Assembly (NCBI GenBank): GCA_963716745.1
Contig: OY970320.1
Coordinates: forward strand, 3,040,001 to 3,104,000
Length of the DNA: 64,000 nucleotides
Source of the DNA: an uncultured Gemmatimonadaceae bacterium
GTDB taxonomy: Bacteria > Gemmatimonadota > Gemmatimonadetes > Gemmatimonadales > Gemmatimonadaceae
Reading direction: 5' to 3'
Position 1 is the stretch's first letter. Each line of letters begins with the position of its first letter. Of the stretch, positions 1 to 64,000 are shown piece by piece. The notes under the pieces were generated by a model. That model was not told the DNA's origin. It did no database searches and saw nothing but the letters and a program-made list of their open reading frames with translations. The position numbers and the translations under genes are program-made.

Positions 1-2
1 GC

Positions 3-986
3 GGCAACGCCGTGATCTTCAAGCCGGCGGAGGACGTGCCGCACACCGGCCACGTGCTGGTGGAGATCCTGCTCGAGGCGGGATTGCCGCCCGAGGTGAT
101 CCAGCTGGTGCACGGACTCGGCGAGACCGTGGGCGCGGCGATCGTGGCGCATCCGGAAGTGCCGGTGATCTCGTTCACCGGTTCGACGGCCACCGGCGCG
201 ATCGTGGGCGAGACGTGCGGCCGCATGCACAAGCGGCTCTCGCTCGAGATGGGCGGCAAGAACGCGATGATCGTGATGGACGATGCCGATCTGGATCTCG
301 CGCTCGACGGCGTGCTCTGGGGCGCGTTCGGCACCACCGGACAGCGCTGCACCGCGACGAGCCGCCTGATCGTGCAGCAAGGCGTGCACGACACGCTGCT
401 CGACCGTCTCGCCGCGCGCGCGGCATCGCTCAAGCTCGGCGACGGGCGCAAGGCGGGCACCGAGGTCGGGCCGCTCATCCACGACGAATCGCGCGAGAAG
501 GTGGAGCGGTACATCGAGATCGGCAAAGGGGAGCAGGCGTCGCTCGTCACCGGCGGCGCGCGCGCGACGGGCGCGGGCCTCGAGCACGGCTTCTTCTTCC
601 AGCCCACGATCTTCGCCGGCGTGAAGGCGGGATCGCGTCTCGAGCAGGAGGAGATCTTCGGCCCGGTGCTGTCGGTGATCAAGGTGAGAGACGCCGACGA
701 GGCGATCGCGGTGAACAACGATGTCAAATACGGGCTCTCATCATCGTTCTATACGCGAGATGTGAACCTCGCCTTCCGCGCGCTGAACGAGTTGGACAAC
801 GGCATCACGTACATCAACGCTCCCACGATCGGCGCGGAGGCACACCTGCCGTTCGGCGGCGTGAAGCAGACGGGGAACGGACATCGCGAGGGCGGGTGGG
901 AAGTGTATGAGTTCTATTCGGAGACGAAGGTCGGATACATCGACTACTCTGGATCGTTGCAGCGGGCGCAGATCGACAACTATTGA
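3..986 (+). CDS. Aldehyde dehydrogenase family protein (5' partial)
   Basis: Motifs SFTGS, LEMGGKN, GQRCTA (catalytic Cys), EEIFGPV and PFGGVKQTG; reading frame is open to the window edge. Confidence 0.95.
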   Translation, partial: GNAVIFKPAEDVPHTGHVLVEILLEAGLPPEVIQLVHGLGETVGAAIVAHPEVPVISFTGSTATGAIVGETCGRMHKRLSLEMGGKNAMIVMDDADLDLALDGVLWGAFGTTGQRCTATSRLIVQQGVHDTLLDRLAARAASLKLGDGRKAGTEVGPLIHDESREKVERYIEIGKGEQASLVTGGARATGAGLEHGFFFQPTIFAGVKAGSRLEQEEIFGPVLSVIKVRDADEAIAVNNDVKYGLSSSFYTRDVNLAFRALNELDNGITYINAPTIGAEAHLPFGGVKQTGNGHREGGWEVYEFYSETKVGYIDYSGSLQRAQIDNY

Positions 987-1105
987 CGACGGACGTTGGA
1001 CGTTAGCGAACGGCATGACAATTGATCGTCTGGTGCGGGCGCGCGTTCAAGAGTCGAATTGAATTTGTTCTCATGCCTCGCACCAACGTCTAACGTCAGT
1101 TTTTT
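986..1105. repeat. Palindromic intergenic element A (GACGTTR heptamer arms plus GGCATGACAA core), followed by a T-run
   Basis: 992-1021 gacgttggacgttagcgaacggcatgacaa is an imperfect inverted repeat of 1068-1097; near-identical arms at 44758-44863. Confidence 0.85.
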
Positions 1106-1164
1106 GGTGCCTTGCGTGAGCCTTCACGGCTCGTCTTACTTATAGGCAGACACACCCGAGAATC

Positions 1165-1941
1165 ATGGACTCCCCCTCTCCCACCCCCAGCGCGCCGGGC
1201 CGCCCGGTCTCCGACGCGAAGCGCGCCGAGGCGCTGCGCGCGCTGAACAAGCGGCCATGGCGCTTGCGCTGGTTCGGCGAGTGGATGTTCATCGTCGTGT
1301 GCGCGGTGGTGGTCGTGTTCTTCGTCGCGCGCCCGTTCTTCGTGGAAGCGTTCAAGATCCCGTCGGGCAGCATGGAGAATACGCTGCTCGTGGGCGACTT
1401 CCTGTTCGTGAACAAGGCGGTGTACGGCGCGGAGGTCCCGTTCGTGCACATCCGGCTGCCGGCGCTGCAACATCCGAAGCGCGGCGACATCCTCGTCTTC
1501 GAATATCCACCGAACCCCGAGAAGGATTACGTGAAGCGCCTCGTGGGGCTGCCGGGCGACACGGTGGAGATGCGCGATGGCGTCGTGTTCATCGACGGCA
1601 CGTCGCTCGTGGAACCGTACGTGGTGCACACCGATCCCAATTCGGATCCGGGCGAAGCGGAGTTCGCGTGGCAGCGTCCGTTCCTGGTGCGCACGGCCGA
1701 AGCGAGCACGCATCCATCGCGTAACAACTGGGGTCCATTGGTCGTCCCAGAGGGGAATTACTTCGTGCTCGGGGACAATCGCGACAACTCGGCCGACAGC
1801 CGCTACTGGGGCTTCGTGCCGGATTCGCTCGTGCGGGGCCGGCCGATGTTCGTGTATTACAGCTACGAACCGGATGCGACGCGCCGGGTGCCGTGGCTCA
1901 CGAACGTTCGCTGGAGCAGGATCGGGACGCGGGTACGCTGA
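1165..1941 (+). CDS. lepB: Signal peptidase I
   Basis: TM segment, IPSGSME (catalytic Ser), YVKR (catalytic Lys), GDNRDNSADSRYWG. Confidence 0.95.
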   Translation: MDSPSPTPSAPGRPVSDAKRAEALRALNKRPWRLRWFGEWMFIVVCAVVVVFFVARPFFVEAFKIPSGSMENTLLVGDFLFVNKAVYGAEVPFVHIRLPALQHPKRGDILVFEYPPNPEKDYVKRLVGLPGDTVEMRDGVVFIDGTSLVEPYVVHTDPNSDPGEAEFAWQRPFLVRTAEASTHPSRNNWGPLVVPEGNYFVLGDNRDNSADSRYWGFVPDSLVRGRPMFVYYSYEPDATRRVPWLTNVRWSRIGTRVR

Positions 1942-2021
1942 CCGCGCCGGTGGCTATCTCGGAGATTCGCTCGCGCTAGCGCGCGAGGCCGCACTGTCCG
2001 TTTGCCGGAGCTGCTGGATCC

Positions 2022-2879
2022 ATGGCTGTCACCCCGCATCGCAAGTCATCGTACGACGAAGGCTCGCTCGACCAGTACCTGCGCGACATCAGCATCTATC
2101 CGCTGATCGACCGCGATGAAGAGGTGCGGCTCGCGCAGCTGATCCGGGTGAAGGATCGCGAAGCGCTCGACAAGCTCGTGCGGTCGAACCTGCGCTTCGT
2201 CGTGTCGGTCGCGAAGAAGTACCAGAATCAGGGCGTGGCGCTCTCCGACCTGATCAACGAGGGGAACCTCGGCCTCATTCGCGCCGCCCACAAATTCGAC
2301 GAGACGAAGGGCATCAAGTTCATCTCGTACGCGGTGTGGTGGATCCGCCAGGCGATCCTGCAGGCGCTCGCGGAGCAATCGCGCATCGTGCGCGTGCCGC
2401 TCAATCGCGCCGGGACGCTGTATCGCATCGGCAAGCGCGCCAACGCGCTGCTGCAGGAGCTCGGCCGCGAGCCCACGCACGAGGAGATCGCGCAGGAGAT
2501 GGACCTCACCGAGGAAGAGGTCGCGAAGACGATCTCGATCTCGCAGACGCATCTGTCGCTCGATGCGCCGCTCACGCCGGGCGAGGACAACCGGCTGCTC
2601 GACTATCTCCCCGACAATCTGAATCCCACGCCCGATGAGCAGACCTTCGAGAAGGCGCTCACCGAGGCGATCGAGGAATCGCTCTCATCGCTCAAGGAGC
2701 GCGAGGCGAAGATCCTGCGCCTCTACTTCGGGCTGGATGGCGAGGAGCCGATGACGCTCGAACAGATCGGCTCGCTGCTCGGCATCACGCGCGAGCGCGT
2801 GCGCCAGATCAAGGAGAAAGCGCTCTCGCGTCTCCGCCACGTGTCGCGGGCGCGCGCGCTCGAGTCCTTCCTCGGCTAG
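2022..2879 (+). CDS. RNA polymerase sigma-70 factor, RpoD/SigA family, short form lacking region 1.1
   Basis: NLRFVVSVAKKY, DLINEGNLGLIRA, SYAVWWIRQ, and region 4 TLEQIG...ITRERVRQI. Confidence 0.93.
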   Translation: MAVTPHRKSSYDEGSLDQYLRDISIYPLIDRDEEVRLAQLIRVKDREALDKLVRSNLRFVVSVAKKYQNQGVALSDLINEGNLGLIRAAHKFDETKGIKFISYAVWWIRQAILQALAEQSRIVRVPLNRAGTLYRIGKRANALLQELGREPTHEEIAQEMDLTEEEVAKTISISQTHLSLDAPLTPGEDNRLLDYLPDNLNPTPDEQTFEKALTEAIEESLSSLKEREAKILRLYFGLDGEEPMTLEQIGSLLGITRERVRQIKEKALSRLRHVSRARALESFLG

Positions 2880-2888
2880 ACGCGCGCC

Positions 2889-3389
2889 ATGGCCGCGAAC
2901 GCCTCTTTCGATGTGACCACTGGCGTGGACCTGCAGGAAGTGGACAACGCGGTGAACCAGGCGCAGAAGGAGATCGCGCAGCGATACGACTTCAAGGGCA
3001 CGAAGGTCGCGCTGGAATTCAAGCGCGCCGAGAACAAGCTGCTCCTCGTGGCCGACGACGACTTCAAGATGCGCGCGCTGCACGACGTGCTCCATGCGAA
3101 GCTCGTGAAGCGCGGTGTGCCGGTGAAGAACCTCGACATCGGCGAGATCGTGCCGGCCGGCGGCGATACGGTGCGCCGCGAGATCGCGCTCAAGATGTCG
3201 CTGGACGGCGAGACCGCGAAGAGAGTCGTGGCGGCGATCAAGGAAGCGAAGATGAAGAAGGTGCAGGCGTCCATCCAGGGCGAGCAGGTGCGGATCACGT
3301 CGCCATCGCGCGACGAGCTGCAGGAAGTGATCGCGCTCCTGCGCGGGAAGGACTTCGGCGTGGAGCTGAAGTTCGGGAACTACCGCTGA
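2889..3389 (+). CDS. yajQ: YajQ family nucleotide/c-di-GMP-binding protein
   Basis: SFDV, QEVDNAVNQA, RYDFKG, VQASIQGEQVR, C-terminal FGNYR. Confidence 0.95.
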   Translation: MAANASFDVTTGVDLQEVDNAVNQAQKEIAQRYDFKGTKVALEFKRAENKLLLVADDDFKMRALHDVLHAKLVKRGVPVKNLDIGEIVPAGGDTVRREIALKMSLDGETAKRVVAAIKEAKMKKVQASIQGEQVRITSPSRDELQEVIALLRGKDFGVELKFGNYR

Positions 3390-4516
3390 GCCTGTAGCGC
3401 CGCCGGCGCGCTCGCGTCCGGGCGTCCGAGCATCATCGCCGCGAACTCCTCGCCCAGCGCGCTCACGCGGCGCGCTTGCGTGCACAGCCCGTCGGCGCGC
3501 ACCACGCTGCCCGCCACACTCGCGCCGTGCTCCCAGCCCACGCTGTCGGTGAATGACGGCCACGCGAATCCGTGCACCGGTGCGCCGCCCGCCAGCAACA
3601 CCAGCGACTCGTCCCACGCGGCCCGCAGCGTGCTCACGGCGCCGCCCGCCGCTGGCATGGGCGCGACGGGGAAGAGCGGCCGGCGGTGCCGCGCGTGCAT
3701 CGCGGCCGGCGCGCTCACGCCGAGCCACCGGCGGTCGCTCGCACGCGACTCGCGGAAGAGGCTCAACTCGTTCGACGGCACGCCGTGCCGCTGCAGATAT
3801 GCGCCGGCGCCGGGTGCGAGCTCATGCCCGAGCGTGAGATCCAGCGCGAGGTGACGCAGCGCCTCCCACCGGCCGCTCTCGCCCGCCTCGCAGTCCGTCG
3901 GCGGCGGCGCCACCTCGCTCTCGCGATGCACGATCACCGCGTTCGGCCGCTCGCTCAGCAGCGTCTCCACGGCGAGCTCGTGCGCCATGCACAGATTCCG
4001 CAGCGCCCGCACGAACGCCGAATCGCTGTGCTCACACTCATTCCACTCGCCGCGCAGCGCCGACGCCGTGGCGCACTGCATGATGTCGCTCACGGGCGTG
4101 AAATATCGGATCCACGGGAAGCGCCGTGCGAACGCGCGCGCGTATTCGGCGAACAGCACCGGGAACGCAGGGTCCTGAAATCCGCCGAGCCACGAAGGCA
4201 CGCCGAAGCGGCACAGGTCGGCGATCACCTCCACGCCCAGGTCGCGCAGGCGGAGCAGCGGCTCCTCCACGCATTCCCACTCGTGATGATCGGGCGCCAG
4301 ATGCGTGCGATAGTACGGCGCGCCATACCAGAGGGCGTCGAGGCCGAGCATGTGCGCATGCTCGAGATCCTCCTCCCAGCGCGCGTAGTGCCCCGTGCGG
4401 TCCAATTGATCGAGGCGCGCTCCGCCGGCGAGCGTCGGACAGCTCGGATCGATCGCGGATGCGAAGAGGAAGGGCATGCGGGGCGGGCGGCGGCGGGTGT
4501 CTGTGAAGGACTCCAC
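3380..4516 (-). CDS. Glycoside hydrolase family 1-like protein with degenerate catalytic motifs
   Basis: GHYARWEEDL, DLCRFGVPSW, FAEYARAFARRFPW; the expected TPVNE acid/base motif reads TPVSD. Confidence 0.65.
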   Translation of the reverse strand: MESFTDTRRRPPRMPFLFASAIDPSCPTLAGGARLDQLDRTGHYARWEEDLEHAHMLGLDALWYGAPYYRTHLAPDHHEWECVEEPLLRLRDLGVEVIADLCRFGVPSWLGGFQDPAFPVLFAEYARAFARRFPWIRYFTPVSDIMQCATASALRGEWNECEHSDSAFVRALRNLCMAHELAVETLLSERPNAVIVHRESEVAPPPTDCEAGESGRWEALRHLALDLTLGHELAPGAGAYLQRHGVPSNELSLFRESRASDRRWLGVSAPAAMHARHRRPLFPVAPMPAAGGAVSTLRAAWDESLVLLAGGAPVHGFAWPSFTDSVGWEHGASVAGSVVRADGLCTQARRVSALGEEFAAMMLGRPDASAPAALQAQR

Positions 4517-4575
4517 TCGCCGCCGGAGGTCACCGCGCGGTTGAGCGCTTCCGGCGCCCCCGCTAGCTTCACCGC

Positions 4576-5961
4576 ATGAAGGTTAGCGTCATCACGATGG
4601 GCTGTGACAAGAACACGGTGGATTCCGAGCGCGTGCTCGCCGAACTGGCGGGATTCGGGCTCGAGCCGGTGCGTTCGGCGAGCGATGCCGAACTGATCGT
4701 CGTGAACACCTGCGGCTTCATCGACGCCGCGAAGCGCGAGTCGATCGATGCCATCGTGGAAGCGGGCCGCCTCAAGAGCACGGGCAATTGCCGCATCCTC
4801 GCCGCTGTCGGCTGCATGGTGGAGCGCCACAAGGGCGAGCTGGCGAGCGCGCTGCCCGAGGTGGACTTCTTCCTCGGCACCTCGGAGATGGACGCGCTCG
4901 CGCAGGAACTCACCGCGCGCGGTGCGATCGACGGCGGTTACACCGCGCATCCCGGCGTTCGACTCTACACCGGCGACCTGCCGCACGTGCGCTACTTGAA
5001 GGTGAGCGAAGGCTGCGACCATGGCTGCGCCTTCTGCGCGATCCCGCTCATGCGCGGCCGCCACCGCTCGTTCACGCGCGCCGACGTGATCCGCGAGGCG
5101 CAGATGCTCGAGCTGCAGGGCGCGCGCGAGGTGAACCTGGTGGCGCAGGATCTCGCGCACTACGGGCGCGACGTGCGCGACGGCGTGGGGCTCGCGGATC
5201 TGCTCGAGGCGCTGCTGGCCGAGACGTCGATCCCCTGGTTCCGGCTCTTGTACATCTATTCCGCGGGACTCACGCCGCGGATGCTCGAACTCATGGCGCG
5301 CGAGCCGCGCATCGTGCCCTATCTCGACATGCCGATCCAGCACGGGTCGGATGCCGTGCTGCAACGCATGCGCCGCCCCGAACGCGCGCGCACGATCCGC
5401 GAGACGGTGCGTCGCGTGCGCGATGCGGTGCCCGGCGTCGCCATCCGCACCACGTGCATCCTCGGATTCCCGGGCGAGACGCCCGACGACGTCGCGCAGC
5501 TCGGCGATCTGCTCGAGGAGGCGAAGTTCGAACGCGTGGGCGCGTTCACGTATTCCGAGCAGGACGGTACCCGCGCCGCCGAACTTGAGGACGACGTGCC
5601 GATGGTGGAGAAGCGCGAGCGCCTCGAGCGCATCACGTCGCTGCAGCGCGCGATCACGGCGGAGCGCTACGAGAGCATGATCGGCCGCACCATGCGCGCG
5701 ATCATCGACCGGCGCGGCGCCGATGGCGCGCCGAGCGATGCGCGCACGCTCTGGCAGGCCAATGACATCGACGGCATCACGCGCGTGCGCGGCAATGCGC
5801 CCGCCGGCGCCATCATTGACGTGCGCATCGACGACGTGGTGGACGACTACGATTTCGCCGCCACGCTCGAGCGTATCGTGCTCGCGCCGCCGGCGCCGGC
5901 GCGAGCGGGGCGCGCGCTCCCAATGCTGGGAGGCGTGGTGCAGGGGAGTTTCGGCCGCTGA
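4576..5961 (+). CDS. rimO: Ribosomal protein S12 methylthiotransferase
   Basis: MGCDKNTVDSE, NTCGFIDAAKRES, radical SAM CDHGCAFC, C-terminal TRAM-like region. Confidence 0.93.
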   Translation: MKVSVITMGCDKNTVDSERVLAELAGFGLEPVRSASDAELIVVNTCGFIDAAKRESIDAIVEAGRLKSTGNCRILAAVGCMVERHKGELASALPEVDFFLGTSEMDALAQELTARGAIDGGYTAHPGVRLYTGDLPHVRYLKVSEGCDHGCAFCAIPLMRGRHRSFTRADVIREAQMLELQGAREVNLVAQDLAHYGRDVRDGVGLADLLEALLAETSIPWFRLLYIYSAGLTPRMLELMAREPRIVPYLDMPIQHGSDAVLQRMRRPERARTIRETVRRVRDAVPGVAIRTTCILGFPGETPDDVAQLGDLLEEAKFERVGAFTYSEQDGTRAAELEDDVPMVEKRERLERITSLQRAITAERYESMIGRTMRAIIDRRGADGAPSDARTLWQANDIDGITRVRGNAPAGAIIDVRIDDVVDDYDFAATLERIVLAPPAPARAGRALPMLGGVVQGSFGR

Positions 5962-7331
5962 TGCGCCCGGCGCGCGGCGCGGCCGCCGCGATCGCGATCG
6001 CCGTCCTGATGCTCGGCGCCTGCGGCCCTAACCCGCCGCAGCACGCGCCGGCTGCGCCGCCCGCCGCTCCGCCCGGCGAACCGCCGCTGCCCGCGGACAA
6101 CGCCGCCGAGCAGCCCGCGCCGCCGCCCGGAGAGAACGCGGAAGCGCCGCGCGTCGCGGATTTCGCGAGCGGCCGGGCCGTGCGCGTCGCATTGCACACG
6201 TCCACACCGCGCGTGACGATCTCGGGCACCGGGCCGTGGCGCCTCTACGACAGCGACGGCGCGAGTCTGCTCGTGAAGGGCGACGCGGGCGATGAGTGGA
6301 CCATCGCGTCCGACCACGGCAAACTCCGCGCCTCGCGCTCGGATGGCGAGAAGACCCCGCGGCGTGACGCACCCTTCGTCGCGCGGCCGGCGCGCGCGGG
6401 CACGCTGGTAACGGTGAACGGCCGCTCCTTCCGCGGCGAAGTGGTGGTGCGCCCGGGCAAGGATGGACTCGTCGTCGTGAATCGCCTCTCGCTCGAGGAT
6501 TATCTGCGCGGCGTGGTGCCGCTCGAGATCGGCCACCGCAATCCCGATGAGCGCGCCGCGGTGGAAGCGCAGGCGATCGCCGCGCGCAGCTATGCGCTCG
6601 CGCATCTGCGCACCGATGCGGCGCGCACGTACGATCTCCTCTCCACCGTGAGCGATCAGGTGTACGGCGGCGTGGAAGCGGAGACGCCGCTCAGCGACGC
6701 CGCGATCGCATCCACGCGCTCGCTCGTGATCACGTGGCAGGGCCGCGTGATCGCCGCACCGTATTCCGCCGACTGCGGCGGCCGCACCGCCGACGCGGAC
6801 GAGGTCTGGCACTCGGGGCCGTCGGCCTATCTCCAGTCGGTGAGCGACCGTGTGAACCGCAGCGGCGACCGGTTCTACTGCGATATCGCGCCGCATTTCC
6901 ATTGGACGCGTACGTTCACGCAGAAGGATCTCGCGGCGGCGCTCGAGCGCAATCTGCGCGCGTACGTGTCGGTGAGCGGCAGCATCGGCGACGTGACCGA
7001 CATGCGCATCGACCACCGCACGCCCAGCGGCCGCGTGGGCACGCTCGTACTCGTGACCGATCGCGGCGAATATTCGCTGCGCGGCAACGAGATCCGCTTC
7101 GTGCTGCATACGCCCGGCAGCGAGATCCTGCCGAGCACGATGTTCTCCTTCGATCTGGAGCGCGATGGCGACGGGCACGTGACGTCGCTCACCGTGACGG
7201 GCTCGGGGAACGGGCACGGCGTGGGCATGTGCCAATGGGGCGCCATCGGTCGCGCGCGCGCCGGCCAGACGGCGCGCACGATCCTCGCGACCTACTATCC
7301 CGGCACGGTCGTCACCGCATTGCCGGAGTAG
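5961..7331 (+). CDS. SpoIID/LytB domain lipoprotein
   Basis: Lipobox LGAC; LEDYLRGVVPLE, AQAIAARSYA, GHGVGMCQWGA, ILATYYPG. Confidence 0.9.
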   Translation: MRPARGAAAAIAIAVLMLGACGPNPPQHAPAAPPAAPPGEPPLPADNAAEQPAPPPGENAEAPRVADFASGRAVRVALHTSTPRVTISGTGPWRLYDSDGASLLVKGDAGDEWTIASDHGKLRASRSDGEKTPRRDAPFVARPARAGTLVTVNGRSFRGEVVVRPGKDGLVVVNRLSLEDYLRGVVPLEIGHRNPDERAAVEAQAIAARSYALAHLRTDAARTYDLLSTVSDQVYGGVEAETPLSDAAIASTRSLVITWQGRVIAAPYSADCGGRTADADEVWHSGPSAYLQSVSDRVNRSGDRFYCDIAPHFHWTRTFTQKDLAAALERNLRAYVSVSGSIGDVTDMRIDHRTPSGRVGTLVLVTDRGEYSLRGNEIRFVLHTPGSEILPSTMFSFDLERDGDGHVTSLTVTGSGNGHGVGMCQWGAIGRARAGQTARTILATYYPGTVVTALPE

Positions 7332-7383
7332 CCGCCGTGCGCCGTGCGCTCTACTTTCCACGGCATCCTCAACACCGGGATCG

Positions 7384-8388
7384 ATGAATTCCACCGTGCG
7401 CATCGGGATCGTCGGCGCCGGCGCGATCGCGCAGATCGCGCACTTGCCCGCGCTCGCGAAACTCAAGGGCACCGAGCTCGTCGCGATCTGTGATGCCGAC
7501 GGCGTGAAGGCCCGTCAGCTCGCCGACCGCTTCGGCGCGCGCTATGTGTTCACCGACATCGAGGACATGCTCGAGGGCGCCGAGCTGGACGCGGTGATCA
7601 TCATGACGCCCAATCATCTGCACGAGCCGCACGTCCTGAGCGTGCTCGCCCGCAAGCTGCATGTGCTCTGTGAGCGCCCGCTCGCGCTCACGGCGCGCGG
7701 CGTCGAGCGGATCCTCACCGCGGCGGAGCGCGCGGGTCGCAAGGTGGCGGTGGGCAACAACCACCGTTTCCGCACCGATGTGCAGGCCGCGGGCGCCTTT
7801 CTGCGCAGCGGCGAACTCGGCGCGCTCGGCGCGATCCGCACCGGTCATTTCGAGCCGCGGCGCGCGCCCGAGGGGTGGCGGTTCCGCCGCGCCGAGTCCG
7901 GCGGCGGCGTGATGCTCGAGCACGGCGTGCCGCTGCTCGATCTCGCGCTCTGGCTCGCCGATTCTCCCGCGCCGCGTCGCGTCACGGCGCATCTCCATCG
8001 CGGCCGCGGCGAGAAGGAGGTGGAGGATTCCATGTTCGCGCTGGTGGAATGCGCGGGCGGTCTCACGATCACGATCGATGTGTGCTGGGAGTACGTGGGC
8101 GCGGAGGACCGGTTCTGGTTCGAGGTGCTCGCGTCGCGCGGCTCGACGCGCCTCGCGCCGCTGAACATCGTGAAGGAACTCAACGGCCACGCTGTGGACG
8201 TGACGCCGCACGGTGCGGCCGCGCGCGAGACGCCGTTCCTCCAGAGCTATCGCGCGGAGCTCGCGCACTTCGTGGCGGTCTTGCGCGACGAGCAGCCGTA
8301 CGAGGCGCCGGCCGATCAGGTGACCGTCATTCGCCTCGTGGAGGCGATCTACCGCTCGGCGAGCGAAGGGACCGAAGTCCGGCTGTGA
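7384..8388 (+). CDS. Gfo/Idh/MocA family oxidoreductase
   Basis: GIVGAGAIA Rossmann motif, TPNHLH, HVLCERP, GGGVMLEHGVP. Confidence 0.9.
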   Translation: MNSTVRIGIVGAGAIAQIAHLPALAKLKGTELVAICDADGVKARQLADRFGARYVFTDIEDMLEGAELDAVIIMTPNHLHEPHVLSVLARKLHVLCERPLALTARGVERILTAAERAGRKVAVGNNHRFRTDVQAAGAFLRSGELGALGAIRTGHFEPRRAPEGWRFRRAESGGGVMLEHGVPLLDLALWLADSPAPRRVTAHLHRGRGEKEVEDSMFALVECAGGLTITIDVCWEYVGAEDRFWFEVLASRGSTRLAPLNIVKELNGHAVDVTPHGAAARETPFLQSYRAELAHFVAVLRDEQPYEAPADQVTVIRLVEAIYRSASEGTEVRL

Positions 8389-9948
8389 CCTGGCGCCGAT
8401 TGCTCCCGACGCGGCGTGAGGCCGCCTGGGCGGGCGCGACGGCTGCGCTCTTCGCCCTCGCCTTCCCGCCGGTGCCGCTCGTCGTGCCGGCGTTCCTCTG
8501 TCTCATCCCGTTCGCGCTCGGGATCGCCGAGCTCGCGGATGGCGACGGAAAGCTCTCGCATGCGTTCCGGCTCGCATATTGGGCGGGTGCCATCGCGTAC
8601 GGCGCGACGCTCTACTGGATCGCGCTCGCGCTCGCGATCTACACCAAACTCGCGATCCTCGGCTATGCCGCCGCGGTGCTGCTCGTGCTCGCACCGGTCG
8701 TGGGTCTGGGCGGCGCGTTCCTCTTCGAGATCCGGCGGCGCACCAGATTCCCGCTCGCGATCCTGCTGCCGGTCGCGTGGGTCACCGTCGAGATGTTGCT
8801 CATGCACATCTCCGATCTGTCCTTTCCGTGGCTGCCCCTCGGACTGTCGCTCGCGCGGACGCCGGTGTTGGCGCAGCCCGCCGAGTTGTTCGGCGTTCAC
8901 GGGCTGAGCTTTTGGATCGCTGCCACCAATGGCCTGCTCGCCGATGCATGGCTCGGGCGCCGACGGTGGCAAGCCGTTGCGGTTCGCCTGGGAGCGGTCG
9001 TCGCGCTCGTGGCCGCAGTGTGGCTGTATGGGAACTGGCGCATGGCGAACATCGCGCTCAAGTCCATCGCGCGCGTCGCGATCGTGCAGCCGAACGTCCC
9101 GCAGGAGGACAAGTGGCAGGAGCAGAATCAGGGACGCATCCTCGGCATGCTGCTCGACCTCACGCGCCAGGCGGTCGCGCCGCGATGCGGGCACCGCGGG
9201 GCCGCCGCAACTCGTGCTCTGGCCCGAGGCCTCGCTGCCGGGATTCCTGCCGCAACATCCCGAATGGGAGACGGCCGTCGCGACCGCGAGCATGCAAAGT
9301 CGCACGCCGATCATCTTCGGCGTGCTCGACCTGAATTTCCCCGCGCCGGGGCAGATGGACTATTTCAACGCCGCGATGCTCTCTGACACCGCGGGCTCGA
9401 TCCGCTCGCAGCCGCCGTACCACAAGAGCTTCCTCGTGCCGATCGTGGAGCGCGTGCCGTTCCTGGATCCGCGCTGGTTCCGCAAGCTGCGCTACTTCGG
9501 CGGATTCGGCCGCGGCGGGCACCAGCCGCCGTTCACGCTCCCGTTCGGGAGAGTCGGCGTGCTCATCTGTTACGAATCGATCTTCCCATCGCTCGCGCGC
9601 GATTATCGCAATGATGGCGCGACGATCCTCGTGAACATCACGAATGATGCGTGGTTCGGACGGAGCCTCGCGCCGTGGCAGCACGAGGCGCATCTCGCGC
9701 TTCGCGCCATCGAGAATCGTGTAGGGATAGTGCGCGCGGCCAATACCGGGATCTCCTCGTACATCGATCCGCTCGGCCGTATCCACGGCGAGACCGAGCT
9801 GTTCACGCCGGCGACGCGACAATACACGGCGCAGACGACCGACGTCCGCACGTTCTACGCGATCGTGGGCGATTGGCTGGGATGGCTCTGCATGGCCGCG
9901 CTCGTCGGACTGCTCGCCATCGCGCCGCGCGCGCGGGCGGCGTCATGA
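8385..9948 (+). CDS. lnt: Apolipoprotein N-acyltransferase (frameshift near 9180)
   Basis: N-terminal TM half with FPWLPLG and VQPNVPQ in one frame; WPEAS, YHK, ICYESIFP and NITNDAWFG in another; GTG start overlaps upstream TGA. Confidence 0.9.
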
Positions 9949-11867
9949 GCGGCCGCTCCGTGGGGATCGATGTCGGCGGCACCTACACCGATCTCGTCGC
10001 GATCGATGAGGCGGGGCAGGCGGAGGCACGCAAGGTGCTGAGCACTCCGTCCGACCAGAGCGCCGGCGTGCTCGCCGCGCTCAATGCGCTCGGCGGCGCG
10101 CCCAAGAGTCTCGAGCGGCTCGTGCACGGCACCACCGTCGCGACGAATATGCTCCTCGAGCGCACCGGCGCACGCGTGACGCTGTGCGCGAGCGAGGGCG
10201 CCACCGATCTGCTCGATCTGCGGCGTCAGGAGCGCGCCTCACTGTACGATCTGACGCGGCATCATACCGCCGCCCTCGTACCGCCGGAGCGCCGCGCGGG
10301 CGTGCCCGGCCGCGTCGGTCCGGAGGGTGAGACGAGGCCGCTCGCGGCGGAGGAGGCGGCCGCCGCCGCGGCGCAGGTCGCCGACACGAAGCCCGAGGTG
10401 GTCGCGATCGCGTTGCTGCATTCGTATCTCGATCCGCGGCACGAAGAGCAGATGGTGAAGGCCCTCAAGGAGAAGCTGCCGAAGCTCGCGGCGATCCGCT
10501 CGAGTGAGGTGCTACCGGAGATCCGCGAGTACGAGCGCACAGCGACCACCGTCGCGGAGGCGTATCTGCGCCCTGGCGTCGGGCGGTATCTCAAGAAGCT
10601 GAGCGAGCAGCTCGCGGCGCGCGGCGCGCCGCCGCTCTCGGTGCTCACGTCGAGCGGCGGGATGCGCACCGGTGCCGATGCGGCGACGAACGCTGCGGCG
10701 CTCGCGCTCTCGGGTCCCGCGGGCGGTGTCGTGGGCGCGGCATTCGTGGCCGGGCTCGCCGGCTTCAACGAGGCGCTCACGATCGACATTGGCGGTACGA
10801 GCGCCGACGCGGGACTCATCCTCGAAGGTGAGCCGGTGACGGAGGCCGGTGGCGATGTGGCGGGCGTGCCGATCGCGCTGCCGCGCGTGCTCGTCGAAAC
10901 GGTATCGGCCGGCGGCGGGAGTCTCGGCTGGGTGGATGACGGCGGCGCGCTGCGCGTCGGTCCGCGGAGCGCGGGCGTCGTACCGGGTCCCGCGGCGTTC
11001 GGTCGCGGCGGCACCGGCGCGACGGTCACCGATGCGCACATCGTGCTTGGCAACGTGCATCACGCGCGGATGAGCGGCGGCATCACGCTCGATGCGGCGG
11101 CGGCGCGCGAGGCGGTCGGCCGCCTCGCGGCGCAGCTCGGCGTGGACGCGGAGCGCGCGGCACGCGCGATGATCGCGGCCGCCGATGCGGCGATGGCGCG
11201 CGCGCTGCGGCGCGTGAGCGTGGAGCGCGGCGCCGATCCGCGCCGCGCGGTGCTCGTGGCGTTCGGCGGCGGCGGCCCGCTGCATGGCTGCGCACTCGCC
11301 GAACATCTTGGCATGCGCGCGGTGCTCGTGCCGCCTTTCGCCGGCGTGCTGAGCGCGCTCGGCCTCGCCATCGCCGCCGAGCGGCGCGAGACGCTCACGA
11401 GCGTGATGCGCAAAGTGTCGGAGCTCGATCCGGGCGACACGCGGCGTCTCGCGCATTCTCTCTCGGGGAAGCCGGATCCCAAGTACGCGCACCGGTGGTG
11501 GGCGCGTGCGCGGTACGAGGGGCAGGGGCACGAGCTGGAGATCGCGTTCGAGCCGGGCGACTCGGGGCAGGAGATCGCCGCGCGGTTCGCCGAGATGCAC
11601 GACCGTCGCTACAACTTCACACTCAAGCGCGACGTGGAGATCATCAGCGCGCGCCACGCGGAGTCGGGATCGGTGCGGCCGCTCGTGCTCGCGCGGCGCG
11701 GCACGGCGAAATGGGGCGCGAGCATGGAGGACACAGGGGCCGAACTCGATGCGACCGTGCACGGCCGCGCGGTGATCTCGCTGCCCGACGCGACGCTGCT
11801 GGTGCCGCCGGGATGGACCGCGCGCGCACTCCCGATCGGCGGCTGGCTGCTGGAGCGTGACGCATGA
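9945..11867 (+). CDS. Hydantoinase/oxoprolinase family subunit A
   Basis: IDVGGTYTD, HGTTVATN, SGPAGG, DIGGTSAD, AGGGS, FGGGGPLH; ATG overlaps lnt stop. Confidence 0.92.
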   Translation: MSGRSVGIDVGGTYTDLVAIDEAGQAEARKVLSTPSDQSAGVLAALNALGGAPKSLERLVHGTTVATNMLLERTGARVTLCASEGATDLLDLRRQERASLYDLTRHHTAALVPPERRAGVPGRVGPEGETRPLAAEEAAAAAAQVADTKPEVVAIALLHSYLDPRHEEQMVKALKEKLPKLAAIRSSEVLPEIREYERTATTVAEAYLRPGVGRYLKKLSEQLAARGAPPLSVLTSSGGMRTGADAATNAAALALSGPAGGVVGAAFVAGLAGFNEALTIDIGGTSADAGLILEGEPVTEAGGDVAGVPIALPRVLVETVSAGGGSLGWVDDGGALRVGPRSAGVVPGPAAFGRGGTGATVTDAHIVLGNVHHARMSGGITLDAAAAREAVGRLAAQLGVDAERAARAMIAAADAAMARALRRVSVERGADPRRAVLVAFGGGGPLHGCALAEHLGMRAVLVPPFAGVLSALGLAIAAERRETLTSVMRKVSELDPGDTRRLAHSLSGKPDPKYAHRWWARARYEGQGHELEIAFEPGDSGQEIAARFAEMHDRRYNFTLKRDVEIISARHAESGSVRPLVLARRGTAKWGASMEDTGAELDATVHGRAVISLPDATLLVPPGWTARALPIGGWLLERDA

Positions 11868-13408
11868 GCGACGCGTCGTTCGATCCGCTCGATCTCGAGG
11901 TCATGGCGCACGGATTCTCCGCGATCGCGGAGGAGATGGGCGCGGTGCTGGTGCGCGGCGCGCTCTCGCCGAACATCCGCGAGCGGCGCGACTCGTCGGC
12001 GGCGCTCTTCGACATGAGCGGGCGCATGATCGCGCAGGCGGCGCACATCCCCGTGCACCTGGGCGCGATGCCCGAGGCCGTGCGCGCGGTGATCGCGATG
12101 AAGCCACGGCCGCGCGACGTGTTCCTGCTCAACGATCCGTACCATGGCGGCTCGCATCTGCCCGACCTCACGCTGGTGGAGGCGATCTCGCTCGAGGGAC
12201 GGAGCGCCGGCTACGGCGCCGTGCGCGCGCACCACGCGGACGTGGGCGGCATGAGTCCGGGCAGCATGCCGCAGGGCGCCACGGAGTTGGTGCAGGAAGG
12301 TCTCGTGCTGCCGCCGGTGCGCCTCGTGCGTGAAGGGATCATCGACGAAGAACTGCTGGCGCTCGTGCTCGCGAACGTGCGCACGCCGGAAGAACGATTG
12401 GGCGACCTGCGCGCCCAGCTCGCGGCGTGCGCGGCGGGCGTGGCGGGTCTCAGGTCGCTCGTGGCGCGCGAGGGCGCGGCGCGTGTGGCGGCCGCCGGCG
12501 ACGCGCTGCTCGATTACACCGAGCGACGGGCGCGCGCGGCGATCGCGATGCTCGGCGACCGCACGGGCCACGCCGAGGACATCCTCGAGGGCGACGGCGT
12601 GACCGACGATCCCGTGGCGGTGGTGGTGGATGTCAGCGTGCGCGAGGGGAAGCTGCACTTCGATTTCACCGGCACGTCGCCGCAAGTGCGCGGCAACGTG
12701 AACTGCCCGCTCGCGGTAACGCGCGCGGCGGCGGCATTCGTGCTGCGCACACTGCTCGACGATGACGTGCCGACGAACGACGGGATCGCGCGCGCGATCG
12801 AGCTGCACGCGGAGCCGGGCAGCGCGGTGCATGCGCAGTGGCCGGCGGCGGTCGCGGCGGGAAACGTCGAGATGTCGCAGCGCCTCGCCGACACGATGTT
12901 CGCGGCGCTCGCCGACGCGGGCATGGACGTGCCGGCGCAGGGGCAGGGCACGATGAACAACATCACCTTCGGCGGCGCGGGCTGGACGTTCTACGAGACG
13001 CTGGGCGGCGGCCAGGGCGCGAGCGCGCGCGGCGACGGCCCCGACGCGGTGCACGTGGGGATGAGCAACACGCGCAATACGCCGATCGAAGCGCTCGAGT
13101 GGGCGTATCCGCTGCGCATCGACTCGTACGGTGTGCGGCGCGGCACCGGCGGCGCGGGCAAGCATCGCGGCGGCGACGGCGTGATCCGCCGCTACCGCGT
13201 GCTCGAGCGGTGCACGCTCACGCTGCTCACCGAGCGCCGCACGCGCGCGCCCGCCGGCGCGCACGGCGGCCTCCCGGGCGCGGTGGGCGTGAACTGGCTC
13301 AACGATCGGGTGCTGCCGGCCAAGTGCCGCGTGGAGCTGGAGCCGGGCGACGTCGTGACGATCGAGACGCCCGGCGGCGGCGGGTACGGCGCGCCCTCAG
13401 CTCCCTGA
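11864..13408 (+). CDS. Hydantoinase B/oxoprolinase family protein
   Basis: SPNIRERRDSS, HIPVHLG, NDPYHGGSHLPD, HHADVGG, GQGTMNN, ETPGGGGYG. Confidence 0.93.
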   Translation: MSDASFDPLDLEVMAHGFSAIAEEMGAVLVRGALSPNIRERRDSSAALFDMSGRMIAQAAHIPVHLGAMPEAVRAVIAMKPRPRDVFLLNDPYHGGSHLPDLTLVEAISLEGRSAGYGAVRAHHADVGGMSPGSMPQGATELVQEGLVLPPVRLVREGIIDEELLALVLANVRTPEERLGDLRAQLAACAAGVAGLRSLVAREGAARVAAAGDALLDYTERRARAAIAMLGDRTGHAEDILEGDGVTDDPVAVVVDVSVREGKLHFDFTGTSPQVRGNVNCPLAVTRAAAAFVLRTLLDDDVPTNDGIARAIELHAEPGSAVHAQWPAAVAAGNVEMSQRLADTMFAALADAGMDVPAQGQGTMNNITFGGAGWTFYETLGGGQGASARGDGPDAVHVGMSNTRNTPIEALEWAYPLRIDSYGVRRGTGGAGKHRGGDGVIRRYRVLERCTLTLLTERRTRAPAGAHGGLPGAVGVNWLNDRVLPAKCRVELEPGDVVTIETPGGGGYGAPSAP

Positions 13409-15345
13409 GACGGTCGCCTCGTACACCTTCGCGCTCACGAACAGCTCCACGAGATCGGATCGATCATCCCGCCCTTCATCTCCATGCGCAGGATGTCGAG
13501 CGCCTTCGGCAGCTGCACCGCCGGCTTGTAGGGCCGATCGGCGGCGGTGAGCGCGTCGAAGATGTCCGAGATGGTCATCATGCGCGTCTGTACCGGGATC
13601 TCCTCGCCGCGAATGCCACGCGGGTAGCCCACACCGTTCAATTTCTCGTGGTGGCCGAAGGCGATCTCCGGCAAGCGGCGCAGCTCGCGCGTCCACGGGA
13701 TCTCCCGCAGGAAACGGAACGTGTGCGTCACGTGCGATTCGATCTCTTTCCGCTCGGCTTCATCCAGCGTGCCCTTGGGGATCGTGAGCAGCCGCAATTC
13801 ATCGACATCGAGCATGGGGTGCTGCTGGCCATCCCAACCGGTGAACGCGCGCGCGCCGAATTCCCTCAGGTCCACCACCGCCGTGTCGGCGAGCAATGAT
13901 GGTTCGTTCGCGGCGACCACCGAATTCAGGAACCGGTCGAGCTCCGCGATGCGCGACGCGAACCGTTCGCGCAATTCCGCCTCGTGCGACTCGAAGCCGC
14001 GCCGGCCATTCTCCGTGAGGAACGCGGCCCTCGCGCGCTCGAAGTCCAGTTCGGCGGAGAGCTTCAGGTAACCCACGCGGTCGCGGATCGCTTCGAGCGT
14101 CGGGCCGTATAGCTTCTTCGCCTTGACGAGCACCTGTTCGCGCACGCCCACCTTCCCGAAATCGTGCAGCAGCGACGCGTAGCGCAGCTCGCGCACCTGT
14201 TCCCGCGAGAAGGAGAAGCCCGCGTACTTCCCGGTGCCGCCGCGCTCGAGGGCCTGCGCGAGTCCCACGGTGAGATCGGCCACGCGTCCTGAATGACCCG
14301 CGGTCGTGGGATCGCGCGACTCGATCGCGGTGACCGCCGCCGTCACGAAGCCGGCGAAGAGCTTCTCGATGTCCTCATACAGCAGGGAATTCTCGAGCGA
14401 CACCGCGGCTTGCGAGGCGAGCGCGCCCACGAGCTCCACCGCGCGCGCATCGTACGCGAGCACCTCACGATCGGCGGCCTCGGCGGACGTGAGCTTCGCG
14501 GCGGGATCGCGCTTGCGATTGATGAGCTGCAGCACGCCCACAATGTCATCGCGCAGCGTCGTGAGCGGGAAGACGAGCATGCTCTTCGTGCGGTAGCCAT
14601 ACCGCTCGTCGAAGCTCCGGTTCTGCTTGTAACTCGCGCCCGACGGCAGCAGGTACACATCGTCGATGATCATCGGCTCGCGCGTCGACGCCGCGTGCCC
14701 GGCCAGGCTCGTGTGGTCGATCGGCACAGTGAACTCGCTGAACGGCACGCCGGTGAGGGAGTCGTTCTGCGCCAGCTTGAAGCGCAGCGCCTTCGGCGCG
14801 TCGTGCTCATCGCGCTCCACCAGGTAGATCGATCCCGCGTCGCTGTTCGTCACGCGGCGCGCTTGCGACAGGATCATCTCCAGCAGCTTGAGCAGGTCGC
14901 GTTCGGTGGAGAGCGCCGCGCCCACCTGCGCGAGCTCGCGCAGCTCGCGCGACCGCTGCGCCTCGTTGGCCCGCGCCGTGTGCGCCGTCGCGAGCGCGAG
15001 CGCGGTGTGCATCGCGCCGCGCAGCTGCACCGCGGCGAGTCCCGGGCGCGCGCCGCCCGGAATGAATCCCGCGAGACGGTCGCGCGGCCAGTCCGCCGGC
15101 GGCTCGGCGTCCGCCGGATCGCCGGCGCCGAGCAGCGCCGCGATGTGCGAGGCTCCGGCGACCGCCGCGGCGTCCGCGTGCTGGAGCATGGCACGATCGA
15201 CCACCACCACCGTCGCGCGCGACGGGTCGAGGGACCCCAGCGCGGGGAATCCGTCCGCCGCGCGCGACTCCACCTCGCCGTCGCCGCCGAGCAGCGGGGC
15301 GAGCGTCGCCAGCGTTCCCGGCGAGGCGATGACGAGAGGCTTCAC
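13397..15345 (-). CDS. GAF plus HD-GYP domain cyclic-dinucleotide phosphodiesterase (frameshift near 13460)
   Basis: GAF region (GYRTKSML, GVLQLIN), HSGRVA, LLHDFGK, HHEKLNGVGYP, DIFDALT, RPYK; natural C-terminus in the 13397 frame. Confidence 0.9.
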
Positions 15346-15359
15346 GCGCGCCGCCGGCG

Positions 15360-16082
15360 CTACTCCGTACCGCTCGGCGGCTGCAGCTTCTTGAGCTCCT
15401 GCTGCGCGGGCGCGAAATCGGGGAACGCCGCGAGCGATTTCTGCAGCAGCTGCACCGCTTCATCCTTGTTGCCGGCATCCTTCGCGGCGAGCGCGCGCGA
15501 GTACAGCATCGTCGCCTGGAAGGGCACCTTCTTCGCCTGATCGATCGCGGCCTCCTTCGCGCCCGACGCGAGCGGCGGCAGCTTGAGGCCCGAATTGATC
15601 TGATCGCCCAGCTTCGTGATGAGCACCATCACGTCCGTCTCCTTGCCCTCGACGTCGGTGTTGAACTCGACGACCGAGGTCTCAACATTGACCGAGCGTG
15701 CGACGAGCCGCATCGTGCCCTTGGTATCGGTGACGAATCCTCCCATGATCATGTGGCCCGCACCGAGGATCTTCCCGAGATGCGCTGCGGTCTCCGAGCT
15801 CACGCGGCCGCTGGCACCGAGGTTCTGCTCGTTGATGAGGGATTGGAGGTTCTCCCGCTCGACGACGCGGATCTTCGCGTTCGCCGAGAGCGAATAGATG
15901 AGCAGGTCCTGCATGCCGGCGGAGAGCGGTGCCAGTTCCGCCTGCGCCGCGCCGAGCGCGCCGTTCGTGAACGGCACCACGGCGATGGTGGGGCGCGTAT
16001 CGGCCTGCGCCGCCACCGCTCCCGCCGCGAGCGCCGACAGCGCCGCGATCCGCATGCTACGAATCAACCCAGTCGCCTTCAT
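15360..16082 (-). CDS. Secreted CsgG/FlgO-like domain protein with C-terminal TPR-like helix pair
   Basis: Signal peptide; TIAVVPFTN, RVVERENLQSLINEQ, HLGKILGA. Confidence 0.7.
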   Translation of the reverse strand: MKATGLIRSMRIAALSALAAGAVAAQADTRPTIAVVPFTNGALGAAQAELAPLSAGMQDLLIYSLSANAKIRVVERENLQSLINEQNLGASGRVSSETAAHLGKILGAGHMIMGGFVTDTKGTMRLVARSVNVETSVVEFNTDVEGKETDVMVLITKLGDQINSGLKLPPLASGAKEAAIDQAKKVPFQATMLYSRALAAKDAGNKDEAVQLLQKSLAAFPDFAPAQQELKKLQPPSGTE

Positions 16083-16100
16083 GTTCGCCTCCGTCGTGTG

Positions 16101-16969
16101 CTAGACGGTGAGAGTGAGCCCTTCTGCCGCCGCGAGGATCTCCAAGTGCGCACCGCGCTTCTTCGCCGCGGCGCGTCCGACTTCCACGAGCTTGTCCAAC
16201 TCGACATCGCTGCGTTCCGGATTGTGATGGAACAGCGCCAGCCGGTCGACGCCCGCGTCCACCGCGAGGTCTACGGCGTCGCCGATGTGGGAATGCCCCC
16301 ATCCGCGGTGGCGCCGGTACTCCTCAACGGTGTACATGGCATCGTGCACGAGCAAGGAGGCGCCGCGTGCGAACGCCACGAGTTCGTCGCGCCAGCCGGC
16401 CGCCTGCACGTAGCCGGGCGCATCGCCGAGTTCGTTGTCCGAGATGTACACGAGCGATTTCCGCCTTCGCCGGTGGCGCTCAGCCGGTACGCGAGCGCAC
16501 CGCCGGGATGACGAACCGCCAGCGGTCGCAGGAGGAAACCGTCGCCCTTGTGCGTGTCGCCGAGCACGCGGAATTCCACCGTGGACTCCACGTCGTCGAA
16601 CGTGACGGGGAATACCGTGGGCGACATCTGTTCGCGCACCGCGCGGTCCACCGCCGGCAGCAGCGCCTGCGTGCTCCAGATCGTGAAGCGGTTCCCGCGC
16701 GCGAAGAGCGGCGCGAAGTACGGGAGGCCGTGGATGTGGTCCCAGTGCGCGTGGCTCAGGAAGATGTCCGCGATGATCGGCGCGCCTTGTGCGTTCGCGG
16801 TGAGCGCGCGGCCGAGTTCGCGGATGCCGGTGCCGGCATCGAAGATCAGCAGCGCGCCGGCGGCGGTGCGCACCTCCACGCACGGCGTATTGCCGCCGTA
16901 GCGCACCGTGGCCGCGCCGGGCGCGGGCACGGAGCCTCGCGTCCCCCAGAAGCGAAGGGACAGCGTCAC
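16101..16969 (-). CDS. MBL-fold metallo-hydrolase, possible cyclic-nucleotide phosphodiesterase (frameshift near 16460)
   Basis: FWGTRGS, YGGNTPC, DAGTG, SHAHWDH, HPGG; then YISDNE, HDAMY, GWGHS, LFHHNP in a second frame. Confidence 0.85.
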
Positions 16970-17649
16970 ACCTTCACCTGGGCGAGCGACTCGAGTCCGG
17001 CGCGGTCCGCGATGGAGATCTGCCGCCGCACCACGGTGATCAGCTTCCGGTCCTGGAACTCGCGCATCGCGCGCGAGACCGTCTCACGGCTCGCGCCGAT
17101 CATCTGCGCGATCGTCTGGTGGGTGAGACGCCGCTCGATGCGCGCGCCGCCACCCTCGCCCGCGGCGTTCAGCAGCAGGCGCGCGATGCGGCCGTCCACG
17201 TCGAGCAGCACGAGACTGCCGATCTGCTCGTCGGCTCGGCGCAGGCGGCGCGACAACTCCTGCATGAGCGCCCACGCGACCGCCGGCGATTCCTCCACGC
17301 GCCGGCGGAAATCCTCGCGGCGCAGCACGATCAATTGCGAGTCCTCCACCGCGATCACGTGCGCGGAGCGCGGGCGACTGTCGATGAGCGACAGCTCGCC
17401 GAAATGCGCGCCCACGCCCAGCATCCCCAGGATCACCTCACGCCCATCCTCGCCCACGAGCACGACCTTCACCTGTCCGCCGCGCACGATGAAGAGCGAA
17501 TCGCCCGGATCATCCTCGAAGAGGATCACCGTGCCCTTCGCATAGTTCCGCTCGCGCGCGTCGTCGGCGAACCGCTGCAACTCCACGGCGCCGAGTCCGC
17601 TCAGGAGCGGGATGGTCGCGAGGAATTCCGCCGTCCGCGTATCGCTCAG
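16966..17649 (-). CDS. Crp/Fnr family transcriptional regulator
   Basis: cNMP-binding FGELSLIDSRPRSA; HTH THQTIAQMIGASRETVSR; start inferred at a CTG overlapping the upstream stop. Confidence 0.9.
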   Translation of the reverse strand: MSDTRTAEFLATIPLLSGLGAVELQRFADDARERNYAKGTVILFEDDPGDSLFIVRGGQVKVVLVGEDGREVILGMLGVGAHFGELSLIDSRPRSAHVIAVEDSQLIVLRREDFRRRVEESPAVAWALMQELSRRLRRADEQIGSLVLLDVDGRIARLLLNAAGEGGGARIERRLTHQTIAQMIGASRETVSRAMREFQDRKLITVVRRQISIADRAGLESLAQVKV

Positions 17650-18854
17650 CGGCTGCCTAGGGTGAGAGAGAGTTGCAATTCGCTTACGCCGAACGTGTTG
17701 GTACCCGACTGGATGTTGCCGAACTCCGCGCCGAGCATCGGCGTGAACGTGAAGTGTCCCAGCAGCCAGCCGACGCCGGCGCCCGCGCCCATCGTGAACG
17801 TCGCCGCGGTCGGCAGCGTGTTGTCGATCGTGAGCCCTGTGAGCCAGCGACCGTGGATCTGCGTCACGAGACCGACGTCCGGATCGAGCGGCGTGATGCC
17901 GCTCACGCCGAAGTAGAGGAAATTGCCGTTCGTGCCCGGCACGGTCTTCCCCGCGCTCGTGTAGCGCGACACGAAGCGGTCGTACGCGAACACGTTCAGC
18001 GTGCGAAAGCCCGGCGCCGACAACCGCCAGCGCCATTCGCCCTGGATCATCGGGCCGAGGGTGACCAGCGTGGAGAGCGTCGTGTCGCCGGGCAGCGTGC
18101 GCGTGAGATTGTCCTGCGTGTAGAACGTGCCCGCGACGCTGAACGCCATCGCCCCTGAACCGACGAGACCGTCGGTGCCCACCGAGACGCGGAATGCCGA
18201 GCCCGGCGCGAGCTCCACGTTGGTGATGGACGTGCCCAGCCCGAGCGCCGCCGCCTGCATCGGCGAATACTGCGTTCGGTACTGATATGACGCGCCGAAG
18301 CCCCACGCCCAGCCGGAGATCTTCTTCGCGTACACGCCGCCCACGGTGAAGCCGAAGCCGCTCCCGAGCACGGGCGACGCGGCCGCCAGCACCGGCGACC
18401 CGAGCACGCGCATCGCGGCGAATTGCGACGAGTCGAGATTCGTGAGCCCCGTGGGCAGGTTCACTCCGGCGGTGATGATCGCGTCGTCGCCGTGCAGCCG
18501 GATGCCGGCGCGCACGGTCATATCGGTGAATCCGCTCACGCGCACGGTGTGCGACGCGATGCTGCCCGAGTCGCGCGACGTGGCGGTGCCGTCCACATAG
18601 GCCACGTAGCCATCGATCAGCACGCGCTTCCCGATCGCGAACGCACCCGCGAGCGGAACGGTGAGTTGCTGCGCGCTCTTGAGCGATAAAGGCACGGTGT
18701 CGTTCGAGCAGCAGCCGAAGGCCCACTGCTGGTACACGGGCGCCACGGTGAAGCCGGTCTTCCCGTCGAACGGCAGCTGCGCGGCGACGGGTGCGACGGC
18801 CAACAGGCACAGCGCCGCCAACGCGGCGCCGGACGCGCGCGCACGGTGCATCAA
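17646..18854 (-). CDS. Putative outer-membrane beta-barrel protein
   Basis: Signal peptide followed by many amphipathic beta-strand-like segments rich in G/Y/F/T; no named family recognised. Confidence 0.6.
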   Translation of the reverse strand: MMHRARASGAALAALCLLAVAPVAAQLPFDGKTGFTVAPVYQQWAFGCCSNDTVPLSLKSAQQLTVPLAGAFAIGKRVLIDGYVAYVDGTATSRDSGSIASHTVRVSGFTDMTVRAGIRLHGDDAIITAGVNLPTGLTNLDSSQFAAMRVLGSPVLAAASPVLGSGFGFTVGGVYAKKISGWAWGFGASYQYRTQYSPMQAAALGLGTSITNVELAPGSAFRVSVGTDGLVGSGAMAFSVAGTFYTQDNLTRTLPGDTTLSTLVTLGPMIQGEWRWRLSAPGFRTLNVFAYDRFVSRYTSAGKTVPGTNGNFLYFGVSGITPLDPDVGLVTQIHGRWLTGLTIDNTLPTAATFTMGAGAGVGWLLGHFTFTPMLGAEFGNIQSGTNTFGVSELQLSLTLGSR

Positions 18855-20126
18855 GGCGTCCCGATGATGATGATGATCGTTCCCTGCGACGCGGCGGTGA
18901 GCGCGGCGTCGAGCGGCGCGTTCGTGGTGTTGCCGGCCGAGCCGACTACGTCACCGGGGCTGGGATTGATCCCCTGCGTGACGCCGCCCAAGATGTTCTG
19001 GCTCCAGTTGTCCGGATCGATCGGGAGATCGTGCGCGCGCGGCCGCCCGCTGCTCGCGCGCACCGCCGCCAATCGCTGCTGCGCGAGCACGAACCCCGGG
19101 TCGATCGAGAGCGCGCCCACATAGTACGATTCCGCTGCATCGAGATTCCACTGCGCCTCGGCGGCGGCGCCGCGCGCGTAGGCGAGGAACGCCGACAGGT
19201 AGCGCGTGGGCCGTTTCTGCAGCGCCTGCATCTCGGCGGGCGAGAGCGTGACGCCGAGCTCGCCGTAGAGCTGGAGCGCGAGCCGCTTCTCGCCGTCGAG
19301 GATCTCGACCATCGCGGTCTGCTCCGTGACGGGGCGGCCGACGATCGCGCCCTGCGTGACGCTCGTGACCTGCGCATCCATCGTGATGTGGTTCTTCTCG
19401 CCGGAACGGATCTCACCGTTCACCATCCGGCTCGCGCCCACGAGCTTGCCCAGCGCCGGCGCCGACGTGCTGTCGGTGCGGCCGCTCTTGGTGAGGTCGA
19501 GCTCACGGAGCACGGCGCTGACGCGCACGCGGTCCACGATCTGGAGTTGCGGGCTGATGCTGAGGTCGGCGATGAGCAGGTCGGCCACGCCATAGCCGAG
19601 GGGCGCGAGCGTCGTGTCGCTCGCGGGGACGAACAGGGGGGCCACGCCCACCGCACTCGCCGGATACGTCGCCGGGTTCAGCGCTTTCTCGTTCTTGATC
19701 GCCTGCTGCGCGGAGATCATCGCCTCCGCGCGCGCGATGTCGCCGAGCCGCGCCTCGACGTCCGCGTTCTTGCCGGCGAGGGAGAGGTAGCGCAGGTAGT
19801 TCACGCGTGCGTCGGCCAGGTTGCCCATGCGCTGCGCCGCGGCTCCCGCGTAGAGGTTCGCGTTTGCCCCAACGCTGCCGGCGGTGGCCAGCAGCGGTTC
19901 GAGCGTGCGGCGCGCCGCCAGATCCTGGTCCGACAGATACTGCGCGCGGCCGTACGCCACGCGAAGCTCGACGTTGCCGGGATCGGCCGCGAACGCCGCC
20001 GTCGCGACGCCAAGCTGCTGCGGTGGCCGACGCCGGCGAGATCGGCTCGAGCGCGGGCTTCCCGGCACAGCCGAGGGCGCCCAGCGCGGCCACGATTCCG
20101 GCGACTGCCGAGCTTCGGAAACGCAT
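18851..20126 (-). CDS. TPR plus CsgG/FlgO-like domain lipoprotein (frameshift near 20020)
   Basis: Lipobox ALGC in the 20126 frame; TPR-like helices, QIVDRVRVSAVLRELDL and LGKLVGA in the 18851 frame. Confidence 0.7.
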
Positions 20127-20223
20127 GGGACCACCGCGGAATGGGGGAGAGCCTGTCGCGCAGCCAAGTTACGAGCCTCAATCGACAGTGTCAAAGAAGG
20201 ATCGAGCCGCTCTAACGGCTTAC

Positions 20224-20382
20224 GGCGGGAGTACTGCGTCGTGCGTGGTTGCTCACTAAGGGCGGGAGTACCGAGTCGTGCGTCGAGATGCAACCGGGGC
20301 CTCACGCCCAAGGTGGGCCACCACGCACGACTCGGCACGCACGCCATTCGTGGGCCTCTACGCACGACTCGGTACGCACGCC
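20224..20382. repeat. Four 23-bp repeat units (two direct, two inverted) forming a nested palindrome (element H)
   Basis: Units at 20224-20246 and 20261-20283 (+), 20323-20345 and 20360-20382 (-); consensus GGCG(G/T)G(A/C)GTACCGAGTCGTGCGT; 37-bp spacing on both sides. Confidence 0.85.
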
Positions 20383-20392
20383 TTTGGAGGAG

Positions 20393-20422
20393 TTGAATTT
20401 GCCCCTAGGAACCCGGTATATT
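20393..20422 (+). promoter_or_regulatory. Possible sigma-70 promoter for the rpmE operon
   Basis: TTGAAT-N18-TATATT upstream of rpmE. Confidence 0.4.
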
Positions 20423-20454
20423 GATTGGCTACCCGAAAACTCGAGGATCCCAAA

Positions 20455-20658
20455 GTGAAGAAGGAAATCCATCCCACGTACGCCACCGCAGTCGTCAAGT
20501 GCGCCTGTGGCAACACGTTCACCACGCGCTCGACCCAGGGCGAGATCCATACCGACATCTGCTCCAACTGCCACCCGTTCTACACCGGCAAGCAGAAGTT
20601 GATGGACACCGCGGGTCGCGTCGAACGCTTCCGTCAGAAGTACGGTAGGGAGAGCTGA
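20455..20658 (+). CDS. rpmE: 50S ribosomal protein L31
   Basis: [36 protein letters not shown] upstream of GTG. Confidence 0.96.
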
Positions 20659-21725
20659 GCCTCCGCGATCTTCTCGCGCAGGCCCTCGCGCGCTTCGACG
20701 AGATCGAGCGCGAGCTGGCGAATCCGGTCGGGCCGCGTGATTCCGGCCGGATCGCCGAACTCGGCCGGGAGCACCGGCGTCTCACCCCTATAGCTGAATT
20801 GGCCGGCCGCCTCGCGCGCGCCGAGTCCGAGCGTGCGCAGCTCGCCGAACTGCTCACCGCCGGCGATGCCGACATGGCCGCGGAAGCGCGCGCCGAGAAC
20901 GATCGGCTTGGCGCCGAGATCGCCGAGATCGAGGCCAAGCTCCCGCCGCTCCTCGTGCCGCGCGATCCGCTGGACGATCGCCCCGCGATCTTCGAGATCC
21001 GCGCCGGCACGGGCGGCGATGAGGCGGCGCTCTTCGCTGCCGACCTTGTGCGCATGTACACGCGCTACGCCGAGCGGCAGGGCTGGAAGGTAGAACTCCT
21101 GCAGCGTTCCGATGGCGCGCTGGGCGGCATCAAGGAAGCGATCTTCAAGGTGAAGGGCGACGCCGCGTTCGGGCGCCTGCGTCGCGAGAGCGGCGTGCAC
21201 CGCGTGCAACGCGTGCCCGCCACCGAAGCGCAGGGACGCATCCATACCTCGGCGGCCACCGTGGCCGTGCTCCCGGAAGCCGAAGAAGTAGACGTGAAGA
21301 TCGAGCAGAAGGATCTGCGCATCGACGTCTTCCGTTCATCCGGCCCCGGCGGGCAGAGCGTGAACACCACCGACAGCGCGGTGCGCATCACGCACATCCC
21401 CAGCGGCCTGGTCGTGAGCCAGCAGGACCAGAAATCGCAGCTGCAGAACAAGCTCAAGGCCATGGAGGTGCTGCGCGCGCGGCTGCTCGACGCGCGGCTC
21501 GCCGAGCAGGAAGCGGAGCGCTCGCGCATGCGCAAGACGCAGGTGGGCACCGGCGACCGCTCGGCGAAGATCCGCACGTACAACTATCCGCAGAATCGCG
21601 TGACCGATCACCGGATCAACTTCACGATCCACGAACTATCGCGCACGCTCGATGGCGAGCTGGATCCACTCATCGAGGCGCTGGCGATGGCCGAGGTCGA
21701 GGAGCGGCTCGGTGGCGCCGACTGA
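20655..21725 (+). CDS. prfA: Peptide chain release factor 1
   Basis: PAT motif (RVPATE), [13 protein letters not shown]-terminus extends to a CTG overlapping the rpmE stop. Confidence 0.96.
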
Positions 21726-22596
21726 TCTGCGCGGCGCGACCGTCGCGGCGCTGCTCGACGACCTCGCCGCGACGCTGACCGCGGCGCAGATCCCCGACGC
21801 GCGGCGTGAGGCGTCGGACATCATCGCCGCGGTGGTCGACGCGCCGCGCTTCTGGGCCGCGGCGCACGCGGGCGAAGTCGTGAGCGCCACCGATGCGGCC
21901 GCGATACGCGCCGCGGCTGCGCGTCGCGCGCGAGGAGCGCCCTTCGCCTATGCCGTGGGCCGCGCCGCCTTCCGCCACCTCTCGCTGCACGTGGACGAGC
22001 GCGTGCTCATCCCACGTGCCGAAACCGAGGAACTGGTACAACGCGTACTGAGTGCCATGGGCACCGAACCCGGTGGCATCGCGGTGGACCTCGGCACCGG
22101 CAGCGGCGCGATCGCGCTCTCGCTCGCGCAGGAGGGAACGTTCGCGCGCGTCATCGCGACCGATGTGAGCGACGGTGCGCTCACGGTGGCCCGCGCGAAC
22201 GCTGCGCGCTGCGCGCCGCAGTTGCGCTGCGAGGTGGAATTCCGCGCCGGCGCATGGCTCGCGCCGCTCGCGGGAGTTCGCGCGCGCGCCGTGGTGTCCA
22301 ATCCGCCGTACATCGCGCTCGATGAGGCCGCGGCGCTGCCCGCCTCCGTGCGAGATTGGGAGCCGCCGGTCGCGCTCTTCGCCGAGGACTCGGGAATGCG
22401 CGACATTGCGTGTATCATTCACGGGGCGCATGCGGTGCTCGAAGCGGGCGGCCTGTTGGCGCTCGAAGTCGACAGCCGGCGCGCCTCGCTGGCGGCGGAG
22501 CTCGCCCTCGCCGACGGCCATTACCGCGACGTGTCCGTGAGACTCGATCTCGCGGGACGCGAACGATTCCTGCTGGCGAGACGAGGAGAGGAGTGA
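21712..22596 (+). CDS. prmC: Release factor glutamine methyltransferase
   Basis: [23 protein letters not shown]; follows prfA. Confidence 0.93.
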
Positions 22597-22597
22597 C

Positions 22598-22951
22598 GTG
22601 CTCGAGGACCGCGCGAAGGAGATCGGCCGTCTGATCGGCCAGAGCAGCGAATACCAGGCGGTGAAACGCGCCAACGGGGCGCTCACGGCCAACACCGATG
22701 CCGTGGCCGTCTTGAAGCAGATGGAGCAGATCCGCCGGGACGCCCAGGCGATGATCGAGCGCGGCGAGCAGCCCACCGAGGCGATGGAGCAGCAATTGGA
22801 CGAACTGCTCCTCAAGGTGCAGGGCAGCCCGGTGTACCAGGCGGTGATGGTGGCGCAGGAGAATTTCGACAAGCTCATGGCACGCGTGAACGAATGGATC
22901 CTCGAAGGGATCCAGCGCGGCGCGGCGAGCCCGATCATCACACTGGGGTGA
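22598..22951 (+). CDS. YlbF/Com family regulator-like protein
   Basis: Small helical protein; AKEIGRLIGQSSEY and AQENFDKLMARVN pattern. Confidence 0.65.
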   Translation: MLEDRAKEIGRLIGQSSEYQAVKRANGALTANTDAVAVLKQMEQIRRDAQAMIERGEQPTEAMEQQLDELLLKVQGSPVYQAVMVAQENFDKLMARVNEWILEGIQRGAASPIITLG

Positions 22952-23620
22952 GCAACGCACCCGGGCGGCTCATCGTGTTCGAGGCGCCGGAGGGGGCGGG
23001 CAAGACCACCCAACTCGCGCGGCTCGACGTGTGGCTCACGCACAACGACGTGGCCCACACCACGGTGCGCGAGCCCGGAGGCACGCCGCTCGGCGATGAC
23101 ATTCGCCGCTGGCTGCTGGACCCGAAGCACGCCGATCTCACGCCGCGCGCCGAGGCGATGCTCTTCATGGCATCGCGTGCGGAGCTCGTGGAACGTGTGA
23201 TCCGGCCGGCGCTCGCGCGCGGCGACGTCGTGCTCGCGGACCGCTTCTTCCTCTCCACGTACGCGTACCAGGTGCACGGCCGCGGCCTCCCCTTCGAGGC
23301 GGTGCGCACCGCGAACGCGCTCGCCACCGGCGGCCTCGTGCCCGACGTGACACTGGTATTCGCGCTCGACGCGGCGGTGCGCAATGTGCGCGCGCAGGCG
23401 CGCGGCCACGCCGACAAGATCGAACGCGCCGGCGCCGATTTCCACGAGCGCGTGGCGGCCGCGTTCACGCGCTTCGTGCAGTCCGATTGGCAGGCGGCCG
23501 CATCCCGAGTGCGGACCGATCGTCGCGATCGACGGCGCCGGCGAGGAGGAAGCGGTGTTCGACCGCGTGCTCGCGGCGCTCGCGTCGCGCTGGCCGGCCG
23601 CGTTCGAGGCGGCCCGATGA
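22948..23620 (+). CDS. tmk: Thymidylate kinase (frameshift near 23500)
   Basis: FEAPEGAGKTTQ, REPGGT, DRFFLSTYAYQ; C-terminus IVAIDGAGEEEAVF in another frame. Confidence 0.92.
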
Positions 23621-25234
23621 CGCGCGGCCGCGCCTTCATGGCGCTCGCGCTGTTCGCGCTGCGTGATGCTCATGGGCGGGCAACTGCTCCGCGGCTCGCT
23701 CGCGGGCACGGGCGTCGCGCACGCGCGGCTGTTCGACCAGGTGCTCGCGCACGTCGAGGACAATTTCGTGGATTCCCTCGGCGCGGCCGACCTCTACGCG
23801 AAGGCGGCTACGGGCATGGTGGCCGAGCTGCACGATCCGAACTCTTCGCTGCTCGACGAACGGCTGCTCAAGCGTCTCAACGAGACCACCGCCGGCCAGT
23901 ACGAGGGACTTGGCGTGCAAGTGGACGCGCGCGATGGGTGGCTGAGCGTGATCGCGGCGCTCGCGGGATCGCCCGCCGAGATCGCGGGGCTGCGCGCCGG
24001 CGACCGCATTCTGGAGATCGACGGACGCCCCGTGTCATCGCGCGGCACCGATGACGCGCGCGCCGGACTGCGCGGCCCGCCGGGCTCGAAGGTGACGCTG
24101 CTCGTGGAGCGCCCGGGCGTCGCGGCGCGCATCCCGATCGTGGTCACGCGCGCGGCGATCCACGTGAATCCCGTGCGGCACGCGATGATGCTCACGCCCG
24201 ACGCCGGCTACGTGCAGCTGGCGATCTTCGCCGACTCCAGCGCGCCGGAATTGCGCCGCGCGATCGGCCGACTCCGCGACCAGGGCGCGCACACCGTTCT
24301 CCTCGACCTGCGCGGCGATCCGGGCGGCCTGCTCGTGCAAGGCGTTGGCGTGAGCGACGAGTTCCTCGACAAGGGGCAGGAGGTCGTGTCGTTGCGCGGC
24401 CGCACGGCTTCGCAAACGGAAACGATCAGCGCCGAACGCGCGCAGCTGTGGCCCGACCTGCTGCTCATCGTGCTCGTGGATGGCGGCAGCGCGAGTGCGT
24501 CGGAGATCGTGGCGGGTGCGCTGCAGGATCACGATCGCGCCGTGGTGATGGGCTCCACCAGCTACGGCAAGGGGAGCGCGCAGTCGATCTTCGATCTCGA
24601 CGGCGACGAGCACGCGCTGCGCCTCACCACCGCGCTCTGGTTCACGCCGAGCGGACGCAGCATCCAGCGGCCGCACCGGCAGCCGGACGACACGGCCGCG
24701 GCGGACACACTGCGCGAGCGGCCGCTGTCGAAGCGCACGACGTATAAGACCGATGCCGGCCGCACGGTGTACGGCGGCGGCGGGATCACGCCGGACATCA
24801 TCGTGACGCCGCAGGATTCCGCAGACGGCACGCTGGCGCTCGTGCGCTCGCTCGGGCGCGATCTGCCGAAGTTCCGCGACGCGACCGTGGACGTCGCGGC
24901 GGCGGCGCGGAGCGGCGCTGTTCGCGGCGCGGTGATCGTCATCTCGCCGGCGATGCGCGAGGACCTGTGGCGCCGTGCGCAGGCGAAGGGCGTGCGTCTC
25001 ACGCGTGCGCAGTACGATTCAGCCGCCGCGGCGGTGGATCGCATGCTGGGCGACGAGATCGCGCGCGATGCGCTGGGCGTTGAGGAGGCGTGGCGCAAGA
25101 AACTCGACGACGATCGCGTGGTGGCCGCGGCGCTGTCGCTCGCGAAGGGCGCGCGCAGCGAGACCGAATTGCTCACGCGCGCCGCCGACCAGCGCGCGGC
25201 GAAGAGGGAGGACGTGCCGGGCGGCGCCCCGTGA
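23617..25234 (+). CDS. S41 family C-terminal processing peptidase (frameshift in signal region near 23660)
   Basis: PDZ domain, LDLRGDPGGLL, SASASEIVAGALQD, SYGKGS, GGITPD. Confidence 0.92.
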
Positions 25235-26070
25235 ACGAGCGCGTGTTCGTGCTGGGCGCGGGGCGCGTGGGCACCGCGCTGGCGCGGGCGTTCATCGCGG
25301 CGGGAGTGGAGGTGGTGGGGCTGCACGGCAGGAAAGCCCAGAGCGCGCCGGATGTGGTGAGCGCGGGGCCTCTGCCCGCCGCGATCTCGCGTGCGACAGT
25401 GGTGCTGGTCACCGTGCGCGATCCACAGCTGGAGGAAGTGTTGGCTTCGCTCGTGAGCGCGTCGCTGGCGCCTGGAGTCGTGGTGTTGCATGCGAGCGGC
25501 AGCGCGGAGCCGATGGCATTCGCGGCGCTGCGTGCCCAAGGGCATCCGTGCGGCACGATGCATCCGTTGCTCGCCTTCGCCGATCCGGCGCGCGCTGCGG
25601 CGAGCATCGGCACCGCGTGGTTCGGGCTCGACGGCGACGCGCGGGCGCGCGAAGCGGCGTCATCGCTCGCGGCGGCTCTGGGCTCGCGCACGCTCGAGAT
25701 CCCGGCCGGAGAGAAAGTGCGCTACCACGCAGCCGCGGTATTCGCGTCGAACTTTCCGGCGCTACTCATGGCGAGCGGCGAGGCGCTGTTCGCGCAGATC
25801 GGCATTGATGCCGACGATGCGCGCGCGGCGCTCATGCCGCTCTTCTCCGCGGGTGCCGACAATGTGCGCGCGAAGCCGAGCGCTCTGGCGCTGACGGGAC
25901 CGATCGTGCGAGGAGATGTCGAAACGGTGAAGCGGCACGTGGCCGCGCTAGCGGCGACGCCGGAGTTATTGGCGCTCTACCGGGCGTTGTCCATAGCCGC
26001 GGCGCGACTCGCGCGAACGGCGGGAACCGATCCCGCGAAGCTGGCGGAGATCGAAGCGGCTCTTCGGTAG
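25231..26070 (+). CDS. Rossmann-like / DUF2520 domain protein
   Basis: LGAGRVG, HASGS, MHPL, YHAAAVFASN, LTGPIVRGD. Confidence 0.88.
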   Translation: MNERVFVLGAGRVGTALARAFIAAGVEVVGLHGRKAQSAPDVVSAGPLPAAISRATVVLVTVRDPQLEEVLASLVSASLAPGVVVLHASGSAEPMAFAALRAQGHPCGTMHPLLAFADPARAAASIGTAWFGLDGDARAREAASSLAAALGSRTLEIPAGEKVRYHAAAVFASNFPALLMASGEALFAQIGIDADDARAALMPLFSAGADNVRAKPSALALTGPIVRGDVETVKRHVAALAATPELLALYRALSIAAARLARTAGTDPAKLAEIEAALR

Positions 26071-26073
26071 CTC

Positions 26074-26201
26074 AACTGCCGGGAACCGGTTACCGGGAAC
26101 CGGTATGGCATGACAATGCATTCCCTAACGACAGCGAGTAGTGCTGTTATGGAATGCGTTGTCATGCCTCACCGGTTCCCGGCAACCGGTTCCCGGTAGT
26201 T
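26074..26201. repeat. Palindromic intergenic element C between convergent genes
   Basis: Outer arms 26074-26104 and 26171-26201 (29/31 inverted), inner GGCATGACAA 26107-26116 and TTGTCATGCC 26159-26168, self-complementary interior. Confidence 0.9.
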
Positions 26202-26206
26202 TGCAG

Positions 26207-26872
26207 TTAGTTCGCCGTCCCTTGATCGAACACTCTCACTCCCGGCGGCAGCGTGAACACGAACGCGCCATCGCTCACCGTCACATTCATCTCGATCGCA
26301 TCCACGCGCACCCGCCGCACGCTGCCGTTCGCGTCCTTCGTCTCGAACTGGCGCACAATGCCGTCGGCATCATCGATCCACAGTTTCGCGAAGGTGAACG
26401 GCGCACCGCGACTCTTTGGCGTGAGCCCCACAATGTGCGTGGCGTGCCCGCCCACCGTGGCCGCGCCGCCATCGGTGATGGTGAAACGCTGCGCCGGTGA
26501 ATCCAGCAGCCACGTCGTGAAATCGGGGATGTTCGCGCTCCCATCGCCCACCGTCATCTTGATCACCTGCCCGGGATTGGTGCTCGGCAAGTAGATCCAC
26601 ACCGCCTTCCCATCGGACACGATGCGGTCGCCGGCGGGCTGCGTGAAGCTCACGGCGTAGCGCCCGGGCAGGCGCTGGAGCATCTCGCCCTTGGAATCCA
26701 CGCCGTGGCCGGTGAGCGGATTGTCGACGGTCTGCGTGAAGGTCACGCGCGCGGTCTTCATATTCGAGTACACCGCGGCGGCGCGCTCGAGCGTGGCGGT
26801 CGCGGTCTGACCGCGCGCCGCGCAGACGGCCGCCGCCAACGCGAGCGCCGCGCCGGCGGCCGCGATCCTCAC
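26207..26872 (-). CDS. lolA: Outer-membrane lipoprotein carrier LolA family protein
   Basis: Signal peptide, [31 protein letters not shown] overlaps the aroF stop. Confidence 0.8.
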
Positions 26873-27925
26873 TTGCCCGCCGCCGCGCCCGCGAGCGCCG
26901 GCGCGGGCGTGATCGTGCGGCCGATCGCCGCCGCGATCGCGCGCAATTCTCCCACCAGCTGCGCGAATTGCTCCGGATACAGCGACTGCGCGCCGTCCGA
27001 CAGCGCGCGCTCGGGATTCGGATGCACTTCCACCATCACGCCGTTCGCCCCGGCCGCGATCGCGGCGCGTGCCATCGGGATCACCTTGTCGCGGATGCCC
27101 GGTGCCGTGGCTCGGATCGGCGATGATCGGCAGGTGCGACATCTGCTGCACGATCGGGATCGCCGTGAGATCGAACATGTTGCGCGCGATCGTGTCGAAC
27201 GTGCGCACGCCGCGCTCGCATAATATCACGTTCGGATTCCCGCTCGCGAGTACATACTCCGCGCTCAGCAGCAATTCCTGGATCGTGGCCGCGAGGCCGC
27301 GCTTGAGGAGCACCGGCTTGCCCAGCTTCCCGCAGAACTTGAGCAGCGAATAGTTCTGCATGTTGCGCGCGCCGATCTGGATGCAGTCGCCGTACTCGGC
27401 CACGAGTTCCGCGCCCTCCTCGTCCATCGCTTCGGTGACGATGGCGAGCCCCGTCTCCCGCCGCGCGATCGCCAGCAGCTCGAGCCCCTTCTTGCCGAGC
27501 CCCTGGAAGGAGTACGGCGAACTCCGCGGCTTGAACGCGCCGCCGCGCAGCGCCGAAGCGCCGGCCGCCTTCACCATGCGCGCCGCGGTCACGATCTGCT
27601 CCTCGCTCTCCACCGAGCAGGGGCCCGCGATGATCGGCACTTCGCTGCCGCCAACGTGCACGGTGCCGCCGATGGAGACGATCGTGCTCTCCGCCTTCCA
27701 TTCGCGCGACACCTGCTTGTACGGCTGCGTGACGTGGATCACCTGCGCGACGCCCGAGAGCGCCTCGATGCGCGACGCATCCACGCGCCCGTCGTTGCCC
27801 ACGAGGCCCACGGCGGTGCGCTGGGCGCCCGGCATGGGCCGCGCCTCGTAGCCCATCTCCTCGATCACGCGCACCACGGCCTCGACCTCGGCCGGCTTCG
27901 CGCCATGTTTCATCACGACCAGCAT
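26869..27925 (-). CDS. aroF: DAHP synthase type I-beta (frameshift near 27097)
   Basis: [40 protein letters not shown]; then [14 protein letters not shown] in a second frame. Confidence 0.93.
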
Positions 27926-27926
27926 G

Positions 27927-28697
27927 CTATTCCTCGATCTCGGTGAACCAGCCGTCCCTCGTGATCGTCACGGGGCCGTTGTATCGCGGCGCGATCGCCG
28001 CGGGAATGTCTTCCTGCTCTACCACGGTGAAGAAGTGCGTGAGCGCGAGCATGCCTGGCGTCGCGCGCTCGGCCAGCGCCGCGCAACTCGATGGCGTGAG
28101 ATGCGTCGGCACCGCCATCGCGTCCGGCAAGGAGCACTCCGCGAGCAGCACGTCACATCCACGCGACCAGTCGCCGAGCGCATCGTTCGGGCCCGTGTCG
28201 CCCGTAAAGACGATCCGGCCCTTCCCGCTCGCTATGGAATATGCCACGCTCTCCTCGGTATGGGGAACTCTGAGGCTCTCCATTCGTACCCCGATGCTCA
28301 GGTCCGCGCCCCCGCCAAAGGGGATCTCGGTGATCCGAAACGGCCAGGGAGGGGCGGCCAGGGTGCCGCCGTCGCCGTAGATCGAGGCAAAGCGCGTCAG
28401 GAGCGCCGCGGTGCCCGGCGGCCCGAGCACCTCGAGCGGCGCCGTGCGCGCGGGTAGCGTGCCGTAGCGCCACGCATAGAACAGCGTGGTGACGTCCAGT
28501 GTGTGATCCGGGTGGAAATGGGTGAGCGCGAGGTGCGTGATCCCGAACCAATCGAGACCCAGCGAGGCCATGCGGTGCACCACGCCGCTGCCGCAATCGA
28601 TGAGCAGCCGCACGTCGCGCGTCTCGATGAGATGGCCGGCGTTCACGCGGCTGGGGCTGGGACTCGCGGTGCCGGTGCCGATCGTGGTGAGGCGCAC
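27927..28697 (-). CDS. MBL-fold metallo-hydrolase, RNase Z-like
   Basis: IGTGT, IDCGSG, THFHPDH, FTGDTG, HLTP, LTHF. Confidence 0.85.
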
Positions 28698-28719
28698 CTA
28701 TCGAGCCCTCATAGCGAGC

Positions 28720-31700
28720 CTACGCCCGCGCCTCGCTCTCGGGCGCGGCAGGTGGGCGTCGGCGCGCGTCGGCGGGCTTCGCGGTCGCTTCGCCCTCGAT
28801 GGACTCGTCCACCGGCTCGCCGCGCATGCGCACGCTCACGAAGCTGCTCACGCCGGGCTCCTGCATCGTGACGCCATATACCGCGTCGGCGGCCGCTGTC
28901 GTGGTGCGCGGATTGTGTGTGATCACGATGAACTGCGTCTTCGTCTTGAACTGGTTGAGCATCTTCACGAAGCGGCCGACGTTCGCATCATCCAGCGGCG
29001 CGTCTACCTCATCCATGAGACAGAACGGGCTCGGCTTCGTGAGGAAGATGCCGAAGAGCAGGGAGAGCGCGACGAGCGCGCGCTCGCCGCTCGAGAGGAG
29101 GTGGATGCGCTGCGTGCGCTTCCCGCGCGGCGACGCATGGATCTCGATGTCGCATTCCAGCGGGCGCTCGGGATCCTCGAGGCGCAGGTCGCAGTCGCCG
29201 CCGCCGAAGAGCGTCAGGAAGATCTGCCGGAAGTTCTCGCGTACCTGCGCGAACGTCTCGAGGAAGAGCGACTGCGCCGTGGCATCGATCTCGCGGATCG
29301 CCTGGTGCAGGGAATTCTTGGCGCTCACGAGATCGGTGCGCTGCGTCGTGAGATAGTCCAGGCGCTTCTGCTCTTCGTCGTGCTCCTCCACCGCGAGCGC
29401 GTTCACCGGGCCGATCGACTTCGAGCTCGTCGCGCAGGCGGCCGACCTCGGTGCGGAGCGTCTCATCGTCCATCTCCACCGGCGCGAGCGACGCGAACAT
29501 GTCGTCGAGCGGGCGGCGCCATTCGGCCTCGAGGCGCTCCTTGATCGCCGTGCGGCGCCCGGCGAGCTCGGTGTAGCGCAGCTCCGCCTGGTGCAGCGCA
29601 TCCGCGTTCGCCGTCGCGGCGTGCCGCGCCGCATCCAGCGCGTGTTCGATCTCCTGCAGCCGCGTGTCGGCGTCGCGCACGGCGTGCTCGGCATCCTTGA
29701 GCTGCTTCTCGTCGCCGGCAAGCGCGGCGCGGCGCGTCTCGACCTGCACCTGCCACTCGGTCATCCGTGCGGCGAGCTCGCGGTCCGCCTGCTGGATCTC
29801 CGCGAGCTCGGCGGCGAGCGCGGCCACGCGCTGGTCGGCGGTCGCGACTTCCGTGGCGAGCCGACGCTCGCGGTCGAGCGCTACTTGGAGGCGGCCCTCG
29901 GCCTGCGCTTGTTCCACCTGCCACCGGGTGCGGTCCTCGCGCGCGGCGTCCTGCCGGCGCTCCGCCGCCGCGAGCGCATCGCGCGCCGCGTCGAGGGCGG
30001 CGCCGCGCTCGGCGATCGACGCAGTCACGCGCGCCGATTCTCCCTCGAGCGAAGTGAGCCGTGCGCCCAGCTCGGCATGACGTTCCGCGATCCGTGCGGC
30101 GAGCGCCTGCGTCGTGGCCAATTCCTTCTCGTGGCGGCGCGCGCGCAGTTCGATCGCGGCGCGCGCGTCGGCGGCATCGCGTGCGTGCCCCTGGGCGGTC
30201 TCGGCGGCGTCGGTCGCGGCCGAGACCGCACGCTCCGCGGCGTCGAGCGCCGCGCGTGCCGATTCGGCTTGCGACTGCGCCGCGTCGCGTGCGCGCGCCG
30301 ACGTGCCCAGCTGTTCGCGCAGCGCGCCGAGGTCGGCGCGGCGGCGGAGCGGACCCGGTCCGCCGGCGTCGCCCGGCAGCCACATCGCGCCGCGCGCATC
30401 CACGAACGCGGCGCCGTCGTCGGTGGCGCGCACGTGGCCGAGCAGGTTCTTTACCCACGCGCGCGCGATCTCGGCCGCGTCCACGCGCGCCGCGAGCGTG
30501 CCGCGGTCCATGTCGGCGAACATCGGGCCATCCAGCGGCAGCAGCAGCAGCGAACCGGGGCTCACGCGCGCATGCCATTCGCGCACCGCGTCGGCGGTCG
30601 CGCGATCGCGCACGAGCACGGCATGCACCGTGTTGCCGAGGAACCGCTCAATGAGCGTCGCGCTCTGCGCGCCGGCGGTGATGAAATCGGACAGCGGTCC
30701 GATGATCGCGCCGGCGCCGAAGCTCGCACGGTCTTCCAGCAGCCGCGCGGTGGCGGGTGCGAGACCCACGCGGTCGCGCTCGAGCGCTTCCAGTGCGTTC
30801 GACTTGCCCTGCAACGCGGCGAGCTGCTCCTCGGAGGAGAGCAGGGCACCGCGCGCCGATGCGTCGCGCGCCCGGGCCTGATCGGCCTGCGCGCGCGCAT
30901 TGGAGAGCGCCGTCGCAGCGCCCAGCGCGCGGGCGGTCGCCTCATCCAGCTCGCGCTCCGCGGTCTTGAGCTCGGTCATTGCCGTGGCGCGCGCTTCTTC
31001 GTGCTGCGCATGTTCCGCGGCGGCCGCCGCAGCGCGCCCCGCGAGTTCGCTGCGTTCGTGGTCCGCGCTCTCGCGGTCGAGCGCCACGCGGCGCGCGTCG
31101 TCGCGCGCGCCGGCGGCGGTGCGCTCGCGCTCGTCGAATGCCGCGCGCGCCACGGCGACCTCGGTACGGGCATGCTCTTCGGCCGTCTGCCGCGCCGAGA
31201 GCGCGCGGCGCGCCTCTTCGACCTCGGCCTCCACGCCCGAGCGCGCGGAGAGCGCCTGCTCGCGGTCGGTGCCCAGTTGCAGGTTGAGCTGCTCGCCCTG
31301 CCGGCGTTCTTCCTCCGCGCGCAGGCGGCGCGCGCTCGCGTTGCGCTGCCGCTCCTCGGCCACCCGGAGTTCGCTCTCGAGGCGCAGGATGTCCTGTTGC
31401 TGCGTGTTCACCGAGCGCGCGAGATCGCCGCGCCGCGTCTCCGCGCCGCCGCGCGCCGCGTACGCGCTCTCGCGCGCCGACTCCGCGGCCATCACCGCGC
31501 GCTCCGCTTCCGGCGCCTGCGCGCGCTGGGCCGCGACGGTCACCTCGAGGCGCGCGAGCTCGTCGCGCCAACTCGCCATGTCGCGCGAGGCGAGCGTGAG
31601 TTCCAGGTTGAAGCGCTGCGCGTTGAGCTCCACGTGCCGCTCGGCCTTCTTGCGCTGGCGCGACAGCGACCGCACCTGGCTCTGCACTTCGCCAATGAGA

Positions 31701-32278
31701 TCGTCGAGTCGCGCGAGGTCCACCGTCGTCTCTTCGAGACGCCGCTCGGTGCTGCGGCGGCGATCGCGGTAGAGCGCCACGCCCGCGGCCTCCTCGAACA
31801 GCTCGCGGCGATCATCGGGACGATCGGAGAGCAGCGCGTCGATCATGCGCGCCTCGATCACCACGCCAGCGTCGGCGCCGAGTCCGGTGCCGCTCACGAG
31901 ATCGTGGATGTCGCGCAGCCGGCAGGGCGCGCGATTGAGCAGGTACTCGCTCTCGCCCGAGCGCGAGAGGCGGCGCGAGATCACCACTTCCTGGAACGCG
32001 ACGGGGAGCACGCCGTCCTCGTTCGAGAAATGGAGCGACACCTCGGCGATGTTCACCGGGCGCCGCGCCGACGAACCCTGGAAGATCACTTCCTCCATCT
32101 TGAGTCCGCGCAGCAGCCGCGGGCGCTGCTCGCCGAGCACCCAGCGCACCGCATCCGACACGTTGGACTTGCCGCAGCCGTTCGGCCCGACGATCGCGGT
32201 CACGCCCGCCTCGAAGTCGAGATGCGTGTGGTCCGCGAACGACTTGAATCCGTGGATCTCGAGCTTGGTCAGCCGCAC
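28720..32278 (-). CDS. smc: Chromosome segregation protein SMC (frameshift near 29418)
   Basis: GFKSF, GPNGCGKSN, coiled coils; IGPVN, LSSGE and MDEVDAPLD in a second frame. Confidence 0.95.
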
Positions 32279-33738
32279 TAGGGCAGTCTCCCCATCCGGT
32301 AGGTTACGATCGGCCGCTCGCCATTCACGTGCAGCGCGCTCGCGAGCAGTGCCGCATCCTGCGCGCTCTCGAACGCGCCGGCGTACAGGCGCATCCGGCC
32401 ATCATCCTGGAGCAGCGGGTACACGGCGAGCCCCTTCGAGCGGTACGCCGCCGCGTAGAAAGATGCCTCATCGCGCGTGACTTCGCTCTGTATCAACACG
32501 GCGAAGGGGAGGCGCATCACGCTCCCTTGGCCCTTGATCACGGTACCGCTCGCGACGAGTGCCGCGAGCATCGAATCGGCGCCGTCGCGCAGGCGGAACG
32601 CGCCGGCGATGATGTGATAACTCTTGTTCCCGTCGGGCTCGGCGAGCGGCGAGATCGTGAGCGCGGGGAGGACTCTCAGCATCTCATCCTCGAGCCGCGC
32701 GTTGGCGCTGGTGGAATTGTTGGTGACCGCGATCGCGACGGCGAAGCTCGCGGCGCGCGCGTCGCTGTCGGCGGCCGCGGCGGCGGCGCGCTGAGCGAAC
32801 GCCATCGCCGGCGTCACCGACGAGCCGGCGGGCACGGGGACGCTCGCGGGAGCAGCGGCCGGAGCGGACGTGACGCCACTCTCCGGGATAATCACCGAGT
32901 CGATCGCGCCGGCGGTCGCTCCGACGAGCGCGGTGTCGGCCGGCGCCGGATCGGGGCGCGGCGCCGCGGCGCGTCCCAGGATGCCCGAGCGCCACAGTCC
33001 GGCGGCGAGCAGCGCGAGCACGGCGAGCGCGCCGATCCACGCCGGAGCGCTCGATCGGCGCGCGGGCGGTGCGGGCACCGCGCGCACGGTGGATGGGCGC
33101 TGGCGTGTAGCCGAGGTCTCCCGGTCTCCCTGCGGCTGCGTGAGCGCGCTGATCGCGCCGGTGACGCGCTCCATGTCGTGGCCGCCGGAGCCAGGGCCGC
33201 GCACGTAGAGCAAAACGCGCGCGCCCACGAGCGGCTGGACGCGCCCCAGCAGCACCACGCCGTCCACGAGCGGCAGCAACGCATCCACCGCCGGCTCGTC
33301 GTTCGGTACGACCACGAGCAGCAATGCCTCCGCCTCGCGGAATTCCGCCGACAAACCTTCCCAACGCGCGCTGCGGAGCACCGCACCATAGTCGAGCGTA
33401 CCCGTGCCGCTGGGCAGGACATGCAGATTTCCGGCCGCATCCACAGGGTGCGCCGCTTGCTCGAGCGGCAGTCCGCGCACGAACACGTCGGCGATGCCGT
33501 GCGCCGCGTTCATGGGCGCGAGATCCTCGATCGGGCCGAGTTCGCCCACGGCGTCCGCCACCGCCACGCGCCGGCGGCGTGCCTGGACGCGGCCGATGCC
33601 GAGCGCGAGTTCCGCAGCGGCGATCGGATCGCCGCCCACGACCAGCACGAAGCCGCAGCCGTCGAGCGCCGCCGCCTGGCGGCGCCCCTCTTCCTCCCAC
33701 GGAGAGAGCATCGGCTCGTCGTACGGGGGTGTGGTCAT
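32278..33738 (-). CDS. Membrane protein with degenerate ParA/MinD-like N-terminal fold and SPOR-like C-terminal region
   Basis: RVAVADA, HGIADVF and NLHVLPSG without a Walker A lysine; TM helix; RLYAGAFES at the C-terminus. Confidence 0.5.
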   Translation of the reverse strand: MTTPPYDEPMLSPWEEEGRRQAAALDGCGFVLVVGGDPIAAAELALGIGRVQARRRRVAVADAVGELGPIEDLAPMNAAHGIADVFVRGLPLEQAAHPVDAAGNLHVLPSGTGTLDYGAVLRSARWEGLSAEFREAEALLLVVVPNDEPAVDALLPLVDGVVLLGRVQPLVGARVLLYVRGPGSGGHDMERVTGAISALTQPQGDRETSATRQRPSTVRAVPAPPARRSSAPAWIGALAVLALLAAGLWRSGILGRAAAPRPDPAPADTALVGATAGAIDSVIIPESGVTSAPAAAPASVPVPAGSSVTPAMAFAQRAAAAAADSDARAASFAVAIAVTNNSTSANARLEDEMLRVLPALTISPLAEPDGNKSYHIIAGAFRLRDGADSMLAALVASGTVIKGQGSVMRLPFAVLIQSEVTRDEASFYAAAYRSKGLAVYPLLQDDGRMRLYAGAFESAQDAALLASALHVNGERPIVTYRMGRLP

Positions 33739-33739
33739 C

Positions 33740-35242
33740 TCAGGGCGGCCCCGCGTAGATCCAGTAGGACATGCCGGCGGTGCGCGCGATGCGCTCGGCC
33801 TCTTCGCGCGTCGGGAATGGACCGATCACCACCCGGTACGTTACCACACCATCGTGCGAGTTGGGTACCACCCTCGGCGTCGCGCCGGTGACGTGGATCG
33901 CGCGCATCGCGACGCGCGCGGAGGAGTCGGTGCGCAGCGCCGCGAACTGGATCGTGAACTGCGGGCCTTTGGGCGTCGTGTCATGCGCCGGTGCGGGCGC
34001 CGGCGGCGGTGCGGGCGGCGCCGCGTGCAGCGCCGTGTCGACTCTCGGATGCAGACTGTCGTGCGCTGCTTCCGCGAGCGGGTTCATGCTGTCGTGCGGG
34101 ACGATCGTGTCCTCGGGGAACGTGACCGGTTCATCCAATCCCGCGGCGCGCGGCCGGAATCCGTTCCAGTGCAGGAACGTCCACAAGTCGTGCGCGCCTC
34201 CCGTGACGTGCGCGGCCTGCTTCAGCGACGAACCGTCGAAGAATTGCACGTCGTTGCCGGTGGCGACCGCGATCCACCCGTTGGGCGCGACGGCCGGAAG
34301 ATCGTAGCGCCACGTTCCCGCGATCACGCCGATCACCTTGTCGGTGCCGAGGGCGATCACCACCACGCTATCGCTCGCGAGGCGCGCCAGCAGCACGCGG
34401 CCGAACGGATCCATGCGCAGCGAAACCGCCGGCTCGGGCAGGGTGAGCTGCGACGTGGTCTTGCCGGTGTAGCGGTCGAGCACGAGGATCTGAGGCAGCG
34501 AATCGAGCGCGGCGAAGAGCCGGTCGCCGCTGGGCGTGGTCACGACGGCGCTCGCCGGGCGGGGCAGTTCGATCGCCGGAAGCGAATCGAGTCCGCGCAC
34601 GCGCAACGCGAGCAGCCAGCGGCCGCTCGTGAAGTACACGCGATCGCCGAGCGGCGTGCGCAGCGCCCGCGAGATCGGCGGGAGCACCGCGCTGTCGCCC
34701 ACGGTGGAATCGGGCGGCCGTACCGACCACAGCACCACGCCGGGGGGCCGGTCGGCCAGCACGAGGAGCTGGCCGTCGGGCTGTGGCAGCACATCGCGCG
34801 CGGGCGCGGGCGGCTTGAACGTCCACGTGCCGCTGGGCGTCGTGCGCAACACGCCGCCGCTGGCGACTACGCCGTACGCGCTGGAGCCGTCGGCCGTGGC
34901 GAGCGCGTGGAGCCTCGGCGTCTCGTCGGTGCTCACTGTGCCCAATCGCAGATCGATGCGCACCGGGAACCCTTTCGCCGACTCGGAGAGCACCGTGCCC
35001 GCCGCGTCATCGAAGCCGAGGATGCGCTCGAGCGCCGGCGCTTTCGCTGTGGAGGTCCACACGAGCGAGTCGAGCTGCGGGAAGGCGAAGACGCGAACGG
35101 GGCCGCCGGCGCGCGGAGCGCGGAGGACGAGCAGGTCGGGGCCATGCCCGGCGGTGGCCGGGACGCCGGCCGCAGGCGGAACGCGCTCCGTGCGGCCGCA
35201 CGCGGCCAGCGCGAGACCCAGCGCCATCAGCAACGTGCGCAC
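33740..35242 (-). CDS. SPOR domain lipoprotein with beta-propeller-like body
   Basis: Lipobox LAAC; C-terminal FTIQFAAL...YRVVIGPFPTREEA. Confidence 0.8.
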   Translation of the reverse strand: MRTLLMALGLALAACGRTERVPPAAGVPATAGHGPDLLVLRAPRAGGPVRVFAFPQLDSLVWTSTAKAPALERILGFDDAAGTVLSESAKGFPVRIDLRLGTVSTDETPRLHALATADGSSAYGVVASGGVLRTTPSGTWTFKPPAPARDVLPQPDGQLLVLADRPPGVVLWSVRPPDSTVGDSAVLPPISRALRTPLGDRVYFTSGRWLLALRVRGLDSLPAIELPRPASAVVTTPSGDRLFAALDSLPQILVLDRYTGKTTSQLTLPEPAVSLRMDPFGRVLLARLASDSVVVIALGTDKVIGVIAGTWRYDLPAVAPNGWIAVATGNDVQFFDGSSLKQAAHVTGGAHDLWTFLHWNGFRPRAAGLDEPVTFPEDTIVPHDSMNPLAEAAHDSLHPRVDTALHAAPPAPPPAPAPAHDTTPKGPQFTIQFAALRTDSSARVAMRAIHVTGATPRVVPNSHDGVVTYRVVIGPFPTREEAERIARTAGMSYWIYAGPP

Positions 35243-35295
35243 GTGCCTAAGCTACCGGGAGCGCGCGCGCGGAACAAGCCGCGCACGCGCCGCGG

Positions 35296-38200
35296 CTAGA
35301 ACGGAGCGTACAGCGAGAACTGGATGTAGGGGCGCAACGCCAGGTCGTGCGGGATCACCCAGGCCCAGCTCATGATCGCCGCGCCGAACAGGTTGATGCG
35401 CGCGCCGAAACCGTTCGACCAGAGGAATCCGCGCGTGTAGAACGGATCGTAGAGCGTCTGATCGCGGAACACCACCGTCTGTCCCGTGAACCAGGTGCTG
35501 CCGAGGTCGACGAAGGCGAACAACTCGATGGGCGGGACCGGAACAACGCTGCCCGCGCCGCCGCGATAGAACGGAGCGCGGATCTCGAGGCTGCCATAGT
35601 ACGCGCTGCTGCCGATGCCGGGGTTGCAGTAGTCGGAGCTCTTCTGCGCTTGGCCGCATTCCGTGGGGTCGACCAGGAAATTGCTGCCGTCGTAGCCGCG
35701 CACCGACTGGCTGTACGCGATGTATTGGCGCGTGCTGTCCGCGTCGCGCCCGGTCTTGATGAAGGCCGCGAGGTGCGTGGCGATGATCAGTTTGTTGAAG
35801 ATGATGGGATCGTAGCGGCGATAGTCGGCGATGTAGGCGAGCCAGCGGAAGTCGCCGACCGCCGGCTGGATCTCGAAACGGTAGCGCCGCCCGGAGATCG
35901 GCGCGAAGTAGCCGAACAGAGTGTTGTCCGAGACGTAGGCGATGTCGGGCGTCGCGTAGTACCTCGTGCCGAAGTCGATCGTCTGCCGGCCCTGAATCTG
36001 CTGCACGTAATCCGTCGTGATGGCCACGATCTGTTCGTCGAGCGAGTTGAGGCCGAGCCCGACCTCCCAGCGATCGAAGCGGTTGAGCGGATAGATGCCG
36101 ACCCCGAAGACCGCGCGGTTCAAGTAGCGCGTGGTGTAGGTCGTGCAGACGCTTCCGTCGCCGTTGCACGAGTACCCGTTGGCGAAGTAGAACGGGACGT
36201 TCTCGACGCCCACCTGGTACTGGAAGCGCCCCGCGAGATACGCGTAGGCGGCGTAGAACTGGAAGTCGGCAAGGCGCCCATTCACCGCCAGCGCGATGGT
36301 CGCGCGAGTGGAGCCCACCATGTCGGTGAGCGTCACCGCGGTACCGCCGTAGATCCCGCTGCCGAAGTTGTCGTGCGAGTAACCGATGGTGGGCGTCGCG
36401 ACGAACTCAGGCGACAGGCGGAGCTTGTAGGGATACATGAAGAACGTGCTCGTATCCGGGAGCTTCACCGCGCCGGTGTCGAGGATCGCGGCGACACTGA
36501 TCGCGGGCTCGGTGGTGGAATCCTTCGCGCCCGGCACCGACTGCGCCGGCCGGAATCCGAGCGTGCCCTTGTAGTACGTCGCCACCGGATCGCCCGCCAC
36601 GGAGCCGAGCGACTTGGGCGGCGGCGCGACGGTCGCGGCGGTGTCGGCTTTCGGCGCGACCGCGAGCTGCGCCGTGACCGGCACGCGCTCGAGCTTGCGC
36701 GGATCATCCATCGTCCAAATGGAGTAGCCGTTGTTCTCGTAGTACACGAAGGCCAGGCGGTCGGCGCCATGCGCCCAGCTGAGCGCCGGGCTCACATCGG
36801 TAATTCCGGTGACGCCGCCCACGAAGTTCGTGATCCGGAACTGCTGCTTCGATTCCAGATCGAAGAGGAAGACGTTCGGCGACCCGCCGCGATCGGAGAC
36901 GAACGCGATCGTCTTGCCGTCGGGCGACCAGTTGGGATTGATGTTGAGCCCATCCTGGTCGGGCAGCACCTCGATCTCGTGTGTCGCCACGTGATAGAGC
37001 GTGATGCGCATCTTGGGGAAGACGAGATTGGCGATGTCGGTGCCCGCGCCGCGCTCGCTGGCGAACGCGATCGTCTGCCCGTCGGGCGACCACTGCGGCA
37101 TCGCGTCGCCGTTCCGGTCATGCGTGAGCTGCGTGAGATTCTTCCCGTCCGCGTCCACCGTGTAGATGTCGGTGATCCCGCCGCGCGCGCCGCTGAACAC
37201 GATCTTCGACTGATCGGGCGACCAGCTCGGATTCGTGAGGCCATCGAGCGGCAGCGAGATCGTAGCGATGCGCTTGCGACTCGCGACGTCGAGCAGGTAT
37301 AGCACTTCCTTGCCGCCGGACAGCGCGGAGAAGGCGAGCTTCTTCCCGTCGGGCGAGAACGCCGCCTGCGAGTAGAGCAGGCCGATCTCCTCATAGTTCG
37401 GATCGAGCGTGCTCTTCACCAGACGCTTGATGCGCTTGCCGGTGATGGCGTCCGCGAGCCAGAGATCGATGAATACTTCGCCCTTGTTGAAACTGCCGTT
37501 CGAGAGGAACGCGATGTATTTGCCATCGGGCGACAGCGCAGGATCCACGAAGATCTCGCCGCCCGTGCGATGGGTCGTGAGCGCCGGCTGCGCCATCGTG
37601 CGCGCGCGCGTGAGCTGCGAGATGGTAGGCAGGAACTGGTCCAGCAGCGCCTGCTTCCAGTCGGCGGCGATCTGCGCGGGATTCTTGTTCGTGGCGCGCT
37701 CGAATGCGCGGTCGATGCCCAGGTTCGGCGTTTCGAGCATGATCTGCCCCACCGCGTCATCGCCCCAGTGCAGGCCGACGTACGCGAAGTACGATTCGCC
37801 GAAACGGTACGGGAAGTACTGGCCCGGATCGTTGGTCATCTGCGCGAGCGATGGCACGTTGTTCTCCGCCACCGCGTCGCGCATCACGACGTTCGTGTGC
37901 GGGTCGCCCGGGCCCTTCGACAGATACTCCGCCATGCCTTCCATGAACCACAGCGGCGGGTTCACCGCCTCGAGCGCGTTCAGCCCACCGCCGGCCTTCC
38001 CGTGGCCGAAGATGTCGAACTGGAACTCGTGCACCATTTCGTGCGTGAGGACGTGCTCGGTGCTGCGATAGTTCCCGGTGAAGAAGAAGAGCATGCGATG
38101 CCGCAGCGGTTCCGTCACGCCGCCCGTGCCCTCGCCCAGATCGCCGGTCACGAGATTCTCGCCGAAGTCGGCACGCGACGCGAACAGCATGATCGGTTTC

Positions 38201-38451
38201 TTGTCGCGGAATTCCCATTGGAACACGCGCGCGAGGCGCTCGTACGCGCGCTCCGACATCCGCGCGACATCCATCGCCACCGTCGCTTCCGACGGATAGT
38301 AGTGGATGTAGAAATGCTGCGTCTCGATCACGTGCCACTCGAAGTGCGTGTATTCGACCTGGTTCTTGCCGAATTGCGCCGAGAGGCTGGATGCCGCCGC
38401 GAACAGCAGCGCGGCGGCGGCCGCGAGGCGTCCGATCGCGCGCGCGTTCAC
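35296..38451 (-). CDS. Peptidase MA-like + PD40/TolB propeller + BamA/TamA-like barrel protein
   Basis: QFGKNQVEY, HEMVH and WFMEGMAEY, repeated (W/F/L)SPDG motifs, beta-barrel-like C-terminus ending in Phe. Confidence 0.8.
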   Translation of the reverse strand: MNARAIGRLAAAAALLFAAASSLSAQFGKNQVEYTHFEWHVIETQHFYIHYYPSEATVAMDVARMSERAYERLARVFQWEFRDKKPIMLFASRADFGENLVTGDLGEGTGGVTEPLRHRMLFFFTGNYRSTEHVLTHEMVHEFQFDIFGHGKAGGGLNALEAVNPPLWFMEGMAEYLSKGPGDPHTNVVMRDAVAENNVPSLAQMTNDPGQYFPYRFGESYFAYVGLHWGDDAVGQIMLETPNLGIDRAFERATNKNPAQIAADWKQALLDQFLPTISQLTRARTMAQPALTTHRTGGEIFVDPALSPDGKYIAFLSNGSFNKGEVFIDLWLADAITGKRIKRLVKSTLDPNYEEIGLLYSQAAFSPDGKKLAFSALSGGKEVLYLLDVASRKRIATISLPLDGLTNPSWSPDQSKIVFSGARGGITDIYTVDADGKNLTQLTHDRNGDAMPQWSPDGQTIAFASERGAGTDIANLVFPKMRITLYHVATHEIEVLPDQDGLNINPNWSPDGKTIAFVSDRGGSPNVFLFDLESKQQFRITNFVGGVTGITDVSPALSWAHGADRLAFVYYENNGYSIWTMDDPRKLERVPVTAQLAVAPKADTAATVAPPPKSLGSVAGDPVATYYKGTLGFRPAQSVPGAKDSTTEPAISVAAILDTGAVKLPDTSTFFMYPYKLRLSPEFVATPTIGYSHDNFGSGIYGGTAVTLTDMVGSTRATIALAVNGRLADFQFYAAYAYLAGRFQYQVGVENVPFYFANGYSCNGDGSVCTTYTTRYLNRAVFGVGIYPLNRFDRWEVGLGLNSLDEQIVAITTDYVQQIQGRQTIDFGTRYYATPDIAYVSDNTLFGYFAPISGRRYRFEIQPAVGDFRWLAYIADYRRYDPIIFNKLIIATHLAAFIKTGRDADSTRQYIAYSQSVRGYDGSNFLVDPTECGQAQKSSDYCNPGIGSSAYYGSLEIRAPFYRGGAGSVVPVPPIELFAFVDLGSTWFTGQTVVFRDQTLYDPFYTRGFLWSNGFGARINLFGAAIMSWAWVIPHDLALRPYIQFSLYAPF

Positions 38452-38831
38452 TGCGCCGCTCCCTGCGCATCGAGGGCCACGCCCTGCGCGTCGCCCCACA
38501 GGCGCTCGAGTTGGTAGTACTGGCGCATCGCCGGATGGAACACGTGCACGACGAAGTCCACGTAGTCCACGAGCACCCAGCGGCCGGACTCGAGACCCTC
38601 CACGCCGTAGGGGCGGATGCCGAGCTCGCGCAGTTCGTCGATCACGTGGCCGGCGACCGCGCGCACGTGCGTGTCCGACGTCCCGCTGGCGATCAGGAAA
38701 TAATCGGTGGCGTCGGAGACGCGTCGCAGGTCGAGCAGCGCGACGTCATTCGCCTTGAGATCGAGGCAGAGCGCCGCGGCGCGCTGGACCTGCGCGAGCG
38801 AGGAACGATTGGCAGGCGGACTGATGGCCAT
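38448..38831 (-). CDS. rsfS: Ribosome silencing factor
   Basis: DYFLIASG, WVLVDYVDFVVHVF, YYQLERLW. Confidence 0.93.
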   Translation of the reverse strand: MAISPPANRSSLAQVQRAAALCLDLKANDVALLDLRRVSDATDYFLIASGTSDTHVRAVAGHVIDELRELGIRPYGVEGLESGRWVLVDYVDFVVHVFHPAMRQYYQLERLWGDAQGVALDAQGAAQ

Positions 38832-38909
38832 TCGCCTTCAAGAGGTGAGAGGGACTCATTCGTGGAACCGTTCATCACGCTGAAAGTTCCACGCCGCTCG
38901 CCGTGTTAC

Positions 38910-39356
38910 TTACTGTTTCACCACCCACACACGGAGTTCCGGCTTCACATCGGCGTGCAACCGCACCGGCACCTTGAAGATGCCGAGCGCCTTGATCGGT
39001 TCGTGCAGATCGATCATGCGCTTCTCTACTTCGGTGAATCCCTGCGCGTGCAATTGCGACGCGATGTCGGCCGCCGTCACGGAACCGAACAGCTTCTCCT
39101 CTTCGCCGACGCGCGCGGAGAACGTGAGCGAGACCTGTTCGAGCCGCGCCGCCATCGCCTGCGCCGCGTCGCGCCGCGCGTTCTCGGCGAGTTCGAGCCG
39201 CGCCTTCTCCTGGCCGATGCGCTTGCGATTGCCCGGCGTCGCCTCGTACGCGAGTCCGCGCGGGAGGAGGAAATTGCGCGCGTAGCCGGCCGACACCTTC
39301 ACGACGTCGCCAGGCTGTCCGAGCTGATCGATGCTCTGCCGCAGGATCACTTCCAT
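38910..39356 (-). CDS. rplI: 50S ribosomal protein L9
   Basis: MEVIL, GYARNFLLPRG, KLFGSVT. Confidence 0.96.
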   Translation of the reverse strand: MEVILRQSIDQLGQPGDVVKVSAGYARNFLLPRGLAYEATPGNRKRIGQEKARLELAENARRDAAQAMAARLEQVSLTFSARVGEEEKLFGSVTAADIASQLHAQGFTEVEKRMIDLHEPIKALGIFKVPVRLHADVKPELRVWVVKQ

Positions 39357-39379
39357 GGGAATGCTCCGGTAGGAACGAG

Positions 39380-40423
39380 TTAATCAGTTGAAGTGGGACC
39401 CGCGCCGGCCGCCGCCGGCCGCGCAAGTCCGCGCCAATCGAGCCAATTGTCCACCACACCCAATCCGACCGCCGCCGGCAGCGTCACCGGCGCGAGCGCC
39501 AGCGCCGCCACACACGACGCGAACTGTGCCGCCGTGCGACGCACCGGGATGAACCATGCCGCCACGCCGGCGCCGCGCAGCGCGAACAGCGCGCCGACCA
39601 GCACCACCATGTTCGCCCCCAGGATCGCCGCACCACTGCCGCGCAATGCCGGCACCGCCACCAGCGCTCCGCCCGCCACCAACGCCCACACCAGACCGTG
39701 ACCGAACGTGAACGACCGCAGCGACGCCAACGGCGGTCCGAGCCGCGTGCGGCTCAGCCGGTGATACAACGACCACGCCAATGCGCACGCCGCCAGCGCC
39801 TCCAGGATCAGCAGCGCCGGAACGAGCGGCGCCGCCAGAGCCGATGAGGCCTGGCTCAGCGCCATCGATCTCGTCGCCGCCCAATCACTCGCGCCGGGGA
39901 ACGCCGAGCCCATCGCCGCCAGCCACCGTGCCAGCGCGCTCGCCGTCGCCGCGTTGCGCAGCGCGAACTCCTGCGCGAACACTTGCTCCATCGACCCGAA
40001 CGTCAACGCCGCCGCGCCGGCGAACACCATCGCGCCCGCCAGTGCCAGCCCCGCCGCGGCCAGCGCGCGGCCGAAGAGCGACCCGCGTCCTCCGGCCACA
40101 CACACCACGCCGAACGCCCCGCCCACGAGCAGTCCCCACGCGCGCGCGAGGCCGTGATACGACTCGTTTCCGGGCGACGCCGGCAGCATGAACAAAACCG
40201 CCGTCATGAGCACCCACACGATCGCGAGCGATGCCGGTCCGCCCTCCACCCAACCCGCGACGAAGCACGCCGTGAGCACGGGGAACAGCAGGAGGAACGT
40301 GTCGACCACCGGCAGGAAGGCGCGGGCCCCGGGCGCACGCGCGAGCAGGAGGAAGGCGGCGGTGGCGATCACCACACGCATCCACCCCTGTTCCCGCAGC
40401 GCCGGCGCACTCACGCCGGACAT
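39380..40423 (-). CDS. YybS/DUF2232-like integral membrane protein
   Basis: Multiple TM helices, C-terminal LGVVDNWLDWR, position between rpsR and rplI. Confidence 0.7.
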   Translation of the reverse strand: MSGVSAPALREQGWMRVVIATAAFLLLARAPGARAFLPVVDTFLLLFPVLTACFVAGWVEGGPASLAIVWVLMTAVLFMLPASPGNESYHGLARAWGLLVGGAFGVVCVAGGRGSLFGRALAAAGLALAGAMVFAGAAALTFGSMEQVFAQEFALRNAATASALARWLAAMGSAFPGASDWAATRSMALSQASSALAAPLVPALLILEALAACALAWSLYHRLSRTRLGPPLASLRSFTFGHGLVWALVAGGALVAVPALRGSGAAILGANMVVLVGALFALRGAGVAAWFIPVRRTAAQFASCVAALALAPVTLPAAVGLGVVDNWLDWRGLARPAAAGAGPTSTD

Positions 40424-40425
40424 GA

Positions 40426-40650
40426 TTACGCCGAGAGACCCCGGATGTACGGGACCAGCGCCAGATACCGGGCGCGCTTGATCGCCGTGGACAGCTGCCG
40501 CTGGTGTCGCGCGCACGCGCCGCTCAGCCGGCTCGGCAGGATCTTGCCGGTGTCCGTGAGGAAGCGGCCGAGCGTCCGGTCATCCTTGTAGTCGATGAAG
40601 CGCACGCGGGTCTCGCAGAATGGGCACGTCTTTGCTGGGCGTCGCATCAT
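40426..40650 (-). CDS. rpsR: 30S ribosomal protein S18
   Basis: [29 protein letters not shown]. Confidence 0.96.
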
Positions 40651-41016
40651 CTATTCCTCGTCGTCGTCATCGTCGCCGGCGCGAGCGCGCGCCGCGGCCA
40701 TCTCTTCTTCGGTGAGCACCGGGGCGCCCACTTCGTGCTCATGCAGCGTCACGAGGTAGCGCACCACGCCGTCGTCGAGCTTGAGCGCGCGCTCGTACTC
40801 GGGGAGCGTGGCGGGCTCGGCGTCGAACTTGGCGATTACGTAGTAGCCGTTCTCGCGGCGCCCGATCGGGTACGCGAGCTGGCGGCGTCCCCAATGCGTG
40901 ACGGCGATGTCGCCCTCGACGCTGAGGAGCGTGTGCAGCTTGGTGAGTTTTTCGGTAACGGCGGTGTCTGCGAGCGTGGAGTCGAAGATGTACACCGCCT
41001 CATAAGTGCGAGGCAT
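40651..41016 (-). CDS. rpsF: 30S ribosomal protein S6
   Basis: RTYEAVYI, WGRRQLAYPI, acidic tail. Confidence 0.95.
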   Translation of the reverse strand: MPRTYEAVYIFDSTLADTAVTEKLTKLHTLLSVEGDIAVTHWGRRQLAYPIGRRENGYYVIAKFDAEPATLPEYERALKLDDGVVRYLVTLHEHEVGAPVLTEEEMAAARARAGDDDDDEE

Positions 41017-41019
41017 GGA

Positions 41020-41082
41020 TCTCTGATCCTCCCTGTGGTCGTGGCCGCCCCCGGATGATCAGGTTCCGGAGGAGGGGTTTGT
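41020..41082 (-). promoter_or_regulatory. Possible structured rpsF leader (S6:S18 autoregulatory-type)
   Basis: CCCCTCC anti-SD-like tract, CTCCGGA/TCCGGGG stem, and GGGAGG SD upstream of rpsF; not matched to a model. Confidence 0.3.
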
Positions 41083-41167
41083 GAATCAATTGTAGGTGCA
41101 AAGCTAACTACGACCAGCAGTTATTGCGAGGGGGAACGGCTCAGAGAACGCACCGCCGAACCGCGTG

Positions 41168-41251
41168 TTAGTACCGCGAACGGCGCGTTAGCGTTGGCGT
41201 TGGATACGGTGCGTCCCTAACGCCAACGCTAACGCGCCGTTCGCGGTACCA
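41168..41251. repeat. Perfect 31-bp inverted repeat (element E)
   Basis: 41171-41201 gtaccgcgaacggcgcgttagcgttggcgtt equals the reverse complement of 41219-41249; 17-nt loop. Confidence 0.92.
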
Positions 41252-41276
41252 GCCACCGCCGTTGGCGATATCGCCG

Positions 41277-42377
41277 TCACACGTTGAACCGGAAGAGCAG
41301 TACATCCCCATCCGCCACGACGTACTCCTTTCCTTCCGATCTCACCGCCCCTTTCTCCTTCGCGCCTTTCCATCCGCCCATGGAAATGAAATCCGGATAC
41401 GCCACCGTCTCCGCCCGAATGAATCCATGCTCGAAATCGGTGTGGATCACTCCCGCCGCGGCCGGCGCGCGATCGCCTTTGTGGATGGTCCACGCGCGCA
41501 CTTCCTGCTCGCCGGCGGTGAAGTACGTCTGCAGGCCGAGCAGTTCGTAGCCGGCGCGGATCAAGCGGTCCAGTCCCGCGCTCGTGAGTCCCAGCGACGC
41601 GAGGAAATCCTCGCGGTCCGCCGGCGGAAGCTCCGCGAGCTCGGCCTCGATCTTCGCGGAGAAGGGCACCACCTGCGCGTGCTCGCCGCTCTTGGCCACG
41701 GCGGCGCGCAGCGCTTTCAAGTGCGCGCCTTCGTCGCCGGTCAATTCGTGGTCGGTCACATTCGCGGCGTACAGCACCGGCTTCGCGGTGAGCAGCGCCA
41801 GCGGCTTGAGCAGCGCGCGCTGCTCATCGGTGAGCTTCACTTCCCACAGCCCGCGCCCCGCGGACAGCGCCTCGAACGCGGCCTCGAGCGCGGGCAGCTC
41901 CGCCAGCGCCTCCTTCTCCATGGACTTCGCCGCGCGACGCGTGCGGTCGAGCCGCTTCTCCACCGCCGCGAGGTCGGCGAGCGCCAGCTCGAGCTCGATC
42001 ACCTCGCGGTCGCGCACGGGGTCCACGCCGCCCATGACGTGCGTCACGTCGGGATCCTCGAAGCACCGCACCACGTGCACGATCGCGTCGGTCTCGCGGA
42101 TGTTCGCGAGGAACTTGTTGCCGAGCCCCTCGCCGGCGGACGCGCCCTTCACGAGTCCGGCGATGTCCACGAACTCCACGGCGGCGGGCACGGTGCGCTT
42201 CGGCTGCACCAGCTCGGCGAGTTTAGCCAAGCGAGCGTCGGGCACTTCCACGATGCCGACGTTCGGCTCCACGGTGCAGAAGGGGTAGTTCGCCGCCTCC
42301 GCCTTGGCGCTCGTGAGCGCATTGAACAGCGTGGATTTTCCGACGTTGGGCAGTCCGACGATCGCAAGGCGCAGCAT
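41277..42377 (-). CDS. ychF: Redox-regulated ATPase YchF
   Basis: GLPNVGKST, NYPFCT, DIAGLV, GEGLGNKFL, IHTDF, DGDVLLFRFNV. Confidence 0.96.
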   Translation of the reverse strand: MLRLAIVGLPNVGKSTLFNALTSAKAEAANYPFCTVEPNVGIVEVPDARLAKLAELVQPKRTVPAAVEFVDIAGLVKGASAGEGLGNKFLANIRETDAIVHVVRCFEDPDVTHVMGGVDPVRDREVIELELALADLAAVEKRLDRTRRAAKSMEKEALAELPALEAAFEALSAGRGLWEVKLTDEQRALLKPLALLTAKPVLYAANVTDHELTGDEGAHLKALRAAVAKSGEHAQVVPFSAKIEAELAELPPADREDFLASLGLTSAGLDRLIRAGYELLGLQTYFTAGEQEVRAWTIHKGDRAPAAAGVIHTDFEHGFIRAETVAYPDFISMGGWKGAKEKGAVRSEGKEYVVADGDVLLFRFNV

Positions 42378-42384
42378 GAAGTCC

Positions 42385-42966
42385 CTATTGAGTAGTGCGA
42401 GTCTGCAAATGCATCGCCGCCGTCACGCCGTCATGCACCCAGCGCTCGGCGACTTCTACGAGCCGCGCGAAGAGCGCGAGCGTCGCCTCCCGTTCGGCCA
42501 CGGCGAACGGCGCGAGCACGAACGCGTCGAGCGGCGCGATCGGACGGTCGGTCTCCAGCGGTTTGATGCCGATGCGGAGCCGTGCGTACTCGCGCGACCC
42601 CACCTGCTTCTCGATGCTCTTGAGTCCGTTGTGCCCGCCGCTCGAGCCCTCCGCGCGCAGCCGCCACGTGCCCACCGGGATCGCGACGTCATCCACCACG
42701 GCGAGCAGATCTGTTGTCGCGCTCCACGCCGGCCGGCGCAGCCACGGCACCAATACCTCGCCGCTCAGATTCATGTACGTGAGCGGCTTCACCAGCCGAA
42801 CGTGCGCCGTGCCTACGCGCCCACCCGCCGTGAGCGCGTGGCCATCCTCCCGCCACTTCCCGAAATGCCAAACGTCGGCCAGGTGGTCCACCACCCACCA
42901 GCCGACGTTGTGGCGCGTTCTTTCGTACTGACGGCCGGGATTGCCGAGGCCGATGATGACCTTCAT
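42385..42966 (-). CDS. pth: Peptidyl-tRNA hydrolase
   Basis: GLGNPG, TRHNVG, KPLTYMNLSG, GGHNGLKS. Confidence 0.95.
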   Translation of the reverse strand: MKVIIGLGNPGRQYERTRHNVGWWVVDHLADVWHFGKWREDGHALTAGGRVGTAHVRLVKPLTYMNLSGEVLVPWLRRPAWSATTDLLAVVDDVAIPVGTWRLRAEGSSGGHNGLKSIEKQVGSREYARLRIGIKPLETDRPIAPLDAFVLAPFAVAEREATLALFARLVEVAERWVHDGVTAAMHLQTRTTQ

Positions 42967-43011
42967 GCGAACAGGGCGCAGCGGAGCGGGGCGACGTTCC
43001 GCCCCGTGCCG

Positions 43012-43698
43012 CTAGTCCTTCTCGTCCTCGTCGTCCTTCGCCTTCACCTTGCGGATCAGTTCGGGCTCGGCCGGCGCAGCACCCTCCACCGGAACCGCAC
43101 CCTCCGCGCCCTCCGCGACTACCGGCGTCGCCTCGACCTCGATGCGCGGCGGCACGACGACGCAGACCGTCGCGTCGATGTCCTCGAGCAGCTTGAGACC
43201 TGCGGGGATCGTGAGATCGCGCACATGCAGCGACTCATTCAGCTTGAGCACATCGACGTTCAGGTCGAAGTGGTTCGGGATGTTCGCCGGGTCCACTTCC
43301 ACGCTGATGGTGCGCATGATCTGGTCGAGCGTGCCCTGCTGATTGCGCACGCCGTCGGGCGAGCCGACCAGCACGATCGGGATGTCGACCGTCACCTTCT
43401 CACCCGCCACCAACTCCTGGAAGTCGATGTGCAGGATGTTGCGGCGGATCGGATGGCGCTGCACCTCGCGAATGAGCGAGCGCGCGACCTTGGTGCCGAT
43501 CGTGACGTCGAACACGGTGGTGTCGGCGGAGACGCGGCCGAGCATGCGGTCGAGTTCGCGCTCGTCGAGCGTGATCGCCTGCGGCTCCCGCGCGTGTCCG
43601 TAGATGATGCCGGGCACCTTCTTGTCGGCGCGCAGTTTGCGGGCCGTGCCCTTGCCGGTCGTCGCGCGGTTGTGCGCGATGAGGATCTCAGTGGCCAT
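43012..43698 (-). CDS. rplY: 50S ribosomal protein L25/Ctc
   Basis: ARKLR, VPGIIYG, EVQRHP, HIDF, EPELI. Confidence 0.94.
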   Translation of the reverse strand: MATEILIAHNRATTGKGTARKLRADKKVPGIIYGHAREPQAITLDERELDRMLGRVSADTTVFDVTIGTKVARSLIREVQRHPIRRNILHIDFQELVAGEKVTVDIPIVLVGSPDGVRNQQGTLDQIMRTISVEVDPANIPNHFDLNVDVLKLNESLHVRDLTIPAGLKLLEDIDATVCVVVPPRIEVEATPVVAEGAEGAVPVEGAAPAEPELIRKVKAKDDEDEKD

Positions 43699-43743
43699 GG
43701 TTCGATCTCGCTGACGGTTGCGGAAACAGTGGTGGAGCGGCGG

Positions 43744-44697
43744 TCACTCGAACAGCGAACTCACACTCTCGTCGCTGTGCGTATAGCGGATCGCTTTTGC
43801 CAGCAGCTCGCCGATCGAGAGGATGCGAAGCTTCTCGAAACGTTTGGACGGCGGCAGTGCGATCGTATCGGTCACGGTCACCTCGGCGATCGGCGCCGCG
43901 GTGAGACGCTCGACGGCGGGGCCGGAGAGCATCGCGTGCGTGGCGCAGACGTAGATATCGTTGGCGCCGAGCGCCTTGAGCGCGCGCGCCGCCTCCGAGA
44001 CCGTGCCGGCGGTGTCGATCATGTCATCGGGAATGAGACAATCCCGACCTTCCACTTCACCGACGACGTTCAGCACTTCGGCCACATTGGCCGCCGGCCG
44101 CCGTTTGTCGATGATCGCGAAGGTGCCGTTGAGCCTCTTCGCGAACCCTCTCGCCATCTTCGCACTCCCGACATCGGGCGCGACGACCACGAGATCCTTC
44201 AACGCCTTCTTCCGGTAGTGCGCGGTGAGGACCGGCGCGGCGTAGAGATGATCGACGGGAATGTCGAAGAACCCCTGCAGCGCGTGCTGGTGGAAATCGA
44301 TCCCCAGCACCCGGTCAGCCCCGGCCTTCACGATCAGGTTGGCGACGAGCTTGGCGCCGATCGCCACCCGCGGCTGGTCCTTGCGGTCCTGCCGCGAATA
44401 TCCGTAGTACGGCATCACACAGGTGATCCGGGCGGCCGAGGCCCGCCGTGCCGCGTCGATCATGAGCAACAGCTCCATGACGTTCTCGGCGGGCGGATTG
44501 GTCGGCTGCACGATGAACACATCGTGCCCGCGTACGTTCTCGTCGATGCGGACGAAGATCTCGCCGTCGGCGAATCGGCTCAGGGTGACCTTGCCGAGTT
44601 CGACGCCCAGGGTGCGGCTGATCTCCTCCGCGAGCCCCCGGTTCGCCGTGCCCGACAACAGTTTGAAGCCCCGTCGCGGAACGCTTAGATCATCCAT
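43744..44697 (-). CDS. prs: Ribose-phosphate pyrophosphokinase
   Basis: FADGE, PYYGYSRQDRK, PDVG, DDMIDTAGT, SVSSLF. Confidence 0.96.
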   Translation of the reverse strand: MDDLSVPRRGFKLLSGTANRGLAEEISRTLGVELGKVTLSRFADGEIFVRIDENVRGHDVFIVQPTNPPAENVMELLLMIDAARRASAARITCVMPYYGYSRQDRKDQPRVAIGAKLVANLIVKAGADRVLGIDFHQHALQGFFDIPVDHLYAAPVLTAHYRKKALKDLVVVAPDVGSAKMARGFAKRLNGTFAIIDKRRPAANVAEVLNVVGEVEGRDCLIPDDMIDTAGTVSEAARALKALGANDIYVCATHAMLSGPAVERLTAAPIAEVTVTDTIALPPSKRFEKLRILSIGELLAKAIRYTHSDESVSSLFE

Positions 44698-44750
44698 GCG
44701 TCACAGCCATTAAAGTTAAGCGCGCAGAAGGGGTTATGCAACTCGTCCGA

Positions 44751-44869
44751 GACGTTAGACGTTGGACGTTAGCGATCGGCATGACAACGGATGATGTACG
44801 ACTCTCGGGCCTACTCGCGCATGACACAATTCGTTGTCATGCCTCCCACCAACGTCTAACGTCCGTCGT
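44751..44869. repeat. Palindromic intergenic element B (sister of element A)
   Basis: 44758-44787 matches 992-1021 at 29/30; 44837-44863 matches 1071-1097 at 26/27. Confidence 0.9.
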
Positions 44870-44875
44870 GAACAG

Positions 44876-44946
44876 TTGCCCCCGGTGGATTCGAACCACC
44901 ATTACCGGATCCAAAGTCCGGAGTCCTGCCATTGGACGAGGGGGCA
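44876..44946 (-). tRNA. tRNA-Gln (TTG)
   Basis: Acceptor stem TGCCCCC/GGGGGCA, anticodon arm CCGGA-CTTTGGA-TCCGG, T-loop GGTTCGAATCC; CCA not encoded. Confidence 0.96.
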
Positions 44947-44957
44947 GCAGCCTGCGG

Positions 44958-44986
44958 AAGTTAGTGCCGCTGGTACAGCCACTCAA
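44958..44986 (-). promoter_or_regulatory. Probable sigma-70 promoter for tRNA-Gln/prs operon
   Basis: TTGAGT-N17-TAACTT, 11 nt upstream of the tRNA. Confidence 0.55.
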
Positions 44987-44994
44987 GCACGAAC

Positions 44995-45874
44995 TTACCC
45001 GAACGTCACCGGTTGCACGCTCGTTGCCGTGCGCGTGACGATCAACGAGCCCGGCAACGTGCTGTGCGAGCGCCGCGGCATCGGGCGGCAGCGCGAAGAT
45101 CCCGTAGATCGTAGAGCCCGACCCGGTCATGCGCGCGATCGACGCGCCGGAGCGGTGCAGCGCTTCTGTGATGCCCGCCAGCCCGGCGTGATGCGCCCCC
45201 ACGACCGCTTCGAAATCGTTCGCGGTGAGCGGCGCGAGCGTCTCCCACGTCGCGAAGCGGTCGAACGAAACGATCTCCGGCGCCGCGTGGAACCCGCTGC
45301 CGCGCGCGGCATCGAGCCACGCATACGCCTCCGCGGTGCTCACGCTGAAGCCGGGCTGCACCAGCGCGACGCTCCGCTCCGGGAGCGGCGGGAGCGCGAG
45401 CATTCGCTCGCCGCGGCCCGCGCCGAGCGCGAGCGGCGCGGTGCCCGTCAGGAAGGGCACATCCGCGCCCAACGGCGTTGCGATGCGCAGCAGCTCGGCT
45501 TCGCCCACCGGATGCGGCGCGAGCGCGTTCAACGCTCGCAGCACGGCACCCGCATCGGCGCTGCCACCGCCGAGGCCGGCGCCAACCGGGATCCGCTTCT
45601 CGATGCTGATCGCGAAGCCCGCGGGCCAACCCGTGGCCTCGTGCATCGCCAGCGCCGCGCGCCAGGCGAGATTCTTCTCCGGCGGACCCACGTCGGCGCC
45701 GCGCGCGTCGATCGTGCGCGCGCCCGTCGTGATGCGTACGGTCACGTCGTCGCCCAGCGCCAGCCGCTGGAACAGGGTGGCGATCTGGTGGTAGCCCGAC
45801 GCTTCGCGCGACAGCACGCGCAATCCGAGATTGATCTTCGCCTGCGCGAGCACCCGCGCGGCGCGCGTGGTCAT
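44995..45874 (-). CDS. ispE: 4-diphosphocytidyl-2-C-methyl-D-erythritol kinase (frameshift near 45065)
   Basis: AKINLGL, KRIPVGAGLGGGSADA, GADVPF, MTGSGS; plausible end ...TRTATSVQPVTFG* at 44995 in the alternate frame. Confidence 0.92.
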
Positions 45875-46888
45875 GCCGCGGCGGTCTCGGCGCGCTGCAG
45901 ATCGCGCAACCGGAATCCGAGTTTCGTGAAGTAGTAGATGCCGATGAGCGTGATCGGGATGAAAGTGAGGACATGGAATCCGATCGCCCAGCTGGTAGCG
46001 AGCGACCGGTCAACGCCGTAGATGCACCGAGCCCCTGCTGGCCGACCCATCTCGAACACGCCGAAGAACCCCGGCACGCTCGGCACCGCCACGCCGATCG
46101 CGATCAATCCCTGCAGCAGCAGCGCCGCGCTGAAGGGCGCGGTGATGCCGACGGCCTTGAACGCGCAGGAGGAAGGCGACGCCGTTGAGCAGCCAGTGCG
46201 CCACCGTCCAGAGGAGTACACGGAAAAAGCGCGACGGATGGCGGAGCACGCCGAGCCCCGACGCGAAGGAGAGCAGGAGCTCGCGCCCCTGCGCCTCGTA
46301 GCTGCGGCGCGACCTTCCGCGCGAGCCATTCGTACACCGTGATCATCACCTTAGGAAAGAAGACGATCAGGTAGAGCGCTCCAAGCGCCGCCGTCGCGAC
46401 GAGCGCGCCTACCAGCACGATGTCGCCCACCTGCCAGCCTCGCCAATTGCACGTCCGGGAACGACGGCGACATCATCGCCACGAGCATGAGCATCAGCAC
46501 CACGAAGGCGTCGAACACGCGGTCCACCGCGAGCGACGCGAACGCTGCGGAGAACGTGACGCGCTCCGTTTCCTTCGAGAGCACGTACGCGCGCGCGAAC
46601 TCACCGGCGCGCGCGGGCAGCACGTTGTTCCCCGCCATGCCGATCGCCGTAGCGCGCCACAGATCCTTGAGCGGAATGCCCGGCGCGATCGGATCGAGGA
46701 TCACGCGCCAGCGGATGGCGCGCAGCGGGAAGATCAGCGTGCCGGTGACGGTCGCCGCGAGCAGATACCAGATGATTCGCGTCGCGCAGATTGCCCCAGA
46801 TCACCGCGGGATCCTGTCCGCGGAACGTCCACCAGAGCAGCCCGGCGCTGAGCGTGACGCCGAGCAGGGTGCGCCAGCGCGAGCTCAC
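45871..46888 (-). CDS. Lysylphosphatidylglycerol synthase TM / flippase-like membrane protein (several frameshifts)
   Basis: NNVLPARAGEFAR, DRVFD and VPSVPGFFGVFE spread over at least four reading-frame pieces. Confidence 0.8.
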
Positions 46889-46894
46889 GCTGGC

Positions 46895-48649
46895 CTACTC
46901 GACGAGCGCGAGATCGAGCAGGTCGAACAGTTCGGCCACGTCTTCGGGCGTGGGCGGCGTTCCCGCGGCCTGCCACTCGTGGCGCAGTTCGGCGGCGCGC
47001 TCGAGCGCGGCGCGCCCGCGGTAGAGCAGCTGGTCGATCGGCACCGTGCCGTCGTCGTTCGGCACGATCGACGGCGCGCTCATCGGCTGGTCCTCGAGGC
47101 GGCGCAGCCCGGCGATGCCATCCTGCAGGAACGCGCGCAGCGATTCGCCGCTCGGTTCGGCGCCTGGCGCCCGGCGCGCGGCGCTCGGCGGCGCGGGCTC
47201 GGGCTCGACGCTCGGGGCCGAAGGCCATGCAGGGAAGGAGCCCGCGGGCGCCTGGGACATCGGAACGGCCGGCCGCTCGAGCGAGCGGCGCGGCGGAGGC
47301 GCGATCGGCGCGGCGGGCGGCGCCACGGGAGCCACGGGACGCACCGCCATCGGCGGCGTCGGCGTGCGCATGGGCGGGATGTCGCCGGCGAGCAGCGCCA
47401 CTGTGGAGCGGCCGGCGGTCTGCGCACTACGCGGCGCGGCGAGCTGCTCGAGCAAGCGCGCGAGCTGTTCGGGGCGCGTCTCGGGATCGGCGAGTTTCGT
47501 GGCGGCGGTGTCGAGCGCCGTGAGGCCCGCATCGTTCAGCGTCGCGACCTTCACGCTCCACTCGGCGGCGAAGCGCGCGACCTGCCGCTCACCGAAGCTG
47601 CTAGCCGCGCTGCCGAGCGCGCGCAGCGCGGTGCGGAGTTCGCGCGCCGTGTGATCGCGCGCGTCGGGCGCACGCGTGCCGCGCGCATCGCTCACCACGC
47701 GGCGCAGATGCTCGGCGAGGCTCACCACTTCCATGCGGAAGCGCTCGGCGGCGGTCGTGGGCGGCGCGCTCGCGGCGCTCACGACGTGCGGACCGGCGTC
47801 GTCGAAGAAGAGTTGTGCGATCGGGACGATGCGGTCGGCGCTGCCGCCTTCATCCGGGAGCGCCGCCATCGCGTTGTGGAAGGCGAGCACTTCGGGCGCG
47901 CCGGGGACGGGGCGGCCGCGCTGGCCAATGTCGCGCGACGCGCGGCGCAGCACCGCCGCGGCGGTCGCGAACAGCGATTTCTGTTTGGCGCTCGGCGTGG
48001 GGTGCGGCGCGCCGAGCTCGAGGCCCTTGAGCGCGCGCTCCACCGCGTCCACCACATCGGGCAGCGGCGGCATGTCCTTCAGATCGGCGACGCCGCGCAA
48101 CGCACGCACCCGCGCCGCGAGCGCGGCGATCACGCTCGTGTCCTCGGGCGATGCCACGAGCAATTCGAGCGAGCGCGCGAGGTCGGCCGTCTCGGCGGCG
48201 AGGAAATTCGCGCCGGTGAGCGGCTCGTTGTCGGCGACGGGCGTCGGGGGCGGCACGAATGGCGTTCCGCCGGGGCCGGGCGCGAGGCGATCGAGCTCGG
48301 CAGTGCGCGCCTGGGCGAGGCGGTCTTCCGCGGGCGTCCATTCGCGCACGGCGCGCACGAGGATGCGCAGATCGTCCACCGCGGCCACGACCGCGGCGCT
48401 CGCGGCGGGCGTCCAGCCCATCGCGCGATTGCGCAGCGCGCGCGCGACGCGCTCGAGGGCGCCGGCGATGTCGGCGATGCCGTACTGGCGGGACATCGTG
48501 GCGCTGCCGCGCAGGGCGCGCGCGTAGCGGCCAAACGAATCGGCGTTGGGGCCGGCCGGACCGGCGGATGTGAGCAGGTTGTCGAGGCGCTCGATGTACT
48601 CGCTCGCTTCGACGATGAAGAAGTCCAGCACTCCGGCCGATGCCGTCAT
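46895..48649 (-). CDS. Hypothetical protein with repeated Hpt-like helical domains
   Basis: LDFFIVEASEYIERL...ARALRGSATM resembles CheA P1 but lacks the His; similar repeats downstream. Confidence 0.6.
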   Translation of the reverse strand: MTASAGVLDFFIVEASEYIERLDNLLTSAGPAGPNADSFGRYARALRGSATMSRQYGIADIAGALERVARALRNRAMGWTPAASAAVVAAVDDLRILVRAVREWTPAEDRLAQARTAELDRLAPGPGGTPFVPPPTPVADNEPLTGANFLAAETADLARSLELLVASPEDTSVIAALAARVRALRGVADLKDMPPLPDVVDAVERALKGLELGAPHPTPSAKQKSLFATAAAVLRRASRDIGQRGRPVPGAPEVLAFHNAMAALPDEGGSADRIVPIAQLFFDDAGPHVVSAASAPPTTAAERFRMEVVSLAEHLRRVVSDARGTRAPDARDHTARELRTALRALGSAASSFGERQVARFAAEWSVKVATLNDAGLTALDTAATKLADPETRPEQLARLLEQLAAPRSAQTAGRSTVALLAGDIPPMRTPTPPMAVRPVAPVAPPAAPIAPPPRRSLERPAVPMSQAPAGSFPAWPSAPSVEPEPAPPSAARRAPGAEPSGESLRAFLQDGIAGLRRLEDQPMSAPSIVPNDDGTVPIDQLLYRGRAALERAAELRHEWQAAGTPPTPEDVAELFDLLDLALVE

Positions 48650-48707
48650 CCGATCTCCGACAGATGGTGGTGGTACCCTGCGAAGCTATCCGGCGCCCGG
48701 CGGTGGG

Positions 48708-49446
48708 TCAACGAGAAATCCCGCGTGCCGCATCCATCGCCGCGCGCATCTCACGCACCGCCGCGGCGATCCCGATGAACACCGAGCGGCTCACAATGGA
48801 ATGACCGATGTTCAGCTCTTCGATCTCGGGGATCGCGGCCACCGGCGCGACGTTCCGCACCGTGAGCCCGTGTCCCGCATGCACCGCCAGTCCGAGCGCG
48901 GCACCCAACGATGAAGCCTCCGCAAGGGCGGCGAGCGTGGCGCTGTCGTGCGGGTGGTGCGCGTACGCGCCGGTGTGGAACTCCACCGCGTCCGCGCCCA
49001 GATCGCGCGAGCGCCGCACCGCGTCCTCCGCGGGGGCGATGAATAGACTCGTACGCACCCCCGCGCGTTTCAGGCGCGCGAGTCCGGCGGTGAGACGCGC
49101 GGGATCGCGGGCGACATCGAGTCCGCCTTCGGTCGTGACCTCCTCGCGCCGCTCGGGCACGAGCGTCACCTGGTGCGGCCGCAGGCGCTCGGCGATCGCG
49201 AGCATCTCGTCGGTGAGCGCCATCTCGAGGTTGAACTCGGTGCGGACGGCGCGCGCGAGGAGCTCGATGTCGTCGTCCTGCATGTGGCGCCGGTCCTCGC
49301 GCAGATGCGCGGTGATGCCGTCGGCGCCGGCTTGCTCGCAGAGTGCGGCCGCGGCGACGGGGTCGGGCTCGTCGGTGCGCGCGCGCCTGCCGGATCGTGG
49401 CGACGTGATCGACGTTGATATAGAGACGCTGCAGGGTTGCTCGCAT
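48708..49446 (-). CDS. pdxJ: Pyridoxine 5'-phosphate synthase (frameshift near 49385)
   Basis: INVDHVATIRQAR then HLREDRRH, TTEGG, HAGHGL, ELNIGHSI. Confidence 0.94.
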
Positions 49447-49494
49447 GTTGGCTGTCCGCTAGTTTCGCTCGTGTCTGCCAACCGGGCGAGCCGA

Positions 49495-49965
49495 ATGACA
49501 CGCACACTGCTCATGATGCTGATCCTGGCCGGCTGCGCGTCCACGCCGGCCTACAAGGGCAACCCGGCGAACGCACCGCCGACGACGGCGGGCGACCCCG
49601 GCGCCGCGACGCCCGATCTCGCGGTGAAGGCGTTCATGGCCGCGATCAATGCGCAGGACGTGGATGCGCTCGGCCTCATCTGGGGCTCCGAGAAGGGACC
49701 CGCCGTGGACCTCCCGGCGAAGGACCAGCTCCCGCAGCGCGCGATGATCATGCAGTGCTACCTCAAGCATGACAGTTATCAGATCGTGAACGATGTGGTG
49801 GCGAGCGAGAAGGTGCACGTCATGACGCTCTCGGTCACCAAGGGCACGTTCACGCGCCAGACCACTACGAAGGTGTTCCTCGGGCCGAACAACCGCTGGT
49901 TCGTCGGCGAGACCGATCTGCAGCCGCTCAAGGACCTGTGCTCGGGGCAGAGCACCACGAAGTGA
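49495..49965 (+). CDS. Hypothetical lipoprotein
   Basis: MTRTLLMMLILAGC lipobox; coding-like codon pattern. Confidence 0.75.
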   Translation: MTRTLLMMLILAGCASTPAYKGNPANAPPTTAGDPGAATPDLAVKAFMAAINAQDVDALGLIWGSEKGPAVDLPAKDQLPQRAMIMQCYLKHDSYQIVNDVVASEKVHVMTLSVTKGTFTRQTTTKVFLGPNNRWFVGETDLQPLKDLCSGQSTTK

Positions 49966-50000
49966 GCGCAGGGGCCGGGAACTCATCGCCGCCTGGGTGA

Positions 50001-50411
50001 TTAATATTCGGTGAGTTCGATGAGCACGCCCGCCGTGGACGACGGGTGCAGGAAGGCGATGCGTTTGCCTTCGGCGCCCACGCGGGGGGTCTCGTCGATC
50101 AATCGCAGTCCGGCGGTCCGGCAGCGCGCAAGCGCCGCCTCGAGGTCGGGCACGGCGAAGCAGAGATGATGGATCCCGGGCCCGCGCTTTTCGATGAACT
50201 TGGCAATGGGCGAATCGGGGAGGGCGGGCTCGAGGAGTTCGACCAGCGTGTCACCGGCCGCGAGACCGGCGATGTGCGCGCCGTCGGCGTCATCCAGCGG
50301 TGCGTCCTCGAGGCCGAGGACGTCGCGGTATAAGGGCAAGATCGTCTCGAGCGAGCGGACGGCGATGCCGATGTGGGCAAGCGTCACGCCGCGGCGGGAT
50401 GCAGGTTTCAC
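50001..50411 (-). CDS. mce: Methylmalonyl-CoA epimerase (VOC family)
   Basis: HIGIAV, VELLEP, GPGIHHLCF, AFLHP, GVLIELTE. Confidence 0.9.
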   Translation of the reverse strand: MKPASRRGVTLAHIGIAVRSLETILPLYRDVLGLEDAPLDDADGAHIAGLAAGDTLVELLEPALPDSPIAKFIEKRGPGIHHLCFAVPDLEAALARCRTAGLRLIDETPRVGAEGKRIAFLHPSSTAGVLIELTEY

Positions 50412-50497
50412 GACGATCGCGCTCCGGGAACGGGGGGCGACAGGAATCTAACGAGAGATGCGCGGCGAGCGAGTCCGCGCCGGAGAGAGAGCACTCA

Positions 50498-50827
50498 ATG
50501 TCGAACACAGCAGCAGTGACGGATGCGGATTTCGAGACCGAGGTGGAGAAGCACGACGGGCTGACGCTCGTCGACTTCTGGGCGACGTGGTGCGGACCAT
50601 GCCGCATGGTGGGTCCGATCGTCGACCAGCTCGCGACCGAGTACGCGGGGAAGGCGAAGGTGATGAAGATGGATGTGGACGCGAACATCCGGACGTCGAC
50701 GCGCTACAACGTGCGGAGTATCCCGACGATCCTGTTCTTCAAGGGCGGGAAAGTGGTGGATATGGTCGTCGGCGCGATGCCGAAGGCGACGTACGAGGCG
50801 AAGATCCAGCAGCACACCGCTGCCTGA
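50498..50827 (+). CDS. trxA: Thioredoxin
   Basis: DFWATWCGPC, SIPT. Confidence 0.96.
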   Translation: MSNTAAVTDADFETEVEKHDGLTLVDFWATWCGPCRMVGPIVDQLATEYAGKAKVMKMDVDANIRTSTRYNVRSIPTILFFKGGKVVDMVVGAMPKATYEAKIQQHTAA

Positions 50828-50835
50828 ACTGCAGG

Positions 50836-50882
50836 GGCGCGTCTAGCAACTGAGCGTGTGGCACGGCGAGGGCGCGTGTGGG
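50836..50882 (+). repeat. Solo degenerate copy (G) of the four-helix-bundle flanking repeat arm
   Basis: 40/47 identity (one gap) to the reverse complement of the inner part of arm 55516-55581. Confidence 0.8.
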
Positions 50883-50903
50883 AGATCCCACACGCGCCTT
50901 TTT
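50871..50903 (+). terminator. Intrinsic terminator after trxA
   Basis: GGCGCGTGTGGG-AGAT-CCCACACGCGCC hairpin followed by TTTTT. Confidence 0.85.
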
Positions 50904-50909
50904 CGCGCT

Positions 50910-51404
50910 CTAGAACGTGCGGCGCTCCTGGATCTGGTTGACGTCGATCCCGCCCGGCACCGTGTAGACGGCGGTGACGTCGAGTGAGTAGGAACTCTTG
51001 ATGATCACCATCCCCTCGAAGAAGGGATTGTTGTTGAGCTTGAGCCTGTTCTCGACGTCCTGGCAATCGGTCGCGAGGCCGAAATCGGGGGCGAGAGAGT
51101 CACTGGAGATCGGCTTGATGAATTGCGGCCTCTCCGCTCCCGGCGGGAGCGTGATGATGAGCCCTTTGGTGAAGTGGATCACTGAGTCGGTCTCGTTCGC
51201 GATGTTGATGGTGGTGGCGTAGCGCTGAGTCACGACCCCGGCGCTAACGGCCGCGGGCTTCGAGGTCGTCGCGATGCCGCACACCATCTTGACCGTGTAC
51301 TCATACCAGAATTGCCGCAGGGGCGGCGGTGCGGATGTGGCGCCCGTGAGCGCGACGGTGAAGGAGGCGAGGAACACGAGCGTGGCGGCGCGGGCACGTG
51401 ACAT
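50910..51404 (-). CDS. Hypothetical secreted protein
   Basis: Signal peptide, beta-rich body, two Cys (KMVCG, TDCQ); GGGGA SD upstream. Confidence 0.75.
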   Translation of the reverse strand: MSRARAATLVFLASFTVALTGATSAPPPLRQFWYEYTVKMVCGIATTSKPAAVSAGVVTQRYATTINIANETDSVIHFTKGLIITLPPGAERPQFIKPISSDSLAPDFGLATDCQDVENRLKLNNNPFFEGMVIIKSSYSLDVTAVYTVPGGIDVNQIQERRTF

Positions 51405-51555
51405 ATGATCCCCCTATGGCGATGAAAGCGAATTCACGCTACGGCGCTCGAACGATGACCGCAACTGCCGGTGATCGGCGCTTGTTGTGCTTCGTCCCAT
51501 TGCGTCCCGCTGGGCCGGAATGCACGCTAGATGCAACTTCTCACCGGAGCCCGTC

Positions 51556-52629
51556 ATGTCTGACAGTCCGTCCTCCCGCGACATCAGCGCGGTGCTTCAG
51601 AATGGCCGCGGCTCGCGCCGAGCGTTCCTGAAGACGAGCGCGGCCACGGCGCTGGCGAGTGCGGCGCTCGTGGCGTGCAAACCCACCGATCAGGCGCCGG
51701 CGGCCGCCGCCGCCGGCGACAGCGCGCACGCCGGCATGACCGACTCCGCCACGGCGCACGCGGCCGTGGAGCAGATGGACTCGATGCACGAGAAGGGCGT
51801 GAAGGCCTTCCCCGCCAAAACGGAAGGGAAGGGGAACATGCCGCTCGCGCCGACGATGGACGGCAAGGTGAAGGTCTTCCACCTCACGGCCGCTCCGGTG
51901 AAATGGGAAGTGACGCCGGGCACGCTCGTCGATGCGTTCGCATACAACGGGCAGGTGCCGGGGCCGCAGATCCGGATCAAGGAAGGCGACCGGGTGCGCA
52001 TCGTCCTGAAGAACGATCTGCCCGAGAGCACGGCGATCCATTGGCACGGCGTGGAAGTGCCCAACGATATGGACGGCGTGCCATACATCACGCAGCCGCC
52101 AGTGAAGCCGGGACAGTCGTTCACGTACGAGTTCACGTTGAAGAATTCCGGCTCGCACATGTACCACTCGCACCACAACTCCACGATGCAAGTGGGCAAA
52201 GGCCTGCTCGGCGCTTTCATCGTAGAACCGAAGGTGCCGCGCGCGATCGAGAGAGCCGACATTGACTACGTGATGATCATCAACGATTCCACCGGCGGCT
52301 TCACGCTCAACGGCAAGGGATTCCCCGCCACCGAGCCGATCGTGGCCAAGAAGGGACAGAAGGTGCGCATCCGCTTCATGAACGAAGGGCAGATGATCCA
52401 CCCGATGCATTTGCACGGCATGCCGATGCTCGTGATCGACAAGGACGGCTATCCGCAGCCGATGCCGTGGAAGTGCGACACGCTGAACGTCGCGCCCGGC
52501 GAGCGGTGGGACGTGATCGTGGATGCGCAGGCGGTGGGGACGTGGGCGTTCCATTGTCACATCCTTTCGCACGCGGAGAGTCAGATGGGAATGTTCGGGA
52601 TGGTCACGGCGCTGATCATCCAGGCGTGA
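51556..52629 (+). CDS. Tat-exported two-domain multicopper oxidase (small laccase-like)
   Basis: SRRAFLK Tat motif; HWH, HSH, HPMHLH, HCHILSH...M. Confidence 0.9.
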   Translation: MSDSPSSRDISAVLQNGRGSRRAFLKTSAATALASAALVACKPTDQAPAAAAAGDSAHAGMTDSATAHAAVEQMDSMHEKGVKAFPAKTEGKGNMPLAPTMDGKVKVFHLTAAPVKWEVTPGTLVDAFAYNGQVPGPQIRIKEGDRVRIVLKNDLPESTAIHWHGVEVPNDMDGVPYITQPPVKPGQSFTYEFTLKNSGSHMYHSHHNSTMQVGKGLLGAFIVEPKVPRAIERADIDYVMIINDSTGGFTLNGKGFPATEPIVAKKGQKVRIRFMNEGQMIHPMHLHGMPMLVIDKDGYPQPMPWKCDTLNVAPGERWDVIVDAQAVGTWAFHCHILSHAESQMGMFGMVTALIIQA

Positions 52630-52640
52630 CGGCGTGCCTT

Positions 52641-52763
52641 GACTGCCGATGGTCGGGAGCCGATCGTCGATGAAGCATGAAATCTGATTCCGTTACTGCT
52701 AGAGAAGGTTATGGAATTTGTTGTCATTCCTAAACGAATATCGGCAATCGAATATCGGCCGTC
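52641..52763. repeat. Degenerate palindromic element D
   Basis: Arms 52641-52669 and 52735-52763 (21/29 inverted, 14-bp period); 52708-52730 matches the element C core at 20/23. Confidence 0.7.
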
Positions 52764-52777
52764 GGGGTTCAAGTGGT

Positions 52778-54945
52778 ATGACCGCCTACGTCAGAGATGA
52801 TTTCAACCGCGCCGACGGCCCCGTCGGCGCGGCACTCACAGGACAAACGTGGTCCGCGAGCGGCGGCGCGGCGATCGCGAACAACACGCTCGCGCTGCCA
52901 CCGAACGCGATGGCGAGCATTGACGTGGGCGCCGCGGCATACACCGTCTGCTTCACGCCCACCCCGGGCTCCAAGAACGTGGAGCAGAATTGCCGCTTCC
53001 GGTTCGCCATGAAGGATGACCGGAACTGGGCGCAGTTCTATAGCCTGAATGGCGTCTGGTGCTACGTCGAGATGATCGATGGCGCGCAGCGCGGATTCGT
53101 GCAGCTGGCGCGGACGAAGAAATGGTCGAGCGGAATGCCGATCCTGGTGACGATGGGCGGAGCATCGTGGTCCGCGCGGCTGATGGATGATGCGTTCGAG
53201 GGCGCCGTGAGCGCCGCGCTGAGAGCGAACACGCGGATCGCGTTCGCGGGCTCGACCGGGGCGGCGGAGACGGTGGACAACGTCATCGTGTGGAGTGCGG
53301 TGCCGAACCCGATGTTCGTTGGGCCAACGGGGAGTCCGGCGGGAGAAGGTTCCCGCGCCGTGCCGATGGATCTCCAGAGCGCGCTCAATTTCGCGCCGCC
53401 CGGCACGACGATCCGCATGCTCGACGGGATGTACACGCCTGCCGACGGGCGCGGCTTCGTCTTCCACGTCTCGGGCACGCCGACAGCGCGCATCCGCCTC
53501 ATGCAGGACTCGCCCGGACTCGGGCGCGCGATCATCGATGGCTACGTGCCCGGCAAGCCGATCGCGCCGAGTCAGGGGACGCTCAATCTGTTCGGCCAGC
53601 GCGGCGGGCATTACGTGGATCTGTACGGGTTCCGCGTCACGAATTCGGATCCGACGCGGAGTTTCGACGGCGTGAAACAGTGCAGCGACGGTGGCGTGCA
53701 GATCGTGGATGCCATCGCGACGAATCTCTATCACATCATCTCCGACAATCACGGCGTCAACAACTTCTCCCTGTTCGGTTCGAACGAGGGCGGCGTGATG
53801 TACTACGGGCTCCTGTCATTCAACAACGGGAATCCGCTCGGCTTTCCCGGCTTCAGCGGATACGGCATTTACGAGCAGTCCGATCCGCACGGACAGGACC
53901 GCAAGACCGTGCAGGCGTGCATCCTCTGGAACACGTACGGACAGGACGTGGCGCCGGGGAACGCGTACCTCATCCACTCATACGCGCATCACGGGAACCT
54001 CGAGAACCAGGATTTCCTCGACAACATCCTCCTGGCGTCGCCCGCGCGAGGCGGCGCGATCGCGGACTACACCGCGTGGGCACAGCCCATTCTCTGGGGC
54101 TCGTTCCGGAACCCGATCGTCGCGGGAACGTTCCAGCGGAACGTGACGATGAAGCCATTCTCCGTGCGCGTGCTGCACGGGCAATCGTCGATCGGCTACA
54201 GCGCGCACGACAACCATGACGTGCAGGTGCTGGACAATCATTTCATGGGCGGCTGCGCCGTGAACGCGTTCCGCTCGGCGGCGATGCGCGGGAACACGTT
54301 CGTCGCGACGGGCACCGTGAACGGCGGAAAGGGCGGCAAGCATCCCGACGGCGCCGGATGCTGGGAAGTGGTGCGGAACACCGGCGTGCCGAGCGATCTC
54401 ACCGATTGGACGTGGGGCGCGAACACGTACTACGACGACGTCGAGCGGCCGGACGGCGCGTTGCCGAAGTATGACACGCTGTTCTCGGTGGATGGCGAGA
54501 GCAGCATGGCGTTCGACCAGGTGGTGAACGACCACGGACCGTGGCGGAATCGCGTGGGCGACATGAAGTCCACGCTCAAGATGGGATTGCCGGCGGAGAA
54601 CGTGATCAAGGTGAATACATCGCCGTTCACCGATACCGGTATCCTCGCGACCGTGGGTGTAGTGAATTACACCAAGGCGGCGACGATCGATCTCGGGAAT
54701 TGCGGGATCGCGAATGGGACGAAGTACGAGGTGTACCACATCGCGGATCTGCTGTGGAGCGCGGAGGGGAAGTTCATTGGGGTGCCGACGGCTTCGGGCA
54801 CAATGAGGCCGGCGGAACGATCAAAGTGCTGGGAATGCCGAGCAAGACATTCCAGACGCCGGTGGGGACGGGAAGGTTCGCGCCGGCGAATGCGCAGGCC
54901 ACGATGCCAGGAGAGATCGCGGCGTATGTCATCGTTCGGGCGTGA
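52778..54945 (+). CDS. Large hypothetical protein, N-terminal beta-sandwich-like region plus right-handed beta-helix (probable frameshift near 54805)
   Basis: DDFNRADG start; FVGPTGSPAGEGS...LQSAL...PGTTIRMLDGMY typical of beta-helix N-caps; N/G-rich repeats; better C-terminus in the frame ending 54945. Confidence 0.65.
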
Positions 54946-54948
54946 GTG

Positions 54949-55581
54949 GGCTTTAGTACCGCTGAAACAGCGCGTTTGGCAACTGAGCGTATGGTACGGC
55001 TCGGCGTGAGTAGGAACTACGCCTTGGCGACGAGCTCTTCGCGGGCGCGGCGCACCAGTACGGTGAGGATCCGGGCGAGAGTGGTGTGTAGGGACATGCG
55101 CGAGTCGGTGTCGGCAGGGCCGAGGGCGTCGCGGGCTTTGTAGTACCAGTCGCGCGACTCGCGAGCGGAGCCGAGGGCGTACTCGTAGAATCGGCCGCGA
55201 TCCTTGCGGCCCAGGCGACTGTAGCCCTCCGCGATGTTCACGCTAATCGATGCGGTTGCCCGTGCCATTTGATCCGCGACGTGATCGTAGCCGCCGCGCT
55301 GCAAAAGGACCGCCGCATCCGTGCGCCCCAAATCGCCCGCGTAGAGCGCGGAGCGATATACCCGCAGCCCCCAAAGCGCATCCGCGCGAATATGCTCCGG
55401 CACCGCGGCTTCCCACTCGTCGTAAGTCACGAAGCACCTCAGTCAATCAGACCCCCGAGGATGTGCTGCGGCGGAATAGGGAGTGCCATCGAGCGATTGC
55501 GCGCCGAATCGTTCGCCCACTCACGCCCTGCCGTACCATACGCTCAGTTGCCAAACGCGCCGTTTCAGCGGTACTAAGGCC
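54949..55581. mobile_element. Candidate element: four-helix-bundle gene enclosed by a 66-bp inverted repeat
   Basis: 54949-55014 versus 55516-55581: 61/66 inverted identity; mobility is inferred, not shown. Confidence 0.55.
55017..55430 (-). CDS. Four helix bundle protein (23S rRNA intervening-sequence protein / Avd-like family)
   Basis: LRVY, DQMARATASISVNIAEGYSR, RFYEYALGSARE; GAGGTG SD before GTG. Confidence 0.9.
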   Translation of the reverse strand: MTYDEWEAAVPEHIRADALWGLRVYRSALYAGDLGRTDAAVLLQRGGYDHVADQMARATASISVNIAEGYSRLGRKDRGRFYEYALGSARESRDWYYKARDALGPADTDSRMSLHTTLARILTVLVRRAREELVAKA

Positions 55582-55610
55582 TTCACGCGCCAACAGCAGT
55601 TAGATTAAGA

Positions 55611-56450
55611 ATGCCCTCCGGCACGTTGTACGTGGTGAGTACTCCCATCGGCAACCTCGGCGATCTTTCGCCCCGCGCCGCCGAGACGCTCAAGTCCGTG
55701 TCGCTCGTGCTCGCCGAGGACACGCGGCATGCGCGTGTCCTTCTCGATCATGCCGGCGTGAAGACTCCCGTCGCGAGTCACCACGAGCACAACGAAGCCG
55801 CCTCCACGCCTGGTATCGTCGCGAAATTGTGTGCAGGCGAGAGCATCGCGCTCGTCTCCGATGCAGGCACGCCGCTGCTCTCCGATCCGGGCGCGCGCCT
55901 CGTGCGCGCCGCGATCGAGGCCAACGTGCCGGTGATCGCGGTGCCCGGCCCGTCGGCGCTGCTGGCCGCACTCGTGACATCCGGGCTCGACGCTTCGCGC
56001 TTCACGTTCTACGGATTCCTCGAACGCAAAGGCGCCGATCGAACCGCCGCGCTGGAGGAGATCATGCTCTTGCCGCACACGGCCGTGATCTACGAATCGC
56101 CCGCGCGCGTCGCCGCCACGCTCGCCGATCTCGCGGCGCGTGGCGGCGGTGAGCGCGCGGCCGCGGTCGCGCGCGAGCTCACGAAGAAATTCGAGGAGAC
56201 GCGGCGCGGAACGGTCGGTGAACTCGCGCGGTACTACGAGGAGACACCGCCGCGCGGCGAAGTCGTGCTCGTCATCGCCGGAGCAACGCCGCCGGCCGCC
56301 GCGGATGTCGAAGTGGCGGCGCGCGCGCGCGCCGATGCACTGCGCGGCGAAGGGCTGCCCTCGCGCGACATCGCGAAGCAGCTCGCCGCCGAGCTCGGGA
56401 TCGCGCGCAATCTGGCGTACCGGTTGGCGCACGAAGGGGAGGCAGAATGA
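55611..56450 (+). CDS. rsmI: 16S rRNA (cytidine-2'-O)-methyltransferase
   Basis: LYVVSTPIGNL, AEDTR, SDAGTPLLSDPG, YESP, RELTKKFEE, GEVVL. Confidence 0.95.
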   Translation: MPSGTLYVVSTPIGNLGDLSPRAAETLKSVSLVLAEDTRHARVLLDHAGVKTPVASHHEHNEAASTPGIVAKLCAGESIALVSDAGTPLLSDPGARLVRAAIEANVPVIAVPGPSALLAALVTSGLDASRFTFYGFLERKGADRTAALEEIMLLPHTAVIYESPARVAATLADLAARGGGERAAAVARELTKKFEETRRGTVGELARYYEETPPRGEVVLVIAGATPPAAADVEVAARARADALRGEGLPSRDIAKQLAAELGIARNLAYRLAHEGEAE

Positions 56451-57124
56451 TCCGTTGGCTGCGCGTGATCCCGCTCGCTGTCCTGCTCGCGCTGCATTCT
56501 GCGCCGGCCGCGGACGGCACGCGTCTCACGATCGCGCGCCTGCAATACGATGGCGGGGGCGATTGGTACGCGAATCCTTCGAGTCTGCCGAATCTCCTCG
56601 CGGCCATCGCTGAGCGCACGACGATCCCGGTGGAGCGCACCGAGGCGCGCGTCACGCTCATGGACGATCGCCTCTGGGATTTTCCCTTCCTGCACGTGAC
56701 CGGTCACGGGAACATCCATTTCAGCGACGCCGAGGTGATTCGGCTTCGCGAGTATCTCGAGCGCGGCGGCTTCCTGCATGTGGATGACAACTACGGCCTC
56801 GACCCGAGCTTCCGGCGCGAGATCGCGCGCGTCTTCCCCGACCGGCCGCTCGTCGACGTGCCGGAGTCGCATCCGATCTATCACATCGTCTACGATTTCC
56901 CCAAGGGGATTCCCAAGATCCACGAGCACGACGGGCTTCCCGCGCGCGGCTTCGGCATCTTCCTCGGTGATCGCCTCGCGGTCTACTACAGCTTCTCGAG
57001 CGATCTCGGCAACGGTTGGGAAGACGTGAAGACGTACAACGATCCGCCCGAACTGCACGAGGCGGCGTTGCGCATGGGTGTGAACCTCTTCGCCTACGCG
57101 GTGACGAGCCGCACGGTGCAATGA
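56447..57124 (+). CDS. DUF4159 domain protein
   Basis: YDGGGDWYANPSSLPNL, TGHGN, GGFLHVDDNYG, DLGNGWED. Confidence 0.85.
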   Translation: MIRWLRVIPLAVLLALHSAPAADGTRLTIARLQYDGGGDWYANPSSLPNLLAAIAERTTIPVERTEARVTLMDDRLWDFPFLHVTGHGNIHFSDAEVIRLREYLERGGFLHVDDNYGLDPSFRREIARVFPDRPLVDVPESHPIYHIVYDFPKGIPKIHEHDGLPARGFGIFLGDRLAVYYSFSSDLGNGWEDVKTYNDPPELHEAALRMGVNLFAYAVTSRTVQ

Positions 57125-60100
57125 CGCTCGCGCGCATCGTCCAGCGCGAGCGCAGGCGGCTCGCGGAGACCCTCGGCAGCGCCGGCGTGCTCGCCGGGCT
57201 GGGCGCGGCGCTCGCGACGGTCGCGCTCGCGGCGGTGGCGTTGGGCGCGGGCCGCTGGATCACGCGCCCCGCCGCGCCCTTCATCGCATGGGCCGCAGTC
57301 GTCGCGATCCTCGCCGCGATCGCCGTGCTCACGCGCCGCGCGATGGAGCGCCGCGCGTCCGCGACGGAAACGGCGCGCGCGATCGAGCGCGAGCGCGGAT
57401 TGCGCGTGGGGGCGCTGCGCGCGGCGTCGGAGAGCGCGAACGACGGCGCGTTCGGCGCGCACGCGTCCGGACTCATGGCCGCGCGCCTGGACTCAATGGG
57501 CAATGTGCTCGCGCCCGCCGCACTCGGCGCGGCGCGGCGGCGCCTTGGTGCGGCAACGGCGATCGTGGCGGCCGCGTTCCTGGTCGCGGCGGCGGCGGCG
57601 CGCACCGCGCCGGATGGGTGGCGTGCGATGGAGCATCCCGCGCGCGCGTACGCCGGCACGCTACTGCCGCCGATCGCCATCGACGTTACGCGCCCCGCCG
57701 TGATGCGCGGAGATACGCTGCGGGTCGGCATCGCCGCACCTGGCCGGCGCGCGATCACGCTCTCCTCGCGTGCGACCGGCGCCGCGTGGCGAAGCGCTGC
57801 GCTCGCGGTGACCGACGGACGCGCCAGCGCGCTGCTCGGCCCGCTCGATGCCGACCTCACGCTCGTCGCGAGCGACGGCCGCGCGATCAGCGATACGGTG
57901 GTGATCCACGTGCGCGACCGCGCGTTCGTGGGCGATGTGGGCGTGCTCGCCGAGTATCCGGCGTATCTCCACCGCGCGAACGAGGCGCTCCCTGCGGGCG
58001 AGCCGATCCGCGTGCCACGCGGCACCGTGTTGCGCCTCGAGGCGCGCGCATCCACCGAACTTACGCGAGCGGGCCTCGCCCTCGATGGGACCCGCGACAC
58101 GCTGCGCCTCACGGCGCGCGGCAAACGCGCCACCGGCCGCCTCGACGCGGGTGCGGGCGGCACGTGGCGCTGGTTCGCCGTGGCGGTGGATGGTCCCGTG
58201 AACGACGTGCCGCCGCCACTCGAGGTCCAATCGGTGCCCGACGCGCCGCCGCACGCCGAGATCCTCGCGCCGGCGGCGGACACGCTCATCGCGTCGAGCG
58301 GCACCATCACGCTGCGCCTCGCGGCGAGCGATGATCACGGCGTGGCGCGCGTGGTGCTGCGTTTGCGCAGCGAGACCGACGGCCGCATGGGCGCGGAGTC
58401 GGAGCAACTGCTCGCGCAGCCCGGCGCACCGGCATGGGCGCAAGAGGTCCCGCTCGATCTGGCCTCGCGCTCGCTCGCGCCCGGCGATGCGGTGCACGTC
58501 GTGCTCGGCGTGATGGATGATTCGCCGTGGAAGCAGACGGCCGAGAGCCGCGAACTCGTGGTGCGCGTGCCGACACTCGCGGAGGCCCGCGCGATCGCAC
58601 GCGCGATGGGCGACAGTGCCGCGGCGCGCACCGCCAGTGCGGCGGAGGCGCAGAGAGACCTGACGCGCCGCACGCAGGAAGCATCGCGCACGCGCGCCGA
58701 CCGCAACACGGACATCAACGGCGTGCGCTCGGGCGAACGTCCCGATCCGCGCGGCATGAGCTACGAGACGGCGCAGCGCGCCGAGGCGCTCGCGAAGGAG
58801 CAGGAGCAGCTCACGCAGCGCGTGCAGAACGCGCAGCAGGACGCCAAGGCGCTCGAGCGCGCGCTCAAGGATGCGGGCGCGCTCGACTCCGCGCTCGCGC
58901 GCCAGCTGCAGGATGCGCAGAAGCTGCTCGCGGACGCGCTGACGCCGGAGATGGCGCGGCAGCTCGCGGCGGTGATGTCCTCATCGAAGAAACTCTCGCC
59001 CGAAGAGACGCGCCGTTCGCTCGAACAGCTTGCGCAGCAGCAAGAACGTCTGCGCGCCGAGCTGGAGCGCTCCGCCGAGATGCTCAAGCGCGCGGCGCTC
59101 GAAGGCGCAATGCAAACGCTGCGCGACGACGCGCGTGAACTCGCCGCGAGATCGCGCGTCGTGGCCGACTCGCTCGCGCGGCACGACACCGCGGCGCGCG
59201 CCGAGGCGAAGTCGCTCGGCGACCAGTCCAAGGCGCTCGCGGCGCAGGTGCAGCGACTCGCCGACCGCCTCGCGAAGGCGCAGGCCGATGCCGCCGCGGG
59301 AAAGATGCCTTCGGCCGCGCAGCACGCGCAGAGCTCGTCGGACCGCATGACGAGCGCTTCGGCACAACCGCAGGACGACCGCGCGGCGAGCGAAGGACGC
59401 GAGGGCGCATCGGAAATGGAGCGCACCGCCCAGGATCTCTCCGACGCGCGCCAGCAGCAGATCAGTGCATGGAAGAACGGGCTCACCTCCGAGCTCGACC
59501 GCGCCGCCGCCGAAGCGATGGAGCTGTCGAAGGCGGAGTCGGATCTCTCAGAGCGCGCCGCCGCGGGCAGCGACAGCTCGCTGCGCGGCGAGCAAAGTGC
59601 CGTGCAGCAAGGCGTGGACAAGTTGAACGCGCGGCTGGGCCGCGCGGCGGGACAGAGTGCGCACGTATCGCCGGAATCGCAGCGCGCGATGGCGGAAGCG
59701 AAGTCGAGCGTGTCGGAGGCGACGCGCGAGCTCGCCGAGTCGCGGCGCGGCGGGCGCGAGGCGGCGCCCGAGCTCGCGCAGGCGTCGCAGGCGCTCGCGC
59801 AAGCCGCGGCGAAGATGATGGGCGATCGCGCGCAGGCGGCGAGCGGCAAGAGCGCGTCGGGATTCGCCGAGATGCTGGACAAGCTCGCGCAGATCGCAAA
59901 GCAACAGGGCGGACTGAATGCGCAGGCGGCTGGACTGCTGCCGTCTCCGGGCGCGCCGATGGGCGACGCGGCGGCGAGCCAGGCGCGCGCGCTGGCGAAC
60001 CAGCAGCGCGCGCTCGCGAAAGCGCTCGAGGAATCGAACGCCGGCGGCGACGCGCGGGCCGCTCAGATGGCGCGCGAGATGCGCGACATCGCCGACCAAC

Positions 60101-60393
60101 TCGATCGCGGCCGCGTGGATCCGGAATTGCTCCGCCGGCAGGAGAAGCTCTTCCATCGCCTGCTCGATTCGGGGCTCGCCATGGAGAAGGACGAGCGCGA
60201 GGACACGGGCAAGCGCGAATCGCGCTCGGCGAGCGGCGAGGGCATGTTCACGCCGTCGAACAGCAACGTCGCCGGGCGAGCGGCCTCGCGCTACGGCGCG
60301 CCGTCATGGAACGAGCTTCGGACGCTCACGGCGGATGAACGCCAGGCGGTACTCGACTATTTCAACCGCCTCGAGCATGCAGCCACTCCGTAG
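57121..60393 (+). CDS. Large membrane-anchored protein with Ig-like region and long coiled coil (DUF4175-like)
   Basis: N-terminal TMs, YPAYL, ASDDHGV, Q/A/E-rich coiled coil, C-terminal DYFNRL. Confidence 0.7.
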   Translation: MTLARIVQRERRRLAETLGSAGVLAGLGAALATVALAAVALGAGRWITRPAAPFIAWAAVVAILAAIAVLTRRAMERRASATETARAIERERGLRVGALRAASESANDGAFGAHASGLMAARLDSMGNVLAPAALGAARRRLGAATAIVAAAFLVAAAAARTAPDGWRAMEHPARAYAGTLLPPIAIDVTRPAVMRGDTLRVGIAAPGRRAITLSSRATGAAWRSAALAVTDGRASALLGPLDADLTLVASDGRAISDTVVIHVRDRAFVGDVGVLAEYPAYLHRANEALPAGEPIRVPRGTVLRLEARASTELTRAGLALDGTRDTLRLTARGKRATGRLDAGAGGTWRWFAVAVDGPVNDVPPPLEVQSVPDAPPHAEILAPAADTLIASSGTITLRLAASDDHGVARVVLRLRSETDGRMGAESEQLLAQPGAPAWAQEVPLDLASRSLAPGDAVHVVLGVMDDSPWKQTAESRELVVRVPTLAEARAIARAMGDSAAARTASAAEAQRDLTRRTQEASRTRADRNTDINGVRSGERPDPRGMSYETAQRAEALAKEQEQLTQRVQNAQQDAKALERALKDAGALDSALARQLQDAQKLLADALTPEMARQLAAVMSSSKKLSPEETRRSLEQLAQQQERLRAELERSAEMLKRAALEGAMQTLRDDARELAARSRVVADSLARHDTAARAEAKSLGDQSKALAAQVQRLADRLAKAQADAAAGKMPSAAQHAQSSSDRMTSASAQPQDDRAASEGREGASEMERTAQDLSDARQQQISAWKNGLTSELDRAAAEAMELSKAESDLSERAAAGSDSSLRGEQSAVQQGVDKLNARLGRAAGQSAHVSPESQRAMAEAKSSVSEATRELAESRRGGREAAPELAQASQALAQAAAKMMGDRAQAASGKSASGFAEMLDKLAQIAKQQGGLNAQAAGLLPSPGAPMGDAAASQARALANQQRALAKALEESNAGGDARAAQMAREMRDIADQLDRGRVDPELLRRQEKLFHRLLDSGLAMEKDEREDTGKRESRSASGEGMFTPSNSNVAGRAASRYGAPSWNELRTLTADERQAVLDYFNRLEHAATP

Positions 60394-62064
60394 CGCCGCA
60401 GTGGTGCTCGCGGTCGCGCTCTCGACGGTGGGGCTGCGCGCACAGAGCGCGGAGGCGCGCGCCCAAGGGTTCGAGGAACACGAACAGTGGAGCGAGGCCG
60501 CCGCGGCATATCGCGAAGCGCTCGCCGCGTCGCCCACATCGCTCGGGCGCGCTGCTGGGGCTCGAGCGGGTGTACGATCAGCTCGGCATGCGCGATTCCA
60601 TCCTGCCGGTGATCGCGCACGCTGTGGAGCAGTCACCGCGCGATCCGTCGCTGCGCGGGATCCAGTTGCGCGAGGTGCGCGCCACGCAGGGCCGCGCGGC
60701 TGCGCGCGACGTGTACGAGCAATGGCGCCTCGCCGCGCCCGGCGATCTCGCGCCCTTCCGTGCCTACGCGCGCATCCTCCTCGCCGACAACGATCCGCGC
60801 GCCGCCGACAGCGTGCTCAAGGACGCCGAGCGCGTGTCAGGCGGCGCGCGCGAACTCGCGTACGAGACGGCGATGCTCCGCGCATCGCTCGGTCTCTGGG
60901 AGAGCGCCGCCCAGGCATGGCACGATGCCGTGGGGGACCGCCCGTATTTCGCGCAGGCGGCGGCATTCTCCCTGCTTCCGACGCCCGCGGCGCAGCGCGC
61001 CGCGGTGATCGCCGCGCTTGCGGCGAAGCCGGTGACGGTGGGCTCGCGGTCGGTCATCGCGCAGATGCAGCTGGCGTGGGGCGAACCGCGGCTGGGGTGG
61101 GATGCGCTGCGCGATCTGCGCGCCGACAGCGATGCGGTGACCGCGTGGCGCGACTATGCCGACCGTGCGGAGGCCGCCGGCGCATGGCTGGTCGCGCGCG
61201 ATGCGCTCATTGCAGCGGCGCTGGCGCGGCATGACGGCGAGCTCATGGCGCGCGGCGCGCGCGCCGCATTGCGCGCCGGCGATGCGCGGGGCGCCGATAC
61301 ACTCGCGGCGCTCGCCGCCTCCGAGATGGACTCGGCGTTCGCCGCGGGCGTCGCGGTGCCCGTGCGCGTCGACGCGCTCAGTGTGCTCGGGCGCGGCGCG
61401 GAGGCGGAGCAAGTCGCGGCCGCGTACGCCAAATGGGTCACGCCCGATGAACGCGCGGCGATGGCGCGTCGCGTCGCGTGGGCGTGGCTGCGCGCGGGTG
61501 ACATTCCGCGGGCGCGTGCCGCGCTGAAGGCCGCCGGCCCCGATGCCGGCGATGCGTCCGGATGGCTCGCGCTGTACGACGGCGACCTCGCCGCGGCGCG
61601 CACGCTCATCCCGCCCGACCGCGCGCACCAGCCCGACGAACTCACGGCCGCGGCATTGCTCGGACGCACCACGCGCGAGCGCGCGCCCGTCACCGGCGCC
61701 GCGTTCCTCGCCCTCGCGCGCGGCGACAGCGCGAAGGCGGCGCGCGGCTTCGAGTCGGCCGCCGCCGAAGTCCCCGAAGCCGCGTCGCTGCTGCTCGATC
61801 TCTCGGCGCGTATCCGTGCTGCACAGGGCGATGACGCGGCGGCCATCGCGCTCTGGAGCCGCGTCGTGGCCGAGAGTCCGCAGTCGCCCGAGGCGCCGTC
61901 CAGCGATCTCGCGTGGGCGCGCGCGCTGCGCCGCGCGCATCGGGATAACGAGGCGATCGCGCGACTCGAGCATCTCGATCCTCACCTATCCGGAGAGCGC
62001 GCTCGTTCCGCAAGCGCGCCGCGAGCTGGACGCCGCGCATCAAGCGCTGCCGAGCACCTCGTGA
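60377..62064 (+). CDS. Secreted TPR protein (frameshifts near 60545 and 61975)
   Basis: Signal peptide MQPLRSAAVVLAVAL; TPR-like helices; C-terminus ILTYPESALVPQARREL in another frame. Confidence 0.7.
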
Positions 62065-63321
62065 GACGCGCGCTGGTCCTCGCGGCGCTGCTCGCGTGGG
62101 CGCCGGCCTCCGCGCGCGCGCAACATCTGCTCGTGCCGATGGACGATGCGCAGTCGAACCATCTCAAGGCGTACGGCCTCACGTACAACGCGCTGCACGA
62201 CGGCGCGAAGGGTGAGTGGCTGCTCAATTATCGCGGCGGCAGTTTCCTCCTGCCCGACACGCCAGAGCTTCGCCGGCGCGCGGCGCTCGATGGGATCACC
62301 GTGTCGCCCACCGGCGACGCCGCGCTCGCGGCGATCCGCGCCGAGATGGCGGGCGGCAACATGGAGGCCGTACCACTCGAGCGCGCGCCCAAGATCGCGA
62401 TCTACACGGCGCCGTACTCCGCGCCGTGGGACGACGCGGTGACGCTCGCGCTGCGCTACGCCGGCATCCCGTATGACACCGTGTGGGACGGCAGCGTGCT
62501 GCACGGCGCACTTCAGAAGTACGACTGGCTGCATCTCTTCCACGAGGACTTCACCGGGCAGCTCGGGAAGTTCTACATCTCCGTATCGCGGCGCGCCGTG
62601 GTTCCAGGAGCAGGAGGAGGCGAATCTCGCCGAGGCGCGCGCGAACGGATTCCCGAACGTTCCCGCGCTCAAGAAGGCAGTGGCCGAGCGTATCCGCCAG
62701 TACGTGGAGAACGGTGGCTTCCTGTTCGCGATGTGCGGCGCCACGGAGACGCTCGAGCTCGCGATCGCCGGCGCGAACGTGGACATCGCGGCATCCTACG
62801 CCGATGGCACGCCCGTCGCGCCCGACGCCGATGCGCGCATGCAGTGGGACCGGAGCTTCGCCTTCCGCGATGCGCACGTGGAGACGGCCGAGTTCGTGAA
62901 TTCGATGAGCGACATCGACGGCCACCAGGCCAACGTGCCCAGCCGCCGCCAGCCGCTCGGCTCATTCACGCTCTTCGCGTTCAGCGCCAAGTTCGATCCG
63001 GTGGCGAGCATGCTCGTGCAGGATCACCGCAGCGTGATCCCGGATTTTTATGGTGTCACGACCAGTTTCTTGAGGAGAACGCTGAAGCCCGGCGTCACGA
63101 TCCTCGCGGAAGAACCCGGCGCGCCATGGGTGAAGTACATCCACGGTGACTATGGGAAGGGAAGCTGGACCTTCCTGGGCGGCCACGACCCCGAGGATCC
63201 GCAGCATGCGATCGGCAATCCGCCCACCGATCTGTCACTGCACCCGAATTCTCCGGGCTACCGCTTGATCCTGAATAACGTGCTGTTCCCGGCGGCGAAG
63301 CGGAAACCGCTCAAGACGTGA
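62061..63321 (+). CDS. Conserved secreted hypothetical protein, family often labelled 'asparagine synthetase B' (frameshift near 62580)
   Basis: LLVPMDDAQSNHLKAYG, WLLNYRGGSF, YDWLHLFHEDFTGQ, GHDPED, GYRLILNNVLFPAA. Confidence 0.75.
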
Positions 63322-64000
63322 CGCCCGCGCGCGCGCCGGCTGCACCGCCGGGCGAAGAGACGCGGATCCGTCCCGCCGCGGCCGCCGCGATGCGTGCCGC
63401 GATCGCACTCGCCGGGGGCCGCGAGGTCTGTTTCGTGGGAACGATCGGCGATGATGGCGCCATCGCGACCGCGCGCGTAGTGGCGCGCGGCGACGTGAGC
63501 AGCGTGCTCGCGCTGCCGGGCTTCGCATCGCGCGGCGAGATGCTCGTGCACAACCATCCGAGCGGCGAACTCACGCCGAGCGATGCCGATCTCTCGGTCG
63601 CTTCGCGAATCCACGACGATGGCGTGGGCTTCGCGATCATCGACAACGCGGCCAAGCGCATGTACGTCGTGGTCGAGGTGCCGCGTGACCGGGCCGTCGC
63701 GCGTCTCGATCCGCGCGCCGTGGGCGATGCGCTCGGCGCTGGCGGTCCGATCGCCGCGCACCTCGCGATGTGGGAGGACCGTCCGAGCCAGCGAGCGATG
63801 GCAGAGCGCATCGCCAAGCTCTACAACGGCGGCGGCATTGCGCTCTTCGAAGCCGGCACCGGGGTGGGGAAGTCCCTCGGCTATCTCGTGCCGGCGCTGC
63901 GCTGGTCGGCCGCCAACGGCGAACGCACGATCGTGAGCACGAACACGATCAACTTGCAGGAGCAGCTGGTGGGGAAGGACCTGCCGTTCTTGCGCGACGC
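63318..64000 (+). CDS. JAB/RadC-like domain fused to DinG-family helicase (3' partial)
   Basis: GREV...HNHPSGELTPSDAD JAB motif, RPSQ Q-motif, EAGTGVGKS, STNTINLQEQL. Confidence 0.88.
   Translation, partial: MTPARAPAAPPGEETRIRPAAAAAMRAAIALAGGREVCFVGTIGDDGAIATARVVARGDVSSVLALPGFASRGEMLVHNHPSGELTPSDADLSVASRIHDDGVGFAIIDNAAKRMYVVVEVPRDRAVARLDPRAVGDALGAGGPIAAHLAMWEDRPSQRAMAERIAKLYNGGGIALFEAGTGVGKSLGYLVPALRWSAANGERTIVSTNTINLQEQLVGKDLPFLRD

Follow-up and report, generated by a model that had tools for sequence, protein, structure and literature searches.

Long intergenic palindromes of an uncultured Gemmatimonadaceae genome, their four-helix-bundle genes and their likeness to 23S rRNA intervening sequences

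What are the long palindromes that lie between the genes of this 64,000-nucleotide stretch of an uncultured Gemmatimonadaceae genome (the whole of which we call the window), and how do they relate to a four-helix-bundle gene found there between inverted repeats? Our preferred reading, held tentatively and judged a little less than evenly probable, is that the window palindromes are part of a genome-wide population of palindromic cassettes of the intervening-sequence type; the closest known system is that of the ORF-bearing intervening sequences of 23S rRNA.

Reading the window from left to right, palindrome A (986-1102) is gene-less and lies between aldehyde dehydrogenase and signal peptidase genes, with outer arms (992-1011 / 1080-1097) built of GACGTTr heptamers, a core formed by GGCATGACAA at 1012-1021 and TTCTCATGCC at 1068-1077, and a T run at 1100-1105 (DNA fold z -2.9). 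Palindrome F (20224-20382; gene-less, family H, …ACCGAGTCGTGCGT…) is an addition to the set picked out by an earlier sequence-only reading, and has the arm family of a four-helix-bundle cassette at genome positions 1007704-1008408. In the convergent gap between DUF2520 and DAHP synthase genes we see palindrome C (26074-26201), a gene-less, full-length member of family A; its 56-nt arms are 89% complementary and consist of CCGGGAA/CCGGTTA heptamers that enclose the GGCATGACAA core and an inner hairpin, the DNA folding at -61.9 kcal/mol (z -15.1). Palindrome E (41171-41249; gene-less, family G, GTACCGC..ACGGCG..GCGTTGGCGTTGG) has 38-nt arms of 92% complementarity (fold z -12.7), whilst palindrome B (44751-44866), also gene-less, sits between tRNA-Gln (44875-44946, -) and the start of the prs gene, with GACGTTr heptamer arms around a core of GGCATGACAA (44778-44787) and TTGTCATGCC (44834-44843; DNA fold z -5.0). 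At site G (50836-50905) a single family-K arm copy (50836-50870) has a 13-bp GC hairpin and then a T run behind it. Palindrome D (52641-52768) is gene-less and decayed: its right arm is made of CGAATAT/CGGCAAT heptamers, the left arm complements it in part only, a core-like TTGTCATTCC lies at 52721-52730, and its fold (z -2.5) is equalled by 1 of 200 shuffles.

The palindromes named in the sequence-only reading thus exist where it placed them, whereas its statement that most of the larger gaps hold one was overstated: about 8 of the 23 window gaps of at least 80 nt do so, by crude gene calls and with A, B, D, F and G recognised by eye. The inner core it saw as common to A, B, C and D is well borne out, GGCATGACAA/TTGTCATGCC being found 13+16 times genome-wide where 1.7 occurrences per strand would be expected. 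The proposed 7/14-nt periodicity of the outer arms holds at lag 7 (self-match 0.50-0.80; lags 5, 6 and 8, at most 0.45); at lag 14 it holds for C, D and the left arm of B (0.71-0.88), the signal being absent from the short arms of A (0.17-0.20) and the right arm of B (0.43).

The gene-carrying cassette of the window (54939-55591) is bounded by two family-K arms of 76 nt each, 88% complementary: the left (54939-55014) matches its counterparts in G002 and G004, two congeneric genomes, at 98.7% identity each, and the right (55516-55591) at 96.1% and 97.4%, respectively. In its loop lies the four-helix-bundle gene (55017-55430, -), encoding 137 amino acids that score 51.3 bits against PF05635 (cut-off 33.8), in an alignment covering only model positions 31-82 of 106, and 57.8 bits against TIGR02436 (cut-off 24). 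The AlphaFold model (pLDDT 95) has four long helices, and we find no catalytic motif in the protein. Its best PDB matches, at TM 0.85-0.90, are 2rld and 2gsc, to which a profile of the genome's six proteins is also matched (E 5.8e-11 and 9.5e-29, respectively); these are structural-genomics entries of five chains each, for Bacteroides BT_0352 and Xanthomonas XCC0516, from which the window protein differs by about 20 additional N-terminal residues. With pN/pS at 0.087 in the comparison with G002 and 0.135 in that with G004, the gene is under purifying selection. The arms, 97-99% identical to those of G004 where the gene has a pS of 0.33, are better conserved than its synonymous sites, suggesting that the arms are of consequence to the gene or the gene to the arms.

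Within the window, the relatives of this cassette are site G and, loosely, palindrome E. Site G does share cassette-arm sequence, as had been claimed, in a single copy and not as an arm palindrome; the kinship of E is a distant one, its own arm family being that of a broken four-helix-bundle cassette at genome positions 2641108-2641775. A proposed link from E to A and B comes down to a mere resemblance of repeat units (GCGTTA and GACGTTA), and the grouping of A, B, C and D with the window cassette has to be abandoned: their arms, core and inner stem recur in a family-A cassette at 2133802-2134362, 0.9 Mb from the window, in which these parts are arranged as in the gene-less copies and the gene occupies the apical loop.

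Widening the view to the 3.29-Mb genome (one contig, estimated completeness 89.8%), we find 364 long inverted-repeat loci with arms of at least 24 nt, compared with 5 in a genome simulated by a second-order Markov model. The arms recur throughout, 286 of the 364 loci bearing one of 14 family signatures; about 50 loci (106 strand hits) match the family-A profile alone. The cassettes multiplied by duplication, dozens of copies at unrelated sites being 80-90% identical. In the full form each arm is a run of 7-nt units (21-nt in some families), inverted in the other arm; between the arms are a family-specific inner stem and, in the loop, a PF05635 gene; the short form retains arms and inner stem without the gene, and outnumbers the gene-carrying form roughly 10-40 to 1 per family. 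The palindromes are intergenic and prefer the 3' ends of genes: although 82% of the genome is coding, 219 of the 268 family palindromes with a short loop have a coding share below 30%, and among gaps of at least 100 nt occupancy falls from convergent (69/309, 22%) through tandem (117/738, 16%) to divergent (29/321, 9%).

The gene is strictly tied to the palindromes. All seven PF05635 genes of the genome lie in the loop between arms of 40-104 nt, each of another family, and a tblastn search of the genome gave no clear further copy; that gene-carrying and gene-less forms belong to one kind of hairpin-bounded cassette, as had been suggested, is upheld. The same tie is seen at 21 of 24 four-helix-bundle loci in five congeneric genomes (of the remaining three, one is weak and two are truncated by the end of a contig) and, across phyla, at 61 of 75 loci, where the arms lie above the 95th percentile set by 266 control windows; the best arm period is 7 in 54 of these 61 as against 22 of 143 control arms. 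Judged by its arms, every paralog (25-57% mutual identity) has its own arm family, a pattern that is statistically weak, arising by chance in about 6% of cases for seven genes in seven of about 10 heptamer families, if these are equally likely. Evidence from orientation conflicts: across phyla, 50/64 upstream and 55/65 downstream neighbours run in the same direction as the gene (many loci being related, and the ORF calls crude), whilst in this genome four of the seven genes are antisense to both neighbours. A GxxExxY gene adjoins arms of a nonamer type.

Comparison with congeners shows sites that stay and sequences that change. A palindrome was present in 35 of 40 anchored orthologous comparisons, and in 0 of 200 random pieces. 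In the gap of palindrome A, the core is kept in G002, G004 and G005 and the outer arms differ, three of the four genomes having a T run behind the stem; palindrome C is identical in G002, keeps its core between different arms in G004 and is replaced by another family in G005; E is the same in G002 and gives way to other families in G004 and G005; and the gap of F holds a different palindrome in each of these three genomes. With genome position 950033, this makes F, E and C sites held by another family. Palindrome D is present in G002 and G004, and in G004 its gap is also occupied by the site-G module (family-K arm, hairpin, T run). Palindrome B, whose outer arms differ in G002 and G005, is absent from G004 and G003, the one clear case of presence and absence. 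For family A, orthologous sites in G000 and G004 are 68% identical (n=6) within flanks that are 82-92% identical, whereas paralogs reach 81% within G000 (n=78) and 73.5% within G004 (n=15), and four of six G004 elements have a G004 paralog as nearest relative; this test of concerted evolution (30 sequences, two of another family having been dropped) covers few sites, with six orthologous G004 pairs, and one family. The congener gap comparisons yielded no target-site duplication and no clean empty site defining an insertion. Sequence that is homogenised or swapped at stable sites points to DNA-level copying among dispersed copies, not classical transposition. The earlier description of the elements as possibly mobile has to be qualified: it is their sequence that moves, being homogenised or replaced between families, and their sites are mostly fixed; that fixity, B excepted, is in part what had been named as speaking against such cassettes.

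ORF-bearing 23S intervening sequences are described from Coxiella burnetii, Leptospira, Xanthomonas and Brucella (PMC4990558). As that account presents the Coxiella element, an S23p ORF lies within an inverted-repeat stem that is cut by RNase III, tandem heptameric repeats precede the ORF, and the gene is reported to be probably not expressed and decaying; the element is regarded there as selfish, an older proposal having the ORF serve mobility (PMC4990558). On these descriptions the common features are a small S23p/four-helix-bundle ORF in the loop of a long inverted-repeat stem, adjoined by heptameric tandem repeats. The cassettes here differ in having ordinary protein genes on either side (this genome's one 23S gene is free of inserts) and in their hundreds of gene-less copies of many families; unlike the Coxiella gene as reported, that of the window is under purifying selection. 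REP/BIME, REPINs with RAYT, and MITEs are likewise short palindromic intergenic repeats of high copy number that prefer gene 3' ends, with a rare gene-carrying 'master' form flanked by its own repeats and families that are gene-specific. The present elements resemble these systems in each of those respects, and differ from them in their arms (40-100 nt, of tandem 7-nt units), in a gene that encodes a helical bundle of 120-140 aa with no known catalytic site, and in stable sites rewritten in place with no target duplication seen. As the sequence-only reading had also supposed for the window, no RAYT, Y1 or other recognisable transposase was found in the genome (one contig, 89.8% complete). Avd (4dwl; in the DGR ribonucleoprotein, 8ub7) has the same fold and superfamily as the window protein (TM 0.75-0.76, with about 10% sequence identity) and is described as participating in the one-way copying of a template over a target (PMC10053308); no reverse transcriptase was detected in this genome, at the same completeness.

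If the cassette reading is right, copying would run from DNA to DNA between dispersed palindromes, by gene conversion or templated repair, and be triggered, for example, by breakage of a hairpin or cruciform; it would be neither cut-and-paste transposition nor reverse transcription. The four-helix-bundle protein may be the cassette's own factor, recognising cognate heptamer arms and, by analogy with its solved relatives, acting as a pentameric ring, with catalysis supplied by host enzymes. Transcripts of the element could fold into a stem cleavable by RNase III, as in the ribosomal version, and gene-less copies would be non-autonomous derivatives, tolerated and possibly used as 3'-end hairpins. 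Against a role as cassette factor, arms are as intact in families C and F, which have no four-helix-bundle gene here (complementarity 0.94), as in families with one (0.89-0.95); the protein is not needed for intactness.

Fixed sites and a 3'-end preference fit a host function equally well. On this account, which we consider unlikely though deserving of real weight, selection would keep 3'-end hairpins at fixed intergenic sites, where they would terminate transcription without a U tract, stabilise mRNA or offer a site to RNase III; each four-helix-bundle protein would act in trans, binding or regulating the hairpins of its own family, and sequence turnover would follow incidentally from gene conversion between hairpins that are alike. 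Sites kept even after their sequence was replaced, the graded preference for convergent gaps, the T run behind the A stem, purifying selection on the window gene and the RNase III cleavage described for the ribosomal version (PMC4990558) all favour it. Saying this, a T run follows only 9 of the 268 palindromes, the 29 occupied divergent gaps are promoter-side, and mismatches compatible with G:U pairing in co-directional gaps show no bias towards the sense RNA strand (sense 110, antisense 117; p 0.69). Stems of 50-100 bp in 14 unrelated families far exceed the needs of a terminator, B is dispensable in G004 and G003, and the copying between sites takes in whole 134-nt units with their loops, which argues for duplication and not convergent selection.

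Somewhat less probable still is that the gene is a parasite of the hairpin: heptamer palindromes would arise and spread unaided, by slippage, palindrome correction and gene conversion, and gain nothing from the protein, whilst genes lodge in their loops like homing-endonuclease genes in introns, the stem providing insulation or processing. The equal intactness of families with and without a gene is in keeping with this, as are the great excess of gene-less copies and the many family-A copies of G002 and G004, in which, at 63% and 76% completeness, no family-A-type gene was found. Opposed to it are the separate arm family of each paralog, the tie to period-7 arms across phyla, and the conservation of the window arms beyond synonymous sites; nor was any other type of cargo gene seen in the heptamer palindromes of this genome. 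A known repeat system—integron attC cassettes, RAYT-driven REP/REPIN or DGR targets—is largely refuted and very improbable. It could draw on the outer ends AAC...GTT that 101 of 286 palindromes carry (in family A, 37 of 42), a dense family-A run at genome 864-951 kb, a broken integron-integrase-like gene at 2775564-2776508 and the protein's relationship to Avd (PMC10053308). That run has large genes on both strands with palindromes in convergent gaps, and so is not a cassette array; both element strands score alike against the family profile, so that the asymmetry of attC is missing; and the integrase-like gene is broken into pieces that score below cut-off, with no adjoining array. The genome has no working integron integrase, and neither Y1 transposase nor reverse transcriptase was found in this one contig of 89.8% estimated completeness.

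We thus return, with the tentativeness stated at the outset, to intervening-sequence-type cassettes; what would be new in them is the pairing of each palindrome family with a four-helix-bundle gene of its own, together with the concerted evolution that the palindromes appear to undergo.

The window corresponds to bases 3040001–3104000 of a one-contig genome of 3,292,296 bases with 67% G+C. All of the palindromes listed by a sequence-only reading of this DNA lie where that reading had placed them, and an inverted-repeat search of the window adds a further gene-less palindrome, F (20224–20382). Folded as single-stranded DNA, palindromes C (26074–26201; z −15.1) and E (41171–41249; z −12.7) are extreme, B (44751–44866; z −5.0) and A (986–1102; z −2.9) are clear, and D (52641–52768; z −2.5) is decayed. 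The genome contains 13+16 occurrences of the inner core that had been proposed as common to them, GGCATGACAA/TTGTCATGCC, where 1.7 are expected per strand, and the 7/14-nt period described for the outer arms is equally real. Site G (50836–50905), previously taken for another palindrome of repeated sequence, turns out to consist of one arm copy and, after it, a small hairpin resembling a terminator. The gene-carrying form, or cassette, is seen at 54939–55591: here a pair of 76-nt arms (54939–55014 and 55516–55591), 88% complementary, encloses the ORF 55017–55430 (−), with a four-helix-bundle gene thus occupying the loop of the hairpin.

Several other features of the window lie close to these elements. 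Alongside palindrome C, a single 572-aa open frame with DAHP synthase and LolA domains (26207–27925, −) is either a fusion or two genes merged by a missed stop or sequencing error. Beside site G, a 164-aa ORF (50910–51404, −) has no Pfam match and is absent from the corresponding place in three congeneric genomes, G002, G004 and G005. In G005, the 4 kb running from site G to the left arm of the cassette (window 50836–55014) sits on a different contig, so that the breakpoints fall at two copies of one arm family.

Scanning the whole genome for inverted repeats (10-nt seeds, ungapped arms of at least 24 nt, separation up to 900 nt) returned 511 pairs in 364 loci, against 5 in a second-order Markov genome put through the identical scan; the scan is conservative, since it missed palindromes A, B and D. 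Fourteen signature motifs account for 286 of the 364 loci, and define sequence families lettered independently of the palindromes: A (motif CCGGGAACCG, 42 loci, the type of window palindromes A–D), B (CGGGAAG, 31), C (CGGGACT, 23), D (CAGTCAACAGT, about 30), E (GGCTGTC, 10), F (CTAGACGCTAGA, 17), G (GTACCGC..ACGGCG / GGCGTTGG, 23, including palindrome E), H (ACCGAGTCGTGCGT, 24, including palindrome F) and K (GCAACTGAGCGT, 22, including the arm at site G), the others being small families and two of nonamer build. A profile of family A matches about 50 loci, with like scores on both strands. Families B and C have an inner segment in common beneath differing heptamers; they also carry four GGG runs at the 4–7-nt intervals typical of a G-quadruplex motif. 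The GGCATAACAA/TTGTCATGCC core is a deep family marker, persisting under differing outer heptamers.

The family palindromes with short loops are largely intergenic: in 219 of 268, coding sequence makes up less than 30% of the element, compared with 82% of the genome (by crude gene calls), and they occupy 69/309 convergent, 117/738 tandem and 29/321 divergent gaps of at least 100 nt. A run of T follows the palindrome in just 9/268, and for most elements we therefore reject canonical intrinsic terminators; a run of A precedes it in 2/268. Within the window, the exceptions with a T run are palindrome A and the small hairpin at site G. The outer boundary is often a symmetric AAC...GTT, frequently AAC-N-R-C (101/286 palindromes, 37/42 in family A; for example, window 26074–26076 / 26199–26201), and in 188/268 palindromes of this genome the 5′ arm is G- or purine-rich whichever strand is read (for example, window 26074–26129 and 41171–41208). 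A separate repeat family, at genome positions 555025, 1062619, 1674771, 2671414, 2912766 and 3116302, combines near-perfect arms of 28–85 nt (…CGCTTCGAGCCTCGCG…) with loops of 197–282 nt that hold no good ORF, and is a candidate MITE or small RNA gene.

The link between palindromes and four-helix-bundle genes extends to every such gene in the genome. A search with PF05635 found seven places, six above the cut-off and one broken, and tblastn of the genome with the six intact proteins gave no further clear copy, the single weak match having an E of 0.007. All seven genes are bracketed by inverted arms of 40–104 nt, every pair from a different family: A at genome 2133802–2134362, B at 568183–568728, E at 2198533–2199069, D at 2350836–2351537, H at 1007704–1008408, K in the window cassette, and G around the broken gene (2641108–2641775). 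In the family-A cassette the arms, the core and the first bases of the inner stem are those of the gene-less copies, the gene occupying the position of the apical hairpin; window palindromes A, B, C and D are thus its relatives, 0.9 Mb away. The earlier suggestion that E and site G share the sequence of the cassette arms holds for G, which is tied to both the window cassette and the broken one, and only loosely for E. The paralogs are 25–57% identical to each other, with an invariant NIAEG motif. Inverted repeats with long loops beyond the seven cassettes contain no four-helix-bundle remnant; they are either two distinct palindromes that flank ordinary small genes or loops without a good ORF (818662–819427); examples of such repeats lie at genome 780802–781763, 1095170–1095964, 2163656–2164533 and 2354851–2355886. 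Two GxxExxY (TIGR04256) nuclease-like genes (genome 1094820–1095158 and 2952907–2953214), of which one is intact and the other broken, adjoin palindromes of 9-nt units: the gene family varies with the unit length, heptamer palindromes being paired with four-helix-bundle genes and nonamer palindromes with GxxExxY genes.

The window protein (137 aa) scores 51.3 bits with PF05635 (cut-off 33.8), matching profile positions 31–82 of 106 only, and 57.8 bits with TIGR02436 (cut-off 24; positions 26–106 of 109). Its predicted model (pLDDT 95) has four long helices, and in Foldseek the nearest solved structures are the S23p-family proteins 2rld and 2gsc (TM 0.85–0.90), with Avd and a DGR ribonucleoprotein at a TM of about 0.75. 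The entries for 2rld and 2gsc each hold five chains, and an S23p homopentamer is cited in an excerpt of PMC4990558. The cassette is found at the matching place in G002 and G004, and is present in G005 beside a rearrangement. The gene is under constraint, with a pN/pS of 0.087 against G002 (8 synonymous and 2 non-synonymous differences) and 0.135 against G004 (34.5 and 13.5, respectively; pS 0.33). Identity to G004 is 98.7% and 97.4% in the two 76-nt arms, which, set against a pS of 0.33, indicates that the arms of this master copy are held more tightly than neutral sites; those of gene-less palindromes A, B and C differ in this respect.

Looking outwards, strong arms were found at 21 of 24 loci fetched from five congeneric genomes, the remainder being one weak heptamer pair and two loci truncated by contig ends. 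Across the Gemmatimonadales, PF05635 genes are present in 21 of 26 genomes searched (0–12 per genome, counting the unpublished G012, which has none). A cross-phyla search with one protein as query returned 80 loci, which include Gemmatimonadota, Bacteroidota, Acidobacteriota, Chloroflexota, Cyanobacteria, Proteobacteria, Planctomycetota and candidate phyla. The inverted-repeat score exceeds the 95th percentile of 266 same-locus control windows at 61 of the 75 loci with enough flank, and is at least 40 at 32/75 loci compared with 1/266 controls; the best arm period is 7 at 54/61 loci versus 22/143 control arms, and the 5′ arm is G-rich at 57/61, all counts that overstate independence since many of the loci are mutually related.

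Orthologous gaps were then compared in the syntenic DNA of G002, G004 and G005 (about 94%, 91% and 86% identical to the window by BLAST). Palindromes keep their sites whilst their sequences change: 35 of 40 anchored orthologous comparisons hold a palindrome, versus 0/200 random 150-nt pieces. At A and B the core is retained and the outer heptamers differ genome by genome; for C, G002 has an identical element, G004 one with other arms and G005 one of a different family; E is unchanged in G002 and of a different family in G004 and G005; and F differs in all four genomes. Palindrome B is missing from G004 and from a further congener, G003. Genome position 950033 holds family A here and another palindrome in G002 and G004, a swap that sits within a shared GAAC...GTTC. 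At the site of the palindrome at genome 905935, G002 has instead a 1.58-kb sequence with ordinary ORFs, in which no cassette was found.

Family A allows the change to be quantified, using 28 of 30 collected sequences (two of another family were excluded). Orthologous sites are 89% identical between this genome and G002 (n=9) and 68% between this genome and G004 (n=6), with flanks 82–92% identical; paralogs are 81% identical within this genome (n=78) and 73.5% within G004 (n=15). For four of the six G004 elements the nearest sequence is a G004 paralog, and derived arms (…GCCGGGAGTCGATGA…) are common to G004 copies at independent sites. Judged from these alignments, the pattern is one of concerted evolution or lineage-wide overwriting, with information copied among dispersed elements, rather than of plain vertical descent or classical transposition to new sites. 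Like the architecture of the elements, the copying is documented by the comparisons themselves.

Evidence for a function in RNA was sought in strand asymmetry. In co-directional gaps, G:U-compatible stem mismatches number 110 in the sense and 117 in the antisense orientation; with no sense-strand excess, there is no trace of selection on the fold of the sense transcript. Across phyla the four-helix-bundle gene is co-oriented with its upstream neighbour at 50/64 loci and with its downstream neighbour at 55/65 (non-independent loci, crude ORF calls); of the seven genes in this genome, four run antisense to the neighbours on both sides. Four soil-metagenome DNA contig sets gave only short pieces against window 46500–56400. 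Two X3 contigs connect 55009/55016 to 55516 with 6–19 letters between, and are uninformative on excision at the window cassette, as they possibly derive from any gene-less family-K copy.

Among known systems, the closest likeness is to the intervening sequences of 23S rRNA, in which an S23p-type ORF likewise occupies the loop of a long inverted-repeat stem, with heptamers beside the ORF. For Coxiella, excerpts of PMC4990558 describe an S23p ORF inside an inverted-repeat stem within 23S rRNA, tandem heptameric repeats of strain-variable number upstream of the ORF, cutting of the stem by RNase III, and an older suggestion of a role for the ORF in mobility; an excerpt of PMC10053308 has PF05635 resembling Avd. 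Unlike such a sequence, the window cassette sits among protein genes, and this genome carries no 23S insert: its sole 23S gene (genome 231259–234217) spans 2959 nt for a 2925-position model, leaving room for no large one.

Of the other candidate systems considered, most can be set aside. The REPIN-like form raised by the sequence-only reading, which would be driven by a RAYT, found no support in a search of the genome for Y1 transposases (PF01797; one contig, completeness estimated at 89.8%), and REP/REPIN with RAYT is rejected. A diversity-generating retroelement, or copying by a retroelement, is rejected on the lack of any PF00078 match in the genome. An integron was suggested by the AAC...GTT ends, by a dense region at 864–951 kb and by a TIGR02249 match, and is rejected: the sole integrase-like gene, a broken one, lies a long way from the dense region, which contains large genes on both strands rather than same-direction cassettes, and the elements are not attC-like, being symmetric and scoring alike on both strands. 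TIGR02249 aligns to the integrase-like gene itself (genome 2775564–2776508) as three fragments of 184, 80 and 62 bits; the gene is interrupted by an in-frame TGA and by frame changes, and no cassette array lies beside it. As for MITEs and insertion sequences, inverted ends are present; family-A copy flanks, read by eye, show no evident direct repeat, the flanks of the filled and empty pair at palindrome B are unalignable, and the cargo is not a known transposase.

On the most economical account, the elements represent cassettes of intervening-sequence type that reside outside rRNA. Templated copying between palindromes at the DNA level would spread both a rare gene-carrying form and its many gene-less derivatives and keep them alike, and the cassette would encode, in the four-helix-bundle protein, a factor of its own that recognises the arms; we infer both the agent of copying and the role of the protein. 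The main rival holds that the palindromes are 3′-end hairpins serving the host, a reading that accounts for their fixed sites but fails on their size, their diversity and the copying of whole units. A second would have the gene merely lodge in palindromes that propagate themselves. Here we note that the families of this genome that lack a gene are no less intact than those with one, that family-A copies are plentiful in two (incomplete) genomes in which no family-A gene was found, and that chance would yield the one-gene-per-family pattern with a probability of about 6%, all of which weighs against a role for the protein.

A bolder reading, which we regard as a long shot, is that each four-helix-bundle pentamer reads its own heptamer arms sequence-specifically and directs copying with neither reverse transcriptase nor transposase, such that cassette arms overwrite resident palindromes at fixed intergenic sites (‘hairpin homing’). 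If true, this would provide a free-living counterpart to the role of Avd in diversity-generating retroelements, and would account for ribosomal intervening sequences and for heptamer repeats scattered over many bacterial phyla.

A literature search, with most subscription journals outside its coverage, returned no paper describing free-standing cassettes with gene-less families, nor the one-paralog-one-family pattern or the concerted evolution of such cassettes; the sole match linking heptamer repeats or intergenic palindromes with the PF05635 family was the Coxiella paper (PMC4990558). For annotation, about 290 intergenic palindromes in 3.3 Mb, together with rearrangement breakpoints at copies, affect assembly and operon prediction in Gemmatimonadota and beyond. 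The S23p/Avd-like four-helix bundle is among the most widespread bacterial protein families lacking a function, and ribosomal intervening sequences have been without explanation since about 1990. With seven paralogs that have their own arm families, hundreds of gene-less copies, and close relatives in which copies have been jointly rewritten, this genome amounts to a natural experiment that makes the question of the protein's function directly testable, through binding to its own arms and the dependence of homogenisation on the protein.
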